IMG/VR virus record: IMGVR_UViG_3300040856_003829
Location: 1-64,000 of that record
DNA length: 64,000 bases
Source: a virus
Reading direction: 5' to 3' (one strand)
Shown: positions 1 to 64,000 of the stretch, piece by piece
Layout of the letters: each line of letters opens with the position of its first letter
Numbering within the stretch: position 1 is the stretch's first letter
Program-made: the position numbers and the translations under genes
Notes under the pieces: model-generated
Database searches by the model: none
What the model saw: the letters and a program-made list of their open reading frames with translations, nothing else
What the model was told of the DNA's origin: nothing

Positions 1-112
1 AAAACTTTAGATTATTCTTTCACAACAACTGATCATTTTATGGTTAATAACACAATTTAATGAAAAAATACATTTTCGAAGTTTTTTTATATTTATAAAA
101 AAAGACTCGAAT

Positions 113-397
113 ATGGCAAAAGAATTAAATGAAGAAACATCATTTAACGTAAGTATTAAAACACTGGCAGGTATTGCAGTTTTCATTTTTACCGTAGTAG
201 GTTTATGGTTTACGTTAAAGGCAGACATCGAAGAGGCTAAAGAATTACCTCTACCTCAAGCACCTGAAATAACAAGAATGGAGTTTGATATGAAAGATCA
301 GTTGGTTCGTCAGACTATCATGACAACTCAACAAGATGTGACTGAAATAAAATCTCAACTAATTAGATTAGAAGAGAAAATCGATGAATTAGATTGA
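113..397 (+). CDS. Small membrane-anchored coiled-coil protein (similar to 5436..5744)
   Basis: One N-terminal TM helix then a coiled-coil; N-terminus LNEETSFNVSIKTL resembles LNDDTSFGINIKWL of 5436; ATATTTAT motif upstream at 89-96. Confidence 0.75.
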   Translation: MAKELNEETSFNVSIKTLAGIAVFIFTVVGLWFTLKADIEEAKELPLPQAPEITRMEFDMKDQLVRQTIMTTQQDVTEIKSQLIRLEEKIDELD

Positions 398-398
398 G

Positions 399-752
399 AT
401 GAAAAGGTTACTATTATCCCTTTTTTTCCTCACACCTTTTTTAGGATTTTCACAAACCGAATTATGTGACGGATATGGTGAAATTTGTGTGATACAATTT
501 AATGCAGGATTTAATGAAGCAAATAAAGTACAATGGTTACCTGAATTATCAGATTGTACTACATCATTTGTAGACATTTTAACTGATCCAACTATACCAC
601 AAACTTATAAAATCGTAGTGGTACCAACAATACTTATTATTGATGAAGGTGAGGAAGTTGGTCGATTCCAAGCTAACATTATGATGCAAATGGAATCCAC
701 AAAAGAGGATGTACAAAATTCAATAGAAGAAATAATCATGAGTAAATTTTAA
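399..752 (+). CDS. Exported thioredoxin-fold protein without CxxC
   Basis: Signal peptide ending GFS|Q; YKIVVVPTILIIDEGEEVGRF matches the thioredoxin cis-Pro strand region; no CxxC. Confidence 0.65.
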   Translation: MKRLLLSLFFLTPFLGFSQTELCDGYGEICVIQFNAGFNEANKVQWLPELSDCTTSFVDILTDPTIPQTYKIVVVPTILIIDEGEEVGRFQANIMMQMESTKEDVQNSIEEIIMSKF

Positions 753-757
753 ATAAT

Positions 758-3700
758 ATGAGATATCTTATATCACTATCTTTTTTTTTAATCAGTATGA
801 TTGGACTTGGTCAACCAACTTACTTAGATCTTTTTATACAATTTGACCAATACCCGTCTGAAACTTCTTGGTTAGTTACTTCAGGAAATGATACTATATA
901 TTCTAGTCCCAGTTATGATTTCCAAGAGTATGTTAATAGTACTGTAGAACAACGTTTATTTTTAGAATCGGGAGTAGAGTATAAATTTTACATGAATGAT
1001 ACATTCGGAGACGGAATTTGTTGTGATTATGGTCCTGGATATTTTACTCTAGAAAATGAATGTCAAGGTCTTATCGTTGAAGACCTTGAATTTGGTCAAA
1101 ATTCAATAGACTATTCATTTACTTTATCTCCTTGTATTCCAGAGATACCAACTGCTAATGTTTTATTTAGAGTAGATTTGGCTAACGCCCCTCCTTCAAT
1201 AGGAACTCCGGGTGTTTTAGGTAGTTGGAATGGTTGGCAAGTGATTCCAATGACTTATGATGAAAATGAAGAATGGTTTTTAGAAGTTGAAGTACCATTA
1301 GGAAACCATCTATGGAAATTTGCCGATTTTAACGATCCAAATATTCAAGAATTGCCTGTCGGAATTGATGGTGGTTCTTGTTTTTTATTTGATGGTAATG
1401 GATTCGTAAATAGAACTATAAACATAACTTCAGAAGAACAAGTGATTCTTCCCCCTTATTGTTGGGAATCATGTTTACCCTGTGGGGGTATAGCAGGGTG
1501 TTCTGACCCAAGTGCCCCTAACTGGAATCCTTGGGCAAATTTTGACGATGGTTCTTGTGTATCACAAAATATAGAATGTGCCCCTGGTGAGTCAGTACTT
1601 GAAATAGTAGTAACACCTGATAACTTTGGAGGTGAAACAAGCTGGTTATTATATGGACCTGGTGATCAAGTATACGCTACAGCACCCGCAGGTACTTATG
1701 CTGGATCTCCTGCTGGTGTTCCTATATCAACCGAAGTATGTGTTACTACAGGAGGTGAATATGACTTAGTTATAGAAGATTCTTTTGGTGATGGTTTATG
1801 TGGTCCTTGTGCTACTAATAATCCTAACCTTGTTACAGGTAATGTTGAAATTTTAGATTGTGATGGAGAAGTATTATGGAGTCTTTTAGACGAAAAAGAA
1901 GATGGTAACTTTGGATACAACATAACTTCAGCTTTAGTTTCCCCTTCTACTTCCTGTGGGTTAATATCAGTAATAGCAGGATGTACTGACCCAGCTTATG
2001 TTGAGTATAACCCAGAAGCTACTACTTTTTTAGCAGGGTCATGTGTAACACCTGTAGTAGTAGGTTGTACAGATCCTACTCAATTCAATTTCAACCCTGA
2101 AGCTAATACTGAAGAAATTATAGAATCTTGTGAGTTTACTTTGACTATTAAAGATGGTGTAGGTGATGGTTGGTTTGGGAGTTGGTTAGGAATATATCAG
2201 CTCGGTACAATATTTAATTCACCCCAATACCAAATGGGTCCTAATGATGGTACCGAATTATCATTTGATATATCTGGTTTAGATGCTACTCAACCTGCAT
2301 ATTTTTACTTTTTTGTAACACCTCAATCTATAGGAACAGCCCAACAGTGTGGGTTCACTTTAACTAACTCTAATGGTGATGTTATCATCGATGTTCCTTT
2401 CTTTAATATAATTCCTTTCATTAATGAAAGTGGTTGGTATAGGTATGAAGTAACTCCTTACTGTGGTAATACTTGTATTCCTTACATAGAAGGATGTACA
2501 GCCCCAGCAGCAATTAATTATAATGATGAGGCTAACACTAATGATGGTAGTTGTATATACTTCCCAGGATGTACTAACCCTGCATATGTTGAGTACTCTG
2601 AAGAGGCTGATGTAGATGATGGTTCCTGTTCAACATTAGTCGTATTTGGTTGTACAGATCCGGATGCTTTTAATTTTGATGAAGAAGCAAACACAGATAA
2701 CGATGGTTGTATTCCCAAAATATTTGGTTGTACTAATCCATTAGCTTTTAATTTCGATCAGAATGCAAACACTCCTGACGGATCCTGTATTGCAATTCAA
2801 GAGGGTTGTACCGATCCCTCAGCATTTAACTATGAAGAAAATGCGAATACCGATGATGGGTCATGTGTTGAAGTAATTTTTGGTTGTACATTAGATGGAT
2901 CATTTAATTTTGATCCTTTAGCTAATACAGATAACGGATCATGTATACCTAAAGTTTTAGGTTGTATGGATGATACCGCATTAAACTTTAACCCAGATGC
3001 TAATATAGAAGATGGTTCATGTATTACTGCAATCTATGGTTGTACAGATTCAACAGCATTTAACTACAACGAACTAGCGAATGTCGATAATGAATCTTGT
3101 ATTGAAGTAATAGAAGGGTGTATGGATCCATTAGCGTTAAATTTTGATCCATTAGCGAATGTAAACAACTTTGAATGTACAATCCCTGAATATGGGTGTA
3201 CAGATCCAACGGCGTTAAATTTTAATGAATTAGCGAATGTTGATAACGGAACATGTATTCAAGTTGTTGAGGGTTGTACTAACCCTGAGGCTTTGAATTT
3301 TGATGAAAGTGCTAATGTAGATGACTTTAGTTGTATACTTCCGATTTACGGTTGTACTGACCCAACAGCTTTCAACTACAATGAATTAGCAAATATCGAT
3401 AATGATTCTTGTGAAGAAGTAGTGGAAGGTTGTACTGACCCTGAAGCGTTGAATTATAACGAACTGGCTAATGTTGATGACTTCAGTTGTATATTACCTA
3501 TATATGGTTGTACAGACCCCGAAGCGTTCAACTTTAATGAATTAGCAACTGTAGATAATGGTACTTGTATAGAAATTGTAGAAGGATGTACTGATCCTTC
3601 AGCTTTTAACTTTAACCCGGAAGCAAACACTGAAGACTTTAGTTGTGAACCATTCATTTACGGCTGTACAGACCCACAAGCTGCTAATTATGATGAAGAA

Positions 3701-4138
3701 GCTAATACAGATAACGGTACTTGTGAGACAGTATATCAAGGATGTGTAGATCAAACAGTCGAAAGTTATAATTTACTCGATCCAGTAAATTCACAATGTT
3801 TTGCGTGGGTACTAGATGTGTCACCTGATTGTTGTGATAATGAATGGAATACTGGTTGTCAATCACTATATGAATACTGTTTCGAAAATGGAGAGACAAC
3901 AAATGTGAACGAAATACTCAATCAACAAATAATAGTATATCCTAACCCAACATTAGACATAATTAATTTCTCATCACAAATTAATTTTACAACATCTTTG
4001 TTCAATTCAATGGGACAGAAAATAATAGATCTAAATAATCCACAATTATTGGATATGTCCAAATATGAATCGGGGGTATATCAATTAATTATAGATGTTA
4101 ATGGAAATCAATTCAGTAAAAAAATAATTAAACAATGA
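758..4138 (+). CDS. Large exported Cys-repeat protein with T9SS type A C-terminal sorting domain
   Basis: Signal peptide GLG|Q; CBM48/early-set-like segment (VLGSWNGW..PM); 19 GCTDPxAxNY/FxxxANxDDGSC repeats; C-terminal IVYPNPT...GVYQL...KKIIKQ. Confidence 0.85.
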   Translation: MRYLISLSFFLISMIGLGQPTYLDLFIQFDQYPSETSWLVTSGNDTIYSSPSYDFQEYVNSTVEQRLFLESGVEYKFYMNDTFGDGICCDYGPGYFTLENECQGLIVEDLEFGQNSIDYSFTLSPCIPEIPTANVLFRVDLANAPPSIGTPGVLGSWNGWQVIPMTYDENEEWFLEVEVPLGNHLWKFADFNDPNIQELPVGIDGGSCFLFDGNGFVNRTINITSEEQVILPPYCWESCLPCGGIAGCSDPSAPNWNPWANFDDGSCVSQNIECAPGESVLEIVVTPDNFGGETSWLLYGPGDQVYATAPAGTYAGSPAGVPISTEVCVTTGGEYDLVIEDSFGDGLCGPCATNNPNLVTGNVEILDCDGEVLWSLLDEKEDGNFGYNITSALVSPSTSCGLISVIAGCTDPAYVEYNPEATTFLAGSCVTPVVVGCTDPTQFNFNPEANTEEIIESCEFTLTIKDGVGDGWFGSWLGIYQLGTIFNSPQYQMGPNDGTELSFDISGLDATQPAYFYFFVTPQSIGTAQQCGFTLTNSNGDVIIDVPFFNIIPFINESGWYRYEVTPYCGNTCIPYIEGCTAPAAINYNDEANTNDGSCIYFPGCTNPAYVEYSEEADVDDGSCSTLVVFGCTDPDAFNFDEEANTDNDGCIPKIFGCTNPLAFNFDQNANTPDGSCIAIQEGCTDPSAFNYEENANTDDGSCVEVIFGCTLDGSFNFDPLANTDNGSCIPKVLGCMDDTALNFNPDANIEDGSCITAIYGCTDSTAFNYNELANVDNESCIEVIEGCMDPLALNFDPLANVNNFECTIPEYGCTDPTALNFNELANVDNGTCIQVVEGCTNPEALNFDESANVDDFSCILPIYGCTDPTAFNYNELANIDNDSCEEVVEGCTDPEALNYNELANVDDFSCILPIYGCTDPEAFNFNELATVDNGTCIEIVEGCTDPSAFNFNPEANTEDFSCEPFIYGCTDPQAANYDEEANTDNGTCETVYQGCVDQTVESYNLLDPVNSQCFAWVLDVSPDCCDNEWNTGCQSLYEYCFENGETTNVNEILNQQIIVYPNPTLDIINFSSQINFTTSLFNSMGQKIIDLNNPQLLDMSKYESGVYQLIIDVNGNQFSKKIIKQ
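2492..3724 (+). repeat. Coding tandem array of 16 GCTD...C repeats, about 26 aa (78 nt) period
   Basis: Counted from the translation; DNA copies diverge at synonymous sites. Confidence 0.9.
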
Positions 4139-5190
4139 AAAAAATATTAATACTAAGTTTATTATTGATACCTTTTGTAAGTTTCGGACAAACAAAAGAA
4201 GAGTCTAACTTCAAAAAGAATCTAAAAAAGAATCTTAAGTTTGCAACCTTATATACTGCGGTAACTGGAAATAATTCACTAGCTGATGTGAATACATATT
4301 CCTTATTACCTGATGGTAGTTTAGAGTATGGTTCAGTACAAACTCCATTTGATTATACTTTAGCATTTGGTGTTAGAAAGATTGCAAGATTAGGATACGA
4401 AAATAGGAAAAATGTATTTTACAATGGTACTGAGACATCTGTTTCAGATGCAGCTACAGTAGGAAGAATAAAAGGATTAGAATTTTTATTTGAAGCTGAC
4501 TATAAAAGACAACAAGGTAATTACTTTGTAGATCAACAACATTTTTTAAGATATGTACATGACCATTGGATTTTAAAAGGTGAATATGTACAGGACGGTT
4601 TTGCCGATATTAAATATTTTGAGTCTTCACAAAGATATAGATACAATGTTGGGGAAAAATTATCATTCAATGTCGGTTTAGTACAAAGATTCTCTGAACC
4701 TTATGGATTTAACCCTCTATCCGATCTAGTCGGGGCTGATTTTACTTTAGTGGCTTTAGATGAAGGGTACTATAGTAATTTTGAGGGTCAATGGTTTGAT
4801 ATTGATGATAATCAAGTGGCGGACAATAGTGAAATTTGGAGAGGTGTTGTGTTACCTGACGTATTGAACAATTATGTTGAACAAGAAAGATCACAATTGC
4901 CAAATCAATGGAATCATTCATTGGTTTTAGGTTATGACTACTATCATTATACTAAAGACTTATGGTTACACTCTTGGGCCAGTGCATTACCATTACACGT
5001 CAGTAGTAAGAACGAATTTTCATATACTAACTTTATTGAAGGAAATCAGTGGTTTGATTACACCGCTGGTTTAATTTTTGGATATAAAATTAATAAAAGT
5101 TTGGGTGTTTTCTTGGAAGGAAAATATCACAAATACTGGAATCGTAATTGGCATGACTTCTCAGTAGGATTCAATTACGTAATAATATAA
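4135..5190 (+). CDS. Putative outer-membrane beta-barrel protein
   Basis: Signal peptide SFG|Q; aromatic-rich alternating beta strands; ends SVGFNYVII; start overlaps the upstream stop (ATGA). Confidence 0.65.
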   Translation: MKKILILSLLLIPFVSFGQTKEESNFKKNLKKNLKFATLYTAVTGNNSLADVNTYSLLPDGSLEYGSVQTPFDYTLAFGVRKIARLGYENRKNVFYNGTETSVSDAATVGRIKGLEFLFEADYKRQQGNYFVDQQHFLRYVHDHWILKGEYVQDGFADIKYFESSQRYRYNVGEKLSFNVGLVQRFSEPYGFNPLSDLVGADFTLVALDEGYYSNFEGQWFDIDDNQVADNSEIWRGVVLPDVLNNYVEQERSQLPNQWNHSLVLGYDYYHYTKDLWLHSWASALPLHVSSKNEFSYTNFIEGNQWFDYTAGLIFGYKINKSLGVFLEGKYHKYWNRNWHDFSVGFNYVII

Positions 5191-5217
5191 ATAAACTCGA
5201 ATTAAAATATAAACGAC

Positions 5218-5439
5218 ATGGGATTCAAAGACATTTTTAAAGACGAAAACGACATAAACGAAAAGTCAGTTGTAGGTTTTTTGTCATTCGCAGTTATGGT
5301 AGCAATAGCTTTAATTGATACTATCACTGGTTGGTTAGGACGTGATTTACTTATAAATGAATATATATACAATTCATTTGTAATAGTTACACTTGGAAGT
5401 TTTGGTATTGCAGGTATAGAAAAATTTGCAAAAAAATGA
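5218..5439 (+). CDS. Small two-TM membrane protein (holin-like topology)
   Basis: Two hydrophobic helices and a basic C-terminus. Confidence 0.6.
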   Translation: MGFKDIFKDENDINEKSVVGFLSFAVMVAIALIDTITGWLGRDLLINEYIYNSFVIVTLGSFGIAGIEKFAKK

Positions 5440-5744
5440 AATTAAACGATGACACTAGTTTTGGAATTAATATTAAATGGTTAATTCAAATTATTGTTGG
5501 TGTAGGAGGAGCAGTTTGGTTGTATTTTACAATTATGTCTGCTCTTACCCATCTAGAAATGGAAACTCTGAGGCATAATCAAGAAATAGAACTTAATTCA
5601 GAATTTCGTATTAAATGGCCAAGAGGTGAAATGGGCTCACTTCCCGATGATGCTGAACAAAATTTAAGACTTAATCATTTGGAAAGAGACATAGAACATC
5701 TTGAAATATTAGTTGATGAATTAAGACAAAAAAATTGTGAATAA
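5436..5744 (+). CDS. Membrane-anchored coiled-coil protein (similar to 113..397)
   Basis: TM helix plus coiled-coil; shared N-terminal motif. Confidence 0.7.
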   Translation: MKLNDDTSFGINIKWLIQIIVGVGGAVWLYFTIMSALTHLEMETLRHNQEIELNSEFRIKWPRGEMGSLPDDAEQNLRLNHLERDIEHLEILVDELRQKNCE

Positions 5745-5775
5745 AAAAAGGACCTCAATTGAGGTCCTTTTTTTT
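5743..5775. terminator. Bidirectional intrinsic terminator
   Basis: A-tract-GGACCTC-AATT-GAGGTCC-T-tract between convergent genes. Confidence 0.85.
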
Positions 5776-5983
5776 ATTCTCCTAAGTATTCCATAAGATC
5801 TTCTTTCGAAGGGTGACTCAAGATCGAGTCACAATCAGTACAGATATACATGTAAGATTTTAAATTATCAATAAATTTAATTTTTCTTGTTTCATGACAA
5901 CACATTCCTTGAATGCATTCTTTTTCCTTTTCGAGTTTTTTGATTTCAGTATTGATACGATTAATTTCTTGAACATATTCCAT
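5774..5983 (-). CDS. Small putative Zn-binding protein
   Basis: Coiled-coil then CCH...CTDC. Confidence 0.6.
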   Translation of the reverse strand: MEYVQEINRINTEIKKLEKEKECIQGMCCHETRKIKFIDNLKSYMYICTDCDSILSHPSKEDLMEYLGE

Positions 5984-6292
5984 AATAAATTACTTTTAGT
6001 TTATGAACTGACTCGTTCTGGTGATCCACTATTTGACCACTTTTTTGAATTCGATCTAATGATCGAATCTATGTTTAATTTGTACCTAACATGATTATAA
6101 ATATCAAATTGAAAGTCTTTTTTCGATAAAAATAAGATTTTCCTATCGAAAATCTTTGAAACAAAATCTACAAACTTCATATTTTTATAGTTTAAATTGT
6201 ATTCAATAAAGATAAATTAATTTTACCAATAAAACAAATTTATTATCTAAATATTTATTTTTAACCATAAAAAATTAAATTTAAAATAAAAA

Positions 6293-6469
6293 ATGGACTT
6301 TATTAATAGTTGGAAATCTCATAGTAAAAAAAATAAAATTGATATTTTTGTGAGATTAGGAAAAATTACATTTCTAGAAATATTTTATAATTTTAATTGT
6401 ACTTCTGAAAATTGCTTGAAATTTAGGTTTATGTTTCTTAACTTTGGAGTACAAAAATTAAATAATTAA
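6293..6469 (+). CDS. 58-aa hypothetical protein missing from the ORF track
   Basis: [31 protein letters not shown]...; A-rich start context; ATATTTAT at 6251-6258; ends 11 nt before dnaK. Confidence 0.65.
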
Positions 6470-6480
6470 AATATTCAAAA

Positions 6481-8346
6481 ATGGGAAAAGTTATTGGAAT
6501 TGACTTAGGAACCACTAATTCATGTGTATCAGTCGTTGAAGGTGGTGAACCTATTGTTATTGTAAATAAAGAGGGAAAACGTACAACCCCTTCAATCGTG
6601 TCTTTCAAAGATGGTGAAAGAATTGTAGGTGATCCAGCTAAAAGACAATCAGTTACAAATCCAGAAAATACTATCTATTCAGTAAAACGTTTCATTGGTA
6701 GTAGTTTTAAAGAGGTGTCTAGAGAAGCTAAGAAGATGCCATATAAAGTTGAAAAGTCTTCGAAAGGTTCCGTGAATCTTGTCATAAACGATAAGAACTA
6801 TGTTCCACAAGAAATTTCTGCAATTGTACTTCAAAATCTAAAAAAGACTGCTGAAGATTATCTAGGTGAATCGGTAACACAGGCAGTAATTACTGTACCG
6901 GCTTATTTCAATGACGCACAAAGAAATGCGACTAAGGAAGCTGGTGAAATTGCAGGGTTGGAAGTTTTGAGAATTATCAATGAACCAACTGCAGCATCCC
7001 TTGCTTACGGTTTAGGTGATGATAAAGATCGTAAAGTTGCCGTTTATGATTTGGGTGGAGGAACTTTCGATATTTCTATTTTAGAAATGGGTGACGGAGT
7101 TTTCGAAGTACTCTCGACAAATGGTGATACTCATCTGGGTGGTGACAACTTCGATGAAGTTATTATCGATTGGTTGATCGAAGAATTCAAGAAAGAAAGT
7201 GGGGTTGATGTATCGTCTGACTCAGCTGCATTACAAAGACTAAGAGAAGCCGCTGAAAAGACTAAGATCGAACTATCTTCTACCAGTTCTTCTGAAGTTA
7301 ACTTACCTTATCTTTCAGCCGATCAATCCGGACCAAAACACTTGGTCAGAACGATCAAAAAAGCTGAATTCGAAAGAATGATTGAGTCTTTAGTTAAAAA
7401 TACTATTTCACCTTGTCGTAAAGCATTGAAAGATGCTAAATTGAAAGTTTCCGATATTGATGAAGTAATCTTGGTCGGAGGGTCTACTAGAATTCCTGCA
7501 ATTCAAGAGGCTGTAGAAAAGTTCTTTAAAAAACAACCTTCTAAGGGAGTAAATCCTGATGAGGTAGTTGCTATGGGTGCTGCGATCCAAGGAGGTGTAT
7601 TGGCCGGTGATGTAAACGATGTTCTCTTGTTGGATGTTACACCTTTATCACTAGGTATCGAAACACAAGGTGGAGTCATGACTAAACTTATTGATTCGAA
7701 TACAACGATTCCTACGTCTAAATCACAAACATTTTCAACAGCAGTAGATAATCAACCAACTGTTGACATTCATGTATTACAAGGTGAAAGACCTATGGCT
7801 ATGGATAATAGAACACTAGGTAGATTTCAGTTAACTGACTTACCACCTGCACCTAGAGGTATCCCTCAAATCGAAGTAAGTTTCGATATAGATGCTAACG
7901 GTATCATTTCAGTAACTGCAAAAGATAAGGCCACAGATAAACAACAAAATATTAAGATTGAATCTGGAAGTAGTCTTTCTGATGAAGAAATTGAAAGAAT
8001 GAGACAAGAAGCTTTGGAAAATGAAGAATCCGATAACCAAAAGAAACAAGAAGTTGAAAAGTTGAATATGGTTGACAGTACTATTTTCCAAACTGAAAAA
8101 CAAATTTCAGAATTCGATGATAAATTGACTGAAGAAGATCGTGAATCTTTGACTGCTAAACTTGAAGAGTTAAAAAAGGTTTATGAAGAAAAGGATTTCG
8201 AAAATATGGATGATTCCCTACAATCATTAAACGAGACATGGGCTGGTATATCTACTAGATTGTATCAAGAGACATCATCTGATGAGACTGAAGATGTTGA
8301 TGATGTAGAGACTACCGATGTCGAAGTAGAAGAAGTAAAAGAATAA
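6481..8346 (+). CDS. dnaK: Molecular chaperone DnaK (Hsp70)
   Basis: [41 protein letters not shown] and [13 protein letters not shown] motifs; full length. Confidence 0.98.
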
Positions 8347-8349
8347 ATT

Positions 8350-8538
8350 ATGGATAAATTAAAAACAATTTTTGCAAAAGTAGTTGCTTGGGTTGACACG
8401 AAAGGTTTCTCAGCAGTTGCGTCATTAGGTATCGGTTTGGTACTTTGGATCTTAGGATATAAAATTTATGCTGGAATAGCATTTGGTGTATTCTTAACAA
8501 GAAACTGGGATATCTTGAGAGGACTAATGAAAAAATAA
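8350..8538 (+). CDS. Small membrane protein
   Basis: Two hydrophobic segments; starts 3 nt after dnaK. Confidence 0.65.
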   Translation: MDKLKTIFAKVVAWVDTKGFSAVASLGIGLVLWILGYKIYAGIAFGVFLTRNWDILRGLMKK

Positions 8539-8540
8539 TT

Positions 8541-8568
8541 AAAAACCTCCTTCGGGAGGTTTTTTTTT
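8541..8568 (+). terminator. Intrinsic terminator with UUCG loop
   Basis: AAAAACCTCC-TTCG-GGAGGTTTTTTTTT. Confidence 0.9.
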
Positions 8569-8585
8569 ATACCATATTTATTCAT

Positions 8586-8888
8586 ATGGACGAAAAAAAA
8601 CAGTTTGAAAAAAAGTATGTAGCTCTGGCAAAAGCTTTAGTACCACAATCAAATAAGTGTATCATTGAAGTTGATGTCGAATTTCCAGATTGGGCACGTG
8701 ATGGATCTGATGGTATTAGACCTTTTTATGAAATTTACGTGAATGATAATTGTGGACCCTCTGGTGGAATGAAGTCAATTGCGATAAGGGGTGATGTTTT
8801 AGGTTACGTTTGGGCTTTTCATAAAGAATATTTTCCCAAGATTGAATTTGATACGGAATTCCGTAATGTTGCCATTAATTTTGTTTGA
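8586..8888 (+). CDS. Hypothetical protein
   Basis: ORF with ATATTTAT at 8574-8581 just upstream. Confidence 0.6.
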   Translation: MDEKKQFEKKYVALAKALVPQSNKCIIEVDVEFPDWARDGSDGIRPFYEIYVNDNCGPSGGMKSIAIRGDVLGYVWAFHKEYFPKIEFDTEFRNVAINFV

Positions 8889-9408
8889 GAAATTTACTCA
8901 TTTCTTTTCCGAGTTTGATACCTACTTCAGAATCTGTCGGATAATGAGCTCTTGCTATATTTCTTGATAGGGAAATGTCTTTAGATATTTGATCTAACTC
9001 ACTTTGCAATTCAGGGTAGTAATGAGACAAAAAATCACTAATTAGTTCACCTTGTGTTGAATGTCCAGACGGAAAAGACGGTGTACCCATACTATCCAAC
9101 TTTACAAGGTGTTTTTTATCAGTAAAGTCCCATGGTCTTGGTCGATCATAGAAATTTTTTAAATCCTTAATTATTGGGACACTGTCTTCTACTAATTTAT
9201 TCACAGTCTTTTCAGGAAACTTTATATTTTTTTTATCAAAAAGATCTTTAAAACAATTGATTACATCATCATTATATATGACATAATCTTTATTAAAAGG
9301 TAACGAATTTAGAACTTCAATCTCATTATCGAAATCTGGTGATCCGGTTTCTGGAAAACTAAGATCTTTAAATGAATCATAATTAAATTTTTTAAAAATA
9401 TTCCCCAT
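8875..9408 (-). CDS. PAP2-superfamily phosphatase
   Basis: K...RPRP, PSFPSGHS and SR...HYPTD motifs. Confidence 0.85.
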   Translation of the reverse strand: MGNIFKKFNYDSFKDLSFPETGSPDFDNEIEVLNSLPFNKDYVIYNDDVINCFKDLFDKKNIKFPEKTVNKLVEDSVPIIKDLKNFYDRPRPWDFTDKKHLVKLDSMGTPSFPSGHSTQGELISDFLSHYYPELQSELDQISKDISLSRNIARAHYPTDSEVGIKLGKEMSKFLKQN

Positions 9409-9440
9409 TACTTTAAGAAAAAAATTACTAAGTTTAAATT

Positions 9441-9638
9441 ATGAATAACTATGATTTATTGATTATTTATTTTGGATCTGGATTGATAGTATGTGGTGTC
9501 TTGGATTTTTTTGTCTATCTCACAGGTAATAGACTAAACAATTCTGAAAGAATAACAATAATGGTTTTATGGCCCCTTATGTTATTAGTATTTATGTTTT
9601 CTTTTTTCTCTGGAATGTTTAATGATGACTCATTTTAA
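9441..9638 (+). CDS. Small two-TM membrane protein
   Basis: Two hydrophobic helices, LWP motif. Confidence 0.55.
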   Translation: MNNYDLLIIYFGSGLIVCGVLDFFVYLTGNRLNNSERITIMVLWPLMLLVFMFSFFSGMFNDDSF

Positions 9639-10063
9639 ACATTATTGAAAAAATAACTCAAAACATTATTTTTTAATGTATCACTTTCTAATTTGTTCAA
9701 ACCTTTCAACAGATGGTTCAAAACCTTTAACTTATCTTTACCCATAGTGATCACCTTATCTTTGTTCTTGTGCTCTTCATCTTTCCAGAAGTGCATTTTA
9801 CAAGAATCTCCATCAGTTTCGAAATTAGTAGTACCATTCGGAAGGTAGTCATCAGTCAAATCATATTGATCACCCATTAAAACAAATAAGTTTCTTAGAT
9901 CTTCATCAGTAACGTTATCTCTGGAAACTCCCTGATAACCCTTATTATTCATTTCAGGTGAGACATCAATTTGTTCTTTCAAATAATGTCTACTAGTGGC
10001 TTTTTTATGTAGATTCAAGATTTCGTCTCTCTCATTAAGTGTTGGTTTATATTCCTTTTTCAT
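9635..10063 (-). CDS. Hypothetical protein with putative head-targeting leader
   Basis: N-terminal ERDEILNLHKK...LKEQ; ATATTTAT on the minus strand at 10079-10086. Confidence 0.65.
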   Translation of the reverse strand: MKKEYKPTLNERDEILNLHKKATSRHYLKEQIDVSPEMNNKGYQGVSRDNVTDEDLRNLFVLMGDQYDLTDDYLPNGTTNFETDGDSCKMHFWKDEEHKNKDKVITMGKDKLKVLNHLLKGLNKLESDTLKNNVLSYFFNNV

Positions 10064-10085
10064 TTTCTTTCTTTTTCAATAAATA

Positions 10086-10568
10086 TTACAAAGTTGGATA
10101 TTGTGTAAACCACTCTGGGGTAGATCTATTTTTCCACTTAGAAAAATCTTTCTTTTCACCGATATAATAATTTCTATAGGACTTAACCACAGAATCTACT
10201 TTATACTTTTCCGGCATTGCTTTTGGTGGATCTGTAAAATCTTCGTCAGGTAATTTCGGATAGTTAATAATACACCATTCGATCACATCTTGAGATTTAT
10301 GTCTTCTTCCGTATCTAAAAGTATACTCTTTTGACAACTCAAGACCTAATTCACACAACCAAAAATAGTTTGATAAATTTTTTCTCGCCCAAATAGCACA
10401 TGGATGATTTTTGTGTGATAATTTATAGGGAATATCTAAATCACTATTTACCATGTGATGAACTCCACAAAGTAGCTGTGCAGATTCTAAAATCATTTTT
10501 ACAACATGTTTATCGTTGTGATATTCAGCACATTTTTTTACGTCTTGATCGAGTACAAAGATGTTCAT
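10086..10568 (-). CDS. Pyrimidine-dimer DNA glycosylase / endonuclease V-like protein
   Basis: MNIFVLD..A.YH.DKHVVKMILESAQLL, HKNHPCAIW and PPKAMP..YK motifs; start moved to ATG 10568 because the longer ORF runs into a tRNA. Confidence 0.75.
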   Translation of the reverse strand: MNIFVLDQDVKKCAEYHNDKHVVKMILESAQLLCGVHHMVNSDLDIPYKLSHKNHPCAIWARKNLSNYFWLCELGLELSKEYTFRYGRRHKSQDVIEWCIINYPKLPDEDFTDPPKAMPEKYKVDSVVKSYRNYYIGEKKDFSKWKNRSTPEWFTQYPTL

Positions 10569-10579
10569 AATAATAAATA

Positions 10580-10655
10580 TGGTGCGCCTGGTAGGACTTG
10601 AACCTACGACCAATTGATTATGAGTCAACTGCTCTGACCACTGAGCTACAAGCGC
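10580..10655 (-). tRNA. tRNA with CAT anticodon (Ile2 or elongator Met), CCA encoded
   Basis: GCGCTTG/CAGGCGC acceptor, GTTGA-CTCATAA-TCAAT arm, TTCAAGT T-loop; lacks initiator features. Confidence 0.9.
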
Positions 10656-10661
10656 ATTTTG

Positions 10662-10744
10662 CGGAGGATACTGGATTCGAACCAGTGCATCGTTACCGAT
10701 GACGGTTTAGCAAACCGCTCCATTAACCACTCTGGCAATCCTCC
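10662..10744 (-). tRNA. tRNA-Ser(GCT)
   Basis: GGAGGAT/ATCCTCC acceptor, GCGGT-TTGCTAA-ACCGT arm, long variable arm. Confidence 0.93.
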
Positions 10745-10884
10745 TTTGTTGTTAGTTCTTCTTCAATAATATCAATAATTAAATTGAAAATCAAATCTTC
10801 ATTAGAATTTTCGATAAATTCATGATTAAATGATTGAATAGAACTATTCAACTTTTTTTTGATATTTTCTCTATCTAACTTCAT
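10723..10884 (-). CDS. 53-aa hypothetical protein, 3' end overlaps the tRNA-Ser 5' end
   Basis: MKLDRENIKKKLNSSIQ...; ATGA-coupled to the upstream small ORF. Confidence 0.45.
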   Translation of the reverse strand: MKLDRENIKKKLNSSIQSFNHEFIENSNEDLIFNLIIDIIEEELTTKEDCQSG

Positions 10885-10994
10885 ACAAAATTGAAAATTA
10901 AATTGATGATGATCATTAAGAAAATACCCACAAAACCTACAAACGTCATCTTATTACTAAATTCTGTTTGACTTTTTCGTCTACCTTGATTCAT
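10881..10994 (-). CDS. 37-aa single-TM peptide
   Basis: MNQGRRKSQTEFSNKMTFVGFVGIFLMIIINLIFNFV; TATATTTG -7-like element at 10999-11006. Confidence 0.55.
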   Translation of the reverse strand: MNQGRRKSQTEFSNKMTFVGFVGIFLMIIINLIFNFV

Positions 10995-11007
10995 ATAACA
11001 AATATAA

Positions 11008-11454
11008 TCAATTATTCCTAGAATTACTACTATTTCTTGGTTTTTTTTCTACCGATGGTGAATTAGGTCTCGTTGTAGACCCCACACCTCTCTGTCCGTT
11101 TATATCTCTTGTCTTATATTCATTTGGACCTAAAGTATTACCATATTGATCTTTATTACGACTATTTTCAATATTTTGACCAGACCAAATAGATGGTCTT
11201 TTAGATATTGTAACGTTTTGAGGTTTCGTTTCAGGATTTATATAGTAATAATTGTATTGGTTTCCATAATAAGGGGTAAATCTATTATAACCCCAATAAT
11301 ATGGTGATACATTGTTACCACTATTGTCAAAAAATGTGTAATTATTTGGTAAATCACAATTAAAATCAGAGTATAATTCGTCACATTGATAAGTCATCAA
11401 TTCAGGATTTATACATCCAATCAGTAATGGAAATAAGTAAAATAGTTTTTTCAT
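11008..11454 (-). CDS. Putative lipoprotein with low-complexity tail
   Basis: Lipobox LLIG-C; Tyr-rich middle and Ser/Asn/Arg-rich end; coupled to 11451..14774. Confidence 0.65.
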
Positions 11455-14400
11455 CGGAAAACAGTTATGTGACCTACTTTACGAACGTCTTTAATAGGTT
11501 CATAAGTACGACCTCTTATTATATAAGTATAAACTCCATCAGATACATAATACTCACCTCCTTGAAAACTTATATCCCAATAATCTGCGGGATTATTTGT
11601 TTCCCAAACTTTATTACCCCAACGATTAAATATAATCACTTCCCAAAAAAACCAACACTCTTCAGGGGTAACTGGGAACCATACATCATTAACTCCATCA
11701 TTATTAGGGGTAACAGTATTGGGAACATAAAGAGGTGGATCATCACATTCATATTCACATGATCCATCATTAACAATTGCCCATTCTTCATAATTCAAAG
11801 CTTCTGGATCAGTACAACCAGAACAAGTTGAGTTGTTTCCTCCACATATACCACATAAATCATATTCGTTGAAGTTACAATCACAATCACCTTCAGGTAT
11901 ATTATAACAACCACATTCATATATTGCTCCGGGACCTCCACAAATACCACATTCATCTAAAACGTTCCCATCACAATCACAAGCACCTTCCGGTATATCA
12001 TCACATCCACATTCATAGATAGCCCCTGGACCGTCACACACTCCACATTCGTCTAAAACATTTCCATTACAATCACAATCACCTTCAGGTATATCATTAC
12101 AACCACATTCGTATATTGCTCCTGGTCCATTACATACTCCACATTCGTCCAAAACCGCATCACCACCACATTCACCTAAACAATCAGGATATTCACAACT
12201 ACCATCTTCTACATTAGCTTTAGAGTTATAATTACAAGCTGTTGGGTCTGTACATCCAGATTCGAATGGAACACAAGAACCATCATCACAGGTTGCATTT
12301 GGATCATAATTGAAAAAATTTGGATCAGTACAACCTTCGATACATTCAACTGTAACAATAATGAAATACTCACCGAAATTATTGGTGAAATTCAATTCAT
12401 TAAGATTATTATTACCTAAAACATCAATTACGTTTATTTGTAACAATCCCAGAGGAAAATCATTAGGATCTGTACTGAATTGAATTGTAATTTCTTGACC
12501 TGGATTCAGATTATTACCACAATATATATTTCCTAAAGTAACTTCATCAACACAAAAAGAAGTTGCGACTGCATCCCCTACATTTGTCAATGTTAATGAC
12601 CAATCAATCATCGGATCACAAATAAATTGTGTACAATATTGAGTATTTGTTAATGATGTAATTTCAATATCAGGATAATCATATTCACAACTTCCATCAT
12701 CTAAATTTGCGTTTGGGTCATAATTATTTGCAATTGGATCTGTACAACCTAGGTATTCACAACTTCCATCATCTACGTTTGCGTTAGGATCATAATTATC
12801 TGCAACATCATCAGTACAACCCAAAAATTCACAAAAATCTTCACAGGTCGCATTAGGATTAAAATTAGACGCTAAAGGATCCATACAACCTAGAATACAA
12901 ACAGGAGGTGCTGGGAGGACTATACAGTACTGATTGTTTGATGAATTAATATCATCAAAATTTACAACATCCATATCAACACATAGAGTATCACCTTCTT
13001 GCCAAGTTAATTCTTGGTTTATAGTATTTATTACATTTGATACTCCTGGTTCAAGGATAAAATCAAGAAAATCTTGACCTAATCCGTAAACTGAATTGAC
13101 ACTTGTAAATGTATCAGTTGAATGCTGATAAGAATAGTTTTCAATCGGTAAATCTCCGACATTAGTATATTGAACATGAAATCTAATTCCTGGTGAACAA
13201 CTATCACCAGAATTAAAGATATTACAACTCGAATTTACAACCCAGACACTGTCCACTTGTATATCGTAATACAAACAACTACCATCATCTTCCTCGGCAT
13301 TCGGATTATAATTTTCAGCATTTACATCGGTACAACCTGGAATTAGACATGGATCCCAAATAAAATCTTCAGGTGATGTGAATATTAAAGTATCATTCGA
13401 ATTATTATTATCAAACGGAACTACATTATTTACTACAAACATTATTTCTGTAATCTCACCGAAAATAAAATTATTTTCAGGATTAATTGGGATATAAGCA
13501 AAGTCTTGAAAATCACCTGGTGGAATTTCTAACCAATAAAAATCTTCAGTATCGTAATCATATGTATTTACTAATGTATTATTAATATGTAATTCTACCG
13601 AGTATGAATCTGCTGTCACATCTCCCTCATTAATTAGTGAATAAGAAGGATCAAATCTCCATTGATTTGGTGGAAGACCTTCATAATTACAATCCCAACC
13701 AATTGATATATTACTGAAAGTTAAATCTGTATAAATACATGACCCATCGTCTACCTCAACCCATGGATAGTAGTTATATGCGTTAGGATCTGTACAACCT
13801 TCAGTCAGACATTGAGCGTATAAAATACCTTCTGTACCAATTTGAATTGTATTATCAGAACCCGGTATTTCACCATCAATACCAGAAAGAACTGCAGTTA
13901 TATTTTGTAAAGGAATATCGAAGTCGAAGTCTGAAGCCCATAGAGTATCATTATACTGATACTGAAACACAAAATTAGGTAAAATTAATTCATTAAAAGT
14001 TTCACTATAAAGTACTCCTTCGTCAGTATTATAGTACAAAGTAACAGTGAATTCGTCGAATGAAACATCACCAAAGTTATGGATATTAAATGATGGTATG
14101 AAAAACCAATCTAATGTATCTACAACATTAGCTACACATCCATATTGCATTTGTATATAAGGTATTGCACCATCGATCTCGAAACAATCACCTAATTGGT
14201 ATATATTGTTGTAAGGTGTAATGTCGGGATAAGTGTAACCATTATCGTATTGATCAATACAATTATCTTCACCATCGTTAAAACCATAAATTGAATTCGA
14301 ACAATTTATTTGCCAAATTGCAAGTTGAAGACATCCAGTATCAAAATAACCTAGACTATCAACTGTGTTTAAACATGAATCATTGAATGCCCCTACAACA

Positions 14401-14774
14401 AAAGCATCATCTAAATGAAAAATCAGAGTATCTCCAGTATTGAGTAAACCATCCTCACCTAGATATGCAGTACTATCATTCCATAAAGGAGTATTAGGAA
14501 AATAATTTTGTAATACAAATCCTGGATAATTATATGCCCCAGGTAATCCACAAGCAAATTCATCCTGTTGTAAATCTTGAGACGTAAAACTTAGTATAAA
14601 AGAATCTATAACGTCATCAGTCAAATCATTTGGATTACAACCAAATCCATTATTTACTGCTATGGTGATCTCTAATGTCTCCACATCGTAGTTAAGTATT
14701 TCTAAGTCACACTGAGCATAGTTGCTACTTACAATTGAAAAAATTGCAAGTAATGTAAGTAATATATTTTTCAT
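11451..14774 (-). CDS. Large exported Cys-repeat protein with T9SS type B (gliding-motility-associated) C-terminal domain
   Basis: Signal peptide NYA|Q; CARDB-like Ig segments (NxG...NN); 8 GCTD repeats; 3 [24 protein letters not shown] repeats; C-terminal [35 protein letters not shown]. Confidence 0.88.
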
Positions 14775-14777
14775 TTT

Positions 14778-15128
14778 TTAAAGTTCTTCAATCCGTTTGG
14801 CCTTATCATCAATTACAAGGTCAAAGTGCGGTTTCGGATTTGGTGAGGTTCCTGTAACCAAATCGTGATACTTGCACCCCCACCCGTCTAATTGCTTCTT
14901 AGTATATTCTGTATAATCATAACCAGAAATTGATCCTCTTGCAGTCCAATAAACTATTTTCCAACCACTATCATAGAGTCTATTTATTTTATCGATGTTC
15001 TCCCTAATAGGTCTTGCTAAATCGTATTTCCTAATACTCTTGTAATCGCAGATAGTTTCGTCAATATCTACGAGTGCGGTTTTTTGTTTACCTGATGAGG
15101 TAAATCTTTCTGATATATGAAAATTCAT
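14778..15128 (-). CDS. Minimal HAD-superfamily phosphatase (capsule-biosynthesis phosphatase-like)
   Basis: DIDETIC, YWTARG and KP..DLVIDDKA motifs. Confidence 0.8.
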   Translation of the reverse strand: MNFHISERFTSSGKQKTALVDIDETICDYKSIRKYDLARPIRENIDKINRLYDSGWKIVYWTARGSISGYDYTEYTKKQLDGWGCKYHDLVTGTSPNPKPHFDLVIDDKAKRIEEL

Positions 15129-15191
15129 TGTTTTCGTTTTTACAAGAATAATTACTTAATCCCATAAAATCAATATACCTTAAAAAAAAAG

Positions 15192-15273
15192 TGCCCACGA
15201 AAGGACTCGAACCTTCACGTCTTTCGACACTAGTGCCTAAAACTAGCGTGTCTACCAATTCCACCACATGGGC
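15192..15273 (-). tRNA. tRNA-Leu(TAG)
   Basis: GCCCATG acceptor, CTAGT-TTTAGGC-ACTAG arm, long variable arm. Confidence 0.93.
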
Positions 15274-15278
15274 ATTTG

Positions 15279-15352
15279 CGCTTCCTCTAGGGCTTGAACC
15301 TAGGACCCTCTGATTAACAGTCAGATGCTCTAACCAACTGAGCTAAGGAAGC
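15279..15352 (-). tRNA. tRNA-Asn(GTT)
   Basis: GCTTCCT/AGGAAGC acceptor, TCTGA-CTGTTAA-TCAGA arm. Confidence 0.95.
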
Positions 15353-15361
15353 TTAATAAAA

Positions 15362-16468
15362 TTAAAATTCATTAATTTTATCACACAAGTAATCTATCTC
15401 TTTATCAGACATAAATGGATGTATAGGTAAACTAACCATTTTTTTACTAAATGTCAAAGATCTAGTATTACTTTTTTCCACAATATCTTTATATGGATCC
15501 ATTTCTTCTATACAGATTGGATAATGTAACCCCCACTGTATCTTACATTCATCTAAATGTTTGGTAAATTCTTCTCTATCATCCACCAAAATGGGATATA
15601 TGTGATGTACTGGTTTACAGTGTTCAGGTGTAGTCGGTAAAGTCACCTTATCATTGTTAATTTTTTCTTCGAATTTTGACACTACTAGTCTTCTGGACTC
15701 ATTCCATGCCTCAATGTATTTTAATTTTTCATCTAAAATAATAGCTTGAAGAGTATCCATTCTATGATTACTACCTTTTATTTCGTGTACATATTTTTTT
15801 ACTGATCCTAAATTCCGTAATCTGAGAAGTCTTTGATAGATTTTCTCGTCATTTGTAGTTATAATCCCAGCATCACCAGCTGCACCTAAATTTTTTCCAG
15901 GATACAATGAAAATGCCGATACTTCTCCAAAACTACCTGTTGGTTGATCTTTCCAGGTTGCACCATGAGATTGTGACGAATCTTCAATCATTAAACAATT
16001 ATATTTAGATTTTAATTCCATCATTTTATCCATATTACATGTGTAACCATAAAGATGTACTGGAACTAAAACTATATGATCATAATTTGTTCTATTTTTC
16101 ATTAGAAATTCATTTAAAAGATCGGTATCCATTTGATGATAGATATCACAATCGATAAGTTTGAAATCTGCTTCAGGATATGCCTGTTCAGGTCCGAAAA
16201 GTGATGCCACATATGTATTCGCAGGAATAACAAAACATATATTACCTTTCAAATCTAATGACTGAGCAGATAATTTTAGTGCATCAGTACCATTTGAAAC
16301 TCCAACAGCATACTTAGTCCCTACATAATTAGAAAAATTAGTCTCAAAACTTTTTACTTGTTCACCTAAAATAAAGTTTGAACGTTCAAATAAATTATCG
16401 AGACCTTCCAGTGTTTTTTCCTTTATTGCTAACCATTGTTTGTTTAAATCGTTAAATTTTACAATCAT
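15362..16468 (-). CDS. DegT/DnrJ/EryC1/StrS PLP-dependent sugar aminotransferase
   Basis: SNGTDAL, PVHLYG, IEDSSQSHGA and FSLYPGKNLGAAGDAG motifs. Confidence 0.93.
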   Translation of the reverse strand: MIVKFNDLNKQWLAIKEKTLEGLDNLFERSNFILGEQVKSFETNFSNYVGTKYAVGVSNGTDALKLSAQSLDLKGNICFVIPANTYVASLFGPEQAYPEADFKLIDCDIYHQMDTDLLNEFLMKNRTNYDHIVLVPVHLYGYTCNMDKMMELKSKYNCLMIEDSSQSHGATWKDQPTGSFGEVSAFSLYPGKNLGAAGDAGIITTNDEKIYQRLLRLRNLGSVKKYVHEIKGSNHRMDTLQAIILDEKLKYIEAWNESRRLVVSKFEEKINNDKVTLPTTPEHCKPVHHIYPILVDDREEFTKHLDECKIQWGLHYPICIEEMDPYKDIVEKSNTRSLTFSKKMVSLPIHPFMSDKEIDYLCDKINEF

Positions 16469-16486
16469 TTTATTAAGTTTAAATTT

Positions 16487-17359
16487 TTATCGAGATTCTA
16501 AATTATTAATAATGTCTAAAGTAAGTTTTCGATTTTCAGCGAAATCGAAATTACTATCTAAGAATACATTTATACTACGCTCTAGTGGAGAATAACTGTC
16601 ATAGGTTACTTGTTTACCATTTAATTCTAGAATAGATTTTGAATCATCCCAAAACAAAAAAGATCCATCATAAAACTCTATTACATAGTCTCTATTTTTT
16701 TTACCAAATTCCCAACTAGTATTTATTTGAACAGAGGTTTGTTGTGAGTTAGTAGAATCATCAAAAACCAGTAGACCTATACTACTATCGTTTTGAGTTG
16801 AGTATTCCCATCTTTTGAAGTCAATCCATTTTATTTCAGATGGGTCACTTTCAAACCAGTGAAGTGCAATTGATAAATCATGTGATGAAAGATCAAGTTT
16901 AGCATCAACGTCAAATCTTTGTGGTCCATAATTTAATCGATTACATATGATAGTTTTAGGGTTCCCTTTTTCTTTGAATATTTCTTTTATCTTATTGACT
17001 GCAGGGTTAAAAGTGAAAATCCAATCTACAAAAATTTTTGTGTCATAAGTATCACATAAACTATATAGAACTTCAGTAGATGATATATTATTAGTAAGTG
17101 GTTTTTCACAAAAGATATCTATTTTATTTTCCACAAAAAACTTACACACTTCGAAGTGTGTTGATGTAGGTGTAATTACAAATACCTTATCTCGGTCTAA
17201 TAAATCTTCTAATTGTGAAGTCACAGGGAATTTAAAACCTAATGTTCCCCAATCAATTTCACACTTATCAAAAATTTTTATATCCTCATAACCTAAGTTA
17301 ACTAAATTTTTAAGTATAATTTTACCCCAATAACCTAAACCAACGATTCCAATTTTCAT
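16487..17359 (-). CDS. Gfo/Idh/MocA NAD-dependent oxidoreductase
   Basis: GIVGLGYWG, TP..TH, CEKPL and DLSSHD motifs. Confidence 0.88.
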   Translation of the reverse strand: MKIGIVGLGYWGKIILKNLVNLGYEDIKIFDKCEIDWGTLGFKFPVTSQLEDLLDRDKVFVITPTSTHFEVCKFFVENKIDIFCEKPLTNNISSTEVLYSLCDTYDTKIFVDWIFTFNPAVNKIKEIFKEKGNPKTIICNRLNYGPQRFDVDAKLDLSSHDLSIALHWFESDPSEIKWIDFKRWEYSTQNDSSIGLLVFDDSTNSQQTSVQINTSWEFGKKNRDYVIEFYDGSFLFWDDSKSILELNGKQVTYDSYSPLERSINVFLDSNFDFAENRKLTLDIINNLESR

Positions 17360-17370
17360 ATCAATAAATT

Positions 17371-17988
17371 TTACCTTTTAAAATCAGATCTATTACCAAG
17401 ATCCTTTATTTCTTTATTCGAATAATAACTAGACTCTGATTCGTTTTGAATCAATGAATTATCATAGGCATATTCTATTTTACTTATAACGTCTTTGAAT
17501 AGTAACCAACCATAATCAAGCGATTTACGATATACGTCACCAACTTCTTCTATTTCTGGGTATATAGGATAGGTAAGTTTTCCGATTATAGGTCCATCAT
17601 CGATTCCTTCCGTTATTTCATGGATTGTTATTCCATGATATCTCTCATTATTTTTGAGAGCCCAATTTATAGGTCTCACACCTCTATACTTCGGAAGAGG
17701 TGCATTATGTAAATTTATAATTTTTTCACATTTATCGATAAACTCTTTTTTGATTATTTTACCATAAAAAATTGAAATACCTAAATCGAATTTATGGTTT
17801 TCGTCTAAATCTCTAAAATCTCCTGATTCTATGTAAGGTACTTTATTTTCTATACACCAATTTTGTAAAGATCCTGTCCATGTCGGTTCAGGTTTATCAG
17901 GTATGACTAAAGATAGATTAAAGTTTTCTTTACAGTATTCGGCAACTTTAATACTCAAATCACCTTTACCTAATAATACTACATTCAT
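17371..17988 (-). CDS. Formyltransferase (sugar N-formyltransferase-like)
   Basis: INLHNAPLPKYRG..PINWAL, GITIH and IDDGPI motifs; N-terminal domain only. Confidence 0.88.
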   Translation of the reverse strand: MNVVLLGKGDLSIKVAEYCKENFNLSLVIPDKPEPTWTGSLQNWCIENKVPYIESGDFRDLDENHKFDLGISIFYGKIIKKEFIDKCEKIINLHNAPLPKYRGVRPINWALKNNERYHGITIHEITEGIDDGPIIGKLTYPIYPEIEEVGDVYRKSLDYGWLLFKDVISKIEYAYDNSLIQNESESSYYSNKEIKDLGNRSDFKR

Positions 17989-18794
17989 AATAATTCTATT
18001 TTACTTTTTATTAAGTTAATCCACCAATTACAATCTAACATTTCTTTATTAAAAGTTTTTTCTTTTAATTTTTGAATTTCATTTTTTAAATACTCTAAAT
18101 CACTTAATTTTTGTATATCTTCGATTAAAATAACTGGAAAATTATGATGGAGTCTATCATACATAACCTTATTAAAGGTTAATGGAATTCTATCCATGTA
18201 CAATGCTTCATATATCCTATGATTGTCTCCTGGACCATTGCCTTGTGCACATACAATTAATTCATAATCAAGACATGTATCAAAAAAATCCTCAACAGAT
18301 AAGTTAGGCTCCTGCCAATCAATAAAATCAGTATTTATACTTATGGATCTTACAGAATTTCTATGGTGTGGATTTGTATTGACTCTAAAATTCGAATACG
18401 CAAATTTTGACGGATCTCTAAAGGGTTTATTGGAGATAAATTCATCTTTAATTTTAACTCTTTCATACCCTATACCATGACCAGGTCTCTTAGAAAATTC
18501 ATAATTTTCAATACCTAGGGGTAATGTTATGACTCGTTCATCTTCAACTAAGGCATTCTGTGCAAACCAAAACTTAACATTTAAGGGTAAATTATTAAGA
18601 ATATTTCGATCAATAACATAATCTGAATTTCCAGATATTAAAATTACATTATGACTTAAGGTTTTTATGTATTCAAAATCAGATTGTAAAAAATCAGTTT
18701 TACAAAAAAAAACTTTTACTCCGTCATGTAAATCAGAGAATTTATTAATTTGTATTGTATTCATGTCATACTCTTTCGAAAACAGCGAATCCAT
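17985..18794 (-). CDS. Exostosin/GT47-like glycosyltransferase
   Basis: LPLGIEN, Y.NF...TN...R and GNGPGDNHRIYEALY..IP motifs. Confidence 0.65.
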   Translation of the reverse strand: MDSLFSKEYDMNTIQINKFSDLHDGVKVFFCKTDFLQSDFEYIKTLSHNVILISGNSDYVIDRNILNNLPLNVKFWFAQNALVEDERVITLPLGIENYEFSKRPGHGIGYERVKIKDEFISNKPFRDPSKFAYSNFRVNTNPHHRNSVRSISINTDFIDWQEPNLSVEDFFDTCLDYELIVCAQGNGPGDNHRIYEALYMDRIPLTFNKVMYDRLHHNFPVILIEDIQKLSDLEYLKNEIQKLKEKTFNKEMLDCNWWINLIKSKIELL

Positions 18795-19389
18795 TTCTAT
18801 CGTTGCTCTTAATTATACAATTTAACGTGTCATCATTATCACACTCGTATAATATTTTACTTGTCTTATCAACCTTAGTATCATCAAGTAACACAATTTT
18901 AAATTTCTCTTTTAATAATTCCCATTCTAGATAAGTTGCAAATTCACCACCATCTAAAAGTATTAAGTCATAATCTTGTATAATTTCTTCTGATATATCT
19001 GGGCAATTATCATAATCTAACATATCATTGTTATGCCATGTAAGTTTCTGACCTTTTAAGTTCAAGGTATCAACATATTTCAAATATTGATCCTTATCTA
19101 TAATTCTACCAAATTTCAGAGTAACATGTTCTTTGAAATCTTTCAAATTATTCTTAGCAATCTCGAAAAAGGTTTTATTAGTTTCTAAACTGATAAAAGA
19201 TGGGTTATAACTAGGATCTTCATTTTTTACTGACATGATACCATCAATGAAACATTTTGTAGATCCCAATCCTTTCCATGTTCCGATTTCTAATATTTTC
19301 AATGGTTTTTTTTCTTTAACCATTTGAATAATAATATTTCCAAAACCTGTATCTGGTTTTATTTGTCCTTGAACTCCTGAAGTATCCAT
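18766..19389 (-). CDS. Class I SAM-dependent methyltransferase
   Basis: LEIGTWKGLGST, DLILLDGG and LLDDT motifs. Confidence 0.8.
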   Translation of the reverse strand: MDTSGVQGQIKPDTGFGNIIIQMVKEKKPLKILEIGTWKGLGSTKCFIDGIMSVKNEDPSYNPSFISLETNKTFFEIAKNNLKDFKEHVTLKFGRIIDKDQYLKYVDTLNLKGQKLTWHNNDMLDYDNCPDISEEIIQDYDLILLDGGEFATYLEWELLKEKFKIVLLDDTKVDKTSKILYECDNDDTLNCIIKSNDRNGFAVFERV

Positions 19390-19391
19390 TT

Positions 19392-19673
19392 TTACTTTGT
19401 TTTGTAATCAGATAATGAATCCAGTAATTCATTAACATTATTTATGTCTTTAACTAGACACATTCCCTCACATTGTATACACTTTTCACCATTATTGATA
19501 TACTGATCCAGAGGACACTTATATTCTAAACCACACTCACATTCACATAGATGATAATTAATAGGTCCATTTATCGAACCCTCATCTGTAACTACAACTT
19601 GATGTGTATTTTGACTATCGGAACATGATAAGAAAAAAAACATCGAACAGATCAAAAATATTCTATTTTTCAT
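19392..19673 (-). CDS. Putative Cys-rich lipoprotein
   Basis: Lipobox FLS-C; CECEC...C..C..C. Confidence 0.55.
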   Translation of the reverse strand: MKNRIFLICSMFFFLSCSDSQNTHQVVVTDEGSINGPINYHLCECECGLEYKCPLDQYINNGEKCIQCEGMCLVKDINNVNELLDSLSDYKTK

Positions 19674-19839
19674 AATTTTTAATTATTGGTCGACTCATAT
19701 GTTTTACAAATGGAACCAAATCAGTGATTTGAGCGGCATTGTATCTGACAATAAGTCTATTTTTATGTTTATTATTTGAATCTAAAAATAAAACACCAAA
19801 TAATATAATCAACAGGGTTTGTAATATAAATTTTTTCAT
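19663..19839 (-). CDS. 58-aa membrane-anchored protein missing from the ORF track
   Basis: MKKFILQTLLIILFGVLFLDS...; TAATG-coupled to the upstream stop. Confidence 0.55.
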   Translation of the reverse strand: MKKFILQTLLIILFGVLFLDSNNKHKNRLIVRYNAAQITDLVPFVKHMSRPIIKNYEK

Positions 19840-20093
19840 TACCAGTTTTTAATAATATTAAGTACAATAAGTAAATTTGTGATGACTGCTTGTAAGATTA
19901 ATAAGGTTCGTATAAAAGCAACTTTATCACTAATCTTATTATCCTTTTCATTAGCCTTAGTACCTAAAGATTTTGCCCACAACTTCCAAAATCTTGTATA
20001 AGTGGTCCCTGCCGGATTCGAACCAGCGACCTTCTGGGTGTAAACCAGATGCTCTGAACCAACTGAGCTAAGAGACCTTTTATTTTTTTTCAT
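19839..20093 (-). CDS. Small phage membrane protein (WKLWAKSLG family); start uncertain, frame is open through tRNA-Val
   Basis: W.LWAKSLG.KA...D...D.VAFIRT plus a TM helix resembles a small protein I recall from marine T4-like phages. Confidence 0.5.
   Translation of the reverse strand: MKKNKRSLSSVGSEHLVYTQKVAGSNPAGTTYTRFWKLWAKSLGTKANEKDNKISDKVAFIRTLLILQAVITNLLIVLNIIKNW
20003..20077 (-). tRNA. tRNA-Val(TAC)
   Basis: GGTCTCT/AGGGACC acceptor, TCTGG-TTTACAC-CCAGA arm. Confidence 0.95.
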
Positions 20094-20268
20094 GCTCCAA
20101 TGTCAACAAAGAATCAATATAACGTTGATTCGATAAAAATACACTATCAGATAAAATTATTTCATCTTTAGTAAAATCTAATTGTTCACCAAGGATTTCA
20201 ATCTTAGTATCTTGATTATCACATGAGATCAAAAAAACAAAAGAACATACTGTAATAATTTTTTTCAT
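20080..20268 (-). CDS. Putative small lipoprotein
   Basis: Lipobox LIS-C. Confidence 0.55.
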   Translation of the reverse strand: MKKIITVCSFVFLISCDNQDTKIEILGEQLDFTKDEIILSDSVFLSNQRYIDSLLTLEHEKK

Positions 20269-20282
20269 TTCATAAAATTTAG

Positions 20283-20355
20283 TAACCCCGCTGGGATTCG
20301 AACCCAGGACCCTCTCATTAAAAGTGAGATGCTCTGCCAGCTGAGCTACGAGATC
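20283..20355 (-). tRNA. tRNA-Lys(TTT)
   Basis: TCTCA-CTTTTAA-TGAGA arm; acceptor GATCTCG/CGGGGTT with three G-U pairs. Confidence 0.9.
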
Positions 20356-20601
20356 AGATCCGCCTCCCTACAACACCTTACTCATATCGTAAGAATATTA
20401 TAGGGACACTTACATTCGTCCAATGTCAAGGAGTTTAGTTCTGTTCAGGGTGACTAAACGCACCCCACTATCTGACGGTAACTTACCAACATACCGACTC
20501 GTGCCGTATGTGTCTGAAATTACTCGTGAGATAGGTTTCCCATCCATGGGCGATTAGACCCTGATGGTAGTTACATGTTGACTAATCTCATGTAACAGCT
20601 T
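20356..20601 (-). ncRNA. Unassigned multi-hairpin structured RNA, about 245 nt, between tRNA-Tyr and tRNA-Lys
   Basis: No ORF of 60 aa or more; helices at 20570-20596, 20468-20534, 20433-20459 and 20365-20406; G-U pairs form only on the minus strand. Confidence 0.6.
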
Positions 20602-20602
20602 G

Positions 20603-20683
20603 TGGGGGTAGATGGACTCGAACCACCGATGTCAGAGACGGCTGATTTACAGTCAGCTGCAATAGCCACTATGCGATACCCCC
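20603..20683 (-). tRNA. tRNA-Tyr(GTA)
   Basis: GGGGGTA/TACCCCC acceptor, GCTGA-CTGTAAA-TCAGC arm, variable arm. Confidence 0.95.
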
Positions 20684-20689
20684 TAGAAA

Positions 20690-20774
20690 AGGTCAGACAA
20701 TACTGGAGACGGGCCCAGTGAACCGAATACACGTACTCGGAAGGGCCTTTTTACTCACAAGTAAAGTCTGACCT
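20690..20774 (-). ncRNA. Unassigned ~85-nt multi-stem junction RNA between tRNA-Thr and tRNA-Tyr
   Basis: 9-bp closing stem AGGTCAGAC/GTCTGACCT enclosing TTTACT/AGTAAA and GGCCC..CCGAGTA/TATTCGG..GGGCC arms. Confidence 0.55.
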
Positions 20775-20819
20775 GTTTTGGTATTGAACTTCAATACCGG
20801 CGTTTTCGAGTCGCCTATG

Positions 20820-20892
20820 AGCCACCAATAGGACTCGAACCTACGACCTGCTGATTACAAATCAGCTGCTCTACCAACTAAGCTATGGTGGC
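20820..20892 (-). tRNA. tRNA-Thr(TGT)
   Basis: GCCACCA/TGGTGGC acceptor, GCTGA-TTTGTAA-TCAGC arm. Confidence 0.95.
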
Positions 20893-20974
20893 ACACTAGT
20901 CTAAGACCTAACGTTGTGCTAATCCGGACCCATTTTAATACGATTGAGTCAACACGCTCACCTCACACGCAACT

Positions 20975-21217
20975 TTAAGATACGTTTGTAAGTCGATTTT
21001 CTAACTTATCCAGTCTTGAATCTATTGTTCTGTAAATTTCAGTGATCTCACCATCAATATTATGTCTAAATGAAGACATCTCATTATCGAAATTTGATGA
21101 ACTAAAATCAAAACTGGTTTGAAAATCTCTGAGTTCTTTCTTTAGTTTGAACACACCAACGACTGAGTATAAAAACCCAACCGATACTATACCCAAAACA
21201 AAATACAAAAATTCCAT
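20975..21217 (-). CDS. Membrane-anchored coiled-coil protein
   Basis: N-terminal TM; C-terminal YRTIDSRLDKLENRL. Confidence 0.7.
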   Translation of the reverse strand: MEFLYFVLGIVSVGFLYSVVGVFKLKKELRDFQTSFDFSSSNFDNEMSSFRHNIDGEITEIYRTIDSRLDKLENRLTNVS

Positions 21218-21242
21218 GTGTTTTAAATTTTAAGGTTTATAG

Positions 21243-21581
21243 ATGGAGAATTAGGTGAAGAGATAAGTCAGTCTCTTAAGTACGTCCAACTTTATTTTTT
21301 TCAGGTAACATACATCCGGAATACAAGAGAGTTGTTAACTCCGCATATTTCACGTTCATGTCCACTTCACAGGTGTTGGCAAACCTGATTGAAGTTCACT
21401 GAGTCAGACAGTAGACTTTTAGTGTCTCGTACAACTACATTTTTAGAATGCCCACAACAGAAAATAACGCTCGTTATCCCTGAAGCTACAATACTAAATA
21501 TGTATGCCTTATCCCCCTGTCCAAGGGATTATTCAGCAACACCCTCCCGTGCGTGATCAGCGCGGTGGGATTTACCTCCAT
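21243..21581 (-). ncRNA. Unassigned large structured RNA, about 340 nt, immediately 3' of tRNA-Ile(TAT)
   Basis: Terminal helix ATGGAG/CTCCAT; nested long-range helices GGGTG/CACCT and GGCATACAT/ATGTATGTT; several local hairpins; no ORF of 60 aa or more. Confidence 0.6.
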
Positions 21582-21584
21582 TTG

Positions 21585-21658
21585 TAGGGACGGAGGGACT
21601 TGAACCCCCGACCTTGACTATATAAGAGTCCTGCTCTAACCAACTGAGCTACATCCCC
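21585..21658 (-). tRNA. tRNA-Ile(TAT)
   Basis: GGGGATG/CGTCCCT acceptor, (G)GACT-CTTATAT-AGTC(A) arm, canonical D and T arms. Confidence 0.88.
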
Positions 21659-21713
21659 ATATTGATAACTTATTTACTTATGTAGTAAGTGCAAAACTCG
21701 AAAACCCATTACG

Positions 21714-21757
21714 TCAAAGAACTGTACAAATATAAGTCAAAATCTTTATTCTACAAA
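21714..21757 (-). promoter_or_regulatory. Bacteroidota sigma70-type promoter plus boxA-like element
   Basis: TTTG (21754-57)-N19-TATATTTG (21727-34), then AGTTCTTTGA. Confidence 0.8.
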
Positions 21758-21863
21758 AAATATGTAGAGGTTATTTCGTTACCAACGCAGCCATCATAGA
21801 TGTTACTGGATTATGGTTGGACTTCCATTTATCCGACTTCATCCCTAGTCGGTGGATGAGGTT

Positions 21864-22049
21864 TCAACCTCTCAAAATTTTGTTTTCATCATCCCATTTC
21901 TTTTTATTATTGTAGATTCTTTTTTGTACACCATCAAAGATCGATAGTAGTAACATACCAGTAATCAGAATCCCAATTACAAATGAAATGACTATGAATC
22001 CAACTTCGAAAAGACTACTGAAAAAGTCTGTTATATCAAGTAAAAACAT
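21864..22049 (-). CDS. Small single-TM protein
   Basis: Start moved to MFLLDIT (22049) to avoid the tRNA-Leu overlap. Confidence 0.55.
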   Translation of the reverse strand: MFLLDITDFFSSLFEVGFIVISFVIGILITGMLLLSIFDGVQKRIYNNKKKWDDENKILRG

Positions 22050-22063
22050 AATTTTGGTTTTAG

Positions 22064-22149
22064 TAGCCGGGGCGGGGCTCGAACCCGCACTCACCGTTCG
22101 GCGAAACAGATTTTAAGTCTGTCGTGTCTGCCAATTCCACCACCCGGCC
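22064..22149 (-). tRNA. tRNA-Leu(TAA)
   Basis: GGCCGGG acceptor, ACAGA-CTTAAAA-TCTGT arm, long variable arm. Confidence 0.95.
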
Positions 22150-22166
22150 ATACTCATATTCGTAAA

Positions 22167-22213
22167 TCAAAGAACACTCTGTAAAGATAAGACAACTTTT
22201 TTAAATCACCAAA
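22167..22213 (-). promoter_or_regulatory. Bacteroidota-type promoter plus boxA-like element
   Basis: TTTG (22210-13)-N20-TATCTTTA (22182-89), then GTTCTTTGA. Confidence 0.7.
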
Positions 22214-22224
22214 TCTTTTTTTTG

Positions 22225-22298
22225 TACACCCGATAGGATTCGAACCTATGACCGTCTGCTTAGAAGGCAGATGCTCTATCCAACTGAGCTACGGGTGC
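22225..22298 (-). tRNA. tRNA-Arg(TCT)
   Basis: GCACCCG/CGGGTGT acceptor, TCTGC-CTTCTAA-GCAGA arm. Confidence 0.95.
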
Positions 22299-22304
22299 AT
22301 GTTT

Positions 22305-22349
22305 TAAAGAACTCCAACAAAGATAAGTCAACTATTTCAAACTAACAAA
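22305..22349 (-). promoter_or_regulatory. Bacteroidota-type promoter plus boxA-like element
   Basis: TTTG (22346-49)-N20-TATCTTTG (22318-25), then AGTTCTTTAA. Confidence 0.8.
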
Positions 22350-22370
22350 TCTTTTTGTCTTTTTTTTTTG

Positions 22371-22439
22371 AGGTCAGAAGTGGATTCGAACCACTGTAAA
22401 AGGATTGCGATCCTTCACCTTCCATTCGGACACCTGACC
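22371..22439 (-). tRNA. tRNA-Cys-like gene with an aberrant 6-nt anticodon loop
   Basis: GGTCAGG/TCTGACC acceptor, U discriminator, intact T arm; anticodon arm AAGGA-TCGCAA-TCCTT. Confidence 0.7.
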
Positions 22440-22444
22440 AATAC

Positions 22445-22489
22445 TCAAAGAACGAGTACAAATATAAAACAAAAAAACCCTACTACAAA
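22445..22489 (-). promoter_or_regulatory. Bacteroidota-type promoter plus boxA-like element
   Basis: TTTG (22486-89)-N19-TATATTTG (22459-66), then GTTCTTTGA. Confidence 0.8.
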
Positions 22490-22522
22490 ACGTAACAGGG
22501 TTTTTTTAAAAAAAAAGTATGA

Positions 22523-23020
22523 TTACTGATTAACTACGTCGAATTGGTTATTATCAGCTCTTCTATTAATAGTAATAAAATAATCTGACAATTCTAAAAC
22601 ACCTGTAATTGATTCGTAAGTCCTACCATTCGTAAATCTAATCTTACTGATCGGTACAGTCTTGAATAAATTAACTTCACTTTCTCTAAGGTTGTACCAA
22701 GCGTTACCTTCACAATTAAACTTGTTCCAGGATGTTTTTGTAATCTTTTCACCGTTTTCGAAAAGAACAATCATTTCAACGTTTTCCACACATGATCCTA
22801 ATCCGACTATTTTAGCCATGATACCATCGAATACGGGATCAGGGGAGTTGTATTTCCATGCCGATTCTATTCTAAAACCAGCATTGTTTTCGATAAATAC
22901 TTGACCATCATCAGACCAATAAACTTTGTCTGACATTTCATCTACTATTTTAGTAAGTGTCTGTGAGTATGATGTTAATGCTATAAAAATACTAGCAATA
23001 ATTAGTGATAATTTTTTCAT
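22523..23020 (-). CDS. Exported hypothetical protein
   Basis: Signal peptide SYS|Q. Confidence 0.75.
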   Translation of the reverse strand: MKKLSLIIASIFIALTSYSQTLTKIVDEMSDKVYWSDDGQVFIENNAGFRIESAWKYNSPDPVFDGIMAKIVGLGSCVENVEMIVLFENGEKITKTSWNKFNCEGNAWYNLRESEVNLFKTVPISKIRFTNGRTYESITGVLELSDYFITINRRADNNQFDVVNQ

Positions 23021-23457
23021 TAGTAATATCGTTTTTTAATTTTATTTGTTACTTCCGTTTTAGGTATTATATAATGATAAACGTCATCTGTGTCTAAATC
23101 ACTTATAGCGATATAAAAACGATGACCATGTAAATTCCAAACAGTGTTGACTGGTATACCGTTGAGTAACATTCGATCATCTATTTTGAATGCACCTCTG
23201 AGTAAACCCTTACCTACCACACATCTATCAATAATATAATTAAGTTCCTTTTCTTTTATGTATAATATATCCTTTTGTAATTCCTCACCATAAGGTAGAA
23301 GATTACCATATTCATCGATGTTAGGTTGACTCTGTTCTAAGCCTAACAATACCTCATAGTAACCATCATTGGTTTGTGAGATCATTGACAATGAACATAA
23401 TATTGATAAAGATAATATTAATATTTTTTTATTCATCCTCATTTTGTTTTTGTCCAA
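23020..23457 (-). CDS. Exported hypothetical protein
   Basis: Signal peptide MIS|Q; true start probably an internal Met. Confidence 0.65.
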   Translation of the reverse strand: MDKNKMRMNKKILILSLSILCSLSMISQTNDGYYEVLLGLEQSQPNIDEYGNLLPYGEELQKDILYIKEKELNYIIDRCVVGKGLLRGAFKIDDRMLLNGIPVNTVWNLHGHRFYIAISDLDTDDVYHYIIPKTEVTNKIKKRYY

Positions 23458-23911
23458 AATAACTGAAATAATATTTATGTGGTGGGTATCCTAAATACAT
23501 GTATGTCCACTGACCATAGTGTCTCAATCTTCCAGTTTCCCAAAATCTCCACTTCTGGTCTTCATCGTCAAATGACAAAATGTCTACATCGAATTCATTG
23601 TATGAGCCAAGATCATCTTCACCTTCTCTCATTTTTCCAATATAATTACAGAAATACTTAGCTTCACCAATATCATTTACCATCACGGTACCGAACATAT
23701 CATCTCCTCCCTCAGAACTATAGAAGTCTACATTGAATACAAACTTCCATTCACGAGTACTACCATTATCGTAAATCCAATCACCATCGACAGATTTCCA
23801 ACCTCTTAGTCTTTCGTAGGTCTTAGAAAAAGACCCTTCGATTTCTACATATTGACCATAAGAGTTAGAAATAGTCAAACATAGTAATAATAAACCTAAT
23901 AATTTTTTCAT
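23429..23911 (-). CDS. Exported hypothetical protein
   Basis: Signal peptide SYG|Q; aromatic-rich. Confidence 0.7.
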   Translation of the reverse strand: MKKLLGLLLLCLTISNSYGQYVEIEGSFSKTYERLRGWKSVDGDWIYDNGSTREWKFVFNVDFYSSEGGDDMFGTVMVNDIGEAKYFCNYIGKMREGEDDLGSYNEFDVDILSFDDEDQKWRFWETGRLRHYGQWTYMYLGYPPHKYYFSYFGQKQNEDE

Positions 23912-24111
23912 TATTCGTCGGATTTAAATTTTTTAATTTTATTTTTTTTTGTTTTATGTTTTCCAGAATTATGATTTGGAATAAATCCACAATCACCACA
24001 TTCTAGTTTATCAATTTCATAGTTGAAAACAAAATGAGTTGATCCACAAGCAGGACACACTTCCTGGTTCATCAAATGATCATCATCTTCGTAATCATCG
24101 TAATAGTTCAT
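23911..24111 (-). CDS. Zn-ribbon protein (TFIIB-like)
   Basis: CPACGS...CGDCG. Confidence 0.65.
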   Translation of the reverse strand: MNYYDDYEDDDHLMNQEVCPACGSTHFVFNYEIDKLECGDCGFIPNHNSGKHKTKKNKIKKFKSDE

Positions 24112-24114
24112 ATG

Positions 24115-24543
24115 TTATGAGATTTCTACAACTTCCACATCGAAATTAAGAGTTTTACCCGCTAATGGATGGTTCATATCCAAAACGACCTCTTTATCTT
24201 GAATTTCCATAATTTTTGCGTTAACGGGCATTCCCTGTTGTGTTCTACCTTGTACCATTTCACCAACTTCGAATTTAAATTCTGGTGGGAAATTAGTTTT
24301 TTCAACCGGGATAAATGCTCTTTCGTCAACATTTCCATACGCGTCTTCGGGGGACAGATTCAAGGTCGTTTTTTCCCCAACGGATAAATCTAAAACTCCA
24401 TCATCGAAACCTTTAATCATTTGACCTTGACCAACAGTAAACTCAATAGGTTCACCTCTCTTATAAGAATTATCAAATTCTTCACCATCTTCTAAAGTTC
24501 CTACATAATGAACTTTAACTTTATTTCCTTTTTCAATTTTCAT
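24115..24543 (-). CDS. FKBP-type peptidyl-prolyl isomerase (SlyD/FkpB-like, with IF domain)
   Basis: VHYVGTLEDG..FD.S, GQMIKGF, PEDAYG and DMNHPLAGKTLNFDV motifs. Confidence 0.93.
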   Translation of the reverse strand: MKIEKGNKVKVHYVGTLEDGEEFDNSYKRGEPIEFTVGQGQMIKGFDDGVLDLSVGEKTTLNLSPEDAYGNVDERAFIPVEKTNFPPEFKFEVGEMVQGRTQQGMPVNAKIMEIQDKEVVLDMNHPLAGKTLNFDVEVVEIS

Positions 24544-24929
24544 ATTGTATATATTTTTTCTTTTACTTTACTAGAGATTGGAATTGCATCTCCATGTTCA
24601 TCAATCCTTACAAAAACAATATCAGTCGATAAAATTGTTTCTTGTTTTCCTGTATAGACATTGTGAGATCTAGCCTCCATGTATAATGTTACAGAAGTTT
24701 TACCAAATTGTCCAACTTTACCATAAATTTTTATTAGTTGACCTTCTTTTGCAGGTCGTTTAAAAACACACTCATTGATTTTTAGTGTAACCATATTTGT
24801 GGAATCGCATTTTTGTGCGGCCAATGATGCCGCTGACGCATCTAACCAAGCCAATAATTTACCACCAAAAAGGTTACCGTGAAAACCCAGATCACTTTTT
24901 TTAACTGGGTGTGTCGATATTAATTCCAT
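24540..24929 (-). CDS. HotDog-fold acyl-CoA thioesterase (YciA-like)
   Basis: DLGFHGNLFGGKLLAWLD and G.TS motifs. Confidence 0.88.
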   Translation of the reverse strand: MELISTHPVKKSDLGFHGNLFGGKLLAWLDASAASLAAQKCDSTNMVTLKINECVFKRPAKEGQLIKIYGKVGQFGKTSVTLYMEARSHNVYTGKQETILSTDIVFVRIDEHGDAIPISSKVKEKIYTI

Positions 24930-24931
24930 TC

Positions 24932-25525
24932 TTAATTATTAATAAAAAATTCTGTCCAATCAATACCTTTCACATTTTTATTTTCAAAATAAAAACTAAA
25001 GGAATCATTATTTACTATAATAGTTTTTCTGAATGCGTCAGGTACTGTAGCACCACTATCTAATTCTTCACTTTCATCTGAAAAAATCACTTCAATAATT
25101 ACTTTAACTTCTCCATATAAAAATGCTAAATCTCTCTCTAACCCTTCGAGGGATTTCCAGGGACCTCTATTTAGTGATTCATGTTGTAGACTACAATTTA
25201 AGTAACTAAATGTTTGTCTTAGAGTTTCTTCATTACATGAAAATGCTGCTGCAGGTGCCATATGACCTTTATCCCACACATTATTACGATAATCATCATT
25301 ATCAGAAGTATGGACATTTTTATCTTTTACAAAGTCTAAACCAGATCTAGAAAATTTACCGTTTGTACATTTTACCAGATATTTGACTTTAAGGGGTTGT
25401 TCTAACTTTTCAGAATATGACACTTCGAACACATCATTTTTAATTTCAATTATTTGTGAATATGAAGTTAAAAATGAAAGTAGGGTGGGTATAAGTAAAA
25501 TTAGTTTTAAATTATTCATTACCAT
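24932..25525 (-). CDS. Exported DNA/RNA non-specific endonuclease (NucA family)
   Basis: Signal peptide SYS|Q; DKGHMAPAA, TF.YLN..LQ...LN.G.WK.LE and VP..F.K motifs. Confidence 0.88.
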   Translation of the reverse strand: MVMNNLKLILLIPTLLSFLTSYSQIIEIKNDVFEVSYSEKLEQPLKVKYLVKCTNGKFSRSGLDFVKDKNVHTSDNDDYRNNVWDKGHMAPAAAFSCNEETLRQTFSYLNCSLQHESLNRGPWKSLEGLERDLAFLYGEVKVIIEVIFSDESEELDSGATVPDAFRKTIIVNNDSFSFYFENKNVKGIDWTEFFINN

Positions 25526-27689
25526 GTAAATATATTTTTCTTGTAATTATATCACCGTTAGAATAATATTCAACTATTATGTAAATTCCAGGGGTTAGTG
25601 TTGCATCTTGATTAGTCTTTCTACCCATAATGTCATAAAATTCTTTATATATTATTTCTATGCAATTGGGATCTTTAATTTCTGTAATATTAGATACTTC
25701 ACCATATGTTTGGTTTATCAAATCAAAAACCCATTCAGGAGGTGAATTGACTATTGTTTGTTCTGAACCGCAAACCGTTCCGTACACCTCTAATAAATCT
25801 AGAATATCATTTAAATCTATTTGTAAATCATTATTGAAATCAAATTCACTACATTCAATTAATTGACCAGGAGGTGTCGATAAAAATGTAAGTAAGTCTT
25901 GGATACCTACTGTTCCATCACCATCAAAGTCTCCTTGACATTCTACTGGAGGACAATATAAAGTACAAAAATCAACTTCTAGTATACTACCGTAGTCTAA
26001 TTCGTCTAATTGAGATAGATCAAATATGATGTTCTCATTTACTATTATATTAATAAAAACATTATAATCTGCGTCACACACTCCGTCATTGTTGAAATCA
26101 AAAGCACACATACCATCACCGTTAGTATCAGTAATTATAAAAGTATAACACCCGTCAGGTAAACAAGAAGATTTTACAAATATTGAATCCTGTTGAAATG
26201 TTGACCAATTACCGTCATACATTACAACTTCTCCAGACTCATCTATTATTTCCCAATTAATTTCATTTGACCATACATCAGGACTTATGTGTACTTCAAC
26301 CCAGTTTTGTTCAATAACTTCAACTACTTGTGTGATAGTGTTATTTCCCAAGAATTCATCTAAATCATATAATACTTCAGCTTCAATTATACCATCACCT
26401 AAAACAAAATCATTAATGGGTATTAAAACAAATCCTGAAGGTTCGATAGTTGGTACATTATACTGAGTATTATTAACTAATAAAGTTACTCCTTCAGCGG
26501 GTTCTCCACCAAAATTGTTTATTTTAACATTGAAGTCTATAGTTTCTAAACACCAATCTGAAGGAACTGTTATAGATGTTATACCAACGTCCTTAGAAGT
26601 AGGTGATTGACAAGATACATTATCAGTTGACACTAGATAAGGTAACCCTGTCCAAACTTCTTCACGCATACGTTCAATTTGTCCTTGAGTAAATGCGGTT
26701 TTACATTGTTCACCCGTGTAGTCCATGTAATTTTGTAACATTGCATCAGGACAACTAGCAAACTCAGGAGAACACCCTTGGTTAGAAGTTGTTGGGGGAG
26801 TATCTGGAACTTGATCTCCTTGAGTACATGGGTTAGTTTCAGAATCACAATCTGAGGTTGTAAACCCATTACTAAAAGTGTGGAATAAATTAAAAGCATG
26901 TCCAATTTCATGTGCCCAAGTAGCATTTAATTCTCTGCCAGATTTTAGTGTGCCCGTAATCCCCGTTACATTATATAAACAAACTGGGCCATAGATGTAT
27001 CCGTTTATTCCTGTGCCAGAAGAACCAAGGTATGAAAATCCTTGAATACCATTATTACCATTATTACCATTTATTTCAGTAACTACATAGCAATTAAAAT
27101 ATTTATCTACTGGCCAATGGTATAATTGTTTTAAGTAAGTATGGGGGATTCCAGTAAGCCCAGGGGCAGTTCCAGGATCATTACTTATACCATCTTCAGC
27201 GTATGATTCAAATACGGGTTGACTACCAGCATTATTAGTATAAGTTAGGTCACTACCATCGTATCTCATAATACCATCAGTTGGTTCATTGTTTGGATCG
27301 CGAGCAGCCAAACAAAATTCAATTTTTGAGTCTTTTACTAATGATAATTCATACTCGTCATATTGATCAGTTAGAGCAGCTAAAGATTCAACATCACCTC
27401 TAAATCGATGATTAAGATTTTCTATACAACTTAAGATTTGTTCGTCGGAGATATTGGTCTCCACCCCCAAAGGTTCACCTAAGTGTATTACGTGAAACAC
27501 TACTGGGATAGTAAGTACTTGTGCTGTGTCTAAATCGACTTCGGGTGCACAAGCAACTCGTTCCGTATATAATTGTTGTAGAAACGGATTTCTACGAATC
27601 ATTTCATCAGTTCCACATTCGTCTTGAGAAAACGTAATAAACGGAACTAATAAAATTAAAGATAAGAAAAAACTTTTTAAGTTTACCAT
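25512..27689 (-). CDS. Exported M43 (pappalysin-like) zinc metalloprotease with dockerin/EF-hand-like repeats and a T9SS-like C-terminus
   Basis: Signal peptide TFS|Q; CGT Cys-switch; HEIGHAFNLFHTF; NYMDYT Met-turn; GDFDGDGTVGIQDLL; YDIMGRK..PGIYII; start moved to MVNLK (27689). Confidence 0.88.
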   Translation of the reverse strand: MVNLKSFFLSLILLVPFITFSQDECGTDEMIRRNPFLQQLYTERVACAPEVDLDTAQVLTIPVVFHVIHLGEPLGVETNISDEQILSCIENLNHRFRGDVESLAALTDQYDEYELSLVKDSKIEFCLAARDPNNEPTDGIMRYDGSDLTYTNNAGSQPVFESYAEDGISNDPGTAPGLTGIPHTYLKQLYHWPVDKYFNCYVVTEINGNNGNNGIQGFSYLGSSGTGINGYIYGPVCLYNVTGITGTLKSGRELNATWAHEIGHAFNLFHTFSNGFTTSDCDSETNPCTQGDQVPDTPPTTSNQGCSPEFASCPDAMLQNYMDYTGEQCKTAFTQGQIERMREEVWTGLPYLVSTDNVSCQSPTSKDVGITSITVPSDWCLETIDFNVKINNFGGEPAEGVTLLVNNTQYNVPTIEPSGFVLIPINDFVLGDGIIEAEVLYDLDEFLGNNTITQVVEVIEQNWVEVHISPDVWSNEINWEIIDESGEVVMYDGNWSTFQQDSIFVKSSCLPDGCYTFIITDTNGDGMCAFDFNNDGVCDADYNVFINIIVNENIIFDLSQLDELDYGSILEVDFCTLYCPPVECQGDFDGDGTVGIQDLLTFLSTPPGQLIECSEFDFNNDLQIDLNDILDLLEVYGTVCGSEQTIVNSPPEWVFDLINQTYGEVSNITEIKDPNCIEIIYKEFYDIMGRKTNQDATLTPGIYIIVEYYSNGDIITRKIYLHGNE

Positions 27690-29707
27690 GAATTTATATA
27701 TATTTTTTTTGTTATAACAGTACCATCCGACCATTTCTCAGTCACTAGATATACACCAGGACTTAAATCAGCAGGAGATAATACAATTACTTGTTTTCCT
27801 GACATATCATAATAAGAAGGATCACCAACAACATAATGATCACTTAATGAAATATATTTTTTATTTTCTATTACACCTTCAGCACATAACATACCGTAGT
27901 TATCGACCAATAAATTAATATCGTCTTGATTTATAAAACCATCGAAATTAAAATCCCCAGGAGTACAATAACCAACTTCAGTATCCATATTAGTTAGTAA
28001 TACAAGTAAATCTTTGTTATTTACTACATTATCGTCATTTAAATCCCAAGGACAGATATCTGTTTCTAATTCACATGTATAGTCAACACAGAAATTTTCA
28101 CTATATTCTGACCAACTACCACTACTAGTATATGAGGAAATTTCCTCACCATTTATTGTTATAGTATATTCACCACCATATTGCCACCCATTACCATCAC
28201 TATCATATAATGTAAGGGTGTAACAACCGTCTGGTAAGCATAACTCATATACACGAGTTGTAATACCAGCACCAAATCCTCCCTCATCTAACAGCACATT
28301 ACCAACTTCGTCAGTTAATGTGTAAGTATTTTGATTTGCAAAAAATTCAGTTGTAACTGCAAGTTCAAGTAGACTTTCGTTTTCAACTATTACACTTTCG
28401 AAAGCTGTGTTGTTAGAAGGGTATTCATCACCATCTAAAATAACCTCAAAATTAAATTGACCATTACCTAAAGTATAATCTACAAATTCCATAACCGTAA
28501 AATCACCACTAGGGATGGTTGGTAGATCATATAGTGTGCCATTTATTGAAAGTACTCCATCAACAGCATCATCACCACCTAAATTATTAACTTTAACATT
28601 AAAACTTATAAGACTTTGACACCAACTTTCAGGTAAACCATAAACACCTGTTATTGCCAGATCTTTAGAACTTAATGACTGACAATTATAGTTGTTATTT
28701 ATTACTCCATTCATATCAGACCATAACACATTCCTCATCTCTTCTATCTGGTTTTGAGTAAACATAATCCTACAAGATTGACTTGTATAATCCATATAAT
28801 TTTCAGTTATTGCATCTTCACAATCTGGAAAACTACAACTGATATTTGAACTTGTTACTGGGGTATCTGGTATGTAATCACCATTAGTACATGTAGATTC
28901 GCCAGTACAATTCGTTGTGTTCCAAAATGTATGATATAAACCTAGTGAATGACCTACCTCATGTGCAGTAGTTGAATTTAAATTACCTAATTTTATGTTA
29001 CCTACAGTACCTGCCACATTATAAAGTAATACTGGACCTGAATTACAACTCGTACCGTAGTAACCAATATATGAGTATCCTTGTATACCTCCTCCTCCGT
29101 TATTACCACCTATTTCAGTTACTATCCATATATTATAGTATTTTTCAGTATCCCAACAACCTAGTGTTGATTTCATCCAGGAATCACTAATACCTGAAGA
29201 TTGACTGTCTATTGCAACACCATCTTCAGCATAAGATTCACCATTATATACTAAATTGGACCCATCATGTCGGACAATACCATCTGTTGGTTGATTATCA
29301 GGATCCCTTTGAGCCATACAGAATTCAATTTTACTATCTATTGCCAATGATAATTGATATTCATCATATGATTGAGTACCTGAACTTGATACTAATTGTG
29401 ATAAAGCATCTGTATCGGCCCTAAATCTATGATTTAAATTTTCAACCATACTTAAGACCTGTTCATCTGAAATATTTGTCTGCTCCCCAACTGGTTCACC
29501 TAAATGTACAATGTGAACAACTACAGGGATAGTAAGAACTTGTGCCGTGTCTAGATTAACTTCTGGTGCACATGCAACTCGCTCCTCATACACTTGTTGT
29601 AAAAACGGATTTCGATTTATTATCTCATCGGTACCGCATTCTTCTTGTGAAAACACAGAAAAAATCGAAATAATGTAAAAAACCGACAAGAATAATAGAT
29701 TTTTCAT
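27683..29707 (-). CDS. Second exported M43 zinc metalloprotease, tandem paralogue
   Basis: Signal peptide VFS|Q; HEVGHSLGLYHTF; NYMDYT; DLNDDNVVNNKDLL; YDMSGKQ..PGVYLV; start moved to MKNLL (29707). Confidence 0.88.
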   Translation of the reverse strand: MKNLLFLSVFYIISIFSVFSQEECGTDEIINRNPFLQQVYEERVACAPEVNLDTAQVLTIPVVVHIVHLGEPVGEQTNISDEQVLSMVENLNHRFRADTDALSQLVSSSGTQSYDEYQLSLAIDSKIEFCMAQRDPDNQPTDGIVRHDGSNLVYNGESYAEDGVAIDSQSSGISDSWMKSTLGCWDTEKYYNIWIVTEIGGNNGGGGIQGYSYIGYYGTSCNSGPVLLYNVAGTVGNIKLGNLNSTTAHEVGHSLGLYHTFWNTTNCTGESTCTNGDYIPDTPVTSSNISCSFPDCEDAITENYMDYTSQSCRIMFTQNQIEEMRNVLWSDMNGVINNNYNCQSLSSKDLAITGVYGLPESWCQSLISFNVKVNNLGGDDAVDGVLSINGTLYDLPTIPSGDFTVMEFVDYTLGNGQFNFEVILDGDEYPSNNTAFESVIVENESLLELAVTTEFFANQNTYTLTDEVGNVLLDEGGFGAGITTRVYELCLPDGCYTLTLYDSDGNGWQYGGEYTITINGEEISSYTSSGSWSEYSENFCVDYTCELETDICPWDLNDDNVVNNKDLLVLLTNMDTEVGYCTPGDFNFDGFINQDDINLLVDNYGMLCAEGVIENKKYISLSDHYVVGDPSYYDMSGKQVIVLSPADLSPGVYLVTEKWSDGTVITKKIYINSW

Positions 29708-29769
29708 AAAAAATTTATTAGATTTTAAAAAAATTATACTCGAGTCGTTGTCCATAAATAGTACATTTA

Positions 29770-30225
29770 ATGAGAAACATTTTACTTTTCATATTAATTT
29801 ATGCTTCAACACATTTTAGTATTTATGGTCAATCATCAGGAGTAGGTTTCTTATTTGATGAAACGTCTTTTTATTTCAGTACTGATAATCTTAATTTTAC
29901 AACTGATGTATCACCTTGGGGTTTTTATACCACATATAGGATGATTTTGATACCTGGTGACCCCCTTATCGTAAACAATGCATATCTCAACAGACTAGGT
30001 TTAACTTACATGAGTAAATCGGAGGTTATTAGTCTAGGTTGTGGGGTAAAAATGACTTATGATAGTGAACCACAATTTCATCCAGATTTTATGTTTAAAT
30101 TTCACCCATCTCGAATTTTTACAGAGAAGACCCGGAATGTTGACGTTGGTTTACTTTTTAATGTATCAAATACATTGGATTTTGGGGTTTGTTTATCACT
30201 TCCTTTTGTATTAAACAGGTATTAA
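29770..30225 (+). CDS. Exported beta-rich hypothetical protein
   Basis: Signal peptide IYG|Q. Confidence 0.6.
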   Translation: MRNILLFILIYASTHFSIYGQSSGVGFLFDETSFYFSTDNLNFTTDVSPWGFYTTYRMILIPGDPLIVNNAYLNRLGLTYMSKSEVISLGCGVKMTYDSEPQFHPDFMFKFHPSRIFTEKTRNVDVGLLFNVSNTLDFGVCLSLPFVLNRY

Positions 30226-30265
30226 AACATATTTATTTGATATAAATCAAGTAAATTTATAAAAA

Positions 30266-30874
30266 ATGGGTTGTTATACTAGAGAACAAATTGAAAAAAC
30301 AATCAAATCGAAAGATTACAAATGGTTTGAAAATGGTGATTACAATTTAAATATTGTAGGTGTTAGGAATTCTGACACTAACCAAGAAGTGACTAATAAA
30401 TTTGATGATTGCATCACTTTATCTTATAAATCCAACGGTGACTGGAAATTCCATTGTTTCAAAGCGACAACAGATCCTGGAAAACACTGGGTCGAAAATA
30501 TACTGAACGAATCCGGTGTTGCAGTTTTGAAACCTAATCAGTATCGAGGGTCACACAAAATCGGATTACACCAAGGAAAGTACGAGGCACTCAGGCAACA
30601 GAAACCTGTTCAAGTTTACAGAGATGATAATCTTGATGTTTGTTATGATCTTTTAGAAGAAAATGTTCAAGAAGGAATATATGGTATTAACATCCATAGA
30701 GCAACAGGAATCAAAGGAGGCGAATCTAAACAAATAGATAAATGGAGTGCGGGTTGTCAAGTAATTGCAGCATATGATGACTTCGAATTATTCATGGAAA
30801 TTTGTAATAAAGCCAAAGATAATTGGGGTAATTCATTCACATATACACTTATAGAATCAGATGACATTGTGTAA
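30266..30874 (+). CDS. Putative peptidoglycan-active enzyme (YkuD/L,D-transpeptidase-like, candidate endolysin)
   Basis: GINIHRA-x14-WSAGCQV His/Cys pattern; TTDPG motif; late-type motif at 30229-30236. Confidence 0.55.
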   Translation: MGCYTREQIEKTIKSKDYKWFENGDYNLNIVGVRNSDTNQEVTNKFDDCITLSYKSNGDWKFHCFKATTDPGKHWVENILNESGVAVLKPNQYRGSHKIGLHQGKYEALRQQKPVQVYRDDNLDVCYDLLEENVQEGIYGINIHRATGIKGGESKQIDKWSAGCQVIAAYDDFELFMEICNKAKDNWGNSFTYTLIESDDIV

Positions 30875-31332
30875 TGGAAGAATATAATCCAAATTACTGG
30901 GAAGATGAACAGAATAGAATTAAACAAGAAATTGATTCTGAAATAGATAATGTCCGAAAGGCTAATCAATATCTTAATCGATACAGACAATTCAACATCG
31001 AATTGGAGAATATAAAATCGAAAAGTTTAGACAAAATTTCAGGTGAGTATAAAATGGATATTAAATCTATCGGTACAAAAAGAAGAGGTCTATCGATCGA
31101 GAAGTTTTTAAAAATTATTTTGTATTTGAAAGATTTGAAAATCGACAGTGATCTTGCACCGACAACAGTACACATCGATGATAGACTTTCAGATGATTTA
31201 AAAAATAGTGTTTTAAGAATGTATGTTCATGGATATAAGACAATAGGTTTTGAGTTATATTATAATCTTCAAAATTTACTGGGACTTAATGATTATTTAA
31301 TTGAATTTGAAACTGTAATTTATGATGAGTGA
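30874..31332 (+). CDS. Hypothetical protein
   Basis: TAATG-coupled ORF. Confidence 0.6.
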   Translation: MEEYNPNYWEDEQNRIKQEIDSEIDNVRKANQYLNRYRQFNIELENIKSKSLDKISGEYKMDIKSIGTKRRGLSIEKFLKIILYLKDLKIDSDLAPTTVHIDDRLSDDLKNSVLRMYVHGYKTIGFELYYNLQNLLGLNDYLIEFETVIYDE

Positions 31333-33232
31333 AGAGTTTAAAGATTATTATAATGAAATACTAGACTCGGTAAAATTAATTACTGGGGATGGAGTATATG
31401 CAAAATCAATTGTGGAAGATAACTTTTTTAGAATAAAGACAGGATTCTATGAGGATGAAAACCCGACCAATATTATTAATTCAATTGTTTTCAAAATAAA
31501 TGAAAATAAAAAAAAGGATCGAAGACTATTAGTCGAAGGTTTTTTTGATACTATTACTAACTTTTTCAAAGGTTTAAATCAGAAAGAAGATTCAGCCGAT
31601 GAAATAAACAGGTATCTACAACAAATACAAGATATTTTAGATGAGAATCAAATTTTTGATGAAGAGATTACTAAATTGTTAGGTGAGTTAAGAGATTCTG
31701 ACTATATAAATTTAATTGATTTCTCCACTACAATAAGAGGATTGAAAAATAAATTTTTAAAACCTGGTAATAAGGAGGACTCGATCAGAGAATTCTTACA
31801 GAAGTTATTAATTTCATTACCTAAAAGAGCGGAGTATGAAGAAAAAATAAATCAACAATCATTAGATAATGTACCAGATGGATCCGAAGAGGAAGAAGAA
31901 TCTAAAATACCTAGAAAAAAATACATCAAAGAAAAAGAATTATTACAAATCGAATTATTGAAACTTCAAGAGTGGGTTAAAGAAAACAACGTACCAGTTG
32001 CGGTTGTTTTTGAAGGTAGAGATAGTGCAGGTAAAGGATCAACTATTAAAAAGTTTACTGAGTATTTGGATCCTAAATACTACCAGATAGTTGCATTAGG
32101 TATACCGACTGAAGAAGAAAAAAAGAATTGGTTCGAAAGGTATGAAAAGTATATAAAACCAGGTGTGATTACGTTCTTTGATAGGAGTTGGTACAATAGA
32201 GGTATTGTTGAACCAGTCATGGGATATTCTTCAGAGGAAGAATACGAAAAATTTATGAATGAAGTTGTACCATTCGAAAAAGATTTAATTTCAAAGGGTG
32301 TAATATTATTAAAATTCTGGTTATCGATAACTCAAGATAGACAGGAAAAAAGGTTTACCCTTAGACAACAGTCACCTTTGAAATATTGGAAATATTCTCC
32401 TAATGACGAAGCATCCAAAGATAAGTGGGATGAATATACAAAGTATAAAGAAAGAGTATTCAAAGACACATCTCATGATGAATCACCATGGATTGTGTTG
32501 GACTCAAATGATAAAAGAGTTTCAGGTCTAAATGCGATGAGAAAGTTATTACAAAAAATAAGTTACGATGATAAAAATAATGAAATCGTTGATCTGAATT
32601 ATCCTGAAGTTGTAAGTACAATAAAAGAATCGTTGATTATTGAGAGAAGTTTTACAGATCAATACGTTAGAGATATTGTAAAGTCATTGACTGAAATTGT
32701 GAAAACTAGAATTGAAAAAACATATTACTTACCAGAAGACATAACTAATGGTGAAAAGTTCGAATATGAAATCGATGGTATACCTCCATTTAGTATAGAA
32801 TTCGTGTATAATTTAGATGAATATTTAGATGGTGAATATCGTCTTGATGGTGATTATGATAAAGATGATGATGTTATCGAAATAAGATTAACTGCTAATC
32901 CTAATTTTCTTCCTAAACTACTTTATGATTTAATCGGTGACTTGAATGATATTGTTAGGCATGAAATGGAGCATTTATTTCAAAATGAAAGAGGGGAATT
33001 AGATGATGACGGTGATGTACCAAAAGATAAAAGTTATTACTTACAACCTAAAGAATTACCCGCACAGATACAAGGATTAAGAAGAATTGCAAGACTAAGA
33101 AAACAACCTATAGACTTCGTAATTAGATCATGGTTTCAAAGAAATAAACCGATCCATGGATTAAATGATGAAGATATCGAAGAATTAACCTTGTATTTAT
33201 CATCGTTATATGATGATAAATTTAAACAATAA
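31322..33232 (+). CDS. ppk2: Polyphosphate kinase 2 domain fused to phage N- and C-terminal domains
   Basis: FEGRDSAGKG Walker A, FDRSWYNR and P.KYWK.SP.D motifs; extra C-terminal domain with HEMEH. Confidence 0.9.
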   Translation: MMSEEFKDYYNEILDSVKLITGDGVYAKSIVEDNFFRIKTGFYEDENPTNIINSIVFKINENKKKDRRLLVEGFFDTITNFFKGLNQKEDSADEINRYLQQIQDILDENQIFDEEITKLLGELRDSDYINLIDFSTTIRGLKNKFLKPGNKEDSIREFLQKLLISLPKRAEYEEKINQQSLDNVPDGSEEEEESKIPRKKYIKEKELLQIELLKLQEWVKENNVPVAVVFEGRDSAGKGSTIKKFTEYLDPKYYQIVALGIPTEEEKKNWFERYEKYIKPGVITFFDRSWYNRGIVEPVMGYSSEEEYEKFMNEVVPFEKDLISKGVILLKFWLSITQDRQEKRFTLRQQSPLKYWKYSPNDEASKDKWDEYTKYKERVFKDTSHDESPWIVLDSNDKRVSGLNAMRKLLQKISYDDKNNEIVDLNYPEVVSTIKESLIIERSFTDQYVRDIVKSLTEIVKTRIEKTYYLPEDITNGEKFEYEIDGIPPFSIEFVYNLDEYLDGEYRLDGDYDKDDDVIEIRLTANPNFLPKLLYDLIGDLNDIVRHEMEHLFQNERGELDDDGDVPKDKSYYLQPKELPAQIQGLRRIARLRKQPIDFVIRSWFQRNKPIHGLNDEDIEELTLYLSSLYDDKFKQ

Positions 33233-33247
33233 TATATATTTATTATT

Positions 33248-34390
33248 ATGGAGAAGAAATTATTGAATGAGATAAGTCGTTATAGAGAGATTCTAGGTCT
33301 AGACTCTATTTTAGAACAAGAAAATAAAAGAGCTGAATTCAGATTCAAGCTCGGTGGAGATCTGATTTTTAAAATTTCAGATAATGGTAATGGTAATTCT
33401 CTAGAAGTTGCAAATGATACTTCAGGACCTAAGAAGTATACTGATATTGGAAATGCTAGAAGTGTAGTTTATGATATCACCACTGGAACTGCCGTTGGAG
33501 AAGGGACACCAGGTTTCAAAAATTATCAGATTGCGAATGAAATTCAATTTGATAGAGATAAATATCCAGATCAGAAACCTTGTAAAAGAGGTAGTCAAGG
33601 ACAGTCAGCATTGGCCGGTGGAGTATCACTTTATACAGGAAAAAGTTTTTATGTTTTAGATATACCAAGAAATGTAAAAAATCCAAATATCAAATATCCT
33701 ACAATAAGATTACTTTGTGTCAAAAAATCTTCAACAGAGATGGGTACTGGATTACCAAAAAACAGACGTGTAGATTCTCCTCAAATTAGATTTGGTCAAT
33801 ATTGGTGTGAAAAAGGAAAACCTGGAAAAGGAAAAGGTTGTTACTTTTTAGAACCAAATGGTATGGGTCCGAGAGCGGAGGAGTTTGGACCCGCAGAAAA
33901 ACAAGTAAGAAGACCAATTGAAATACAATTTAGAATCGGAAACCCATTCGTGTTCAACTCAGTTGATTTCTTACCTCAAGGTCAATCAGAATTTGATAAG
34001 AAAATTCAAGAACTAAATGCAATATTCGAGGAACAACCAGATTACAAGGAGTTTTTGAAACAAAATCCAATAAATATACTTGGTTTCTCATCCCGTGATG
34101 ATGATCCAGAAGGTCCTAGACCAAGTCAGGGTTGGCCATTTAGTCCTTGTTCTAATAGATCAAAAAGAAAAGACTACAACCTTTGTTTATCACAAAAAAG
34201 AGCTGAAAGAGTTGCTGAGTTGTTGAGTGCAAAATATCCAGATCTAAAATTCAATCCAAAAGGTATGGGTGAGAATTGTGATAGTGGAAATTGTTGGAAA
34301 CCCGGTAAGAAGAATCATGACTCGAAGCAAACTGCAATGGACAGACGATTTGAAGTGAAACTTCCCAAGTACACTAGTCAAATTAATTAA
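33248..34390 (+). CDS. OmpA-like peptidoglycan-binding domain protein without signal peptide
   Basis: C-terminal F.FNS, I.GFSS, YNLCLSQKRAERV, GMGE and DRRFEV motifs; N-terminal LLNEISRYREILGL leader. Confidence 0.75.
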   Translation: MEKKLLNEISRYREILGLDSILEQENKRAEFRFKLGGDLIFKISDNGNGNSLEVANDTSGPKKYTDIGNARSVVYDITTGTAVGEGTPGFKNYQIANEIQFDRDKYPDQKPCKRGSQGQSALAGGVSLYTGKSFYVLDIPRNVKNPNIKYPTIRLLCVKKSSTEMGTGLPKNRRVDSPQIRFGQYWCEKGKPGKGKGCYFLEPNGMGPRAEEFGPAEKQVRRPIEIQFRIGNPFVFNSVDFLPQGQSEFDKKIQELNAIFEEQPDYKEFLKQNPINILGFSSRDDDPEGPRPSQGWPFSPCSNRSKRKDYNLCLSQKRAERVAELLSAKYPDLKFNPKGMGENCDSGNCWKPGKKNHDSKQTAMDRRFEVKLPKYTSQIN

Positions 34391-34769
34391 AGATATAGAT
34401 GGTCGTTCTATTTCGACCATACTTTTCATCTGTATATTCTCTAGTCTCGATAAAAACATACTTAGAATCCATCTTGTATTCTGGTGTACCGTATTCTTCT
34501 TTGACAAATGATGTTACATTGTCATTACCATATTTAAAACAGTGGTAACCTGTACAAAAATAATCACCATGTGTCAACTCTTTGTAAAGTGAATCTTCAT
34601 CATGAATAAACATCATATCAGAAATGTTAAGATCATAATGTTGAGTAAGACTATCAATATAAACATCTTCCAGATCATTAATTGATACCCAACATGAAAT
34701 AACAAAGTCATTCTGAGCAATTGACTGTAGAGAAATAAAAGAGAGTAAGAGGACTAATACGTTTTTCAT
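34383..34769 (-). CDS. Exported hypothetical protein
   Basis: Signal peptide SIA|Q; start moved to MKNVL. Confidence 0.65.
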   Translation of the reverse strand: MKNVLVLLLSFISLQSIAQNDFVISCWVSINDLEDVYIDSLTQHYDLNISDMMFIHDEDSLYKELTHGDYFCTGYHCFKYGNDNVTSFVKEEYGTPEYKMDSKYVFIETREYTDEKYGRNRTTIYIFN

Positions 34770-34805
34770 ATTACTAATATACAAAAAACTGTTCAGAAAA
34801 AAAAA

Positions 34806-35423
34806 TTATTGTAACTTATTTACAAGTCTATCAATAAATTCTTTGATTGCGGCACCACTCAATGTAATTAGTCCAGAAGAGACTAATGGTTCTATAATAT
34901 CATTTAAAGTATCACTGTTTACATTTTGGTCTGTTATTAAATTCAACAAAACTGAAAATATTGGTAAGAGAAATGTGTAAGATAATATATCCATACTTCT
35001 ATAAATCGAGGACCCAGTAATTTTAAGAATATTACTCACTTTAGCTTTCATTCTTTCTAGATATTCAATTGCGGTTTCTAATTCATCCCCCAAAGTTCTT
35101 GTTTCAAACCATTCTTTATTAACCTTTAGATTCTGTTTTTCAAAAAATACTATAGAAACTGCCATGATAAATAAAGATGCTATTTGTTCTCTATTTAAAG
35201 TAGGAAATTCACCTTGTAAATATTGCGTTACAGGACCTACTAATGCACCAATACCTGCTCCGTAAGTTATTAGGAATCTAAACGAATCTTTCAATTGTTC
35301 TTGTGCTGTCTTTAGTATAGATAAAAAAGACTGAAAGTTTTCTTGAGTTGTTGATATAATCTTTTCTTTTGATGATTCAACAATTAAAGTTCTGTACTGA
35401 GTTTCTGATATTAATATTTTCAT
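34806..35423 (-). CDS. Membrane-type protein with putative head-targeting leader
   Basis: MKILISETQY..LIVE leader; hydrophobic helices. Confidence 0.65.
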   Translation of the reverse strand: MKILISETQYRTLIVESSKEKIISTTQENFQSFLSILKTAQEQLKDSFRFLITYGAGIGALVGPVTQYLQGEFPTLNREQIASLFIMAVSIVFFEKQNLKVNKEWFETRTLGDELETAIEYLERMKAKVSNILKITGSSIYRSMDILSYTFLLPIFSVLLNLITDQNVNSDTLNDIIEPLVSSGLITLSGAAIKEFIDRLVNKLQ

Positions 35424-35433
35424 GATCTATTAA

Positions 35434-35453
35434 TATAAATATACATATTTATA
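35434..35453. promoter_or_regulatory. Back-to-back putative late promoter motifs (ATATTTAT on both strands)
   Basis: TATAAATAT-AC-ATATTTATA inverted repeat between divergent starts at 35423 and 35459. Confidence 0.7.
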
Positions 35454-35458
35454 AACAT

Positions 35459-36106
35459 ATGAAGCAAGAGTCAAAATTAAATCCAGAATTAAAAGTAGGT
35501 GACACTATAAGATTGATCCATATGGACGATCCATTCTCACCTATCACTGTTGGTACGACTGGAAAAGTAACGAGAAAAAACAAAGATCCATTTTCTAAAG
35601 AAGGAGAATTTATGTATGGGGTTGATTGGGAAAATGGTAGAAGTCTGAATCTTATGCCAGAGGATAGTTGGATGATTGTTGACCAATTATTGGAACAAGT
35701 CGGAGGAAATCCTGACAGATATAAAGATATTGTAAATCTCCTAAAGAAATTAAGTGGATCAGACTTAAGAAAATTAAATCAATTTTTATTAGATCTTAGA
35801 GACAGCGGAATAACTAACATGTGGGGTGCAGCTCCTTTTATTTATTCTGGAAGAGATTGGATAGAAAACTGGGTCAAAGCTGAAAACTTCAAGAACACAA
35901 ATCGACTAGAATTACCTGAAGATAATGAAAATTTAGACGAAGTTTTAGATAAGGCCGATGAAATGAGAAACATTATGGCAAGAGGTGCAATGAACGCAGT
36001 AAGAAACAGTGAAGATGATTTGAACTTGAATCAGATAAATGACGAACTATTTAAACTAGCCAAAGAAGTTCATACATTCTATATGGAATTTGGAACTTTA
36101 TTATAA
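35459..36106 (+). CDS. DUF4314-like N-terminal domain protein
   Basis: GD.IRLIHMDDP...GT.G.V...V.WENGRSL.L.P.D; second domain LRDSGITNMWGAAP. Confidence 0.7.
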   Translation: MKQESKLNPELKVGDTIRLIHMDDPFSPITVGTTGKVTRKNKDPFSKEGEFMYGVDWENGRSLNLMPEDSWMIVDQLLEQVGGNPDRYKDIVNLLKKLSGSDLRKLNQFLLDLRDSGITNMWGAAPFIYSGRDWIENWVKAENFKNTNRLELPEDNENLDEVLDKADEMRNIMARGAMNAVRNSEDDLNLNQINDELFKLAKEVHTFYMEFGTLL

Positions 36107-36125
36107 AAAATAAAAAATTATTACA

Positions 36126-36476
36126 ATGATTAGAATAACTGAAGAAGAAAGAAAAATTATTTTGGAAAGTCACAGAGTTGCTTTCGAAAAACAAGTAATG
36201 TTACAAAAAACTGATAACTTGACTCCTTTAGAAGAAGAAGATTTAGCCACAGACAAAAAAGGAATTACTGTCGATGGTAAAGGTGATGTAAAGGAGTACA
36301 CCAATATTGTTAATGAACAAGACGGTAAAGGTTGTGCTGACACCGAAGCTGGATGTATCAGAAAGAAAGATGGTGGTTGGGTTGTAATGAATAATAAGAA
36401 AGGAGGTGTTTGGAGAAAATGTGATTCTAAGAAACACTGTGAAGAAATTCTCGACGCTTATCATTCGAATCAATAA
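36126..36476 (+). CDS. Hypothetical protein with putative head-targeting leader
   Basis: ITEEERKIILESH leader; VNEQ. Confidence 0.65.
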   Translation: MIRITEEERKIILESHRVAFEKQVMLQKTDNLTPLEEEDLATDKKGITVDGKGDVKEYTNIVNEQDGKGCADTEAGCIRKKDGGWVVMNNKKGGVWRKCDSKKHCEEILDAYHSNQ

Positions 36477-36536
36477 TTTTTTAAGAAAACTTGATTTTTG
36501 AAACTTTTATAGATATTTGTATAAAAAATAAATGTT

Positions 36537-36815
36537 ATGAAAGTTCTCGAAGTAATATATCAGAATTTCGATTCATTTGAAAATTCTATCGAAGTTGAAT
36601 TTTTGGATGAGGATGAAAATGTATTTTCAGACAAAATCGAATATAATCATTTGATTGATTTTGGTTATGTCGAAGAAGAATTAGAGGTTTTTGATTTCAA
36701 TGATGATACCGATTGGGAAGAATTCATTGATCAAAACGAAATTGATGTTGAAAATCTCGTTTCATTTTTAAATGAGTATTATACAACTTTTCCCGATAGA
36801 ATTCCTATCGATTAA
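36537..36815 (+). CDS. Acidic hypothetical protein
   Basis: Very Asp/Glu-rich 92-aa ORF. Confidence 0.65.
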   Translation: MKVLEVIYQNFDSFENSIEVEFLDEDENVFSDKIEYNHLIDFGYVEEELEVFDFNDDTDWEEFIDQNEIDVENLVSFLNEYYTTFPDRIPID

Positions 36816-36826
36816 AAATAAAAAAT

Positions 36827-37303
36827 ATGAGTGGAGTAATAAACATACCAGATAGTAATCAAAAGAGGATCTCAGATATAAAGGGGATGGTGTACTCTCT
36901 GCTCGGAAAAGTGTATTTAACAAAACCTACTTTTTTTGGTTTAGATAGTAAGCAAATAATAATTATCGTGAGTCCTACACTCAAAGTCTTACATGTCGGT
37001 GCAACTCAAAACAAACTATTGAGTAATTTTCCTCAAAAAGTAGACACTAAATTGGATGCTGAACCAATTATGGATTGGGCTAATGATAATGATTTTGTAA
37101 TCACATTTGAGGCACCGACTCCAAAACTTAATAGGATATTATATTATAAATTTTCTAGGGTCCTTAACGATTCTTTGAATGAAAAGACTTTTGATGATTA
37201 TATTGTAGAGTCGAGATTACCTGATAACATAAAAAACAAAGCCTTAGATAATCAGGAATGGTTCAAAACTAATATTATTGAAATATTTAAAAAAATAAAA
37301 TGA
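36827..37303 (+). CDS. Hypothetical protein
   Basis: ORF in the same operon. Confidence 0.6.
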   Translation: MSGVINIPDSNQKRISDIKGMVYSLLGKVYLTKPTFFGLDSKQIIIIVSPTLKVLHVGATQNKLLSNFPQKVDTKLDAEPIMDWANDNDFVITFEAPTPKLNRILYYKFSRVLNDSLNEKTFDDYIVESRLPDNIKNKALDNQEWFKTNIIEIFKKIK

Positions 37304-37322
37304 GGGGAAGTCCCCTCATTTT
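37297..37322. terminator. Bidirectional terminator
   Basis: AAAATGAGGGG-AAGT-CCCCTCATTTT between convergent genes. Confidence 0.75.
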
Positions 37323-37323
37323 A

Positions 37324-37848
37324 TTATGCACCTACTCTAATAAATTCTAGTTGATAATTACACTTAAAACCAGTGATGGGATCTTCATATTCAGTTGGAC
37401 CCTCCAGCATCAAATATTCCATACCATCTTCAATGATCATATAACGACGGAGACTGTTAAGAATAGGTGTTACGTATTCGACATTGATTGCAACCCAACG
37501 ATTAGTGATAAAATCTTGTTGAAGAGTGAAATCATAATCATAGTGCCAATGATCACCTCCATTCTGAAGATAATAACCTGTGTACAATTTATTCCCACTA
37601 AAGTGAATACGTGTTTTACCTACTTTCATTGAATCTAGTGGACCTGCTGGGTTGAGATATGAGAAGTCACCGTGGTAGATTGTCGTATCACCAATCTCAC
37701 TAGTATATACGTTACTACGATTGATGGTGACAGACCGAAGAATATACGTACCATCCAAGGTAGGAAAGGTAGGTTCTGAATATTGGTAACAACCAGTACA
37801 AATTGTTGCGACAATGAAAAAAAGAGGTACAATTACTTTGTTAAACAT
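37324..37848 (-). CDS. Putative lipoprotein (lipocalin-like fold)
   Basis: Lipobox CTG-C; LDGTY motif. Confidence 0.65.
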   Translation of the reverse strand: MFNKVIVPLFFIVATICTGCYQYSEPTFPTLDGTYILRSVTINRSNVYTSEIGDTTIYHGDFSYLNPAGPLDSMKVGKTRIHFSGNKLYTGYYLQNGGDHWHYDYDFTLQQDFITNRWVAINVEYVTPILNSLRRYMIIEDGMEYLMLEGPTEYEDPITGFKCNYQLEFIRVGA

Positions 37849-37863
37849 GATATATTTATAGAT

Positions 37864-38319
37864 ATGAATTTAAAAACCGAAATTTCCCGTATTAAGGGAT
37901 TAATGACTGAGGGTGAAAATCAACTTTATAAAGATAAGGAATCAAAGTCTAAAAACAAAATAAAAGAAGAAGAAACTGATGATATGGATGTATCAGATGT
38001 GGAATCTGGTTATAACTTCGATTCTGGTGGTCCAGAACAATTCGAAGAACCAGTAGATTTTAGTTTAGATTCACTATTGGGAATAAAACCAGCATATAAT
38101 TTCGATTCGGATGGTGGTGACGTTGATGTGTATGGTGAAGAAATGGCAGAACAAGAAGATGGTGGAGGAGATACAACAGGTGATTCAGATGCAACTAATG
38201 CTGGGATTTCAACTTGGGACAGTGGAGTTTCTAGAGGACCCGCAAATCCTATTGATCAAAATTCTAAATGGCAAGATTCTTATGGTATCACCAGGGGTAA
38301 AGGAAATCCTCTTTGGTAA
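37864..38319 (+). CDS. Acidic putative head protein
   Basis: Start moved to MNLKTEISRIKGLM after ATATTTAT (37852-59); internal repeats YNFDS.G and W.....RG..NP. Confidence 0.7.
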   Translation: MNLKTEISRIKGLMTEGENQLYKDKESKSKNKIKEEETDDMDVSDVESGYNFDSGGPEQFEEPVDFSLDSLLGIKPAYNFDSDGGDVDVYGEEMAEQEDGGGDTTGDSDATNAGISTWDSGVSRGPANPIDQNSKWQDSYGITRGKGNPLW

Positions 38320-38337
38320 GATATTTATATAAAATAT

Positions 38338-39684
38338 ATGACCTACGACCAAAAAATATCAACACAAGTCAGTGAGATGAATAGACTTATCAATTATGAT
38401 AGGTCTAAAACTCTATTAGAACAAAAACCTGACTCTGTTTCGGACAGAAACCTAGGGATATCAAGGAGAAATGCACGTGCACTTAATATGACTGATAAGG
38501 AATATGAAGATAAAATGTACGGTAAGGATTCCTTAGATAATATTAAATGGAATCATGATTTGGCAGGTTACTTAGAAATAGGACTTACAATTGGTGGTAT
38601 ATTAGCTGTTGCTACAGGTGTTGGAGCACCAATAGGGGCTGCTATGTTAGCTGCAGGTACTACTATTGGTGTTGCTGATGCCGCTGCGTATTTCGTTCAG
38701 GAAAAAGATCCTTATATGGGTAGTATGATGTTAGCACTCTCATTGATACCAGGTGGTGAGTTAGTGAGTGCACTTGGTAAGAAAGCCGGTAAAGAAATTA
38801 CTGAACAGGAATTAAAAAAGTTACCAGCGTTATTACAAAAAATTTCCAATAATAAAGTCTTAACTGATTTAGAAGGTGAATTATGGCAAAGATTTTCAAA
38901 ATCATTCGTAGAAAATGCACCTGAAATATTAAAGACTAGTGCTAGAAACTCATTGAAATTTCTAAATAAACATATGGTCAGTAAAGGATTATTGTGGACT
39001 CTAGGAACTTTAGCAAAAGTTAGTGGTAAGGGTCTTCAATTAGTTGTTAAAATAGGTCGTATAGCCGTCAGTGTAGATTTATTATGGACACTTTTAGCAG
39101 CTCCAGAAGGATACCGAAAAAGAATGAGAGATAAGTCAGAATTCTCGAAGATTATGGACATGTTATATGATGGTACTTTAGGACCAACTATAATCGATGG
39201 ACTTTATGATCTATGGTTAAGTTTGACTGATTCTGATGGTAATATAGATAAAAGTAAGGAACAAGAATTGATCATAGAAATTATCGAAAATAGTGACATA
39301 GATTTTACAGATAGTGATATCGCAGATCAAATTCAAGATAGTTTCAATGATACATACGATAACATTACGTTCGATTTGATTGACAATAGATGGTCTAACT
39401 TAGAACAAGGTACAAAACAACAGACAACCTTTAATGATTTATTATCGGGAGATAAAATAGCCAAATTAGGATCAAAGGGTAAATTTGTTAGAGACATTCA
39501 AATAATGTTAAATACACTAGGTTATGATCTAGGTGAATCAGGCATAGATAGTGATTTTGGAAAAGTTACACAAGACGCTGTAATTGATTTTCAAATTGAT
39601 TATGATTTAGATGGGTTAGATGGTATTGTTGGAAAAGAGACATCAACTAAATTAAAAAGTTTATATGATGAAAGAAAAGGATAA
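38338..39684 (+). CDS. TM-helix protein with C-terminal PG_binding_1 domain
   Basis: Gly/Ala-rich hydrophobic hairpin; GSKG..V..IQ..L...D.DFG..T..AV..FQ...DGIVGKET. Confidence 0.8.
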   Translation: MTYDQKISTQVSEMNRLINYDRSKTLLEQKPDSVSDRNLGISRRNARALNMTDKEYEDKMYGKDSLDNIKWNHDLAGYLEIGLTIGGILAVATGVGAPIGAAMLAAGTTIGVADAAAYFVQEKDPYMGSMMLALSLIPGGELVSALGKKAGKEITEQELKKLPALLQKISNNKVLTDLEGELWQRFSKSFVENAPEILKTSARNSLKFLNKHMVSKGLLWTLGTLAKVSGKGLQLVVKIGRIAVSVDLLWTLLAAPEGYRKRMRDKSEFSKIMDMLYDGTLGPTIIDGLYDLWLSLTDSDGNIDKSKEQELIIEIIENSDIDFTDSDIADQIQDSFNDTYDNITFDLIDNRWSNLEQGTKQQTTFNDLLSGDKIAKLGSKGKFVRDIQIMLNTLGYDLGESGIDSDFGKVTQDAVIDFQIDYDLDGLDGIVGKETSTKLKSLYDERKG

Positions 39685-42439
39685 TATAAAAAGAATACAT
39701 GAAATAATGGGTGTTAATAAAAAAGTCATCGTTGAACAAGCATATATTGATGACTTATTACAATTTCTTATTTCCAGAGGTGCTAGAAGTATTGATGAAC
39801 TTGCACCTTTAATTACAAAGTTAGAAAATCAAGTTGCCGATGCGTCAACTTCAACCGCAGCAAAAAGAAAAACTTTAAATGATATTGTCACAACAGCTAA
39901 AAAGTTAAATAATACAGAACTGGTTGATGTGATAACAGCGCAAATATTGAAAGATCCTGGATTTGTTTCGAAACTAGTCAACGATTTTTTCAGAAATGCA
40001 GAAGTGAAAAAATTCTTAGATGAAATGATAGGATCTGGATTTACTCCCGAAAGTGCTGCCGCTAGAATGGTAAATGAATTTGGAAATAAAGTATTAAGAA
40101 CCCAATCTAAAGGTGAGGTACTTGACAATCAGATCTTAAGGGAAGTCAATAAACAAACTAGAGAAAGATTTGAAAAAAGAACCTCCGAACTAGCTAAAGC
40201 AACTGACGATACAACAACTCCAAAAGCTGACGAACCTGAAACTCCTTCACCTGAACCAAATGTGTCTGAAAAAGATATCGCAGATATGGAGGATTTTACT
40301 GAAGAATCTTCGTGGGTTAATGTTCCATCTTATTCGGATGAAGAGATTGACCAATTATTAAAACAAGAGGGAGGTATCGGAGCAAGACTAAGGAACGTTT
40401 TTAAGGTACCATCAACTAAAGTTAAAGAAAGGGCGGAAAGATTATTACGTAATTCAAGAAAATTCGCTGAGACAAAAGATCCAACAATTAAAGCTAGACT
40501 CAGAAAAAAAATTAACGAGGATATTCTAAAATTAGCAGACGACCAGTCGTCTGCTTTGGATGGTGTTAGAGAACAACTAGAACTTGTTATTGATCAAGCT
40601 CCAAGAGGAAGAGGAGGAACTATAGAAGATCCGGGAATTAGGTCTTTGGAAAAGTTATATAACGACCTGAAAGGGGGTACAAACAATTTCAGAGATTTTT
40701 TAGGAATATCAAAATTACTTTATGGTGATAGATTTCCTACAACTTTAGTTTTGAAAGAAGCTTTCATGTCGAATACCTTTAGACCATTTCTCAAACAATT
40801 AAGATCTAGTTTAAAAGGCGTAAGTTTAGGTAGATCTAAAATTCTAGATACTACCATAACAGGTTTTAAAGAATCTTTCCCTAGTGAAGCATGGTGGAAA
40901 AGAGCGGTGTATGGAGATTATAGAGGTGTACCAACACAAGATAATCCCGCATATGCTGAACTTGTAAGGGCTGGTGGTAAAAAAGCTGCGAGAGCATCAT
41001 TTTTGATTGCACTTTTAGGTAGACTAATCAAAATTAGAATTTTATATGCCTTTGCTGAGACAATGAGAAATTCATTTGCTTTTTATGTTTCAGGTAAAGA
41101 AGGTAGGGACATTATAAATTCTTGTTTATCTTCCGGTAGAAATCCGGAAAATGAAGCTTGTAAAAAAATAGCAAATGATAAATCATTTTTACCTTGGTTA
41201 GCTTGGGCTATGGACATCATGGAAGAAGGTGAGTCTTCACCTTTTTTAAAAGAAATGTTAGAAGATTTTTTAGGGCAAAGTACTGATGATTTTAGTGGTG
41301 ATTTAACGAGAGAAGTTATGAAAGGATCACCGACATTAATTGACGATTTGATTTATTATCTAAATGAAGTTAGGAAAGGGTTTCTAAATCAAGAAACTGC
41401 GGACAATATGGAAGACCGTTGGAATCAAACGGAAGAAGAATTAGAAGACGATTTAAGACAGGCTGAAAGAGAAATAGATCAAGAGATAGATAATGACACT
41501 CCTAGATCTTCTTCAGGATCATTTAATACAATCAGAACAAGCCCTGAACTACGTGGAATAATTGGCGATATCGCGTCTGATCTAAGAATATCTGAAACTA
41601 GTAGTGAATTAAAAAATCTAGTGAATCAATATCTAAAAGTTGAAAACGGGAAAGTATACTTCAAATGTGGTGACTATAAAGGTGTATTGAGGCCTAGTGG
41701 TGGAAGATGGTATATGGACTTTGGAAGTGGAGGTAATTATAAATTTGGAGAAGGAGGAGAAAATAATTTAGCAACGGATTATTGTAGTCCTGTAAGTAGT
41801 TGGTCAGTAAATGAATCAAATGAAGGTTTAATTAATGTATTATTAGAACAAAGAACCGCACCAGTACCAGGTACAGATGATTCTGAAAGTGCAACTGGAG
41901 ATGGATCATCTGCAGAACCAACTCAACCTGATGATCCAACTCCACCAACACCAAGTAACCCAGATACTCCAGATACTGAAAGCAGTCGTTGTGTTGAAAC
42001 GTTATCAGAAAGTTTTTTCTGTAAAAGATGTGAAAATGGAAACTCGATAAGTGAATGTGATCAACTATGGGGTAATGATTTATATACTGGAAAATGTTTC
42101 GACTTTGATAAAAAGAAAATCTCAAATGAATTATCGAACAAAATGGCATGTAGGTTTGGTGATGACCCAAAATTCTCGGTAGGAAAATCACAACTACAAG
42201 AAGAAAATAATTTATTATACGTTTTAGGTGAGAAAAAAGACCAAGAAACAAAGGATGATTTACAACTTAAAAAAGTAGTAAATGGTGGAAATAGAGATTG
42301 GGTTTTTATGGAAAATGGACAGTGGTTAGATTTCTTCAACAAGTACCATGGTAATGTTTCTGAGTCTACCGATACTGTAAACAAAACTTTTTCAGGATTA
42401 GAAAATATTTTAGAAATTTACAGGAAAAACATAAACTAA
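39665..42439 (+). CDS. Large hypothetical, probably virion-associated protein
   Basis: 924 aa; NIKRIHEIMGV..IVEQ leader; Pro/Thr/Asp linkers. Confidence 0.75.
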   Translation: MMKEKDNIKRIHEIMGVNKKVIVEQAYIDDLLQFLISRGARSIDELAPLITKLENQVADASTSTAAKRKTLNDIVTTAKKLNNTELVDVITAQILKDPGFVSKLVNDFFRNAEVKKFLDEMIGSGFTPESAAARMVNEFGNKVLRTQSKGEVLDNQILREVNKQTRERFEKRTSELAKATDDTTTPKADEPETPSPEPNVSEKDIADMEDFTEESSWVNVPSYSDEEIDQLLKQEGGIGARLRNVFKVPSTKVKERAERLLRNSRKFAETKDPTIKARLRKKINEDILKLADDQSSALDGVREQLELVIDQAPRGRGGTIEDPGIRSLEKLYNDLKGGTNNFRDFLGISKLLYGDRFPTTLVLKEAFMSNTFRPFLKQLRSSLKGVSLGRSKILDTTITGFKESFPSEAWWKRAVYGDYRGVPTQDNPAYAELVRAGGKKAARASFLIALLGRLIKIRILYAFAETMRNSFAFYVSGKEGRDIINSCLSSGRNPENEACKKIANDKSFLPWLAWAMDIMEEGESSPFLKEMLEDFLGQSTDDFSGDLTREVMKGSPTLIDDLIYYLNEVRKGFLNQETADNMEDRWNQTEEELEDDLRQAEREIDQEIDNDTPRSSSGSFNTIRTSPELRGIIGDIASDLRISETSSELKNLVNQYLKVENGKVYFKCGDYKGVLRPSGGRWYMDFGSGGNYKFGEGGENNLATDYCSPVSSWSVNESNEGLINVLLEQRTAPVPGTDDSESATGDGSSAEPTQPDDPTPPTPSNPDTPDTESSRCVETLSESFFCKRCENGNSISECDQLWGNDLYTGKCFDFDKKKISNELSNKMACRFGDDPKFSVGKSQLQEENNLLYVLGEKKDQETKDDLQLKKVVNGGNRDWVFMENGQWLDFFNKYHGNVSESTDTVNKTFSGLENILEIYRKNIN

Positions 42440-42475
42440 TTGATATTTATCAATAGTAACAATCAAGTTATAGTT

Positions 42476-43102
42476 ATGGATTTAAAAAAGAAATTAAAGA
42501 AAAATCTATATCTTCTGAAGGAAGGAAAAGAGAGGTTCCTTATAGAAGAAAAAATTGTAAAATCACGATTAAACCTTTTACCTAAAAATGTCAACAAGAA
42601 TTCAAAAATTCAAGTGACAGATGCATTCAATAAATTATTTGAAGAAATAAAATTCTACAATTCAAATGATATAGGAATTCCATTTTTAAATGAAAATTTA
42701 GTTGATGTTTTAGGACAAATGTTCAATGAGGATAGTGATAAATTTTTGGATACAATAAAAGATAAACTTACCGACTTTTTAGTCTCGAAATTACAAGGGA
42801 CCGATTTTGATCGGGAAGCTATCGAAATGGCAATAGGTGATACTGAATTGGATGATATATCCAAGTTATTTACCGATACCAGATTCCTAGCCAAAAAATT
42901 AGCAGAAATCTACTCTACAAAATATAACGAAATGTCACTTGATCTTTCTAGTCTTTCAGGGCCGACAGTATCTAGTCAGATTTCAAGTGGGCAATCGGAA
43001 CTCGAAGATAAAATTGTAGATCAACTTCGTCCAATCATGGGTGATATAAATTCCAAAATGGAATTGAAACTGAGCGATATCAGAGATGGTATCATATCAT
43101 AA
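42476..43102 (+). CDS. Hypothetical protein
   Basis: Start moved to ATG 42476 after ATATTTAT (42443-50). Confidence 0.7.
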   Translation: MDLKKKLKKNLYLLKEGKERFLIEEKIVKSRLNLLPKNVNKNSKIQVTDAFNKLFEEIKFYNSNDIGIPFLNENLVDVLGQMFNEDSDKFLDTIKDKLTDFLVSKLQGTDFDREAIEMAIGDTELDDISKLFTDTRFLAKKLAEIYSTKYNEMSLDLSSLSGPTVSSQISSGQSELEDKIVDQLRPIMGDINSKMELKLSDIRDGIIS

Positions 43103-43136
43103 ACTTGAAAAATAAAAGGGGATAATCAAGTCTATT

Positions 43137-43166
43137 AAAGAAGGTGTCGAAAGACACCTTTTTTTT
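43137..43166. terminator. Intrinsic terminator with GAAA loop
   Basis: AAAGAAGGTGTC-GAAA-GACACCTTTTTTTT. Confidence 0.85.
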
Positions 43167-43668
43167 ATATACTATTGAAAGACTTTGTATAATTATTCCA
43201 AATAGACTCTACCTCATCATAAATTATATTCGAGAATATTGTGGGTTCTTTAGGTTTGTTAAGTAACTTCAAACCTGCTTCTTTGAGTGTCTTATTTCCT
43301 TTATATGTGTTACATCTGGAACAACACGTCACCATATTAACCCAGGTATTTTCACCCCCCTTAGATCTAGGAATTACATGGTCTATTGTTAGATTCTTCT
43401 TAGTTCCACAATATTGACATGTATTTTTATCTCTCTTGAATATTCTTCTACGATTCACCCTTAGACCTTCTCTTCTGAATCTTATATAGTTTAGTAACCT
43501 TATAATCACTGGTCTCACAAAATTACCCACTGATGTTACTATATCATTTTCCCCTTTTTTTACTACCTCAGCTTTACCTTTATCTACAAGTACAAAACCT
43601 CTGTGTAATGACGTAATGTTTAATGGTGAAAAATCTGCATTTAATACTAATACTAAATTATTTCTCAT
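43165..43668 (-). CDS. HNH endonuclease (McrA-like)
   Basis: RD..TCQYCG...TIDHVIPRSKGG..W.N.V.CC..CN..K. Confidence 0.92.
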   Translation of the reverse strand: MRNNLVLVLNADFSPLNITSLHRGFVLVDKGKAEVVKKGENDIVTSVGNFVRPVIIRLLNYIRFRREGLRVNRRRIFKRDKNTCQYCGTKKNLTIDHVIPRSKGGENTWVNMVTCCSRCNTYKGNKTLKEAGLKLLNKPKEPTIFSNIIYDEVESIWNNYTKSFNSI

Positions 43669-43705
43669 AATCCCCTTTTTTAAATAAATATTTTTTTAAA
43701 CTATA

Positions 43706-43739
43706 AAAAAAAAGATCGACTTTTTCAAGTCGATCTTTT
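43706..43739 (-). terminator. Terminator downstream of tmRNA
   Basis: AAAAGATCGACTT-GAAA-AAGTCGATCTTTTTTTT on the minus strand. Confidence 0.85.
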
Positions 43740-43740
43740 G

Positions 43741-44126
43741 TGGAGATGCTGGGCCTCGAACCCAGGTCCTGATTGTCCCAAACAGAAAGGACTACACGTT
43801 TAGGTCATTATTGATTCTCAACAATCCGAAATAGGTGATTGAATTTTTACATCCTCCGTCACCAATAGATGTATGACTCAATTTAGGGTTTAGTCATTTC
43901 TCCACCACAACAACGGACTTCTGTTCATAGGTACATGTCCTGACCGACCCGCTGGATACGTCGCCTTAGGCTGCGTATACCTCTTCAGTACGGATCAAAC
44001 CGAGAGTCTGAAGTTTTGCGAAAGTTTCGCCATTTGTGTTTTGAAACCGTGGATTAAAGTGATAGGTAACCTCTCACTACGTGCCCTTTGTGACTGATGA
44101 CACCAGTCAAATCCATAATCATCCCC
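43741..44126 (-). ncRNA. ssrA: tmRNA
   Basis: 5' GGGGATG..GGATTTGAC; 3' GGTTCGAGGCCCAG-CATCTCCA with G3-U pair; tag frame 44031-43966 encodes (A)GETFAKLQTLGLIRTEEVYAA*. Confidence 0.93.
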
Positions 44127-44158
44127 ATATGTAAAGAACTTATTGATAAGTATCTTTC

Positions 44159-45202
44159 TTATTCTTCATAATCAACAAACCGTTCCTCGATCAAATCCAA
44201 AAGTCGATCGATATCATTCGGTGACAGAGTTACTCCATCACCAGTAAGTTCATTTTCGATCACCAGATTGTTACCCATATAATACATGTCCACCTCATAT
44301 TCGTCAAGTTCATCATCAGAATTGTCTTCTTCATTGTTCTGGAACAAATCGAAGAAAGAGCTAGACATTGGGTTACGATACTCAAAATCATATTTCACAT
44401 ATCCCAATCGGTTAACAATCTCTTTTGCCATATAAAATGCATTCTCTACGTCTTCCAATACAACAAACTCTTGGACAGAATGCATATTATAGTAACCACA
44501 TGAGAGGTTGATGCAAGAAAAGTCTCCTTTTCTTTTGATTTGTGACACATCCGTGTAAGGATGGGACTGAAGCATGGGATCAGTTTTCATGTACTTTGTA
44601 AAAACTGGGATAATTTTATTAATAAATTCACCATCCCGATCAAACAATCTAACACCTGAACAAACTTCCGTAATAAGGTGATTTCCGGGAGCATCAAACT
44701 GAATCGCATATCCTACATCTTTGAGAAACTCTTCATCACATTGCTGAGAACCGTGACAACCAGTTTCCTCTGATACGAATAAACCGATCTTTACTTTCGG
44801 AAGTTCCATCAGGAGTTCGAGACACAAAAAGATCCCACACTTGTCATCTCCACCAATACCTGTTGGAAGTCCGCCCGTAGTGTATGCCTTATATGACGCA
44901 TACGTCTGATTACCAAATGACTTACCAAAGGTAGTTGGTTTCGAAAGAAATTCATCTTTGACAACGATTTCTTTCTGAATATCGTGAACTGTATCTGTAT
45001 GTGCGATGAACATTGGGTAGTATTCACCTTGATCCAGAACACCTTTCGTGACATAGATATTTCCCATATGATCAGTTTCAAAATTGACATTTGGGATCTT
45101 AGTCAAAAAGTTAACAACATAATCGATCATCATTTCCTCCCTATAAGTTTTGGTTGGGACACTCAAGAGGTTTTTAAAACGATTTGCCTTTTCGATATTC
45201 AT
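44159..45202 (-). CDS. M28/M20-clan zinc peptidase
   Basis: AHTDTVH, GGDDKCG, SEETG..GS, QFD and YYNMH metal-ligand motifs. Confidence 0.8.
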   Translation of the reverse strand: MNIEKANRFKNLLSVPTKTYREEMMIDYVVNFLTKIPNVNFETDHMGNIYVTKGVLDQGEYYPMFIAHTDTVHDIQKEIVVKDEFLSKPTTFGKSFGNQTYASYKAYTTGGLPTGIGGDDKCGIFLCLELLMELPKVKIGLFVSEETGCHGSQQCDEEFLKDVGYAIQFDAPGNHLITEVCSGVRLFDRDGEFINKIIPVFTKYMKTDPMLQSHPYTDVSQIKRKGDFSCINLSCGYYNMHSVQEFVVLEDVENAFYMAKEIVNRLGYVKYDFEYRNPMSSSFFDLFQNNEEDNSDDELDEYEVDMYYMGNNLVIENELTGDGVTLSPNDIDRLLDLIEERFVDYEE

Positions 45203-45217
45203 AGTTAATTATTTCTA

Positions 45218-45249
45218 CAAATATAGAACAAAAAGTCCAAGTAAACAAA
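45218..45249 (-). promoter_or_regulatory. Bacteroidota-type promoter
   Basis: TTTG (45246-49)-N20-TATATTTG (45218-25). Confidence 0.75.
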
Positions 45250-45250
45250 C

Positions 45251-47266
45251 TTACTTGGACTTTTTTATAAATAACTTTTCTTCTTTGTCTATATCAAGTA
45301 GATATTTTAAATTCTCTTTGATATTACCTCTAAGGACTTCTTCAGATATTAAATCTTCAATCTTTTCTTGAATTGCTCTTTTAATAGGTCTAGCCCCGAA
45401 CTTCTCATCAAAACCTATTTTTTGTATGTATGATTTAACTTCATCTGAGACCTCAACGTTGTAGTTCAAAGAATCCAATCTTTCATTCAACTTATATAAT
45501 TCAATAGATACAATCCTATTAACTTCATTTTCTTTCAGTTGGTTAAATATAATAATTTCATCTACCCTATTCAAAAACTCAGGTGTAAAGTAATTTTTAA
45601 GTTCTTTTCTTAACAAAGATTTCTTAATTTCTTCGTTATTACTCATTCTGTTTTTTGTATCAAAACCAACACCTACTCCAAAATCTTGTAATTTCTTCAC
45701 ACCTAAATTAGAAGTCATAATAATCAAACAATTCTTGAAATTAATCTTACGACCAAAACTATCAGTCAAATGACCATCATCAAGTAATTGTAATAGTAGT
45801 GAAAAGATGTCCTTATTTGCTTTTTCAATCTCGTCAAATAATACAACAGAATATGGTTTATTCTTTACCGCCTCAGTTAACTGACCTCCATCATTGTGAC
45901 CAACATATCCTGGAGGAGATCCGATCAATCTACTCATTGAGTGTTTTTCTTGATATTCAGACATATCAACTCTTATAAGACAATCTTCAGATCCAAAAAT
46001 CTCTTTAGCCAATTGTTTCGCCAAATAAGTTTTACCAATACCAGTAGAACCTAAGAATATAAATGAACCTATTGGTCTATTAGGGTCTTTGATACCAATT
46101 CTATTTCTCCTAATCGCCTTAGAAATCTTTTCAACAGCCTGTTCTTGACCAATAACCTTATTATTAAGATTTTCTTCCAAATTCAACAAACCTTTTTTGT
46201 CATCAGCGGTAAGTTTCGAAATTGGTATTTTAGTCATGTTAGATACAACATCATAAACCATCTCTTCAGTAATTGGTTTTCTAGTTGTATTTTTTTCCTC
46301 TTCGAATTCTTTCTTTTCTTGTTCGAGTTTACGTAATATTTTACGTTCTTTATCTCTTAATTCAGCAGCTTCTTCATACTTCTGACTTTTGACAACTTCA
46401 ATTTTTTGTTTTTTAATCTCTTTGGAATCGAGTTTAAGTTTCTCTATACTTTCAGGATATTTGACATTTATCTGTGCTCTTGCACCGACTTCATCTAATA
46501 TATCAATAGCCTTATCTGGAAATTCTCTATCAGTTATGTATCTGTCCGCCAAAGAAACACAAGCTTGAATAGACTCATCAGTATAAATAACTTTGTGGTG
46601 GTACTCATATTTGTCCTTCAAATTATTCAAAATCTCTAAAGTTTCTTCAGGAGTTGATCCATCAACCATAATCTTTTGAAATCTTCTTTCTAATGCACCA
46701 TCCTTTTCGATATTTTCACGATACTCATCCAAAGTTGTCGCACCGATACACTGCAATTCACCTCTAGCTAATGCAGGTTTGAATATATTTGATGCATCCA
46801 AAGAACCAGAAGTATTACCAGCACCTATGATGGTGTGAATCTCATCAATAAAAATTATAATATCATCAGCATTTTGTAATTCTTCTAAAATTACTTTTAA
46901 TCTTTCCTCAAATTGACCCCTGTATTTTGTACCAGCAACAATAGAAGTCATATCAAGAGATAATATTCTTTTTTCTGTTAGACTCTGAGGACACTCACCA
47001 TTAAGTATTTTCATCGCTAAACCTTCAACAATCGCAGTCTTACCGCATCCTGGTTCACCAATTATAATTGGATTATTCTTTTTACGTCTCGAGAGTACTT
47101 GAGCAATTCTTGTAATTTCTCTATCTCTACCAATTACGGGATCTAATTTTCCTTCTTCAGCTAACTTAATTAAGTCCCGTGAAAAGTTATCTAAAACTGG
47201 TGTATTCGAATTAGTATTACTACTTTCTTTTTCACTTTTTTCATTTGGGTCAATCGACTCTATCAT
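45251..47266 (-). CDS. clpC: ClpC-like AAA+ unfoldase lacking the N-terminal Clp domain
   Basis: [20 protein letters not shown]-type [34 protein letters not shown] and VGF loop; only about 25 aa before the first AAA domain. Confidence 0.9.
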
Positions 47267-47428
47267 ATCCTTGGTTTTTAGTTAAAGATAAATGAATTTG
47301 GTATATAATCAATTTAATTCTCAATTTGTCAGGGTATTTTATTTGCGCATGACAAAATGTCAGTAAATTATCAAAAGGTACAATTTTTACTATATCAGAG
47401 GTAAATAAAAAATAAATTTAATAAAATT

Positions 47429-47806
47429 ATGAAAAGTTTAATTTTAAATTCTAAAACTCTATTCGATTCGATCTTTGATGATCCTTACTTCTTTAATGAA
47501 GATAAACAAAATACCGATTATATTGTAAAAAATGAAGAGGGTTATTTTTTTGAGTCATTCCTTCCCGGGATGAATAAAAAAAATCTTACCATTGAAATTG
47601 ATGATGATATAGTGTCGATCATAGGTGATTATAATAGTAAAAATGAAATAACCTCAGATATGTCCTATTCATATACAAAAAAATATAAAGTTCCCATAGA
47701 TGTGGACCAATCACAAATAAGTGCTAACATAAAAGATGGAATACTTAGAATTAAGTTTCCGTATTCAGAAATAAAAAAGAAAAAGAAACGTGTGGTCACA
47801 CTCTAA
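47429..47806 (+). CDS. Small heat-shock protein (Hsp20/alpha-crystallin)
   Basis: LPGM.K..L.I and VD...ISA..KDGILRI..P motifs. Confidence 0.88.
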   Translation: MKSLILNSKTLFDSIFDDPYFFNEDKQNTDYIVKNEEGYFFESFLPGMNKKNLTIEIDDDIVSIIGDYNSKNEITSDMSYSYTKKYKVPIDVDQSQISANIKDGILRIKFPYSEIKKKKKRVVTL

Positions 47807-47809
47807 ATT

Positions 47810-47835
47810 AAACACCCTTCGGGGTGTTTTTTTTT
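47810..47835 (+). terminator. Intrinsic terminator with UUCG loop
   Basis: AAACACCC-TTCG-GGGTGTTTTTTTTT. Confidence 0.9.
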
Positions 47836-47867
47836 CTCATGATATTTATAACAAAACATCAGTAATT

Positions 47868-48350
47868 ATGTACAACAAAATTTTAAATGAAATCAAGGAA
47901 ATTAAGCATATGATGGGTCTGACAGAATCCGAAGTCGATGAACAAGTTTTTCAGACAGCAATGTCAGCAATAAAAAAAGGTTCAGATAAGGCTAAAGAAA
48001 CTTTAAAAAAAGGATCGAATAAAATCAAAGACTTGATCAATAAATCTGACGAAGATACTGGAGTAGATGATTTAGGTGACTACAATGGAAAACCTATATC
48101 AGAAATTTTGGAAGAGATAAAAGAAAAGATAAAAGAAGAGAATGAAGATTTCGGTACAATTGATGTAAATGGAGAAACACTTCAATTTGGTGTTGGTGAG
48201 AGTATGAGTCAAGCTACTTCATCAAAAATAGCTAATGATAATGCTGACAAATCATTTGGAAGAAAAGGGAATTACGCAACAGAAATTAAAAAAGTATTTT
48301 TAGTAGGAAACAACTATATAACATATATTTTAAAGAAAAAACTTTCATAA
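47868..48350 (+). CDS. Putative head protein
   Basis: Start moved to MYNKILNEIKEIKHMMGL after ATATTTAT (47842-49). Confidence 0.7.
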   Translation: MYNKILNEIKEIKHMMGLTESEVDEQVFQTAMSAIKKGSDKAKETLKKGSNKIKDLINKSDEDTGVDDLGDYNGKPISEILEEIKEKIKEENEDFGTIDVNGETLQFGVGESMSQATSSKIANDNADKSFGRKGNYATEIKKVFLVGNNYITYILKKKLS

Positions 48351-48601
48351 TGTCGATAAAATCAGAAAAAATTGAAGGAAAGAAAATTATATGTGAAATA
48401 GATTCATCCAACTTGATGAAAGCAATCTATGATACATTATCTAAAACACTCACCGTCACTTTCAAAAATGGAAATGAATATGAGTATTATAAAGTACCTC
48501 ACCAAGTATTTACTAAATTGAGAATGGCAGAATCACAGGGAAGATTCTTTAACTATGAAATATCGAAAGAATATAAATACAAAAAGATTTCTATGAATTG
48601 A
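48350..48601 (+). CDS. KTSC domain protein
   Basis: SSNL....YD....L.VTFKNG..YEY..VP......L..AES.GRFFN..I. Confidence 0.88.
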   Translation: MSIKSEKIEGKKIICEIDSSNLMKAIYDTLSKTLTVTFKNGNEYEYYKVPHQVFTKLRMAESQGRFFNYEISKEYKYKKISMN

Positions 48602-49329
48602 TGGAGACTAATACAAAAATATTAAGTTCATTCAAAGTTAAAGACAAAATGAATGATGAAATCTGGGATCTAAGTAAGAAAACCCCAACGATGCATTCTG
48701 ATGTAAGAAATTCTTTATTAGATATTGCTGAAAATTTCATTTCATTCTTAGGGTTTGATATTTTTGTTCAAGACATTACAATGACAGGGTCTTTAGCAAA
48801 CTATAACTGGTCATCATTTTCAGATATTGATTTACATATAATATTCAATTACAAAGATGCTGGAGAACAGGAAGAAATATTCAAGGATCTTTTTAAGTTG
48901 AAAAAGACTGTATATAATTCAACTCATGATATAACAGTTAAAGGATATGAAGTTGAATTATATGTTCAGGATTCAAACGAACCACATTTTTCTACTGGTG
49001 TATATTCTGTACTGTATAATAGTTGGATCGAGAAACCTGAAAGAGAATCAGTAAAAATTCAATATGAAAAAATCTTAGAAAAATCACAATTGTGGATGGA
49101 TAAAATTGACAACTTAATTGAAAATTATGAAGATAATGATTTAGATCAAGTTTTGAAATCAATTGATAATCTAAAAACAAAATTAAAAGATTTTAGAGGT
49201 TCTGGTTTAGAGGATGGTGGTGAATATTCTTATGAAAATCTCACGTTTAAGTTTTTAAGAAGAAATGGATATATTGATAAATTATTCGATTTTAGTAATC
49301 AAATAACCGATAAATCACTTTCTTTGTGA
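48598..49329 (+). CDS. Pol-beta-superfamily nucleotidyltransferase
   Basis: TGSLANYNWS..SDIDLH and VELYVQD motifs. Confidence 0.75.
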   Translation: MMETNTKILSSFKVKDKMNDEIWDLSKKTPTMHSDVRNSLLDIAENFISFLGFDIFVQDITMTGSLANYNWSSFSDIDLHIIFNYKDAGEQEEIFKDLFKLKKTVYNSTHDITVKGYEVELYVQDSNEPHFSTGVYSVLYNSWIEKPERESVKIQYEKILEKSQLWMDKIDNLIENYEDNDLDQVLKSIDNLKTKLKDFRGSGLEDGGEYSYENLTFKFLRRNGYIDKLFDFSNQITDKSLSL

Positions 49330-49370
49330 TAATTACATAAAAACTACATATTTATTAATAAAATAATATA

Positions 49371-49553
49371 ATGACCGCTTATACCGCATGTACAGTTGTT
49401 AACGAAGCAAAAGTTCCTCCAATTACTGGTGGGACACGTCAGGATGTTGAACATGCTATTTTTAGAACCTGGGTCTATGACAATGACTCATCGGGCGATA
49501 CAAGATCACAATGTGCAACAGTTCGACTAGGACCAGACGGATTACAAAATTAA
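49371..49553 (+). CDS. Small hypothetical protein
   Basis: 60-aa ORF after ATATTTAT (49348-55). Confidence 0.55.
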   Translation: MTAYTACTVVNEAKVPPITGGTRQDVEHAIFRTWVYDNDSSGDTRSQCATVRLGPDGLQN

Positions 49554-49571
49554 AATAAAAAAATTTAGAAA

Positions 49572-50747
49572 ATGTCAGATTTAAGACCTTTAGGAAGTGA
49601 AAAATTAACTGGTGATGATAAGATTCAAAGAATCCTAGAAATTGCTAATTTCAAAAAAAACGATGTAAAAAATAAAAATATAACTGAATCTGTAGTTACT
49701 CTAGCCGATGGTAAAACTTACGGTATCGAAAAAGAAAAGGGAGGTTATATTGTAAAGGTACAGATAGATGAATCTAGTGATTTTGAATATCGTACTAATA
49801 TAAAAAATAGAAGATACCATAAATCATTTTCTCAGGCTCTGAAAGAAATGAATTTGTTAGCAAAAGAGTTGAACAGACTAAACGAGAACAGTGAAAATAT
49901 TGACTTATTTGTTGAACAGAAGAAATTTGTTCTCAAAACTCCAAAACCAGAAGTAAGTGATGAACCAGCAATGGATGAACCAATGGACGATGGTGGTGAT
50001 GATCTAAGTCTAGATTTAGATATGACATCTGATGAAGGTGACACAGAATTAGATATGGACTTAGATGATGAAGATACTATGGGTGATTTAGATTTGGATT
50101 TAGATACTGAAACAACTCCAGCTGGTGAAGAAGGTGATGAGGAAGCGAGTTTTAAATCAGTACAAAAATTAGTCGGTAAATTAGGACAAAAGGTTAGATC
50201 ATTAGAAAGTCAACAAGGTCTAACTTCAGAGGAAATTAAATACGTTTTAAATTCAGTTATTTCAGCGGTTAATTTAGAGACTCTAACTGAGGAAGATAAA
50301 GATGACATTTTGGAAAACTTCGAAGAGGAAGTTGAATATGATGATTTAGAAGGTGATATTGATATCGATTCTACTGGTGATGAATTAGATCTTGATTTGG
50401 ATCTTGACGCAGGTGGTGACGAAGGTGAAATGGGAGAACCATTAGAAATGGTCATGGATGAAATTTTTTCAGAATCAAAGGCTGAAGAAGTAATATCTAA
50501 GTATTACGACAAAGAAGTTGACGAAGAAATCAAAAATAAATCTTACTTGAAGGAGACAATCGAAAAAGTAAAATTGAAAAAAGAAATCAATAGACTTTCT
50601 ACCTCTGTAGAACAACAGGTAGTTTCGGAGTCAATTGTAAATGAAAACAAGAATATTAAATTAGTTGGAAGAACAAATTTAAAAAATTTAGTTTTCGAAA
50701 CAGAGGATAAAAAGTTTAAAATAAGTCCATCGGGTGAATTATTATGA
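49572..50747 (+). CDS. Acidic putative prohead-core protein
   Basis: DLDLD low-complexity tracts, multiple (L/I)xE sites, upstream of the head genes. Confidence 0.65.
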   Translation: MSDLRPLGSEKLTGDDKIQRILEIANFKKNDVKNKNITESVVTLADGKTYGIEKEKGGYIVKVQIDESSDFEYRTNIKNRRYHKSFSQALKEMNLLAKELNRLNENSENIDLFVEQKKFVLKTPKPEVSDEPAMDEPMDDGGDDLSLDLDMTSDEGDTELDMDLDDEDTMGDLDLDLDTETTPAGEEGDEEASFKSVQKLVGKLGQKVRSLESQQGLTSEEIKYVLNSVISAVNLETLTEEDKDDILENFEEEVEYDDLEGDIDIDSTGDELDLDLDLDAGGDEGEMGEPLEMVMDEIFSESKAEEVISKYYDKEVDEEIKNKSYLKETIEKVKLKKEINRLSTSVEQQVVSESIVNENKNIKLVGRTNLKNLVFETEDKKFKISPSGELL

Positions 50748-51151
50748 AACTTGTATATGTAAATGAATTAGGACCTAACTATAGGGGTGATAATGTTTAT
50801 GAATTTATCTTTTCTGATAAAGAAAACGTTTGGGGAGAAGGATGGGATGAAAGTCCCGCAATGTCAAAACCAGAACCACCTAATTTAGAATTTATATCAC
50901 TTGTTAAAATTTTGAAAAATTCAGGTCTTGAACTAAATCTAATTCAAGACTCTGATTTTTTCTCTTTTTATGACTCAATTGATGGAGTCATTGCACTTGC
51001 TTGGGAAAACGAGGATTCTCATTATGTAGTTAATAAAAAATTTGATAGATTAGTATTTTCTTATGGTGAAACAGTACAAAGTATTGAAGATAAGATTTAT
51101 GAAAGAGATCTAATCTTGATGGATGATAAAATTTTGATTGGAAATGAATAA
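50744..51151 (+). CDS. Hypothetical protein
   Basis: ATGA-coupled ORF. Confidence 0.7.
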   Translation: MKLVYVNELGPNYRGDNVYEFIFSDKENVWGEGWDESPAMSKPEPPNLEFISLVKILKNSGLELNLIQDSDFFSFYDSIDGVIALAWENEDSHYVVNKKFDRLVFSYGETVQSIEDKIYERDLILMDDKILIGNE

Positions 51152-52001
51152 AAATAGAAAAATATTGAAATTGGTAAGTGAGGGATTTAAGTATAACACA
51201 CTTAAAGAAATGACTAATAGTGACATTCATCAATTATATAATAAAATTATCGGTGAATCCACAACCACTACAGTTCAAAAGACCACGTATTCAAAACAAG
51301 ACGTACAGTCAATGAAAAATAAAAATGCCGGTATAAAAGTTGATGATGGTACTGTAGTTCCAAATGACGATGGTTCAGTGACAGTGACCACACAAGAAGG
51401 TGAAATGGGAGAATCAGATATCAACACAATTAACCCGTATGACGGTCAACAAACTCAGGACCCTAAACAAGTAGGTCCAAGTACGGATGACGGTATGGAT
51501 AATTATCAAGATGGGATGATTGATGAGGAAGAAGATAATCCATATGCTATCTGCACATCTTCTTTAGGGTTAGTTGGTAGAAAAAGAGATTCCTATTCTA
51601 AAGAAGAATCTAAGAAGTTTGAAAGATGTGTTTTAGATGTTAAAAAAGAAAGTATTAGGAAATTAGAAGAATCTTTAGTATCTTTAATTTTAGAAACTGA
51701 AGGTATGATTACAAAAAAAGATTTGATCGAACAAGAAGTTGCACCTACAAGGGTTAAGCCTGGTACAAAAGAAAAACCCAAAAGAGGTACACCTTATAAA
51801 CCAAAACATTCACCCAAACCAAAAGCGGGAAACACTGAGACTGCACCTACAAGAGTAAAACCAGGAACAAAAGAAAAACCAAAAAGAGGTACTCCTTACA
51901 AACCAAAACATTCACCGAAGCCTAAGGCCGAGGATCAATCAATTCCAGATTTTTTCAAATTCGATAATATCAATATTACATTTAAAGATGAGCAAGATTA
52001 A
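51138..52001 (+). CDS. Hypothetical protein with a duplicated basic Pro/Lys motif
   Basis: Two identical copies of APTRVKPGTKEKPKRGTPYKPKHSPKPKA. Confidence 0.75.
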   Translation: MEMNKNRKILKLVSEGFKYNTLKEMTNSDIHQLYNKIIGESTTTTVQKTTYSKQDVQSMKNKNAGIKVDDGTVVPNDDGSVTVTTQEGEMGESDINTINPYDGQQTQDPKQVGPSTDDGMDNYQDGMIDEEEDNPYAICTSSLGLVGRKRDSYSKEESKKFERCVLDVKKESIRKLEESLVSLILETEGMITKKDLIEQEVAPTRVKPGTKEKPKRGTPYKPKHSPKPKAGNTETAPTRVKPGTKEKPKRGTPYKPKHSPKPKAEDQSIPDFFKFDNINITFKDEQD

Positions 52002-53259
52002 AGAACAAATACAATATGACGGTCCAGAAAGAATGGATCAAGATATCGAAAGAAAGATTTCAAGTGGTGATACACCTCTGTCAGACAATCCAGCTTTTCC
52101 AGGAAAAGAAGAGGATGAGTTTGATAATAGTTTTGCGGAACTTGTAGCTTCTAAGAGATTTAAAGATGTTGTTGAAAAGGTTAAACAATATACTGGAATG
52201 CAAGAAGTTGCGGGTCAAAATGCTTTCATGCAATTACAGATGATGTTGATGAATGCCGTAAGACGTGTAAAGGAATTAGAATCAAATAATGAGGGTTTTT
52301 TAGAACAATTAGCTGTCGATCTCGTAAAAAAAGAAATGTCTTTACCGGACGATGCTTTTCAATATGACGTAGAATTAATGTCGATGCCAGGCGGTATTGA
52401 CACTTCAAAAATGCAAGGACAACCTGAAGAATTTGAAGATGAGGAAATTCAGGATGTATTCGGTATTGAAAGTAATGAAGCCGAAGATGACCTTGAAAAC
52501 TTTATGGCAGCATTTGAGAAATTTGATCTTGAGAAGGCTAAAAGGAGATTCATAAACTCATTGATTCAAGGAGCATCAAAAAAGGGTCACTATATGTTCA
52601 ATCTCGTTAGTGAAGAAATAAATAATATCAATCCAGAACTTCTAAATCTATATGGTGTACTAATGTCTATTAATGATCTTCTATATTGGATTATGCCAGA
52701 CCAAATGACTATGTCAGCCGCTGAGGGTGGTGAAGGAGTACAGGGTTCCGAAGAAATTGATGAAACTACTGATCCACCTACGATCAGAGCTAAAGGTCTC
52801 TTTTTTCCAGTCCTTATTCATGAATTGATTAAAGGAGTTTACGAAGTTTTAGGAACTCAAGGTTTACCTGATGATCCTAGAGCTGCGGAAATGGTTATGG
52901 GTGCTGAAGATACATTACCATATGAAGTTTGGGATTTAAGACTTGGACCAGTCATTTGGGAAAAGTTCACTGAGTCCTATCCAGATAAACTTTTCGAAGA
53001 TGATATGAGAGAAATTCAAAACTATCTATTCTCAAGATTTTCATCTTTGACTACCGATGAATTCTTCGAGGTTGCTAGAATGATACTTTCAGGATCTGAA
53101 GAGGGTAAGAAAATTGTATCTAACATGGTTGATGAAATCATAGACGAATTAAAAGGATATGATTATGAGGATGCAATGAGTCAATACTCAGATGATGACG
53201 ACGATGATGAAGGAGGATTAGAAGATTTCTTAGGTGATTTAGGAATCTCTCTTACATAA
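51988..53259 (+). CDS. Conserved-looking hypothetical protein directly upstream of terminase
   Basis: 423 aa, acidic; FPVLIHELIKG motif; TAATG-coupled to terL. Confidence 0.75.
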   Translation: MSKIKEQIQYDGPERMDQDIERKISSGDTPLSDNPAFPGKEEDEFDNSFAELVASKRFKDVVEKVKQYTGMQEVAGQNAFMQLQMMLMNAVRRVKELESNNEGFLEQLAVDLVKKEMSLPDDAFQYDVELMSMPGGIDTSKMQGQPEEFEDEEIQDVFGIESNEAEDDLENFMAAFEKFDLEKAKRRFINSLIQGASKKGHYMFNLVSEEINNINPELLNLYGVLMSINDLLYWIMPDQMTMSAAEGGEGVQGSEEIDETTDPPTIRAKGLFFPVLIHELIKGVYEVLGTQGLPDDPRAAEMVMGAEDTLPYEVWDLRLGPVIWEKFTESYPDKLFEDDMREIQNYLFSRFSSLTTDEFFEVARMILSGSEEGKKIVSNMVDEIIDELKGYDYEDAMSQYSDDDDDDEGGLEDFLGDLGISLT

Positions 53260-55028
53260 TGGGTCTGACAAAGGAAAAAGTTTTACTAGAATACGCTAAG
53301 TGTGTCAGAGATACTGACTATGCTATGAGTACTTATCTACAAACATATGATAATACTCAAAAGGGATACGTACCTTTAAAATTATTTCCTGATCAAAAAA
53401 AATTGATAGAAGATTTTGAAAAACATGAAGAAAATATTGCTCTGAAATATAGACAAGCAGGTGTATCCACAGTCACATCGGCTTGGGTATCCAAGAAAAT
53501 TGTATTTGCTTCCAAAAGTAGACCAGAAAAAATTCTGATAATCGCAAATAAATTAGATACTGCGGTTGAGATGGCCAATAAAATCAGAGGGTTTGTTGAT
53601 CAATGGCCAGATTGGTTAGGTATTAATTTCTCTAACGAAAAAAATTCACAGAGACATTTTAAACTAAGTAACGGTTGTGAAGTTAAGGCGGTTGCAACAT
53701 CAAAGGACGCACTTAGGGGATATACACCTACCACACTAATTTTTGATGAGGCGGCTTATATTGAAGCTGATGATGATTTTTGGGCAGCTTGTATGGCTTC
53801 CCTCTCAACAGGGGGTAAAGTGATTGTAATTTCAACACCTAATGGGTTTGACCCCATATATTATCAGATATATGATCAGTCATTGAAGGGTATGAATGAT
53901 TTCCAAGTCACCGAAATGTTTTGGTATCGGGATCCAAGATACACTTCTGACTTAAAGTTGGTTCAAACTAAAGATATAGTTCATTATTTGTTGAATAGAG
54001 AAGACTATAATGACAGTGAAATAACAATAGATTATTCACACATAAATCCCAGAGAAAGAGACTTTGATGAGATCAAATCACATTTTGAAAAAGGATATAA
54101 ACCATTGTCCTCTTGGTTCGAAGCTATGGCTAAAAAACTCAAGTTTGACAGACGAAAAATTTCTCAAGAACTTGAATGTAATTTTCTTGGATCTGGTGAT
54201 AATGTTATTCCCTCTGAAACTGTTGAATATCTAAAAGACAATTGTATAAGGGAACCTGAAAATAAATTTATGGGTGGTGCTCTTTGGCAATGGAAAGAAC
54301 CGGTCATAGGTCACAAATACATTATGGGTATAGATGTTTCTCGAGGTGATAGTGAAGATTTTACGACATTTTGTATCATAGATTTCGATGAAAGGGAACA
54401 AGTTTTAGAATACTTAGGTAAGATACCACCAGATGTCGCAGCTGAAGTCGCTTACAAATGGGCAACAATGTATTCCGCATTTGTTGTTATCGATATTACT
54501 GGAGGTATGGGAGTTTCTACTTCACGTAAATTACAAGAACTAGGTTACAAAGACTTATACGTAGAGGGAAAAGATGTATTCAACAAATGGAAATATGATC
54601 CGAAAGTTAACGAAAAAATACCAGGTCTAAATTTCAACTCAAAAAGAGTACAAATAATTTCGTCATTTGAGGAGTGTTTGAGACATAAGTTTACTGTAAG
54701 ATCAATCAGACTTTTGAATGAACTTAACACTTTTGTATATATAAATGGTAGACCAGACCATATGAAGGGACAACATGATGATTTGATAATGGCTATGGCA
54801 ATGGCAATTTACGTCGGTGAAAATTCATTTACACAACTTAATAAATTGACCGAACAAACTAAAGCAATGGTTGACAGTTGGTCGTTACAAGAAAGTGACC
54901 AAAGTCAAAAAGTTGCAGATTTTAATCCATCAATACCAAACTACTATAGAAGTGAGGGTCACCAAAGAGATGCTTTGAAGAAAGATTATAGAGAATATTC
55001 TTGGCTTTTTGGTAGAGGTTCTATTTAA
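53259..55028 (+). CDS. Terminase large subunit (T4 gp17-like)
   Basis: KYRQAGVST P-loop, LIFDEAA Walker B, ISTPNG, QELEC.F, GIDVSRG and HDDLIMA motifs. Confidence 0.93.
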   Translation: MGLTKEKVLLEYAKCVRDTDYAMSTYLQTYDNTQKGYVPLKLFPDQKKLIEDFEKHEENIALKYRQAGVSTVTSAWVSKKIVFASKSRPEKILIIANKLDTAVEMANKIRGFVDQWPDWLGINFSNEKNSQRHFKLSNGCEVKAVATSKDALRGYTPTTLIFDEAAYIEADDDFWAACMASLSTGGKVIVISTPNGFDPIYYQIYDQSLKGMNDFQVTEMFWYRDPRYTSDLKLVQTKDIVHYLLNREDYNDSEITIDYSHINPRERDFDEIKSHFEKGYKPLSSWFEAMAKKLKFDRRKISQELECNFLGSGDNVIPSETVEYLKDNCIREPENKFMGGALWQWKEPVIGHKYIMGIDVSRGDSEDFTTFCIIDFDEREQVLEYLGKIPPDVAAEVAYKWATMYSAFVVIDITGGMGVSTSRKLQELGYKDLYVEGKDVFNKWKYDPKVNEKIPGLNFNSKRVQIISSFEECLRHKFTVRSIRLLNELNTFVYINGRPDHMKGQHDDLIMAMAMAIYVGENSFTQLNKLTEQTKAMVDSWSLQESDQSQKVADFNPSIPNYYRSEGHQRDALKKDYREYSWLFGRGSI

Positions 55029-55058
55029 GTAATAGTATATTTCTTTATATTTATCAGT

Positions 55059-56909
55059 ATGGCAGATAACAATTATACAATTTGGCAAAGACTAACAAAG
55101 GTTTTTGGACCTGATTCAACCTTGGATCAGCAACCACCAGTTTTCAAATTTGATAAACAAGAATTATTAAAGACGACTAACAAGAGTGAGTATGAGAAGG
55201 AAAAACTACAAGCACAACAAACTTACTATTTAGGTCAACAGTGGCAAAAAATTGAAAATAATTTATACACACAAGCCGTCTATTATGAACCTACTAGGTT
55301 AGCATCTTTTTATGATTATGAATCTATGGAGTATACTCCTGAAATATCTGCCGCATTAGACATATACGCCGAAGAATCTACAACACCTAATGAAGATGGA
55401 TTTATTTTACAGATATATTCTGAAAGTAAAAGAATAAAGTCTATACTCGCTGATTTGTTCAATAACAAATTGGATATTAATACGAATCTTCAAATGTGGA
55501 CTAGAAACACATGTAAGTATGGAGATAACTTTGTATTTTTAAAACTTGACCCAGAAAAAGGTGTAATGGGAGGACAACAATTACCTAACATTGAAATACA
55601 AAGATTAGAGAGAGGTATGAAACTACGTCCTGAAAGAAACACTACCGATACTGAAAATGATTCGTTAAAGTTTCTTTGGCAAGTTAAGGACATGAGTTTT
55701 AACACATGGGAAATTGCTCACTTCAGATTATTAGGTGACGATAGAAAGTTACCCTATGGTACTTCCATGTTAGAAAAAGCTAGAAGGATTTGGAAACAAT
55801 TAATCTTGTCTGAAGATGCGATGTTAATTTACAGAACATCTAGGGCACCAGAAAGAAGAGTCTTTAAAGTTTTCGTGGGAAATATGGACGATAAGGATGT
55901 TGAACCATATATCCAAAGAGTTGCGAATAAATTCAAGAGAGATCAAGTTGCAGATCCTCAAAATGGTAATGTTGATTTGAGATACAATCAGATGGCTGTC
56001 GATCAAGATTATTTCATACCTGTCAGGGACCCTAACGCACCTAATCCAATCGATACTTTACCAGGAGCACAAAACTTATCTGAAATAGCGGATATTGAGT
56101 ACATCCAAAAAAAGTTATTGACAGCACTAAGGGTTCCTAAAGCATTCCTAGGTTTTGAAGAAGTGGTGGGTGACGGTAAAACTTTAGCTTTACAAGATAT
56201 CAGGTTTGCAAGAACAATTAATAAAATACAAAAGTCTATGATAGCAGAATTGAATAAAATTGCTATTATTCACCTTTACATATTAGGATTTGAAGATGAA
56301 CTAACAAACTTTACTCTTTCACTGACTAACCCATCAACTCAAGCAGACCTACTCAAAGTAGAAAATTGGCAATCTAAAATTCAACTATATAGAGATGCGG
56401 TCTCTGATCCTGGTAATGGAATCCAAGCAGTATCCAGCTCATGGGCTAAGAAACATATTCTTGGTCTTTCAGATGACGAAATTAAGTTGGATATACAACA
56501 ACAAAGAATTGAAAAAGCCGTAGCTGCTGAATTAGAAAAAACACCTGAAGTTATTTCTAAGACTGGATTGTTCGCCAACATTGACAAACTTTACGGTAAT
56601 AAGGTTGATCAAGATACGGGTGAACAAGAAGGTGAGGTTTCAGAACCATCTGATTCTGGATTTGGAGATTTGGGTGGAGGACCTCCTCCTGATTTAGGTG
56701 GAGATTTAGGTGGAGACTTAGGTGGTGATTTAGGAGGTGATGAAGGTGGTGGTACTGAAGAAACACCCATAGAATCATTTGTAAAAAATAAGGATCTTGA
56801 TTTAATTTTAGAGGATTCATTACTAAATGGTAAAGATTCTATTGATCTATCTAAAGGTCGTGAAGACTTGAAAGAAATCGAAGAAAAACTCAATAAACTT
56901 TTATTGTAA
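55059..56909 (+). CDS. Portal protein (T4 gp20-like)
   Basis: EDAMLIYR.SRAPERRVF, DYFIP.R, IDTLPG.QNL.EI.DIEY and AL.VP motifs. Confidence 0.95.
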   Translation: MADNNYTIWQRLTKVFGPDSTLDQQPPVFKFDKQELLKTTNKSEYEKEKLQAQQTYYLGQQWQKIENNLYTQAVYYEPTRLASFYDYESMEYTPEISAALDIYAEESTTPNEDGFILQIYSESKRIKSILADLFNNKLDINTNLQMWTRNTCKYGDNFVFLKLDPEKGVMGGQQLPNIEIQRLERGMKLRPERNTTDTENDSLKFLWQVKDMSFNTWEIAHFRLLGDDRKLPYGTSMLEKARRIWKQLILSEDAMLIYRTSRAPERRVFKVFVGNMDDKDVEPYIQRVANKFKRDQVADPQNGNVDLRYNQMAVDQDYFIPVRDPNAPNPIDTLPGAQNLSEIADIEYIQKKLLTALRVPKAFLGFEEVVGDGKTLALQDIRFARTINKIQKSMIAELNKIAIIHLYILGFEDELTNFTLSLTNPSTQADLLKVENWQSKIQLYRDAVSDPGNGIQAVSSSWAKKHILGLSDDEIKLDIQQQRIEKAVAAELEKTPEVISKTGLFANIDKLYGNKVDQDTGEQEGEVSEPSDSGFGDLGGGPPPDLGGDLGGDLGGDLGGDEGGGTEETPIESFVKNKDLDLILEDSLLNGKDSIDLSKGREDLKEIEEKLNKLLL

Positions 56910-56923
56910 TATTTATAAATAAA

Positions 56924-57649
56924 ATGGCTATGAAAACTTTTGGACAACTCAAGACATATATCGAAAATTCATTGACGGAATCATATGGTACTAATGAATT
57001 TAAAACAAACATGAAATTTTTCAAAGATAACGTATTATCTGACAAACAAATTTGTGAAGCTTACAGTATTTACGATAACCTAAGTGAATCACAAGAATTA
57101 GATCAAACAGTATCAGGAGAATATTTGGAAGAAAGTTTAACCATTTTAGAGAATATTCTGATAAGTAACAAAGATAAGATCGGTAAACTCTCTGAAGGTT
57201 TGAAATTGGATGTTAATAATTATATTGATATTGATAATCTAGTTTACCATAAAACATCCGATAAAATTCTAGAAAGAATTGAATCAAAAAATAAGATTAA
57301 ATCTTTATTACAAGAAAGTAAGGTCGACATACCAACTTCTAAAATAGATTTACCTCTTTCTTCAATGAAAGTCATTGCCGCAAAAACATTCGATAGAAAT
57401 TTTTCGAACTTGAGTGAGTCAGATCTAAATCAGGTAAAAAAATATTTATCGATGAGTAATGATGAATTAAAGGTAGAGTATGAAAATGAAAAGACTAAAA
57501 TTTTCGAAAGTCTTAATTTACAACTAAATGAATCATCTAGTGACCAAGAATTGAAAACAAAAGTTGATAAGACAATCGAGAAAATTAATTCTAATGAAGT
57601 AAACTTATTTTCTTTATTTCAATTGAAACAGTTATCAGAAAATCTGTGA
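56924..57649 (+). CDS. Hypothetical head-module protein
   Basis: Helical ORF after ATATTTAT (56909-16). Confidence 0.7.
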   Translation: MAMKTFGQLKTYIENSLTESYGTNEFKTNMKFFKDNVLSDKQICEAYSIYDNLSESQELDQTVSGEYLEESLTILENILISNKDKIGKLSEGLKLDVNNYIDIDNLVYHKTSDKILERIESKNKIKSLLQESKVDIPTSKIDLPLSSMKVIAAKTFDRNFSNLSESDLNQVKKYLSMSNDELKVEYENEKTKIFESLNLQLNESSSDQELKTKVDKTIEKINSNEVNLFSLFQLKQLSENL

Positions 57650-57823
57650 TTTTTTGTGTAAGTAAATCGCCTTCTTTTTAGATTTTCTTTTTTTAACACT
57701 TTTTTTCTCAAAAAACATATTAGAACGAATCTTTTCATTCTGTTTAACTTTTTGAACTTTGTTCTTGTAAATTTTCAGAGCCCTCTCTATCCCATCTTTT
57801 TTATTTACTTTGACTATTAGCAT
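57635..57823 (-). CDS. rpsU: Ribosomal protein bS21
   Basis: MLIVKV...IERALK.YK.K......IR...FFEKKSVKKR...KAIY; very basic 62 aa. Confidence 0.88.
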   Translation of the reverse strand: MLIVKVNKKDGIERALKIYKNKVQKVKQNEKIRSNMFFEKKSVKKRKSKKKAIYLHKKSQIF

Positions 57824-57908
57824 GTTATATAAATAGTTTCTTTTGACAAATGTACAAATATAACTTATATTTTTAATTATAAAAATAAACTATTATTATG
57901 TTTAAAAT

Positions 57909-58355
57909 ATGAAAAAAGGAAAAACCAGTCGGTTGAATTTTTTACAAAATGCGACATGTTTTTTTGGTACAGTTGACGCTAAAAAATTAAAATCATTATA
58001 TATCGTTTTACAATGCTGGATCGAACCAACAGATCATTACGAGAATTGGGAAAGAATCGTAGGTAATTTGGAGAGAAAAATAAAACATACAGTCTTGGAG
58101 TCTATGGATTTAATAACATTCAAAAAATATAATATCATAGATCTAGACATCAGAAGTAGTGGTATAAAAGAAGGTAAGAGAAGTTTTGCGAATCTTGAAA
58201 TTACACTATTTCTAAATGAAGAAAACGAAAATTTCAAATCCTTAATATTAAGAAATAAAATAAAAAATATTATAGGTCAGATTTATAAAGAAGATCTTAT
58301 GAAATCAAAATATTTCAAAATACATAAGTCTAAATCAATCAAAGTTTCATCTTAA
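57909..58355 (+). CDS. Hypothetical protein
   Basis: MKKGKT..., IDLDIRSSGI..GKRSF motifs; divergent from bS21. Confidence 0.7.
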   Translation: MKKGKTSRLNFLQNATCFFGTVDAKKLKSLYIVLQCWIEPTDHYENWERIVGNLERKIKHTVLESMDLITFKKYNIIDLDIRSSGIKEGKRSFANLEITLFLNEENENFKSLILRNKIKNIIGQIYKEDLMKSKYFKIHKSKSIKVSS

Positions 58356-58388
58356 ATCAAATTCAAACTATTTATAAATAAATTTGAT

Positions 58389-59105
58389 ATGAAAGTTTTA
58401 GGACCCTCAGATATAGGAAAAGGTATATTAATTGAGTATGATGCCGGATCGATCTCACCAGGAGATTCAAGAAATGCCCAAGTTATCAAAGAATCTTATG
58501 GTGACTTAGATCACTCCAAGCCGTTTGTTTTTTACGCGACTTTACAAAAGTATGATATACCAAATAGAAACGGTAGAACTTATCCAGAAAAAATATTGAG
58601 AAGAGAAGTTGAAAAGTATAAAAATAACATTCAAAAAGGTTTGGCAATTTCTGAGTTAAACCACCCAGAATCTTCATTAATTGACTTAGATAGAGTTTCT
58701 CATTTAATAACTGACGTTTGGTGGGAAGGAAACACATTGATGGGTAAGATAAAGTTATTAACCTCACCTGGTTTCCATGAAAGAGGTGTTGTTTCAACAC
58801 CAGGTGATCAAGCGGCAAATTTAATGAGACAAGGTGTTACGATGGGTGTGTCATCAAGAGGTGTTGGATCACTTGTAAATAAAGGAGAAAAAAATGAAGT
58901 TCAAGATGATTTCGAATTAATATGTTTTGATTTGGTTTCGGCACCTTCAACTCCAGGAGCTTACTTATACTTAAATCCTGATGATAGAGGTAAGTATGAT
59001 GAAAAACTAGATGAAGAAAAAAATCAAGAAAAAGAGGTAAATACAGATAAATTTACACGTTCACTTGATTTGATGACAAAGTTATCCGATTATTTAGATA
59101 AATAA
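58389..59105 (+). CDS. Prohead protease (T4 gp21-like)
   Basis: NRNGR.YP, ELNHP, VSH.I, GVSSRG.GS and DLVS.PS motifs. Confidence 0.93.
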   Translation: MKVLGPSDIGKGILIEYDAGSISPGDSRNAQVIKESYGDLDHSKPFVFYATLQKYDIPNRNGRTYPEKILRREVEKYKNNIQKGLAISELNHPESSLIDLDRVSHLITDVWWEGNTLMGKIKLLTSPGFHERGVVSTPGDQAANLMRQGVTMGVSSRGVGSLVNKGEKNEVQDDFELICFDLVSAPSTPGAYLYLNPDDRGKYDEKLDEEKNQEKEVNTDKFTRSLDLMTKLSDYLDK

Positions 59106-59112
59106 TATTATT

Positions 59113-59328
59113 ATGGTTACAGCTGAAAAATACTTTGTGGTCAAAATACAGATTGATGACGTAGATCCACAAACAGGAAGAATTAAAAAACTACGTGAAG
59201 AAAAGTTAGTCAATGCTATTAGTGTCACTGATTGTGAAGCTAAAGTTATGGAAAGAATGGGTAATATTTCATTGGATTGGAGAATTACTTCAGTCAGTGA
59301 AAGTAAGATTGACGAAGTTTTCGAATAA
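59113..59328 (+). CDS. DUF4494-like protein
   Basis: KK.REE.LV.A.SVT..EAKV...I.SV.ESKI.EV. Confidence 0.6.
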   Translation: MVTAEKYFVVKIQIDDVDPQTGRIKKLREEKLVNAISVTDCEAKVMERMGNISLDWRITSVSESKIDEVFE

Positions 59329-59351
59329 ACTTTCTACAACTAACAAATTAC

Positions 59352-59377
59352 AAGTCGAGGTAAAACTCGACTTTTTT
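59352..59377 (+). terminator. Intrinsic terminator
   Basis: AAGTCGAG-GTAAAA-CTCGACTTTTTT. Confidence 0.8.
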
Positions 59378-59454
59378 GTTTTCTAGAAATAGATGGCCAG
59401 ATTTTTTTTAGTTTTTCACATATTTATTTAGAAATAAACCTTATTAATAAAAAA

Positions 59455-60906
59455 ATGGCAGATAAAAAACAATCTTTGGTTGAAGAGGCACTTTTACAAA
59501 TGGAGAATTTGAAAGAAGCCGTAACTGAAAACGCAAAAGGAATACTTGCTTCAACAATGAAGGAAGAAATCAGTCAATTAGTAAAAGAATCTCTAAAAGA
59601 AGAAGAGGTTGAAATCGAAGAATCTGAAAAGGACGAGACAGAAGAAGCAGTTCATAAAGAAATTGATGAACAAGAAGAAGTCGGTGATGACACCGAAGAT
59701 CTCGAAATTGATGTAGATTTGGATAACTTAGATTTAGATGATGATTCTGATGATGAAGAAGTTGAATTAGATCTTGATGATATGGGTATGGACACTGATG
59801 TGGAAGACGACGTTGAAATCGATGATCTGATGTTGACTGACTTACCTGGTGACGACTTGGAAGTCGATTCTGAAGAAGAAATTTTAGCACCTTTAGATCT
59901 CACAATGGCAACTGATGATGAAATTATTCAGGTGTTCAAAAAAATGGGTGAAGAAGATGGTATCATTGTTCAACAAACAGATTCTGGTGTTAACATTAAA
60001 GATGACACTGAAGATGTTGAATATGAAATCAAAATGGAATCAACTGAATCTGATGAATCAGATGAAATTCTTTATGAAATTGAATTTACTGAAGAAGAAA
60101 CCGAAGAAGGTTACAATGAAGTAGAAGAAGGTTACAACGAAGAAATGGATGAAGCTAGTTGTGGAACTCATGAAGGTGAAGAGCACGAAGGTGAAACACA
60201 TGAAATGAGAGAGATAATGGACAAAATGAAAGAAATGATGGAAAGAGAAGATTTAGATGATGACATGAAAGAGATGATGAAAAAAGTCACTGAAATGATG
60301 TCTACTGAAGAAGAAACTGTAGAAGTTGAAGAAGGATATGAAAAGACGGAAATGGATGAAGTAGAAGAAATCGAGGAAACTGAAGAAGTTGACGAAGGTG
60401 AGGTTGAAGAAAGATCTTTAGCACAAGGACAAAGAAAAGGTGTAAATCCTGACGGTAGTCCTAAAGGTGGTTCTAAACCAGGTACTGGTCCAGTTCCAAA
60501 TAAATTATTGTATAGAAAACTTCAAAATGAAGTGAAACAACTTAGAGAAAAGAATCAAGAGTACAAACAAGCTCTAGGTGTTTTCCAAGAGAAGTTAACT
60601 GAAGTTGCAGTTTTTAATTCAAACTTAGCTTACGCTACTAGATTGTTCACTGAACACACTACAACTAAGCAAGAGAAAATAAATATATTAAGACGTTTCG
60701 ATGGTGTCGATACGTTAAAAGAATCAAAATCATTATATAAGAGTGTCAAAAAATCTTTAAGTGATGATTCAACCCTCGTTAAGGAAACAATTGAAAACAA
60801 AGTTGAAAAAACTCCAACTACGGGTTCAGCTACAAACCTTATCGAAAATAAAACTTATGAGAACCCTCAATTTATGAGAATGAGGGACCTCATGAAAAAA
60901 CTATAA
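59455..60906 (+). CDS. Prohead scaffold/core protein (T4 gp22-like position)
   Basis: Extremely acidic, coiled-coil; lies between protease and major capsid gene. Confidence 0.75.
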   Translation: MADKKQSLVEEALLQMENLKEAVTENAKGILASTMKEEISQLVKESLKEEEVEIEESEKDETEEAVHKEIDEQEEVGDDTEDLEIDVDLDNLDLDDDSDDEEVELDLDDMGMDTDVEDDVEIDDLMLTDLPGDDLEVDSEEEILAPLDLTMATDDEIIQVFKKMGEEDGIIVQQTDSGVNIKDDTEDVEYEIKMESTESDESDEILYEIEFTEEETEEGYNEVEEGYNEEMDEASCGTHEGEEHEGETHEMREIMDKMKEMMEREDLDDDMKEMMKKVTEMMSTEEETVEVEEGYEKTEMDEVEEIEETEEVDEGEVEERSLAQGQRKGVNPDGSPKGGSKPGTGPVPNKLLYRKLQNEVKQLREKNQEYKQALGVFQEKLTEVAVFNSNLAYATRLFTEHTTTKQEKINILRRFDGVDTLKESKSLYKSVKKSLSDDSTLVKETIENKVEKTPTTGSATNLIENKTYENPQFMRMRDLMKKL

Positions 60907-60932
60907 TAAAAATAACTTAAAAAATTATAAAA

Positions 60933-62684
60933 ATGGGAGCATTATTAGAATCAGGTCTCGTTGGTAACATTGGTCTTAAGCACCTCAAAGTTATCAAGGA
61001 AGACACAGTAAACAAATGGGACAAGTTAGGGTTCCTAGATGGCCTCAATGGTCAATTAAAAGAGAACATGGCTCAGTTATATGAGAACCAAGCATCTCAC
61101 CTAATCAACGAAGCTGCGACATCTGACGCTGGCGGATCATTTGAAACAGTCGTTTTCCCAATCATCAGAAGAGTATTCTCTAAGTTGTTGGCTAACGATA
61201 TCGTTTCTGTACAGGCTATGAACCTACCAATCGGTAAGTTGTTCTACTTTGTACCTAAAATTCAGGCTAGAGGTGCTGCTAACGAGCACGTTCCTCCATT
61301 CGGAGCACCTAATGGTCCTACTACTCCATATTCTGGATACTCTGAAAGTTCGGTTAACCTATACGATAGATTCTACGAAGGATCTGTTCCAGGTACTGCT
61401 GGATCAGGTGTTGATCCTGAAGGATTGTTTGACTACTCTAAGGGTAGATTCAGTGCACACACCATCCAAGGTACTATCGTTTCTGGTAGTAGCTATGGTA
61501 CTGTAGTGACTGATGCGGCATTTACTGGTGGAACATCATTCCCTAAGTCTGTTGTTGTTGCATTCTCTGGATTTAGTAATGTTGCTGCTGGTAGAATGAT
61601 TGGTCCAAGCGGTAACGAAATGGATACTGAAGAATTCCTATCTTACTTAAATGTTCAAGGTGAGGGTTCTGCATTCCCAGTAAACGTTCTTACTCAGAAG
61701 TATGGTAAGGGTATTGTTGAATATGGTGATACTCAGACATCTACATTCTCTGACGGTAACGGAGGTAGATATCAAGATCTATGTGACGCTAATGGTATTT
61801 TACGTGTCGTTGTTGACTTGAAGACACCAACAGACGATAGTAGTTCACTTGATGGTTACACAGGTACATCATTCACAGCGGCTTTCGCTGGATTCCAGGC
61901 AACATACAGAGTATATGAAGAACTCGAATTCGAAGACAAGATCGGTGAAGTATCGTTCGATCTTGAAGCGGTTACTGTAACAGCAATCGAAAGAAAACTA
62001 AGAGCACAATGGTCTCCAGAACTCGCACAAGACGTTTCTGCATTCCACAACATTGACGCTGAAGCTGAATTGACAGCTTTATTGTCAGAGCAAGTGGCAG
62101 CAGAAATTGATCGTGAGATCTTAAGAGACTTGAGAAAAGGTGCGGCTTGGAAACTAAGATGGGACTATGACGGATGGAGAAGATTATCAACAACTTCTAC
62201 AGCATACAACCAGAAGGACTGGAACCAGACATTGATCACTGCGATCAACCAGATTTCAGCTCAAATCCACAAATCAACATTGAGAGGTGGTGCTAACTGG
62301 GTAGTTTGCTCTTCAGAGGTTTCAGCAATCTTTGACGATCTAGAGTACTTCCACGTTTCAAACGCGGCTCCTGATCAGGATAACTACAACATGGGTATTG
62401 AAAGAGTTGGTACTCTTTCTGGAAGATACCAAGTGTACCGTGACCCATACTTCCCACCAAACATGGTATTGTTAGGTCACAAGGGTAATTCAATGTTGGA
62501 TACTGGATATGTATACGCACCGTATGTACCACTCCAGTTAACACCAACTATGTACAACCCATTCAACTTCACACCAATTAAGGGTATCATGACAAGATAC
62601 GCTAAGAAGATGGTTAACAACAGATTCTATGGTGTGATTCAGGTTGATGGTGTTAGAACATTCGACCTCAACTCTTTAAGATAA
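60933..62684 (+). CDS. Major capsid protein (T4 gp23-like)
   Basis: VSVQAM..P.G..F, RKLRAQWSPELAQD..A.H.IDAEAELT..LSE....EIDREI, YAPYVPL and F.P..G.MTRY motifs. Confidence 0.96.
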   Translation: MGALLESGLVGNIGLKHLKVIKEDTVNKWDKLGFLDGLNGQLKENMAQLYENQASHLINEAATSDAGGSFETVVFPIIRRVFSKLLANDIVSVQAMNLPIGKLFYFVPKIQARGAANEHVPPFGAPNGPTTPYSGYSESSVNLYDRFYEGSVPGTAGSGVDPEGLFDYSKGRFSAHTIQGTIVSGSSYGTVVTDAAFTGGTSFPKSVVVAFSGFSNVAAGRMIGPSGNEMDTEEFLSYLNVQGEGSAFPVNVLTQKYGKGIVEYGDTQTSTFSDGNGGRYQDLCDANGILRVVVDLKTPTDDSSSLDGYTGTSFTAAFAGFQATYRVYEELEFEDKIGEVSFDLEAVTVTAIERKLRAQWSPELAQDVSAFHNIDAEAELTALLSEQVAAEIDREILRDLRKGAAWKLRWDYDGWRRLSTTSTAYNQKDWNQTLITAINQISAQIHKSTLRGGANWVVCSSEVSAIFDDLEYFHVSNAAPDQDNYNMGIERVGTLSGRYQVYRDPYFPPNMVLLGHKGNSMLDTGYVYAPYVPLQLTPTMYNPFNFTPIKGIMTRYAKKMVNNRFYGVIQVDGVRTFDLNSLR

Positions 62685-62706
62685 TAATTAAAGTTTTGAA
62701 AAAATT

Positions 62707-62733
62707 AAAGGGGGACATTAGTCCCCCTTTTTT
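62707..62733 (+). terminator. Terminator after the major capsid gene
   Basis: AAAGGGGGAC-ATTA-GTCCCCCTTTTTT. Confidence 0.85.
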
Positions 62734-62906
62734 ATTTCACAATATTTGGAATCTGGTCCAAAATATAAACATCTGTATAATTTTAGTTTTTCTCTATGAG
62801 ATTTAAAATGATCATCAACTGATGACTTATCATAACCTAAAATTACTTCAGATGTAATTTCACTCTGCAATTTCACGATTTCACTTAGTAGTTCGTCTTT
62901 TGTCAT
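62718..62906 (-). CDS. Small hypothetical protein
   Basis: 62-aa ORF. Confidence 0.5.
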   Translation of the reverse strand: MTKDELLSEIVKLQSEITSEVILGYDKSSVDDHFKSHREKLKLYRCLYFGPDSKYCEIKKGD

Positions 62907-62943
62907 ATCAAAAAAAAAAGGAAGATAAACTTCCTTTATTAAT

Positions 62944-63273
62944 TTAATTTATATTAAGATCTTCATTATGTTTTTTCAACATCCTAATTGATTTGGATAA
63001 TAATTCGGATTCTTCAATTGTAAATATATTTCTATTGTGAGCCATTTTGGATGCTTCAATCAAACAAAATAGTGCTTGATTGACACTTAAATTATTTATG
63101 AAACGATCTAGATCATCAGTACTAGTATAGTTTATAGAATTATATAATGTACCCATTGGGTTTGTCTGGACATTATTTTTTAGGGACTCGTAAATTTCAT
63201 TATATTTTTTTTCAATCTCAGAAACATTCTTAGATCTCCTTTTTCTTGTTTTTGTATTTTCTAATTCACTCAT
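62944..63273 (-). CDS. Hypothetical protein
   Basis: A..RNIFTIEESELLSKSIR-type C-terminus. Confidence 0.65.
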   Translation of the reverse strand: MSELENTKTRKRRSKNVSEIEKKYNEIYESLKNNVQTNPMGTLYNSINYTSTDDLDRFINNLSVNQALFCLIEASKMAHNRNIFTIEESELLSKSIRMLKKHNEDLNIN

Positions 63274-63344
63274 TTTAATCTATATTTAATGATATTTATT
63301 TGTATACAATCATAATATAGTATAAATCCTCAAAGAAAGAAGAC

Positions 63345-63902
63345 ATGAACCTAAAAAAAACTATAAGAGAATCTTTACTTAAAAAAGTAATGTCAGAAGA
63401 ATTAAAATATCACGTAGATAATAATATTTCGTTGACTGAAAATGTTTTTAGATATGGTAGTGATAAATATTTTGAAGTTATTAATGAAGCAAGAAAACTT
63501 TATAAGTTAGGATATAATTTCGATGAGTTTGATCGTGAAATACTAGAATCAGATTTAGGTACAATAGTCAAAACAAAATCAGGAAAAAAGATTCCTTTAG
63601 ATATGCCATTTGAATATGGATCTGTCAATGAGGCTGAATATCAAGGAAAAAAAGTTAATTTAAATGATCCAAAAACTGGAGGATCAAAAAAATGGTACGT
63701 TTATGTAAAGGATGGTGATAAAGTAAAAAAAGTTAGTTATGGTTCTCCTGTTATGACTGCGAAATGGAATGACCCTCAAGCTAGAAAGTCATTTGCCGCT
63801 AGACATCAGTGTGCAAAGAAAAAAGACAAAACTAAAGCAGGTTATTGGGCTTGTAGGGCACATAAAGATTTCGGTAAAAATGTATCTGGTAGATTTTGGT
63901 AA
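63345..63902 (+). CDS. Conserved phage protein (DUF6321-like C-terminus)
   Basis: KK.YVYVK...VKKVS.G...ARKSFAARH.C...DKTKAGYWAC. Confidence 0.7.
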   Translation: MNLKKTIRESLLKKVMSEELKYHVDNNISLTENVFRYGSDKYFEVINEARKLYKLGYNFDEFDREILESDLGTIVKTKSGKKIPLDMPFEYGSVNEAEYQGKKVNLNDPKTGGSKKWYVYVKDGDKVKKVSYGSPVMTAKWNDPQARKSFAARHQCAKKKDKTKAGYWACRAHKDFGKNVSGRFW

Positions 63903-64000
63903 TGATTTATATTCAAAACGATATTTCAGATAATAAATTTACTAGAACTTTTTCATCAGATATAGACAGTTCAGAGTTAGTCTGGCATATGGATGCTGAA
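63902..64000 (+). CDS. Partial CDS, cupin-like phage protein
   Basis: MIYIQ...RTFSSDIDSSELVWHMD, truncated by the window end. Confidence 0.55.
   Translation, partial: MIYIQNDISDNKFTRTFSSDIDSSELVWHMDAE

Follow-up and report, generated by a model that had tools for sequence, protein, structure and literature searches.

The stretch of DNA analysed here (the window, 64,000 nt) covers positions 1-64,000 of a 96-kb contig, IMG/VR virus record IMGVR_UViG_3300040856_003829, a linear fragment with a CheckV completeness of 32%; GC across the window is 0.275-0.394. The same contig encodes a large terminase, a portal and a major head protein, together with 11 tRNAs, a tmRNA, a PPK2 domain and other metabolic genes, and no integrase was found in the phage sequence. 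All sixteen ORFs that the initial annotation had listed as encoding exported proteins or lipoproteins are present at the coordinates claimed. Their summed length of 16,725 nt takes up 26.1% of the window, in line with the proposed quarter, and 17.4% of the contig. These genes and three neighbouring membrane-protein genes are listed below, with a hyphen before Q at the predicted cleavage site.

113..397 (+): protein with N-terminal TM segment and coiled coil, 94 aa; first gene of the envelope operon
399..752 (+): predicted exported thioredoxin-like protein, 117 aa, GFS-Q; homologues in 7 loci
758..4138 (+): Cys-repeat protein, 1126 aa, GLG-Q, type A domain at residues 1060-1126 (PF18962/TIGR04183)
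4135..5190 (+): predicted exported protein, 351 aa, SFG-Q, beta-barrel-like; virus-specific family
5218..5439 (+): two-TM protein, 73 aa, holin-like in size and position; homologues in L047, L071 and L033
5436..5744 (+): TM and coiled-coil protein, 102 aa; phrog_20984, 111.8 bits
11008..11454 (-): predicted lipoprotein, 148 aa, LIGC
11451..14774 (-): type B (CHU_C, PF13585) protein, 1107 aa, NYA-Q, conserved N-domain, two-Cys repeats
19392..19673 (-): predicted lipoprotein, 93 aa, FLSC
20080..20268 (-): predicted lipoprotein, 62 aa, LISC
22523..23020 (-): predicted exported protein, 165 aa, SYS-Q; 296 representative relatives at E<=0.001
23020..23436 (-): predicted exported protein (signal peptide heuristic), ~138 aa, MIS-Q, read from an inner ATG
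23429..23911 (-): predicted exported protein, 160 aa, SYG-Q; 42% homologue in viral locus L176
24932..25519 (-): DNA/RNA non-specific endonuclease, SYS-Q; PF01223, 92.7 bits; phrog_14168 nuclease
25512..27689 (-): M43 zinc metallopeptidase, paralogue 1, TFS-Q, half-length type A-like tail; PF05572, 64.5 bits
27683..29707 (-): M43 zinc metallopeptidase, paralogue 2, VFS-Q, half-length type A-like tail; PF05572, 63.6 bits
29770..30225 (+): predicted exported protein, 151 aa, IYG-Q, ending ...VLNRY; four relatives, all S-QSS
34383..34769 (-): predicted exported protein (signal peptide heuristic), ~128 aa, SIA-Q
37324..37848 (-): protein with hydrophobic N-terminus, 174 aa, atypical lipobox ATICTGC; doubtful lipoprotein

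Signal peptides and sorting domains

Signal peptides were called with our own hydrophobicity/charge heuristic, not with SignalP. Over the 96-kb contig (121 non-overlapping ORFs), the heuristic flags as SPI-like the twelve ORFs named in the initial annotation, and it flags no exported ORF at 64-96 kb. All twelve combine a positive n-region with an uncharged core of at least nine residues and a signal peptide length of 18-21, and small residues occupy -1 and -3 in almost every case. Gln was scored as the first D/E/K/R/Q past residue 8, a rule that involves no choice of cleavage site. Q is that first polar residue in 12 of 12 ORFs at a background Q/(D+E+K+R+Q) of 0.109 (chance 0.109^12 = 2.8e-12), which upholds the claim of twelve Sec-type signal peptides followed by Gln. 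The first Q of 34383..34769 falls within LQSIA-Q, and the second Q is therefore the likely cleavage site. The motif [small]-x-[ASG]-Q is not rare on its own, occurring anywhere in residues 14-45 of 14 of the 109 other ORFs; the discriminating signal appears to be its combination with the n- and h-regions. Genes with a signal peptide followed by Q number 12 in 64 kb here; the 80 related viral loci, 837 kb in total, yield 13 strict and 5 doubtful ones (Poisson 2.7e-8). Three of the four lipoboxes proposed earlier are clear, but that of 37324..37848 is not; family searches with these four proteins gave no match.

Two of the four T9SS cargoes proposed in the initial annotation pass Pfam cut-offs. 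The type A domain of 758..4138 scores 32.7 bits with PF18962 (cut-off 27; 38.2 bits in a six-frame scan) and 33.2 bits with TIGR04183 (cut-off 23). The type B domain of 11451..14774 reaches 53.2/57.6 bits with PF13585 (cut-off 27) but 29.8 bits with TIGR04131, under the NCBIfam cut-off of 35. The other two, the M43 peptidases, fall short of these models: paralogue 1 scores 15.7 bits with TIGR04183 (cut-off 23), paralogue 2 is unmatched, and the six-frame scan with PF18962 (E<=1) detects neither. Comparison of a profile of 118 family C-termini with nine Gillisia limnaea type A domains (hhalign) returned 94.6% probability over 43 aligned columns, confined to the C-terminal 43 of ~75 type A columns, i.e. 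the C-terminal half only. Controls gave 0.7% for type B, 0.5% for a reversed alignment and at most 0.6% for 20 column shuffles. We regard the M43 tails as half-length, sub-threshold and type A-like, and as a candidate T9SS tag. The sorting domains and Q at +1 are, as predicted features, Bacteroidota-specific export signals, and together they support well the proposed export through the host Sec and T9SS machinery.

Virus-specific gene neighbourhoods

At 16 nt upstream of 113..397 stands an exact ATATTTAT motif, an upstream motif that the operon at 113 shares with the portal and other structural genes. The 113..397 product is a paralogue of the 102-aa protein and has homologues in 20 sampled viral loci; the 102-aa family itself occurs in at least 598 IMG/VR stretches, and the window's member is 82% identical to a copy from a phage with a GC of 0.50. 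The thioredoxin-like protein is sub-threshold for Thioredoxin (15.9 bits), and its L047 homologue passes (24.4 vs 23.5 bits). The Cys-repeat protein shares 26-27% identity with the type B cargo across ~600 aa. The barrel-like protein has 2792 relatives, with a Pfam domain in none of the 120 listed; all 24 aligned sequences keep its Q19, and the 30 ESM Atlas clusters nearest to it are all viral. The closest clusters with names (autotransporter, OmpG and Phage_OMP; 0.93-0.94, fewer than 170 shared features) are leads only, and a PDB profile search found nothing; judged by its language-model neighbours, the protein is probably an outer-membrane beta-barrel. A family search with the 73-aa two-TM protein gave no match.

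Of 80 loci bearing the 102-aa family, 21 have a Peptidase_M15_3 gene at most four genes away, immediately downstream in 18 of them; nine have a 52-aa two-TM gene immediately upstream. The thioredoxin-like and barrel-like families stand inside the M15 endolysin cassettes of L055, L058 and L079, and cassette families are found again in L047, L079 and L083. In smaller phages the cassette adjoins the endolysin; the window's copy has no adjacent endolysin and also bears the Cys-repeat type A cargo. By these comparisons, 113-5744 is part of a virus-specific envelope cassette with three predicted exported genes plus the type A cargo.

The two M43 paralogues share 43% identity, and all 27 sequences compared conserve H265, E266, H269 and H275 of paralogue 2, which has 669 relatives. 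In viral loci bearing M43 (22 in all), a type B gene follows directly in 12 and lies 1.3 kb downstream in two more; the pair is thus present in 14, absent from five (L183-186, L189) and not assessable in three. The paired loci represent 10 distinct sequence types (GC 0.32-0.56). One of them, L002, carries the homologues directly upstream of terminase (682.7 bits) and portal (631.9 bits), and contigs of just 60-64 kb also keep the pair, beside packaging or replication genes. The pair occurs in none of 79 bacterial loci, and the phage type B N-domain lies near none of their M43 genes; these relatives are secreted M43 peptidases, mostly of Flavobacteriales, and merely 29-40% identical. The N-domain and tail of 11451..14774 are homologous to short viral type B proteins, whose ESM Atlas clusters are 100% viral, and CHU_C reaches the Pfam cut-off in 11 of 11 type B proteins tested. 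Within the window, the M43 and type B genes are 10 kb apart, and the type B gene's stop shares 4 nt with the start of 11008..11454. We interpret the M43 peptidase and the type B-tagged Cys-repeat protein as a virus-specific module common to many unrelated phages, its M43 gene duplicated in the window.

The initial annotation called such export unexpected for a lytic-looking phage, which is overstated: Bellas et al. 2020 (PMC7468147) describe phage-encoded type A T9SS cargo, and Matrishin et al. 2023 (PMC10367356) describe five Q-rule phage proteins. What is new relative to these studies is the scale of the export set, the predicted type B cargo of a phage and, from locus comparison, the M43-then-type-B gene pair.

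An endolysin-like gene (30266-30874; phrog_33083, 62.4 bits) adjoins the M43 genes and lies directly downstream of 29770..30225, which possibly codes for a small outer-membrane protein. The nuclease carries no sorting domain and is therefore predicted to be periplasmic. Family searches with 23020..23436 found no match. RNA-library contigs match genes 22523 (22727-22977, 0 differences), 23429 (23665-23908, exact) and 34383 (34446-34731, exact), where DNA carry-over is possible.

Host assignment and alternative readings

DnaK finds Bacteroidota in 79 of its 80 best-matching loci (61-70% identity; assigned by reading record titles). The most likely host is a T9SS-bearing member of this phylum, with Flavobacteriales favoured; T9SS and glutaminyl cyclase in the host are assumed. 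As one joint reading, we consider it likely that the record derives from a large, lytic-looking, uncultured phage of estuarine and marine waters, with a genome estimated at ~300 kb, and that about sixteen envelope-directed phage proteins follow the export rules of the host phylum.

The initial annotation had itself raised the prospect of a chimera, an assembly or binning error joining exported genes of a Bacteroidota chromosome to phage DNA. Cellular genomes are where T9SS cargo and Q-rule proteins typically occur, the contig is linear, and the capsid hallmark genes lie at least 15 kb from the last exported gene. However, tRNAs and phage-type genes lie between the exported genes across 38 kb of uniform GC, independent IMG/VR contigs place the same large families, drawn from marine metagenomes, beside terminase, portal and endolysin genes, and the Atlas clusters of the barrel-like and short type B proteins are wholly viral. 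Contigs from independent runs are identical across the junctions from 22266 to 42000; that of run X4 (28632-35550, 0 differences) spans M43-2, gene 29770 and downstream phage genes, and 21 DNA runs (estuary and seawater, 2020 and 2025) contain 73-98% of sampled words of 22000-31000. Tiling breaks fall within M43 genes, not at gene boundaries, and the bacterial M43 relatives stay at or below 40% identity. We therefore take the genes to be phage genes and a chimera to be highly improbable. An equally slim chance attaches to the reading that the hydrophobic N-termini are uncleaved membrane anchors or phage-internal targeting leaders with an incidental Gln. Against it stand the shared signal peptide architecture of the twelve ORFs and a family-level comparison. 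In four families with signal peptides that differ in other respects, Gln is mostly retained as the first polar residue past the h-region: 116 of 120 listed relatives of 4135..5190, 103 of 120 M43 relatives (one of these without a hydrophobic N-terminus), 110 of 150 listed relatives of 22523..23020 (11 without one) and 4 of 4 relatives of 29770..30225.

Ordinary lysis biology, in which the set is mostly holin, spanin and outer-membrane-disruption apparatus, is a possible though not favoured account. It draws on the M15 and two-TM neighbours of the 102-aa family, the endolysin cassettes holding the thioredoxin-like and barrel-like families, the endolysin-like gene beside 29770 and M43, and the ATATTTAT motif shared with structural genes. 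Yet T9SS export precedes lysis and leaves its cargo outside the cell, the window's own cassette has no endolysin beside it, and 9 of the 16 genes show no neighbourhood link to lysis genes. To our knowledge, lambda Rz/Rz1-type spanins do not require an 1100-aa T9SS-sorted fibre, a zinc protease or a nuclease. Nutrient acquisition, with M43 and the nuclease raising the extracellular or periplasmic breakdown of protein and nucleic acid to feed the cell during a long jumbo-phage infection, is the main alternative to lysis-time action on envelope and surface, and we judge it unlikely. The invariant M43 catalytic residues, the nuclease score, the secreted bacterial relatives and the phage's metabolic genes speak for it, as do the added enzymatic capabilities proposed by Bellas et al. 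2020 (PMC7468147) for Cryophage cargo, to which an endoglucanase and a GH39 belong. The pair is nevertheless kept on 60-64 kb contigs, always with the non-enzymatic type B partner, an arrangement more suggestive of a dedicated device than of a feeding enzyme. Of 40 listed variant places in two independent runs, 28 fall within 26835-27570 of M43-1, a clustering that may fit conflict-driven evolution somewhat better than metabolic evolution.

Proposed export route and purpose

Following established pathway knowledge, the phage proteins would be exported by the host Sec system, cleaved by signal peptidase I immediately before Gln, and capped as the host glutaminyl cyclase turns the exposed Gln into pyroglutamate. 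The nuclease, the thioredoxin-like protein and others that bear no additional signal would remain in the periplasm and the barrel-like protein would enter the outer membrane, whereas cargo with a C-terminal sorting domain would cross it via the host T9SS. Type A cargo would afterwards be released or linked to anionic LPS, and type B cargo retained by a host PorP/SprF-like protein.

The genes fall into three sets: (i) 113-5744, with two TM/coiled-coil proteins, the thioredoxin-like, barrel-like and small two-TM proteins and the type A cargo; (ii) the duplicated M43 zinc protease with the type B-tagged Cys-repeat protein; and (iii) the predicted periplasmic nuclease together with small exported proteins (five) and lipoproteins (three or four). 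Proposals for function past export draw on gene neighbourhood, and envelope remodelling, as suggested in the initial annotation, would go beyond what the export signals themselves indicate. Because cassette families lie beside Peptidase_M15_3 and 29770/M43 beside an endolysin-like gene, a role in egress or lysis is no less likely than host take-over. The exported set may act on the envelope and surface of the infected cell around lysis, where the cassette may aid disruption of the envelope. Surface proteins may be targets of the M43/type B pair, through cleavage or masking that would limit superinfection or the loss of progeny on debris.

Export signals in a large phage genome

Every ORF named in the initial annotation is present in the window, and in each of its 12 candidate SPI substrates a basic n-region leads into a hydrophobic core free of charge, with small residues at -1 and -3 and Gln immediately afterwards (SP-Q, signal peptide then Gln). 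The SP-Q ORFs are listed below by start, or by full coordinates, together with the remaining genes of the envelope cassette at 113-5744.

113, 94-aa transmembrane (TM)/coiled-coil protein of the envelope cassette
399, thioredoxin-like protein of the cassette, SP-Q
758-4138, 1126-aa Cys-repeat type A cargo, in the cassette, SP-Q
4135-5190, 351-aa barrel-like protein of the cassette, SP-Q
5218, 73-aa protein with two TM segments, in the cassette
5436-5744, 102-aa TM/coiled-coil protein of the cassette
11451-14774, 1107-aa type B cargo, SP-Q
22523, SP-Q ORF
23020, SP-Q ORF
23429, SP-Q ORF
24932, nuclease, SP-Q
25512-27689, M43 peptidase paralogue 1 (M43-1), SP-Q
27683-29707, M43 peptidase paralogue 2 (M43-2), SP-Q
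29770, SP-Q ORF next to an endolysin-like gene
34383, SP-Q ORF

Signal peptides were called with our own heuristic of hydrophobicity and charge, not with SignalP; the signal called in this way for the type A cargo is MRYLISLSFFLISMIGLG, followed by Gln. In a test that is blind to the choice of cleavage site, the first D, E, K, R or Q past residue 8 is Gln in 12/12 SPI-type ORFs, for which the chance is about 3e-12 (Gln makes up 10.9% of those five residues in the proteome). A stricter classifier, run on all 121 ORFs of the contig, returns 11 clean SP-Q ORFs, three lipoproteins, one signal-anchor-like ORF and two doubtful calls, namely 37324 and 34383, the latter with a Gln also inside the h-region; it flags no exported ORF in 64-96 kb. 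The position of the Gln is a property of families as well. Gln is the first polar residue after the h-region in 116/120 relatives of the 351-aa protein, whose Q19 is invariant in a 24-sequence alignment, in 103/120 relatives of the M43 peptidases, in 110/150 representatives of the 22523 family and in all four relatives of the 29770 protein.

Four lipoproteins had also been proposed. Judged by the presence of [LVIF]-x-[GAS]-C where the h-region ends, three carry canonical lipoboxes (LIGC, FLSC and LISC), and that of 37324 (ATICTGC) is atypical. Together the 16 exported genes occupy 26.1% of the window, close to the quarter originally estimated, and 12 SP-Q ORFs in 64 kb represent a density ~9-12 times that of related viral loci (13 strict and 18 lenient calls in 837 kb). 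Five small SP-Q proteins and the four lipoproteins have no PHROGs or Pfam match. Two proteins that lack signal peptides are encoded at 24115-24929, amid the minus-strand SP-Q cluster: an FKBP-type prolyl isomerase (89.6 bits) and a 4HBT thioesterase (45 bits).

No M28-type glutaminyl cyclase gene was found in the 96-kb contig, and PF04389 has no match anywhere in it. An 'M28-like' gene at 44159-45202 was ruled out as a phage glutaminyl cyclase, as it matches Peptidase_M42 (25.2 bits) and has no signal peptide. The surrounding cluster at 43740-47806 combines a tmRNA with a 21-residue tag, this Peptidase_M42-like protein, a ClpB/C-like double-AAA ATPase and Hsp20.

One contig of 96,160 bp, whose first 64 kb make up the window, is recorded in IMG/VR as a linear virus. 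CheckV puts it at 32% complete, which implies a genome of probably ~300 kb. At 53-63 kb the contig encodes a large terminase (phrog_2, 137 bits), a portal (phrog_213, 222 bits) and a major head protein (phrog_138, 230 bits); it further carries 11 tRNA genes, a tmRNA gene and genes for DnaK, a ClpB/C-like ATPase, Hsp20, an HNH endonuclease and a PPK2-domain protein, and no integrase was found in it. The last of these enzymes is a 636-aa protein (31322-33232) with a polyphosphate kinase 2 domain (PF03976, 245.7 bits), encoded downstream of the endolysin-like gene. No GenBank phage has a head protein more than 42% identical to that of this phage, and the best named relatives include the Flavobacterium phage 'immuto' group. 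Against GenBank phages, 53259-62684 has no megablast match and M43-2 no tblastn match, while the type A and type B cargoes match 5 and 8 records, only via the Cys repeats or the tail. The 80 nearest cellular DnaK sequences listed are 61-70% identical to that of the phage, and 79 of them belong, by their record titles, to Bacteroidota, mostly Flavobacteriales.

The contig is not a chimeric assembly of host and phage DNA, one of the outcomes that the initial annotation named as refuting its reading. GC varies little (0.275-0.394 in 2-kb windows), tRNAs and phage genes stand between the exported genes, and viral homologues of the exported genes lie beside hallmark genes. In two DNA runs not flagged as possible sources, zero-difference contigs cover most of 22266-42000, the short gaps falling inside the M43 genes, and one 6.9-kb contig spans M43-2, the gene at 29770 and downstream phage genes. 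These two are among 21 DNA runs (estuary and seawater metagenomes, 2020 and 2025) that contain 73-98% of the sampled words of 22000-31000. Contigs from two metatranscriptomic libraries match 22727-22977, 23665-23908 and 34446-34731, inside three SP-Q genes, with 0 differences, and others match further phage genes. As DNA can be present in RNA libraries, these matches give a weak hint of expression. Of 30 bins of 667 bp in 22001-42000, 11 and 23 are without cover in RNA libraries X22 and X23, respectively, and the share in RNA library X24 is 0.05.

T9SS sorting domains and the M43/type B pair

Four T9SS cargoes had been proposed, and the two long Cys-repeat proteins are those that pass at least one curated model. 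The type A cargo passes both PF18962 (32.7 bits, cut-off 27, residues 1060-1124 of 1126; 38.2 bits in a six-frame scan) and TIGR04183 (33.2 bits, cut-off 23). The type B cargo passes Pfam CHU_C only (PF13585, 53.2 and 57.6 bits, cut-off 27), its TIGR04131 score of 29.8 bits being under the NCBIfam cut-off of 35. The two proteins share a ~24-residue two-Cys repeat (CTDP.A.NY....A..DDGSC.Y) and end in different sorting domains. A 'virion structural protein' from Synechococcus phage S-CAM3 and Marine virus AG-345-P14 matches this repeat as well.

The M43 peptidases fail the curated models: TIGR04183 gives 15.7 bits (cut-off 23) for one and no match for the other, and PF18962 has no match at E<=1 to either in the six-frame scan and none in the 120 relatives listed. 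A type C sorting domain (NF033708) was dismissed, its scores of 12.6 and 13.4 bits being under the cut-off of 40. When the final 95 residues of 118 family members were made into a profile, it nevertheless aligned with nine type A domains from the Gillisia limnaea genome (hhalign probability 94.6%, E 6.9e-8, 43 columns), compared with 0.7% for type B tails, 0.5% for the reversed alignment and at most 0.6% for 20 column shuffles. The match covers the C-terminal half of the type A domain only, with the motifs YD..G, L.pG.Y and KKI. The description of these tails as degenerate type A domains is thus borne out as to homology and needs amending as to form: they are half-length tags remotely homologous to type A domains, with a putative role in sorting.

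M43-1 and M43-2 are 43% identical paralogues that match Pfam Peptidase_M43 at 64.5 and 63.6 bits (cut-off 23), and H265, E266, H269 and H275 of the HExxHxxxxxH zinc site are invariant in 27/27 sequences. The family has 669 relatives and, within phages, is at least 43% identical over 94-100% of its length. An IMG/VR search with the M43 alignment yielded 23 loci, 22 of which hold a family member. An SP-Q type B gene directly follows the M43 gene in 12/22 and lies 1.3 kb downstream in two more; it is absent in five, and in the other three the contig ends inside the M43 gene. The partner is recognized by its SP-Q signal, a conserved 'QCD.EI' N-domain and a ...GH.T.FR tail, and all 11 partner proteins tested pass Pfam CHU_C at 51.5-62.9 bits. 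The pair-bearing loci represent 10 distinct sequence types with GC 0.32-0.56. Their settings vary: the pair stands directly before terminase and portal in one viral contig (L002) and between a 2647-aa protein and replication genes in another (L004), and phages on contigs of 60-64 kb keep it too. Locus L176, the closest relative, packs M43, type B, a 23429-like gene and the phrog_33083 endolysin-like gene into 8 kb; in the window, M43 is duplicated and the type B gene is 10 kb away. In the ESM Atlas, the short type B protein falls in a cluster that is 100% viral. A weak CARDB-like structural neighbor of its N-domain was set aside (TM 0.39, with a pLDDT of 0.54 for the Atlas model).

Capture of a host operon was rejected as the origin of the pair: the phage type B N-domain is found in 0/79 bacterial M43 loci, and a CHU_C-like tail occurs somewhere in the flanks of 4/79. 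These bacterial relatives are mostly Flavobacteriales, for example Cryomorphaceae, and are 29-40% identical to the phage peptidases. Mirolysin of Tannerella forsythia is a secreted M43 peptidase. Like secreted Flavobacteriales M43 peptidases, the phage proteins combine a catalytic domain with a Sec signal; Bacteroidota M43 peptidases are T9SS cargo, whereas the phage tail is truncated, type A-like and fails curated models. The phage proteins are at most 40% identical to those of the bacterial loci, and bacterial matches end at about residue 341-580 of 690.

A second arrangement is seen in high-GC (~0.55-0.57) IMG/VR contigs (L183-L187, L189, L190, L191 and L194-L196), in which the M43 gene comes after three conserved genes for ~305-380-aa proteins and one for a 552-655-aa protein, which may be structural. 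Five of these contigs have, in place of a type B partner, a conserved 281-aa ORF downstream.

Sequence variants cluster in M43-1. Among the listed variant places of 22001-42000, 28/40 lie within 736 bp of M43-1 (26835-27570), and the contigs of both DNA runs break at 26890-27004, 27500-27661 and 28294-28508. This suggests a microdiversity hot spot in the protease genes, to which related strains may contribute since reads were taken from 90% likeness.

An envelope cassette linked to lysis genes

A widespread cassette takes one of its forms in the operon at 113-5744. IMG/VR contains at least 598 relatives of its 102-aa TM/coiled-coil protein (phrog_20984), and viral contigs with a GC of 0.43-0.52, compared with ~0.31 for this phage, have copies 80-87% identical to it. 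Such conservation is unusually strong for a small phage membrane protein and suggests a constrained contact with the host. The 94-aa paralogue and the thioredoxin-like, 351-aa barrel-like and 73-aa two-TM proteins recur together in three viral contigs (L047, L079 and L083). In 21/80 loci the 102-aa gene has a Peptidase_M15_3 gene (70 bits) no more than four genes away, directly downstream in 18, and a gene for a 52-aa two-TM protein is directly upstream in 9/80. This M15 endolysin adjacency ties part of the secretome to lysis cassettes. In the window no endolysin lies beside the cassette; the gene at 29770 and M43-2 abut the endolysin-like gene (phrog_33083, 62 bits). Two-component spanins pair a coiled-coil protein of the inner membrane with an outer-membrane lipoprotein and lie beside holin and endolysin genes; the outer-membrane partner in the cassette would be a predicted barrel, not a lipoprotein. 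Near the operon, 8875-9408 encodes a PAP2-superfamily phosphatase (36.2 bits) with no evident signal peptide, possibly acting on lipid or undecaprenyl-phosphate.

The tentative barrel assignment of the 351-aa protein, which has 2792 relatives, comes from its nearest named ESM Atlas clusters, PF24653 Phage_OMP and OmpG/autotransporter barrels (0.93-0.94), at shared-feature counts of 148-162, under the level usual for true family members. No Pfam or NCBIfam HMM matches it at E<=0.1, and the best E values in a PDB profile search are 2 and 2.9. PF24653, a cyanophage outer-membrane protein-like beta-barrel, provides a precedent for phage-related barrels, the likeness here being one of Atlas neighbors only. 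SprF is described as having a twin-Cys C-tail (PMC12635249, in part). A PorP/SprF-like or other T9SS outer-membrane component was rejected as an identity for the 351-aa protein, which has no NCBIfam/Pfam match at E<=0.1, no PF11751 and no Cys in its alignment consensus.

The motif ATATTTAT occurs 27 times (for example at 89, 33236, 38321, 55047, 56909 and 59420) against 13.7 expected, a count reached in 0/100 shuffles. Exact copies lie 4-45 nt upstream of many start codons, including those of the portal and the envelope operon at 113, which makes a phage promoter element its probable identity. The minus-strand SP-Q cluster is preceded only by copies with one mismatch, and these were left out of the count.

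Proposed route, precedents and implications

On the established pathways (PMC5837995, PMC9143113 and PMC12618676), the phage proteins would be exported by Sec and cut by SPI before Gln, which a host cyclase would turn into pyroglutamate, none being encoded in the contig. The nuclease, the thioredoxin-like protein and the small exported proteins would remain periplasmic, the barrel-like protein would enter the outer membrane, and the tagged proteins would cross it via the host T9SS. The type A cargo would then be released or attached to A-LPS, and the type B cargo held by a PorP/SprF-like protein. No PF11751 match at E<=0.1 exists in the 96 kb of this contig (32% complete), nor does a PorP/SprF-like gene lie beside the type B gene in the viral loci; the phage type B protein would hence need a host partner.

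We favor the reading that the exported proteins act on the envelope or surface around release, either helping to disrupt the outer layer or destroying or masking receptors, because the modules lie near lysis genes, ATATTTAT is common to operon 113 and structural genes, and the pair is retained on 60-64-kb contigs. The main alternative is a feeding role of the exported enzymes. Action on the envelope can be put in a more specific form, which we rate as improbable: M43, with its half-length type A tag, and the type B Cys-repeat protein would make up a virus-specific surface device for receptor destruction or superinfection exclusion, and the barrel, coiled-coil and thioredoxin-like cassette a spanin substitute. 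The host T9SS would install the pair on the infected cell shortly before lysis, where it would strip or mask T9SS-anchored surface proteins that act as phage receptors. Gliding and T9SS surface proteins are receptors of Flavobacterium phages, and the device would amount to a receptor-destroying or superinfection-exclusion strategy for phages of gliding Bacteroidota.

The secretome had been called unexpected for a lytic-looking phage, a view that published precedents temper: phage type A cargo (PMC7468147) and phage Q-rule proteins (PMC10367356) are on record in what those papers describe. Cryophage (Bellas et al. 2020, PMC7468147) is reported there with three T9SS cargoes, all type A: an endoglucanase, a GH39 and a PA14 protein. 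Like the present phage it is uncultured, has a Bacteroidota-type host and bears type A sorting domains presumed to use the host T9SS. Cargo genes differ from one Cryophage variant to another, and the variant places of the present phage are concentrated in an M43 gene. Unlike Cryophage as described, the present phage combines a single type A cargo with a type B cargo, two M43s with half-length tails and 12 further exported proteins, and its M43/type B pair and envelope cassette are conserved across many viral contigs. For prophages of the oral pathogen Porphyromonas gingivalis (Matrishin et al. 2023, PMC10367356), which are temperate and insert at tRNA-Pro, five Q-rule genes are described; neither 'T9SS' nor 'type IX' occurs in that text. 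As here, these are phage genes without assigned function whose predicted cleavage exposes Gln, read in that paper as adaptation to the host's general secretion; the present case differs in its 12 genes, in being a large marine phage fragment without an integrase and in family-level conservation of the Gln. The cellular Q-rule of Bacteroidetes, as stated by Bochtler et al. 2018 (PMC5837995) and in PMC10653852, is that SPI cleavage exposes an N-terminal Gln in most SPI substrates, compared with 12/12 of the phage SPI-type proteins. Type B CTD proteins are described as anchored by PorP-like proteins in the pairs PG1035-PorP and SprB-SprF (Gorasia et al. 2022, PMC9143113, in part). The phage type B protein resembles PG1035 and SprB as presented there in being large and repetitive, with a Sec signal and a C-terminal CHU_C domain; unlike in those systems, the steady neighbor of its gene encodes an M43 protease.

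Literature searches, with the supplementary tables of PMC7468147 and PMC10367356 outside their scope, returned no report of phage type B cargo (more cargo may be listed in the gene tables of those two papers), of the M43/type B pair or a phage M43/T9SS module, or of a half-length sorting tag or family-wide Gln at +1 in viral proteins. As protein families, the M43/type B pair and the cassette are virus-specific, abundant and wholly uncharacterized, and Flavobacterium johnsoniae, which is genetically tractable, is a system in which to test them. With the strict Gln at +1 as a simple marker in the sequence, uncultured phages can be assigned to Bacteroidota hosts. Flavobacteria-type bacteria are major marine degraders of particulate organic matter and do most of their extracellular work via the T9SS. 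If phages routinely load a protease, fibres, barrels and a nuclease into the T9SS pathway, infection would alter cell-surface activity and binding, with a bearing on phage host range, superinfection and particle attachment.

Follow-up and report, generated by a model that had tools for sequence, protein, structure and literature searches.

What are the GC-richer stretches of non-coding DNA that separate the tRNA genes of this phage? The window analysed here is a stretch of 64,000 nt from a phage that has T4-type portal, capsid and terminase genes and is distantly related to T4. The reading that we favour, and consider reasonably probable, is that these genes form a tRNA operon in an uncultured jumbo phage, marine and T4-like, and that at least two and probably three structured RNA genes of the operon belong to families outside Rfam 15, with products that would act after their release. 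The host is probably a member of the Bacteroidota.

The tRNA genes of the window were called with ARAGORN and with Rfam models. The array has eight tRNA genes on the minus strand, one of them aberrant (Cys-like), with the GC-richer blocks between them (Table 1). Seven of these tRNA or tRNA-like genes lie in the 2.2 kb from 20283 to 22489, the number given in the preliminary description, and tRNA-Val is found just beyond the edge of this region. Six (Lys, Tyr, Thr, Ile, Leu and Arg) were called by both programs and the seventh by Rfam only. In the latter the anticodon loop is non-canonical, with 6 or 8 nt, and the D stem has 3 bp; for the counterpart of this gene in the related locus L028, ARAGORN gives tRNA-??? 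with a four-base anticodon, 'cgca'. The preliminary description also had blocks starting near a tRNA 3' end and one block ending at a tRNA 5' end, and for blocks D and A the contact is exact: the first base of block D is the base after tRNA-Ile, and block A runs from the base after tRNA-Tyr through the base before tRNA-Lys. The ends of both blocks match tRNA ends in related phages too. The cassettes are present in some arrays, absent in others, and shuffled between slots. In the relatives, tRNA-Ile(UAU) marks the slot directly before variable RNA cassettes.

Table 1. Position of the tRNA genes, RNA blocks, small coding genes and putative signals in the window
Feature	Position	Strand	Remarks
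tRNA-Val	20002-20077	-	Neighbour on the tRNA-Lys side, outside 20283-22489
tRNA-Lys(UUU)	20282-20355	-	ARAGORN and Rfam
A-type structured RNA (block A), 246 nt	20356-20601	-	z -3.27; fills the tRNA-Tyr to tRNA-Lys gap exactly
A-type 3' module, two hairpins and conserved tail GCGGAUCU	20356-20436	-	Covarying hairpins
A-type 5' module, hairpin 1 then nested hairpin 2	20530-20601	-	Model R1 and covariation
tRNA-Tyr(GUA)	20602-20683	-	ARAGORN and Rfam
Block B, two small hairpins (20777-20818) and 93-nt Y element (20684-20776)	20684-20818	-	Between tRNA-Thr and tRNA-Tyr
tRNA-Thr(UGU)	20819-20892	-	ARAGORN and Rfam
Block C, 82-nt GC-richer leader	20893-20974	-	Between the 80-aa ORF and tRNA-Thr; no structured-RNA support
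Gene of 80-aa small membrane/coiled-coil protein	20975-21217	-	Conserved homologues
D1 RNA (block D), multi-helix structured non-coding RNA, 341 nt	21243-21583	-	Full-length alignment and covariation
D1 hairpin domain, strands GUGAACUUCAAU and UGAAGUG around inner stem	21364-21402	-	14-sequence alignment
D1 hairpin loop CUGAUCA, contains palindrome UGAUCA	21553-21559	-	14-sequence alignment
tRNA-Ile(UAU)	21584-21658	-	ARAGORN and Rfam
Block E, spacer	21659-21863	-	Between the 61-aa ORF and tRNA-Ile; 3' part has promoter-like box
Promoter-like element, Bacteroidota-type TTG-N19-TAnnTTTG	21727-21756	-	Upstream of tRNA-Ile
Gene of 61-aa small hydrophobic protein	21864-22049	-	Conserved in L027 and L028
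tRNA-Leu(UAA)	22063-22149	-	ARAGORN and Rfam
tRNA-Arg(UCU)	22224-22298	-	ARAGORN and Rfam
tRNA-like gene, Cys-GCA-like	22371-22439	-	Rfam tRNA, 44.7 bits; no ARAGORN call in the window
Terminator-like hairpin	22470-22508	-	Ends the upstream gene; precedes the first array promoter

The G+C content of the blocks is 43.9% (A), 45.9% (B), 45.1% (C), 41.6% (D) and 43.5% (GC-rich part of E), which confirms the enrichment reported earlier, as the window has 32.6%; the interleaved ORFs have approximately 30% and the promoter-like spacers approximately 24%. The values of the blocks resemble those of tRNAs. Folding energies on the minus strand were compared with those of dinucleotide shuffles. Block B gave the strongest signal (z -5.5 for the whole block and z -6.29 for its Y element), followed by block A, with z -3.27 on the minus strand and z -1.70 on the plus strand, where the fold is 16 kcal/mol weaker. 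Block D showed a modest gain over shuffles (z -2.12), with a fold 11 kcal/mol weaker on the plus strand. Block C (z +0.58) has no structure signal, and block E is at chance level, both as a whole (z -0.75) and in its GC-rich part at 21772-21863 (z -0.49). The extensive folding on the tRNA strand that had been proposed is therefore found in A, B and D, and not in the block of about 105 nt, which corresponds to the GC-rich 5' part of E.

No Rfam 15 family matched the blocks or their relatives, in agreement with the preliminary description, when positions 19900-22600 of the window (E<=10), 16 related loci (E<=5, best 150 of 180 matches) and five D1-bearing loci (E<=10) were scanned. Over the same window positions and the five loci, both at E<=10, and among the best 150 of 180 matches in the 16 loci, GOLLD (RF01998) and ROOL had no match. 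The tRNA model (RF00005) had no match within blocks A-E at E<=10, with no residual cloverleaf or T-arm. Two candidate identities were rejected. The manA RNA (RF01745) reaches 19.5 bits in the window against a gathering threshold of 55.2, and has no match in the five D1-bearing loci (E<=10) or among the best 150 matches of the 16 loci; no Rfam RNase P model matches positions 19900-22600 of the window or the five D1-bearing loci at E<=10. A blastn search of 50,697 GenBank phage records found neither the D1 nor the A-type family. Sub-domains of both RNAs may nevertheless stand under anonymous names in a candidate-RNA catalogue built from IMG/VR (PMC10690425).

The RNA of block D, D1, has family members at about 20 loci, and the block of the window can be aligned end to end with homologues that are only 50-63% identical. 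Its 5' end pairs with the 3' end, about 330 nt away, in a closing stem; GGAGGAAA at the 5' end is part of this stem and covaries with the 3' end, and in locus L174 the stem is entirely replaced (GGUUAGCUGU/ACAGCUAACC). Covariation was measured in an alignment of 14 sequences (A9), with the slid structure and 500 shuffles as controls. Pairing is kept in 96.3% of the cells, and 36 of 66 pairs have changed on both sides, compared with 5-11 in the slid controls. The covariation score was 0.49, against 0.08-0.14 in the controls, and no shuffle reached it. Some G-U pairs are kept in all 14 sequences (e.g. columns 109-155), and would be C-A mismatches on the opposite strand. The clearest domains of D1 are the palindromic-loop hairpin, a long bulged arm and the hairpin formed by GUGAACUUCAAU and UGAAGUG. 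Of the 14 rows, 13 have the heptamer CUGAUCA and every one has its core UGAUCA, on top of a stem that is fully swapped between clades (GCG/CGC vs GGA/UCC). Likewise, GUGAACUUCAAU and UGAAGUG are invariant in the 14 sequences, around an inner stem that covaries (UA/CG, GC/AU), and a motif scan based on this domain led to further members of the family. Two helices compete in the centre of the molecule, and a search for pseudoknots in D1 established none. The conservation of these loops and strands at an overall identity of 47-63% suggests a specific protein or RNA partner. The possibility that D1 is the 5' UTR of the 80-aa ORF was rejected, as in relatives tRNA-Lys comes directly after D1, with no ORF.

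Four divergent members of the D1 family come from tRNA-free loci, and one of the contigs concerned has a gene for a family-A DNA polymerase. We conclude that D1 is an independent RNA gene, for which punctuation by tRNAs would be the expression route in some phages rather than a defining property. D1 is also missing from the close relative L028, and is thus dispensable.

The A-type family has 11 copies in related arrays. The homologues in L028 and L070 are 83-84% identical to the window, and remoter members were identified with a covariance model. It has a putative kissing-loop module on the 5' side and a module of two hairpins on the 3' side, with a variable part between them. Model R1, from which the clade of the window had been left out, matches 20535-20600 on the minus strand with 30.4 bits (E 5e-5). 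In the 5' module, pairing holds in 97.6% of the cells, and double-sided changes occur in 10 of 24 pairs, compared with 0-1 when the structure is slid. The loops GAUUAG (20582-20587) and CUAAUC (20552-20557) are able to pair with each other in a predicted kissing loop, and one pair of this loop has changed on both sides, relatives having GGUUAG/CUAACC. The loop of hairpin 1 (AGUUGGUUAG) looks like a tRNA D-loop. The 3' hairpins also covary (GCAUU/AAUGC, GCAGU/ACUGC, ACAUU/AAUGU; CCCC/GGGG vs CUCC/GGAG), and the tail GCGGAUCU adjoins tRNA-Lys in the window and in eight related loci. A coding function for block A is ruled out by an 8-nt indel between relatives, located within its sole sizeable ORF.

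The 36 and 10 double changes come from small alignments (14 sequences for D1 and 10 for the A-type, from three or four clades), so many of them stem from few evolutionary events, and one of the covariation alignments, A6, was fitted to the model structure. The blocks had been proposed as new structured RNAs. Those of about 340 and 245 nt, D1 and A, are conserved RNAs of the tRNA strand with a covarying secondary structure, exact boundaries and no Rfam 15 match; the block of about 105 nt folds as expected by chance, and the block of about 85 nt, which corresponds to B, has near-identical relatives only.

Block B is probably a third structured RNA, on the basis of its folding energy and a single paired change. 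Its Y-shaped element is closed by a 9-bp stem, and the homologues, found only in L027 and L028, are approximately 96% identical; in L028 a U to A and a C to U change turn a U-C mismatch into an A-U pair. Block C has close homologues only. Two conserved small coding genes, which the preliminary description does not mention, are embedded in the cassette. The 80-aa protein has 35 homologues in the protein database, with 22 invariant columns, and its gene was confirmed in 304 metagenomic loci, most of those examined being inside tRNA arrays. In the case of the 61-aa protein, the listed ORF (21864-22094) overlaps tRNA-Leu, and the ATG at 22049 is therefore the likely start.

The promoter-like element upstream of tRNA-Ile (21756-21727) reads TTG-N19-TATATTTG and is the last of its type before D1, B and A. 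Similar boxes precede the Cys-like, Arg and Leu genes (22459-22466, 22318-22325 and 22182-22189, respectively). Between tRNA-Ile and tRNA-Val the strict TAnnTTTG does not recur, and there are two looser ...TTTA matches within a 62-aa ORF. Based on the exact boundaries and this promoter layout, we infer that the blocks are released by tRNA processing. Transcription from the tRNA-Ile promoter would give one precursor (Ile - D1 - 80-aa ORF - Thr - B - Tyr - A - Lys - 62-aa ORF - Val), from which processing of tRNA 3' ends by the host would produce the 5' ends of D1 and A, and cleavage by RNase P at tRNA-Lys the 3' end of A. Once excised, and if stable, the RNAs would work in trans in the course of the infection, through binding or as scaffolds, with a possible self-association of D1 through its UGAUCA loop.

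Alternatively, the blocks could be cis-acting parts of the precursor that assist the maturation of neighbouring tRNAs or the stability of the transcript, for instance by insulating folds, guiding processing or acting as nuclease-resistant spacers, and have no role after excision. A-type copies are found only between tRNA genes, touching both neighbours, with the tail GCGGAUCU fused to tRNA-Lys; cassettes of differing type and length share the slot after tRNA-Ile across phages, which would suit a generic role; and D1 is dispensable in L028. However, the D1 homologues in tRNA-free loci are at odds with this explanation, the invariant loops and strands indicate specific recognition rather than a generic spacer, and many adjacent tRNAs in the same arrays are separated by only 3-20 nt without any insulator. 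We regard a purely cis-acting role as unlikely.

A bolder version of the trans-acting reading is more doubtful still. D1 might be a new class of large phage RNA, self-associating via the UGAUCA loop into an RNA-only multimer like ROOL, GOLLD and OLE, or else catalytic, and horizontal transfer might have carried it among marine phages of unrelated lineages (T4-like and others); the A-type RNA might mimic the tRNA elbow by means of its D-loop-like sequence and its intramolecular kissing loop of six base pairs, and engage a host enzyme that binds tRNAs or a defence that targets them.

D1 and A start at the first base after a tRNA, where gut phages have their theta ribozymes (PMC10879173), and both RNAs have tertiary-looking features (the kissing loop and the invariant single strands). 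It is nonetheless very improbable that one or more blocks are self-cleaving ribozymes shaping tRNA ends, either divergent HDV-like/theta ribozymes or a new class. The Rfam ribozyme families, including HDV, gave no match in the window (E<=10) or in 21 related loci, 16 of them by the best 150 of 180 matches. In an HDV-like fold the first 6-7 nt pair just past a short P3, whereas the 5' end of D1 pairs far away and that of A precedes a local hairpin. Moreover, 246-341 nt is far above the size of theta ribozymes, described as minimal HDV-like (PMC10879173).

Slightly less probable again is that the blocks are Y-RNA-like partners of the Ro60 (TROVE) protein. D1 and B are closed by end-pairing stems, as are Y RNAs, and Ro60 can occur in Bacteroidota hosts, the control genome of Bacteroides thetaiotaomicron being positive for TROVE. 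However, neither the 96-kb record nor five related ones, all of them fragments (12-47% complete), gave a TROVE gene, and the YrlA model (RF02553) matched only true tRNAs, at 16 bits or less, and none of the blocks, which have no T-arm or tRNA-like module. The least probable explanation, decayed tRNA genes or mobile-element scars that are GC-rich by descent and have no present RNA function, could account for the tRNA-like GC, the D-loop-like loop of A-type hairpin 1, the polymorphic and shuffled cassettes and the D1 closing stem, which as DNA would look like a pair of terminal inverted repeats, but it is largely refuted by the compensatory changes (at least 36 pairs in D1 and 10 in A) and strand-specific G-U pairs, which denote selection on RNA structure. 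The lack of any tRNA-model match in the blocks and the stretches that are invariant across clades about 50% identical also speak against it.

Phage RNAs that are stable and encoded beside tRNAs, such as T4 species 1 (rnaC) and species 2 (rnaD), have been known for fifty years, and the giant ornate phage RNAs GOLLD and ROOL form cages. To our knowledge, none of them has an assigned function. The conserved RNAs described here add to this old and unexplained practice, in which phages carry enigmatic RNAs next to their tRNAs. Two further unrelated families supported by covariation suggest that the slot between tRNAs serves generally as a platform from which accessory RNAs are expressed, given the common genomic niche, the interchangeable cassettes after tRNA-Ile(UAU) in a marine T4-like clade and the presence of D1 in tRNA-free loci as well. 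At about 340 nt, D1 is a compact RNA whose helices are known in sufficient detail to permit direct structural and biochemical work, with the near-invariant palindromic loop and the GUGAACUUCAAU/UGAAGUG motif as concrete mutational targets. If these RNAs bind host tRNA-processing or tRNA-targeting defence factors, phage tRNA arrays would be tied to counter-defence.

Among known systems, Y RNAs (YrlA) are structured RNAs with an end-pairing closing stem like that of D1 and B, and differ in their tRNA-like module and their Ro60 partner, for which the fragmentary records examined here gave no gene. Theta ribozymes, minimal HDV-like ribozymes with a nested double pseudoknot, lie directly beside phage tRNA genes (PMC10879173). 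D1 and A are located within the +/-5 nt of a tRNA used as a criterion in that study, but have a different topology and no HDV-family match. GOLLD and ROOL are found near phage tRNA islands, including one GOLLD downstream of tRNA-Met in a marine metagenome (bioRxiv 10.1101/2024.12.08.627333). Like D1 and A, they are large, multi-helix RNAs encoded by phages, often beside tRNA genes; unlike them, they have approximately 600-800 nt and many pseudoknotted domains, D1 being about half that length and with no pseudoknot established. Their RNA-only multimers were established by cryo-EM, whereas a D1 multimer is a conjecture from the palindromic loop. The T4 RNAs are shorter (119-139 nt vs 246-341 nt) and neither is present as an Rfam family. 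They have no sequence or model similarity to the RNAs described here, R1, the only model compared, finding nothing on the T4 region; furthermore, rnaC is tRNA-like with a canonical T-arm, whereas D1 and A have no tRNA-model signal. The arrangement, however, is alike: rnaD begins 1 nt after tRNA-Arg and rnaC 6 nt after rnaD, so that in T4 stable RNAs are encoded on the tRNA strand, inside a T4-type tRNA cluster and abutting a tRNA, as D1 and A are in the sequence of the present phage.

Two of the GC-richer stretches between the tRNA genes, block D (341 nt, a copy of the RNA family D1) and block A (a copy of a second family, A-type), show structural covariation and match no family in Rfam 15, so that the proposal of possibly new structured RNAs is supported for these two. 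Between positions 20283 and 22489, ARAGORN and Rfam together recovered all seven of the tRNA or tRNA-like genes counted in the preliminary description. The G+C content of blocks A, B, C and D is 41.6-45.9%, compared with 32.6% for the window, ~30% for the ORFs and ~24% for the AT-rich spacers. On the minus strand, folding energies relative to dinucleotide shuffles gave z values of -3.27 for block A, -5.5 for the whole of block B (-6.29 for its 93-nt core), -2.12 for block D, +0.58 for block C and -0.49 for the GC-rich part of block E. The plus-strand folds are weaker, by 16 kcal/mol for A and 11 kcal/mol for D. Four structured non-coding blocks had been named, of which three fold beyond shuffles and the one of ~105 nt (z -0.49) does not. 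Two conserved small ORFs in the cassette had been overlooked. D1 and A both start immediately 3' of a tRNA, with no base in between, and the 3' end of A directly adjoins the next tRNA.

Features of the tRNA array and its inter-tRNA blocks in the window
Feature	Position	Strand	Evidence, length or remark
tRNA-Val	20002-20077	-	ARAGORN + Rfam tRNA model
62-aa ORF	20080-20268	-	between tRNA-Lys and tRNA-Val
tRNA-Lys	20282-20355	-	ARAGORN + Rfam tRNA model
Block A	20356-20601	-	246 nt
tRNA-Tyr	20602-20683	-	ARAGORN + Rfam tRNA model
Block B	20684-20818	-	135 nt
tRNA-Thr	20819-20892	-	ARAGORN + Rfam tRNA model
Block C	20893-20974	-	82 nt
80-aa ORF	20975-21217	-	
Block D	21243-21583	-	341 nt; plus 25-nt AT-rich leader to 80-aa ORF
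tRNA-Ile-UAU	21584-21658	-	ARAGORN + Rfam tRNA model
Block E	21659-21863	-	
61-aa ORF	21864-22049	-	
tRNA-Leu-UAA	22063-22149	-	ARAGORN + Rfam tRNA model
tRNA-Arg-UCU	22224-22298	-	ARAGORN + Rfam tRNA model
tRNA-like gene (Cys-like)	22371-22439	-	Rfam alone, 44.7 bits
AT-rich spacers (three)		-	72-83 nt each
Promoter-like module (TTG..CTTATnTTTG, then GTTCTTTGA), four copies	22459-22488, 22318-22345, 22182-22210, 21727-21756	-	20-69 nt upstream of Cys-like, Arg, Leu and Ile genes

Relatives of the array were gathered through the 80-aa ORF. The protein database contains 35 homologues of this ORF, whose core is strongly conserved, and scanning metagenomes with their alignment yielded 304 confirmed loci, 80 of which were retrieved. 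The majority of these loci are tRNA arrays in which the order Leu(UAA)-Arg(UCU)-Ile(UAU)-gap-Lys(UUU) recurs. The gap after tRNA-Ile holds swappable ORF-free cassettes of 43-51% GC belonging to several unrelated types; D1 cassettes measure ~350 nt, those of a third type (D2) 222-331 nt and A-type 104-246 nt. In the window, D1 follows tRNA-Ile and A-type follows tRNA-Tyr. The close relative L028 (ORF 86% identical) has A, B and E and lacks D1 and tRNA-Thr, and D1 is thus an indel between near relatives. D2 is composite: a ~215-nt module stands alone in L041:124-345 and a ~115-nt module alone in the Lys to Trp slot of L030:696-819, while L036:2553-2883 has both together after tRNA-Ile, which argues that RNA modules are shuffled between inter-tRNA slots. 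In L049:996-1488, each of two ARAGORN tRNA Ile(UAU) calls is followed by an A-type copy, the short one (104 nt) first and the long one (166 nt) second, and this unit of tRNA and A-type RNA looks like a tandem duplication. More distant arrays have further ORF-free inter-tRNA gaps of 94-217 nt and 46-49% GC (L012:2374-2543, L054:518-734, L093:899-1025 and L033:1799-1893); none of the present families matches them, and they may represent additional RNA cassettes.

The 80-aa protein, typically squeezed between two tRNA genes, has an N-terminal hydrophobic segment and an invariant YRTxDSRLDKLENRL on its C-terminal side. Neither it nor the other flanking small proteins have a PHROG family, and its homologues in the protein database carry no precomputed Pfam domain. 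The 62-aa ORF has a lipoprotein-like start (MKKIITVCSFVFLISC), and several small ORFs nearby have similar signal or lipobox-like N-termini; DNA similarity to its slot is found in L028, L041, L046 and L049. The Cys-like gene has a 3-bp D stem and an anticodon loop of 6 or 8 nt (AUCGCAAU, with an extra C before GCA). It is conserved in L028:2107-2176, where ARAGORN reads a four-base anticodon, 'cgca', and may represent either a tRNA-like RNA without a decoding role or a tRNA of the frameshift type.

Block D aligns end to end with the D1 cassettes of relatives, of which blastn reached the first 53-85 nt only. The family was searched by a profile HMM (~350 positions) rather than by a full-length covariance model. 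Scanning IMG/VR for the invariant GUGAACUUCAAT...TGAAGTG element identified further D1 copies in Ile-Lys slots, as well as four divergent copies (L166, L168, L174 and L176) at loci without any tRNA gene, L176 being identical to L168 over the aligned stretch. Of 48 matches to a 17-mer of the D1 hairpin in a viral scan, three were real and the others lay in high-GC contigs. In an alignment of 14 sequences, where the window D1 is 50-63% identical to other clades, RNAalifold predicted 11 helices with 66 pairs. Within these, 96.3% of cells are paired (37-50% in slid controls), 36 pairs are changed on both sides (5-11 in the controls) and the covariation score is 0.49 (0.08-0.14 in the controls); these values were not attained in any of 500 shuffles. 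Relatives have GGAGG/CCUCC or GAAGG/CCUUC as the closing stem, and L174 has a wholly different 10-bp helix there; in the tRNA-free clade, GAGUG/CACUC replaces the helix GGGUA/UACCC. The G-U pairs that are kept in all sequences would be mismatches on the other strand. In the first hairpin the loop CUGAUCA is present in 13 of the 14 sequences and its core UGAUCA in all 14, although the stem is exchanged; dimerisation through this loop is a conjecture. The central region admits two competing pairings, and no pseudoknot was established among the non-helix columns at a depth of 14 sequences. In relatives tRNA-Lys comes directly after D1, which excludes a role of D1 as leader for the 80-aa ORF. The tRNA-free copies lie among small unannotated ORFs of phage contigs (L168:3421-3795; L166:2180-2566 and L174:1225-1605, both on the minus strand). 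The only Pfam family near them is a family-A DNA polymerase, ~3.5 kb downstream of D1 on the L168 contig, where the GC content around the RNA is 48%.

A-type RNAs were found in 11 copies, all between tRNA genes. They comprise a ~72-nt 5' module, a variable middle that is missing in the short forms of 104-105 nt and, in the long forms, a two-hairpin 3' module whose terminal GCGGAUCU abuts tRNA-Lys. A covariance model (R1) made from six copies, none of them from the window's clade, recovered that of the window at 20535-20600 (minus strand; 30.4 bits, E 5e-5) along with those in L028 and L070, and nothing beyond these three on 383 kb of related loci. In the resulting alignment, pairing holds in 97.6% of cells and 10 of the 24 pairs show changes at both positions (0-1 in slid controls), with the reservation that a model-fitted alignment is biased towards the structure. 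Hairpins 1 and 2 have loops with six complementary bases: nine copies share GGUUAG/CUAACC, and the window carries GAUUAG/CUAAUC, in which both partners of one pair have changed in compensation; the 3' hairpins likewise covary. Block A has a single sizeable ORF; an 8-nt indel that separates the window from L028 falls within it and rules out coding. A viral scan with the loop pattern gave three matches, one of them real. That A-type RNAs mimic the tRNA elbow is a conjecture.

The core of block B adopts a Y-shaped fold with a perfect 9-bp closing stem. Its homologues are all ~96% identical and provide one coupled change, by which a U-C mismatch becomes an A-U pair in L028; block B is therefore a probable structured RNA. 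Blocks C and E, which fold no better than shuffles and have near-identical relatives only, are not supported as structured RNAs.

TTG-N19-TAnnTTTG promoter-like elements, which have the form of Bacteroidota promoters, lie upstream of the array genes, seven being observed in the window against 1.8 expected. A repeated promoter-like module occupies the 3' half of block E and each of the three AT-rich spacers, and its four copies hint that each of the first four array genes has a transcription start of its own. The gene upstream of the array is closed by a terminator-like hairpin at 22508-22470. Each of the Cys-like, Arg, Leu and Ile genes is preceded by a strict TAnnTTTG box, and none occurs between Ile and Val, where the only two looser matches (...TTTA) are within the 62-aa ORF; the Ile promoter would therefore drive the downstream unit, with a predicted transcript Ile-D1-ORF80-C-Thr-B-Tyr-A-Lys-ORF62-Val. 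Given their abutment on the tRNAs, D1 and A would be excised precisely from it by ordinary tRNA 3'-end processing and RNase P.

The best-supported reading takes D1 and A, and probably B, to be accessory RNA genes that ride on a tRNA operon for expression. Freed by host tRNA-processing enzymes, they would act in trans via specific contacts, as suggested for D1 by its near-invariant palindromic loop and GUGAACUUCAAU/UGAAGUG element and for A by its kissing loop. The main rival holds that the blocks serve the precursor in cis, against which stand the occurrence of D1 without tRNAs and its sequence invariants. Other readings have little support: a theta/HDV-like ribozyme would have the right position, as in theta ribozymes, but the topology and size are wrong and no model matches; for a Y RNA with Ro60, six partial records contain no TROVE gene and the blocks give no YrlA signal; and decayed tRNAs are countered by the absence of tRNA-model signal from the blocks. 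D1 and A-type are defined well enough for experiments.

The window covers the initial 64 kb of a 96-kb IMG/VR record with an estimated completeness of 32%, which implies a genome of ~300 kb. The phage encodes a T4-type portal (gp20), major capsid protein (gp23) and large terminase, in addition to Hsp70, ClpB and PPK2. Among GenBank phages, no capsid protein reaches 45% identity to the one encoded here; the closest are from Flavobacterium phages and uncultured phages. A tmRNA gene is present at 43738-44126 (minus strand, 99.3 bits; tag peptide GETFAKLQTLGLIRTEEVYAA).

In the blocks, no family of Rfam 15 attains its threshold. Searches of the blocks and of 21 related loci at E values up to 5-10 gave tRNAs and antisense artefacts only (for 16 loci, among the best 150 of 180 rows). 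A weak manA RNA match (19.5 bits) in the window was not reproduced in relatives, again among the best 150 of 180 rows for 16 loci, and is attributed to chance. By blastn, the whole region matched GenBank phages in tRNAs only, and queries with one D1 and one A-type relative found neither family in 50,697 GenBank phage records. A D1 23-mer had three matches in 185,579 bacterial and archaeal species genomes, limited to the 23-mer and located in genomes of 68-74% GC, and these are attributed to chance. A published IMG/VR catalogue lists 8,495 anonymous candidate RNAs with lengths of 29-151 nt (PMC10690425). GOLLD and ROOL share the niche of the window RNAs, but have about twice their size and give no match. 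The closest precedent is T4, with its annotated stable RNAs rnaD, 1 nt after tRNA-Arg, and rnaC, 6 nt after rnaD and visibly tRNA-like; model R1 detected no homology to either. Both are absent from Rfam, so that an Rfam miss alone is no proof of novelty. The features described here are real and, relative to Rfam 15 and GenBank phages, new in identity; they are ordinary in kind, since enigmatic RNAs are already known from phage tRNA clusters.

Follow-up and report, generated by a model that had tools for sequence, protein, structure and literature searches.

What occupies the 246 nt between the tRNA-Tyr and tRNA-Lys genes in the tRNA array of a large phage: a spacer, a small protein gene, a leader for the tRNA that follows, or an RNA in its own right? 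The locus lies in IMG/VR record IMGVR_UViG_3300040856_003829, and the window referred to throughout is the whole stretch analysed, the first 64 kb of that 96-kb record, in which the genes for a large terminase, a portal and a major head protein identify a phage. Because CheckV estimates the 96-kb record to be 32% complete, the phage genome is probably ~300 kb in size. A preliminary description, made from the letters of the window, had proposed that the gap is filled by a multi-domain RNA read from the minus strand and is unlikely to be a neutral spacer.

The gap and its tRNA neighbours

ARAGORN and Rfam find 12-13 tRNAs and a tmRNA in the window. Since the limits of tRNA-Tyr and tRNA-Lys were placed by both programs, the gap between them is exactly 20356-20601, filled from one tRNA to the other just as had been described.

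20602-20683, minus strand: tRNA-Tyr(gta), the 5' neighbour of the gap RNA (ARAGORN; Rfam tRNA, 57.1 bits)
20356-20601, minus strand: the whole gap RNA, 246 nt (fold z -3.27; 297 bits with R1, a covariance model described below; no Rfam family at E<=10)
20282-20355, minus strand: tRNA-Lys(ttt), the 3' neighbour of the gap RNA (ARAGORN; Rfam tRNA, 65.7 bits)

The tRNA-Tyr(gta) gene does not encode its CCA. The ORFs neighbouring the gap RNA have no PHROG or Pfam assignment, and for one of them, an 80-aa ORF that ends ~370 nt before the gap RNA, homologues were found (P0001-P0003, 71-98% identical). Four promoter-like motifs of the Bacteroidota type (TTTG...TAnnTTT) were confirmed on the minus strand (21728-57, 22183-213, 22319-49 and 22460-89), which has none between 20283 and 21700. 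Within the run of tRNA-Thr, tRNA-Tyr, gap RNA and tRNA-Lys, neither a promoter-like nor a terminator-like internal site was seen.

A compact fold on the minus strand

The comparison with dinucleotide shuffles that had been proposed as a check puts the minus-strand MFE of the gap, -79.7 kcal/mol, outside the shuffled distribution (-63.7 +/- 4.9 kcal/mol; z -3.27; 0 of 200 shuffles as good), and the plus strand gives -63.9 kcal/mol, with a z of -1.70. When the window is cut into 260 non-overlapping tiles of 246 nt, the gap RNA has the second lowest energy of all (GC-adjusted z -2.75), and the only tile below it, at -90.7 kcal/mol, is its neighbour, which spans tRNA-Thr, a 135-nt block and part of tRNA-Tyr. 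The gap is also a GC island, with 43.9% GC vs 32.6% in the window. The elements of the fold are given below, with helix numbers from a consensus of the gap RNA and its one homologue, L012, which is introduced in the next section.

20570-20596, minus strand: hairpin H1, an 8-bp stem unchanged in both copies (GTTACATG/CATGTAAC, 20596-20589 with 20577-20570) and an 11-nt loop (folds and consensus; helix 1)
20582-20587, minus strand: the strand contributed by the H1 loop to a 6-bp kissing pairing, GAUUAG in the window and GGUUAA in L012 (column-pair scan; helix 2, with both sides changed in two pairs)
20540-20567, minus strand: hairpin H2, stems of 5 bp and 4 bp, a bulge and an internal loop, topped by a 6-nt loop, CCATC.GGGT/GCCC...GATGG (folds and consensus; helices 3 and 4)
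20552-20557, minus strand: the partner strand in the H2 loop, CUAAUC in the window and UUAACC in L012 (column-pair scan; helix 2)
20468-20534, minus strand: H3, a long bulged arm of 24 pairs (alignment and consensus; helices 5 and 6)
20428-20466, minus strand: GGGG/CCUU clamp around hairpin H4 (GUUUAGUC / G.ACUAAAC; GTTTAGT/ACTAAAC, 20459-20433) (alignment and consensus; helices 7 and 8)
20412-20426, minus strand: hairpin H5, ACAUU/AAUGU, with the compensatory form GCAUU/AAUGC in L012 (consensus; helix 9)
20362-20409, minus strand: hairpin H6, an arm of 12+5 bp (20406-20365) with three U.G pairs (alignment and consensus; helix 10)
20356-20363, minus strand: the conserved 3' tail GCGGAUCU, 8 nt, which abuts the first base of the next tRNA (alignment)

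All six of the minus-strand helices that had been listed by eye are present in the sequence. Five of them appear in the window's own MFE structure, and the sixth, GTTTAGT/ACTAAAC, is missing there and is seen in the MFE structure of L012 and in the two-sequence consensus fold. The statement that nearly the whole gap is paired was a fair one, with 142 of the 246 nt paired in the consensus (71 pairs) and 152 nt (76 pairs) in the window's own MFE. An alternative pairing, of UAUCYCAC with GUGGGGUG, might form at the expense of the base of the long arm; one substitution speaks in its favour.

A homologue in a distant phage

A scan of IMG/VR with the 3' half of tRNA-Tyr returned 12 contigs having similar tRNA arrays, among them IMGVR_UViG_3300012920_000072 (L012; 45.8 kb, the same contig as Ga0160423_10000198), which carries a second copy of the gap RNA. 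The two copies are 92% identical over the 145 nt of the RNA core, an identity that could in part reflect youth if a transfer was recent, and this core is the top-scoring nucleotide match between the window and L012, above every tRNA. The alignment of the homologous unit begins at H1 and runs up to the base that precedes the next tRNA (L012:12378-12611). The tRNAs common to the two phages are 83-99% identical, and their proteins are 25-46% identical, with terminases at 27%; the gap RNA is thus conserved at the level of the tRNAs between phages whose proteins share almost nothing. R1, a covariance model built from the two copies, scores 297 bits on the window and 288 bits on L012:12378-12611.

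In both phages the element abuts tRNAs at both ends, and a tRNA with a Lys-type acceptor and T arm stands directly 3' of it with no spacer; the preceding tRNA is tRNA-Ile(tat) in L012 vs tRNA-Tyr in the window. The tRNA that follows the element in L012 (L012:12612-12683, plus strand; 55 bits with the Rfam tRNA model) combines its Lys-type acceptor and T arm with an anticodon arm 2 nt shorter than that of Lys tRNAs (ATACA-CTATG-TGTAT). ARAGORN names it Ile(tat), and from its sequence it is probably a non-decoding tRNA-like body that keeps the tRNA shape.

The alignment bears directly on the fold. The consensus consists of 71 pairs, 65 from RNAalifold and 6 in a loop-loop helix, and all 71 form in both copies, five with both sides changed, four with one side changed through G.U, and none broken. 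When the 3' partners are slid by 1-3 columns as a control, 37-40% of the pairs form and none is compensatory. Substitutions number 14 in the 142 paired columns, every one of them pairing-neutral on the consensus, vs 21 in the 74 unpaired columns (Fisher p = 0.0008), and none of the 48 columns with gaps is paired. Since the consensus was derived from the same alignment, the window-only MFE was also judged on L012. Its 76 pairs comprise 55 that are identical, five kept with a one-sided change, three kept with a two-sided change, one that is broken and 12 that lie in a deleted hairpin tip, so that eight of the nine varied pairs are kept in this non-circular test.

The larger changes follow the same rule, in that hairpin tips are swapped or enlarged and stems are left untouched, as expected for a structured RNA. 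L012 retains only the base of H6, where two pairs are compensatory, and a C(UUCG)G mini-hairpin stands in for the tip; the loop of its H4 (GUUUAGUC) carries a 14-nt insertion. The H3 stretch is near-invariant between both phages, with a 49-nt identical run; of its changes, one C-G to U.G is kept and one U-A to C.A is broken, at the inner end of the basal helix. The assignment of the RNA to the minus strand was right, because the U.G to U-A and C-G to U.G changes pair on that strand only. Taken from the two sequences, these comparisons show that selection maintains the predicted fold, the covariation being a single pairwise comparison because the family has two members. With an energy outside that of the shuffles and a fold kept in a distant phage through compensatory changes and hairpin swaps, the proposal of a multi-domain RNA rather than a neutral spacer is supported.

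A co-varying pairing between two loops

A scan of every pair of columns looked for stacks that form in both copies and have substitutions within them. Three stacks with compensatory changes emerged, the base of H6, H5, and a 6-bp pairing between the loops of H1 and H2 that was absent from the preliminary list. In the window, GAUUAG (20587-20582) pairs with CUAAUC (20557-20552), and in L012 GGUUAA pairs with UUAACC. The four substitutions in the two loop segments all compensate one another, so that two pairs co-vary, and the pairing uses the whole 6-nt loop of H2. The two hairpins are spaced by 2 nt, and the predicted kiss would either close the 5' domain within one molecule or join separate molecules.

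Searches and distribution

In the window, the interval 20356-20601 gave no Rfam 15 match on either strand at E<=10 (19700-22700 scanned), and none at the gathering threshold; the element interval of L012 gave none at E<=1. The families without a match, even below gathering, include tRNA, tmRNA, YrlA/Y RNA-like RNAs, RNase P RNA, group I introns, self-cleaving ribozymes and riboswitches. RNase P RNA had been suggested by the strings GGGAAA and ACAGAAC, and it was rejected, as the would-be P4 segments are not complementary and Rfam gives no match. Readings as SRP, 6S, a group I or II intron, or a T-loop were ruled out by inspection of the sequence and by Rfam. No gene for Ro60/TROVE was found on the window or L012 fragments, and a search of the window contig and L012 for antisense matches of at least 13 nt returned none, with chance 12-mers only.

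Beyond L012, the element was not met in the collections searched. Among GenBank phages, a distant blastn search with the element alone gave no match, and a query with flanks matched the tRNAs only. In IMG/VR, JGI metagenomes and GTDB genomes, exact and degenerate pattern scans picked up the L012 contig and chance loci only; two of these (L124/L125) have no similarity outside a 16-mer, and two others (L300/L301) have no R1 match and no tRNA. Applied to 10 records that share the tRNA-Tyr 3' half, R1 was positive on L012 and negative on the other nine, and 156 Bacteroidia genomes gave no match.

Nor did R1 match any of 44 records whose terminase (TerL) is 69-91% identical to that of the window, among them two genomes with sizes of 295-297 kb and a completeness of 98-99%; the gap RNA would therefore be dispensable for this lineage. 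The nearest of these relatives (88-91%) are fragments, the longest of which probably falls short of the syntenic region, so the absence is shown for the more distant part of the lineage. A lack of conservation in related phages had been named as a refutation of the idea, and it is not what was seen, with one qualification. There is one homologue, in a distant phage, and no match in the closer relatives searched, and since the gap RNA is missing from all of those records its conservation is patchy and not lineage-wide.

Because two phages with 27% terminase identity carry the gap RNA, the searched closer relatives are without it, and the tRNAs of the two are 83-99% identical, the distribution suggests that the gap RNA moves horizontally together with tRNA genes, as part of tRNA-array modules. 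A further contig, IMGVR_UViG_3300012920_006450, has a terminase 89% identical to that of the window and comes from the same sample (3300012920) as L012. The two element-bearing phage lineages therefore co-occur, and an exchange of tRNA-array modules between them would be possible.

Interpretation and comparison with known systems

Our best reading is that the gap holds a rare structured non-coding RNA, a new family in a known setting, that of the folded RNAs of phage tRNA clusters. The family is taken as new because homology tests failed against Rfam families, including ROOL and GOLLD, and against T4 rnaC and rnaD. In its full form, which on balance we consider rather probable, this reading takes the gap as a discrete, compact RNA of ~240 nt, with six helical elements and a 6-bp kiss, that is excised from a tRNA precursor by tRNA-processing enzymes and acts in trans. 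From its position, the gap RNA would be made in one precursor transcript with the phage tRNAs, since no Bacteroidota-type promoter-like motif lies nearer than those upstream at 21728-22489. Its 3' end (...GCGGAUCU) would arise by RNase P cleavage at the start of the downstream Lys-type tRNA, and the boundary between tail and tRNA-Lys is the expected site of that cut; its 5' end would come from 3' processing of the preceding CCA-less tRNA, by RNase Z. The downstream tRNA of L012, probably non-decoding yet tRNA-shaped, would fit the role of a processing handle. By analogy with the tRNA-cluster RNAs of T4 and with ROOL and GOLLD, the freed RNA probably works in trans during infection, as a particle of RNA alone or of RNA and protein.

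The closest known system in context appears to be RNAC and RNAD of phage T4 (species 1 and species 2 stable RNAs, rnaC/rnaD), which derive from the tRNA region and whose roles are unknown (PMC3014915). They too are small structured RNAs on the tRNA strand inside a phage tRNA cluster, and like the gap RNA they abut a tRNA, rnaD beginning 1 nt after tRNA-Arg in the T4 record. The likeness lies in the gene setting, the gap RNA being so far a sequence-level prediction, and homology is lacking: R1 reaches at most 3.8 bits (E = 0.68) on NC_000866 69000-74000 with filters off. The T4 RNAs, of 139 and 119 nt, are also the last in their cluster with no tRNA after them, whereas the gap RNA has 246 nt and tRNAs on both sides.

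ROOL and GOLLD are RNAs of phages and prophages, 'often near tRNA islands', with conserved kissing loops, multimeric cages and a function that is unknown, and GOLLD is often >800 nt in length (10.1101/2024.12.08.627333). The gap RNA is likewise encoded by a phage near a tRNA island and has a co-varying loop-loop complementarity. However, ROOL (~580 nt) and GOLLD are several-fold larger, their Rfam models give no match in 20356-20601, and their multimerisation is established, whereas that of the gap RNA would be a possibility read from complementarity.

For the proposed biogenesis there is precedent of a different kind. In polycistronic tRNA clusters, and in mammalian MALAT1/mascRNA, a downstream tRNA or tRNA-like structure lets RNase P define the 3' end of an RNA that is not a tRNA, and the L012 tRNA body with its crippled anticodon arm would fit a pure handle of this sort. 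These cases are unrelated to the gap RNA in sequence and organism, and for the gap RNA the cleavage is predicted from position.

Phage tRNA islands have repeatedly been found to harbour folded RNAs of unexplained purpose, RNAC and RNAD since the 1970s-80s and ROOL and GOLLD more recently, and the gap RNA would be a further, unrelated and much smaller example. Its conservation at the tRNA level suggests either a partner conserved to the degree of the translation or tRNA-processing machinery, or else spread as a horizontal cassette. The copy in L012, in which a UUCG-capped stump replaces the long arm of H6, is a natural minimised variant; with this variant, clean boundaries and a tertiary contact that can be mutated, the gap RNA should be tractable for structural and functional work.

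Alternative explanations

The element could instead work in cis, as one half of a chimera in which it stays joined to the Lys-type tRNA body (a tRNA-like 3' domain with a large 5' extension), or as a leader that times or gates maturation by RNase P. It is true that both copies are followed by a Lys-type tRNA body but preceded by different tRNAs (Tyr vs Ile), that the 8-nt tail beside the tRNA 5' end is conserved, and that the L012 tRNA, because its anticodon arm is shortened, seems to be kept for shape and not for decoding. We nevertheless consider a role in cis unlikely, as the tRNAs that follow the element look, from their scores with the Rfam tRNA model (65.7 and 55 bits), like ordinary RNase P substrates, no pairing between element and tRNA was found, and a 240-nt fold of six helices with a tertiary contact far exceeds the needs of known tRNA leaders. 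A catalytic role, as a self-cleaving or processing ribozyme that helps to cut the multi-tRNA precursor, we hold to be very improbable. The complex conserved fold, the tertiary contact, the near-invariant junction region and the location at processing sites could all be accommodated by a ribozyme, but no ribozyme, group I intron or RNase P model of Rfam 15 matches at E<=10, a catalytic core is not recognisable, and the flanking tRNAs already offer cleavage sites to host enzymes. A further alternative is a neutral spacer, with chance hairpins and a recent transfer, or a small protein gene, the 45-codon sense ORF at 20410-20547. With two copies only, and with sense ORFs that have the same first 32 residues in the window and L012, such a reading might be entertained, yet we give it hardly any weight. 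All 14 stem substitutions are pairing-neutral and five pairs are compensatory, and the GC content is 11 points above that of the genome. As for the ORF, three of the four substitutions in its common part are non-synonymous, its ATG lies inside the H2 stem, it has no Pfam match, and its reading frame is not conserved (45 aa in the window vs 38 aa in L012), since the 14-nt insertion shifts the frame and the C-terminal third differs. The gap interval is not protein-coding.

The kissing pairing raises the question of whether the RNA assembles with itself, through complementarity between the H1 loop of one molecule and the H2 loop of another, into head-to-tail multimers or closed assemblies comparable to the nanocages of ROOL and GOLLD. 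The 6-bp complementarity co-varies, an intramolecular coaxial kiss would be geometrically awkward because H1 and H2 are joined by 2 nt only, and ROOL and GOLLD, also phage RNAs near tRNA islands, do multimerise via kissing loops. On the other hand, this RNA has just 246 nt and matches neither ROOL nor GOLLD in Rfam, and the hairpins could lie side by side within one molecule, because the 11-nt H1 loop leaves linkers of 1 nt and 4 nt. We therefore regard self-assembly as doubtful, an idea to be held at low odds. A bolder combination would be a compact self-assembling or decoy module, a folded RNA with a tRNA-shaped handle that hops between unrelated giant phages, in which the kiss builds RNA-only assemblies (miniature ROOL/GOLLD cages) or the fold traps a host factor that acts on tRNA; this we offer as a speculation with a small chance of being right.

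Further observations in the tRNA arrays

The acceptor stem of tRNA-Lys(UUU) (20282-20355, minus strand) has three wobble pairs, G1.U72, U3.G70 and U5.G68, and GATC occurs twice across the junction of the gap RNA and tRNA-Lys (GATCTGATC). At 22371-22439 (minus strand) Rfam calls a thirteenth tRNA, at 44.7 bits, which ARAGORN does not. The 135-nt block between tRNA-Thr and tRNA-Tyr occupies 20684-20818 (minus strand) and has no counterpart in L012 by BLAST. A ~365-nt non-coding block downstream of tRNA-Ile contains a sub-threshold Rfam match to the manA RNA motif (21401-21565, minus strand; 19.5 bits vs a gathering score of 55.2; E = 0.044). Elsewhere in the window, the phage encodes its tmRNA at 43738-44126 (minus strand; 99 bits) and a full-length FtsH-like ATP-dependent protease at 45251-47266 (minus strand; phrog_4871, 804 bits), the latter 44-54% identical to bacterial FtsH of many phyla, so that no single host lineage is indicated.

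A 16-nt motif, GCGTGTGAGGYGAGCG, is common to the window (20955-20970, minus strand), where it lies between the 80-aa ORF and tRNA-Thr, and L012 (12685-12700, plus strand), where it begins 2 nt past the tRNA that follows the element. No other copy was found in the window or in the other loci searched (299), and the sequence flanking the motif does not align between the window and L012. L012 also has a 180-nt non-coding block (L012:12684-12862, plus strand), called by neither ARAGORN nor Rfam, that ends with the T-arm-like GGGGTTCGACTCCCC and then an acceptor-like strand; this block might represent a tRNA-like RNA that carries a large insertion. Related contigs carry another conserved, GC-elevated block of ~215 nt, between tRNA-Ile and tRNA-Lys (L006:2656-2871, L008:503-1007 and L002:2744-3178, all minus strand). 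The strings they have in common include GGAGGTTGCAAGAATTGCTATG and CAAGGTAGAG, and the block probably represents a further structured RNA, also uncatalogued, in these arrays.

Follow-up and report, generated by a model that had tools for sequence, protein, structure and literature searches.

We show that positions 21243-21581 (minus strand) of the window, as we term the whole 64,000-nt stretch of viral DNA analysed here, constitute the gene of a structured non-coding RNA of ~340 nt. The gene forms a discrete cassette, measures 339 nt including both strands of a terminal helix (P1), and is supported by full-length homologues and covariation. Based on sequence comparison with Rfam family RF01745, we read this RNA, hereafter the long form, as a divergent, enlarged and previously undescribed relative of manA RNA, which would combine a shared 5' core and closing helix with a larger, different interior and an added P1.

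A non-coding cassette in a phage tRNA array

The window covers the initial 64 kb of a viral contig from IMG/VR that is 96 kb long, and a CheckV completeness of ~32% for this contig indicates a jumbo phage of ~300 kb. Genes of the window phage include those for terminase, portal and major head. ARAGORN predicted 12 tRNAs and a tmRNA in the window, and a 13th tRNA was identified by Rfam only. All genes around the RNA block lie on the minus strand and follow one another, in the direction of transcription, as tRNA-Arg, tRNA-Leu, a 62-aa ORF, tRNA-Ile(UAU) (21584-21658; ARAGORN and Rfam), the 339-nt block, an 80-aa ORF (ORF80; 20975-21217) and tRNA-Thr. The tRNA-Ile gene directly upstream of the RNA does not encode CCA, its discriminator being followed by CAA, and the block begins 3 nt past this discriminator, in agreement with the coordinates and strand that a first-pass annotation of the DNA had given for an RNA directly after tRNA-Ile(UAU). 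GC content is 41.9% in the block and 32.6% in the window. ORF80, a small membrane/coiled-coil protein from a conserved family (relative P0003 is 71% identical), has its start codon 25 nt downstream of the RNA 3' end with no terminator between the two, and is probably co-transcribed with the RNA. A Bacteroidota-type promoter-like motif, TTTG-N19-TAtaTTTG (consensus TTTG-N19-TAnnTTTG), is located 69 nt upstream of tRNA-Ile (21727-21757, minus). This pattern, identified by consensus match only, occurs nine times in the window against 3.9 expected, with three occurrences inside the tRNA cluster holding the RNA.

The extent of the cassette is defined by two relatives, L022 and L023, which were obtained via the neighbouring ORF80. 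Whereas L022 carries the block at ~95-95.6% identity, L023, with flanks ~90% identical, has 14 nt replacing exactly the block, such that ORF80 follows tRNA-Ile almost directly and the indel boundaries coincide with 21243-21581. As the RNA is missing from this close relative, it must be dispensable. A tRNA-Thr cassette (window 20786-20926) is likewise missing from L023; the tRNA arrays of close relatives thus differ by whole cassettes. No paralogue of the RNA was found in the 96-kb record, where it is present as a single copy. When the window is compared with L022, identity is 100% for tRNAs, 95.5-96.3% for the two ORFs and 84-89% for spacers. Only six substitutions and two single-base indels are observed in the first 284 alignment columns of the RNA, with most RNA differences located in an A-rich linker and the 3' tail, and all five substitutions (5/5) in predicted stems retain pairing. 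In total, three 1-nt indels separate the window RNA from the L022 copy and break every short ORF in the block, and no conserved ORF was found in this comparison. The single-sequence minimum free energy of -93.6 kcal/mol is mildly unusual relative to shuffled sequences (z = -2.0), and is unconvincing alone.

Several other features of these arrays were also observed. A 245-nt non-coding block between tRNA-Tyr and tRNA-Lys (window 20356-20601, minus) has no Rfam match, and a non-coding gap of 242 nt with 41% GC occupies the equivalent place in L023 (L023:4460-4701); the window block may be another structured RNA of the tRNA array. At window 22371-22439 (minus), a tRNA-like gene scoring 44.7 bits with Rfam was missed by ARAGORN, which called its L023 counterpart (L023:3107-3176) as a tRNA with a four-base anticodon (cgca); the latter could be a frameshift-suppressor-type or aberrant tRNA. 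The window tmRNA (43740-44126, minus) encodes an unusually long tag, GETFAKLQTLGLIRTEEVYAA, and a near-identical tag, GETIAKLQTLGLVRTEEVYAA, is encoded at L114:14272-14658 in a phage related by terminase (89% identity). Finally, in the tRNA cluster of a near-complete 297-kb relative (G007), tRNA-Arg(UCU) is immediately preceded by a non-coding gap of 312 nt and 46% GC (L112:5465-5776), in which covariance models of the long-form family found no match.

Homologues and the conserved fold

Searches of IMG/VR contigs identified 13 further copies of the RNA which, together with those of the window and L022, represent five diverged lineages of 345-431 nt. A scan with a 19-mer of the 5' hairpin retrieved seven loci in ~150-kb phages (lineage 2), in which the RNA begins 0-3 nt past tRNA-Ile(UAU) and ends 2-3 nt before tRNA-Lys(UUU), filling the 348-352 nt gap between the two tRNAs. 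The invariant 3'-domain motif GUGAACUUCAAU...UGAAGUG retrieved a third lineage (L129, L130 = L135, and L134; 364-381 nt) in phages of 48% GC with no tRNA near the RNA, and a pattern from the 5' module described below retrieved a fifth, L189, of ~431 nt. Homologues share ~65% mean column identity over their full length, with about 80 base pairs kept. A terminase like that of the window phage is absent from all records of the found copies. The phages carrying the RNA thus have unrelated terminase types and differ in GC content, and the RNA behaves like an accessory cassette.

Other searches delimit the distribution of the family. Among GenBank phages, blastn matched the tRNA only and returned no RNA homologue. 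No match was found by DNA or covariance-model (R1/R2) search in 31 phage records related to the window phage by terminase (27) or by ORF80 (4), including two that are near-complete (295-kb). Loci retrieved from IMG/VR with ORF80 lack the RNA, and an ORF80 scan of prokaryote genomes found nothing. An H5 motif scan of 185,579 prokaryote genomes gave 44 matches, all of them chance, and a relaxed H5 pattern gave 86 loci, among which the 68 not seen before comprised a conserved protein-coding motif and chance matches. This protein motif, ...NKYLTAMDFFVNFNINE.FEETIK..., occurs in dozens of viral contigs (L216-L283) and is unrelated to the RNA. A search with the 18-mer CAGGTTTGCCAACACCTG produced only chance hits, and a 32-mer from the module has no exact IMG/VR match, probably because even L022 has an indel there. 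The long-form RNA family is rare.

Covariation was analysed in two domain alignments, comprising 10 sequences for the 5' domain and 11 for the 3' domain. In the 5' domain, 93.1% of cells are paired and 23 of 39 pairs have changed on both sides, a result reached by none of 500 shuffles, with a covariation score of 0.559 against 0.146 for the best register-slid control. The 3' domain likewise shows 92.1% of cells paired and 19 of 31 pairs changed on both sides (1/500 shuffles reach this), scoring 0.487 against 0.226. The small number of independent lineages (five) makes the shuffle controls lenient; the slid controls, in which phylogeny is retained, still score far lower. With compensatory changes at 42 of the 70 pairs tested across both domains, the comparative evidence for a conserved RNA fold is decisive, as read from these alignments.

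From 5' to 3' on the minus strand, the predicted fold consists of the P1 5' strand, hairpin H1, the P2 5' strand, a module (M), H3, a 3' domain containing H5 and H6, hairpin H7, and the 3' strands of P2 and P1. P1 was examined sequence by sequence, as it was misaligned by MAFFT. It forms in every lineage from different sequences, with AUGGAGG/UCUCCAU in the window (21575-21581 with 21243-21249) and AUGAAGG/CCUUCAU, AAAUGAAGGAA/UUCCUUCAUUU, GAAGGAGU/ACUUCUUC, GGUUAGCUGU/ACAGCUAACC and UUGACUGUA/UACAGUCAA elsewhere. In the copy at L125:6717-7067, complementary extra bases at the ends (5' AAAUG, 3' CAUUU) lengthen P1 to ~16 bp, these insertions being themselves a compensatory pair. The upper stem of H1 (21545-21570) covaries (GCG/CGC versus GGA/UCC; 100% paired, two of three pairs compensatory). 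Its loop, CUGAUCA, contains the 6-nt palindrome UGAUCA and is shared by four of the five lineages (UUGAUCA in L134, so that the palindrome is invariant among the four), with UAGCU in the fifth. P2 joins GGGUG (21540-21544) to CACCU (21253-21257), is paired in 100% of cells over 10 sequences with two of five pairs compensatory (GGGUG/CACCU, GGGUA/UACCC, GAGUG/CACUC), and corresponds to the long-range/pseudoknot helix of manA, its 5' strand aligning to the bracketed helix of RF01745.

Module M (21506-21537), arranged as GC-UGAAUAA-[hairpin UCCCUU..GGGGGA]-UAAG-GC, is an internal-loop hairpin between CUGAAUAA and GAUAAGG whose outer and inner stems both covary; it also aligns to RF01745 with high confidence in cmscan. 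It is followed by H3 (21432-21505), a long arm interrupted by bulges and capped by a C(G/A)AGCG loop, in which GUGGGC is invariant and 17 of 26 pairs carry compensatory changes. The 3' domain (21278-21431) is built by covarying long-range helices around H5 (21364-21395), the hairpin bearing the motif that retrieved lineage 3, and H6 (AUGCGG..UUAACA..CUC, within 21278-21431). The terminal hairpin H7 (21258-21277; AAGAGA-CUGACUUA-UCUCUU), in which all six pairs are compensatory (6/6), adjoins the P2 3' strand without a spacer, and the latter is connected by the linker AAU to the P1 3' strand (together 21243-21257), with covariation supporting P2 and the per-sequence check P1. The resemblance of GUACGAGA to a sarcin-ricin loop was rejected, being broken by an insertion in L022.

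Most of the architecture proposed in the first-pass annotation is borne out by this comparison. Pairing of the RNA ends is kept in every lineage despite differing sequences, the helix 21540-44/21253-57 is paired throughout, and the hairpins at 21511-29, 21364-95 and 21258-77 all fall within covarying helices, so that the covariation expected of homologues is present, with register-shifted controls far lower. Conversely, a nested 9-bp helix proposed between 21500-08 and 21307-15 is not conserved: although complementary in the window, it is paired in 64% of cells across homologues, no better than controls, and its 5' strand (21500-08) belongs instead to the local covarying arm H3.

Relationship to manA RNA and manA-type RNAs of tRNA arrays

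No Rfam 15 family matched the window region at gathering threshold. At E<=10, cmscan of the region returned only manA and a chance JPX_1 hit, and no match to RNase P RNA, tmRNA, group I/II introns, known ribozymes or riboswitches, in line with the first-pass annotation, which had noted that signatures of RNase P, group I introns and tmRNA are lacking. The manA hits fall in the same 5' region each time, at 19.5 bits in the window and 14.3 bits in both L022 and L129; L127, L121 and L134 gave no manA hit at E<=10. True manA members from cyanophages score 182-184 bits, and membership of the manA family itself was rejected on score (14-19 bits versus a threshold of 55.2). The first-pass proposal of an uncharacterised class of large non-coding RNA thus stands in part: the family is large, closed, multi-helix, conserved and below Rfam 15 thresholds, but is not wholly uncharacterised, its 5' third being related to manA (RF01745).

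Closer inspection of the alignment supports this relationship in the 5' region. The manA order of 5' hairpin, long-range strand and CUGAAUAA/hairpin/UAAGG module is reproduced, and forms the stretch that cmscan aligns with high confidence. The core of the window RNA, GGGUG-UU-GCUGAAUAA followed by the hairpin and UAAGG, aligns to GGGaG-UG-aCUGAAUAA of manA, and the module is present in all long-form members (as CUGAAU or CAGAAU). The P2 3' strand also follows its terminal hairpin without spacer, as in manA. Beyond the module, the size (~190 nt) and central multi-stem region of manA are not recovered: posterior probabilities are low, manA-type RNAs align poorly to H3, and the long-form sequence profile matches manA-type RNAs over the module only.

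A 19-base module pattern retrieved 27 new viral loci; 26 of these have manA scores of 11-69 bits, and in three cases the score exceeds the threshold. Conversely, a covariance model (R3) built only from the 5' domain of the long-form family scored 67.9 bits for the long form of L189, 42.2 bits for L209 (manA 50.5) and 35.6 bits for L194 (manA 55.5, above the cut-off), although the E-values of these loci look better than they should, the shared module having been used to select them beforehand. L189, L194 and L209 have the H1 loop UAGCU in common, and L194 and L209 appear as intermediates linking manA with the long form. Canonical cyanophage manA RNAs were not detected by R3. Taken together, the recurrent manA hits at one place, the loci retrieved through the module and the R3 hits suggest that the long form belongs with RNAs of the manA kind, rather than being without relatives.

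Examination of the module-derived loci also revealed a recurrent genomic context. At ~19 of the 27 (L187-L213), a short manA-type RNA is encoded within a tRNA array in the orientation of the tRNAs, often fitting closely between two of them, with scores of 25-69 bits on RF01745; two of the three above the cut-off are tRNA-flanked. For example, such RNAs are situated 13 nt past tRNA-Gly and 5 nt before tRNA-Thr (L197:572-743), 12 nt past tRNA-Met (L202:388-562; 60.3 bits) and 2 nt before tRNA-Gly (L206:222-394; 68.7 bits). At least five different tRNA pairings are represented, and many of the loci come from related phages. Canonical cyanophage manA RNAs, by comparison, sit upstream of ORFs, and no mention of a tRNA association was found in the manA literature consulted. 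Most of the short array RNAs score 40-50 bits, just below the 55.2 cut-off, and the current Rfam manA model therefore seems to leave a large, divergent portion of the family undetected.

Proposed biogenesis and function, and comparison with known RNAs

Our best explanation, which we consider probable, is that the block encodes a manA-related structured RNA that is co-transcribed with tRNAs, released by tRNA processing, and acts in trans. The principal alternative is a cis-regulatory leader or riboswitch that senses a ligand or condition and controls a downstream gene (ORF80 in the window), a role first proposed for manA itself (PMC2864571). The 25 nt without a terminator that separate the RNA from the ORF80 start codon would suit such a role, as would the same-strand ORFs starting 12-117 nt downstream in L129, L130, L134 and L189, which belong to the three lineages without a nearby tRNA, and the location of cyanophage manA RNAs upstream of ORFs. 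However, tRNA-Lys comes next in seven copies, 2-3 nt past P1, where a cis role cannot apply, the downstream ORFs are unrelated to one another, and ORF80 is kept, and presumably expressed, in L023 without the RNA. Combined with the finding of no conserved expression platform (neither a terminator nor a start-site-sequestering helix) and a P1 that closes the fold on itself in every lineage, these observations render cis regulation unlikely.

Two further readings concern the nature of the block itself. If it were selfish DNA, such as a MITE-like insertion or the remnant of an intron or homing element, its terminal inverted repeat of 6-7 bp would be a feature of DNA rather than an RNA helix, and both the exact presence/absence polymorphism between close relatives and the occurrence in unrelated phages would be expected. 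Yet the block is present once in the 96-kb record with no target-site duplication at its junction, and it matches no intron, ribozyme or transposon RNA family in Rfam. Moreover, throughout the length of the block, G-U pairing and compensatory change preserve the helices for one strand only, and its position is fixed within 0-3 nt of tRNA ends. A MITE or mobile element was rejected, and an insertion of this kind is very unlikely. Hardly credible at all is a spacer that folds by chance, a decayed tRNA or gene remnant, or a small-peptide gene, despite the modest z-score of the single-sequence fold and short ORFs of 29-55 aa on both strands. Chance folding is contradicted by the covariation data, homologues of ~65% identity keeping ~80 base pairs with 42/70 tested pairs compensatory. 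The peptide gene, also raised in the first-pass annotation as an account of any conservation, was rejected on the frame-breaking indels between near-identical copies. Relaxed ARAGORN calls, considered both for a decayed tRNA and for a permuted tmRNA, proved spurious as they reuse tRNA-Ile, and the permuted tmRNA was likewise rejected.

For the preferred reading, of a trans-acting RNA released from a tRNA transcript, we propose that transcription would begin at the promoter-like site upstream of tRNA-Ile(UAU) and include the RNA as part of a tRNA operon. The 5' end of the RNA would be made by 3' processing of tRNA-Ile and, in lineage 2, the 3' end by RNase P cleavage at tRNA-Lys. With both ends protected by P1, a discrete, stable RNA could then accumulate and act in trans during infection. 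The tRNA gene cluster of phage T4 similarly yields stable non-tRNA species 1 and 2 RNAs of ~120-140 nt that are released by the tRNA-processing machinery; these are comparable to the long form in biogenesis only, with no known relation in sequence or fold.

Once released, the long form may, by analogy, self-assemble like manA, ROOL and GOLLD. A recent preprint reported that manA forms RNA-only decamers and a 60-mer cage in vitro, with closed homo-oligomers assembled from pentamers (bioRxiv 10.64898/2026.07.01.735769). Tentatively, and on thin support, we also hypothesise from this analogy that the H1 loop, with its palindrome UGAUCA, could serve as a two-fold kissing contact; the fifth-lineage loop carries the palindrome AGCU, and only two independent palindromic variants occur among the long forms. 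These comparisons bear on an RNA that has been an orphan riboswitch candidate since 2010 and for which the 2026 preprint now reports a cage in vitro. A larger manA relative with an extra conserved domain and a closing helix provides a natural scaffold variant for structural comparison. Furthermore, the flush packing of both long and short manA-type RNAs against tRNAs is difficult to square with an exclusively cis-regulatory role and matches the genomic habit of ROOL and GOLLD, the other phage RNAs that form cages. The larger relative and its packing among tRNAs thus make a shared biology, namely release by tRNA processing and action in trans during infection, directly testable.

Among known systems, manA RNA (Weinberg et al. 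2010, PMC2864571) appears closest to the long form. Both occur in phages of aquatic or marine-looking metagenomes, and both possess a 5' hairpin, a long-range strand (GGGaG in manA, GGGUG here), a 2-nt spacer and an internal-loop hairpin flanked by CUGAAUAA and UAAGG, with the 3' strand that closes the long-range helix placed directly after a terminal hairpin. In contrast, manA measures ~170-200 nt against 345-431 nt for the long form, which lacks three highly conserved manA bases (CUU after CUGAAUAA) and adds a long H3 arm, the terminal helix P1 and a 3' domain of ~190 nt that has invariant motifs of its own and no manA counterpart.

A second comparison is offered by ROOL and GOLLD, which are nanocage-forming RNAs of phages (PMC12286853). 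Like the long form, they are large, ornate RNAs of phages or prophages, often beside tRNA islands, GOLLD env-38 for example lying downstream of a Met-tRNA (PMC12286853); the long form is itself inside a tRNA cluster and on the same strand as the tRNAs. Searches with the Rfam models of ROOL and GOLLD left the region unmatched at E<=10 and the whole window unmatched at gathering threshold. The long form is smaller than ROOL RNAs, and many GOLLD RNAs exceed 800 nt (PMC12286853); ROOL and GOLLD form RNA-only homo-oligomers, as manA is reported to do. More speculatively, and with a doubtful chance of being correct, manA-type RNAs, the long form included, might represent a third class of tRNA-island RNAs after ROOL and GOLLD. 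Rather than riboswitches, these would be excised by tRNA processing and form RNA-only shells that work together with the tRNAs of the phage and might, for instance, shield or sequester tRNAs or components of translation during infection, and the peripheral helices of the long form would change the geometry of assembly.
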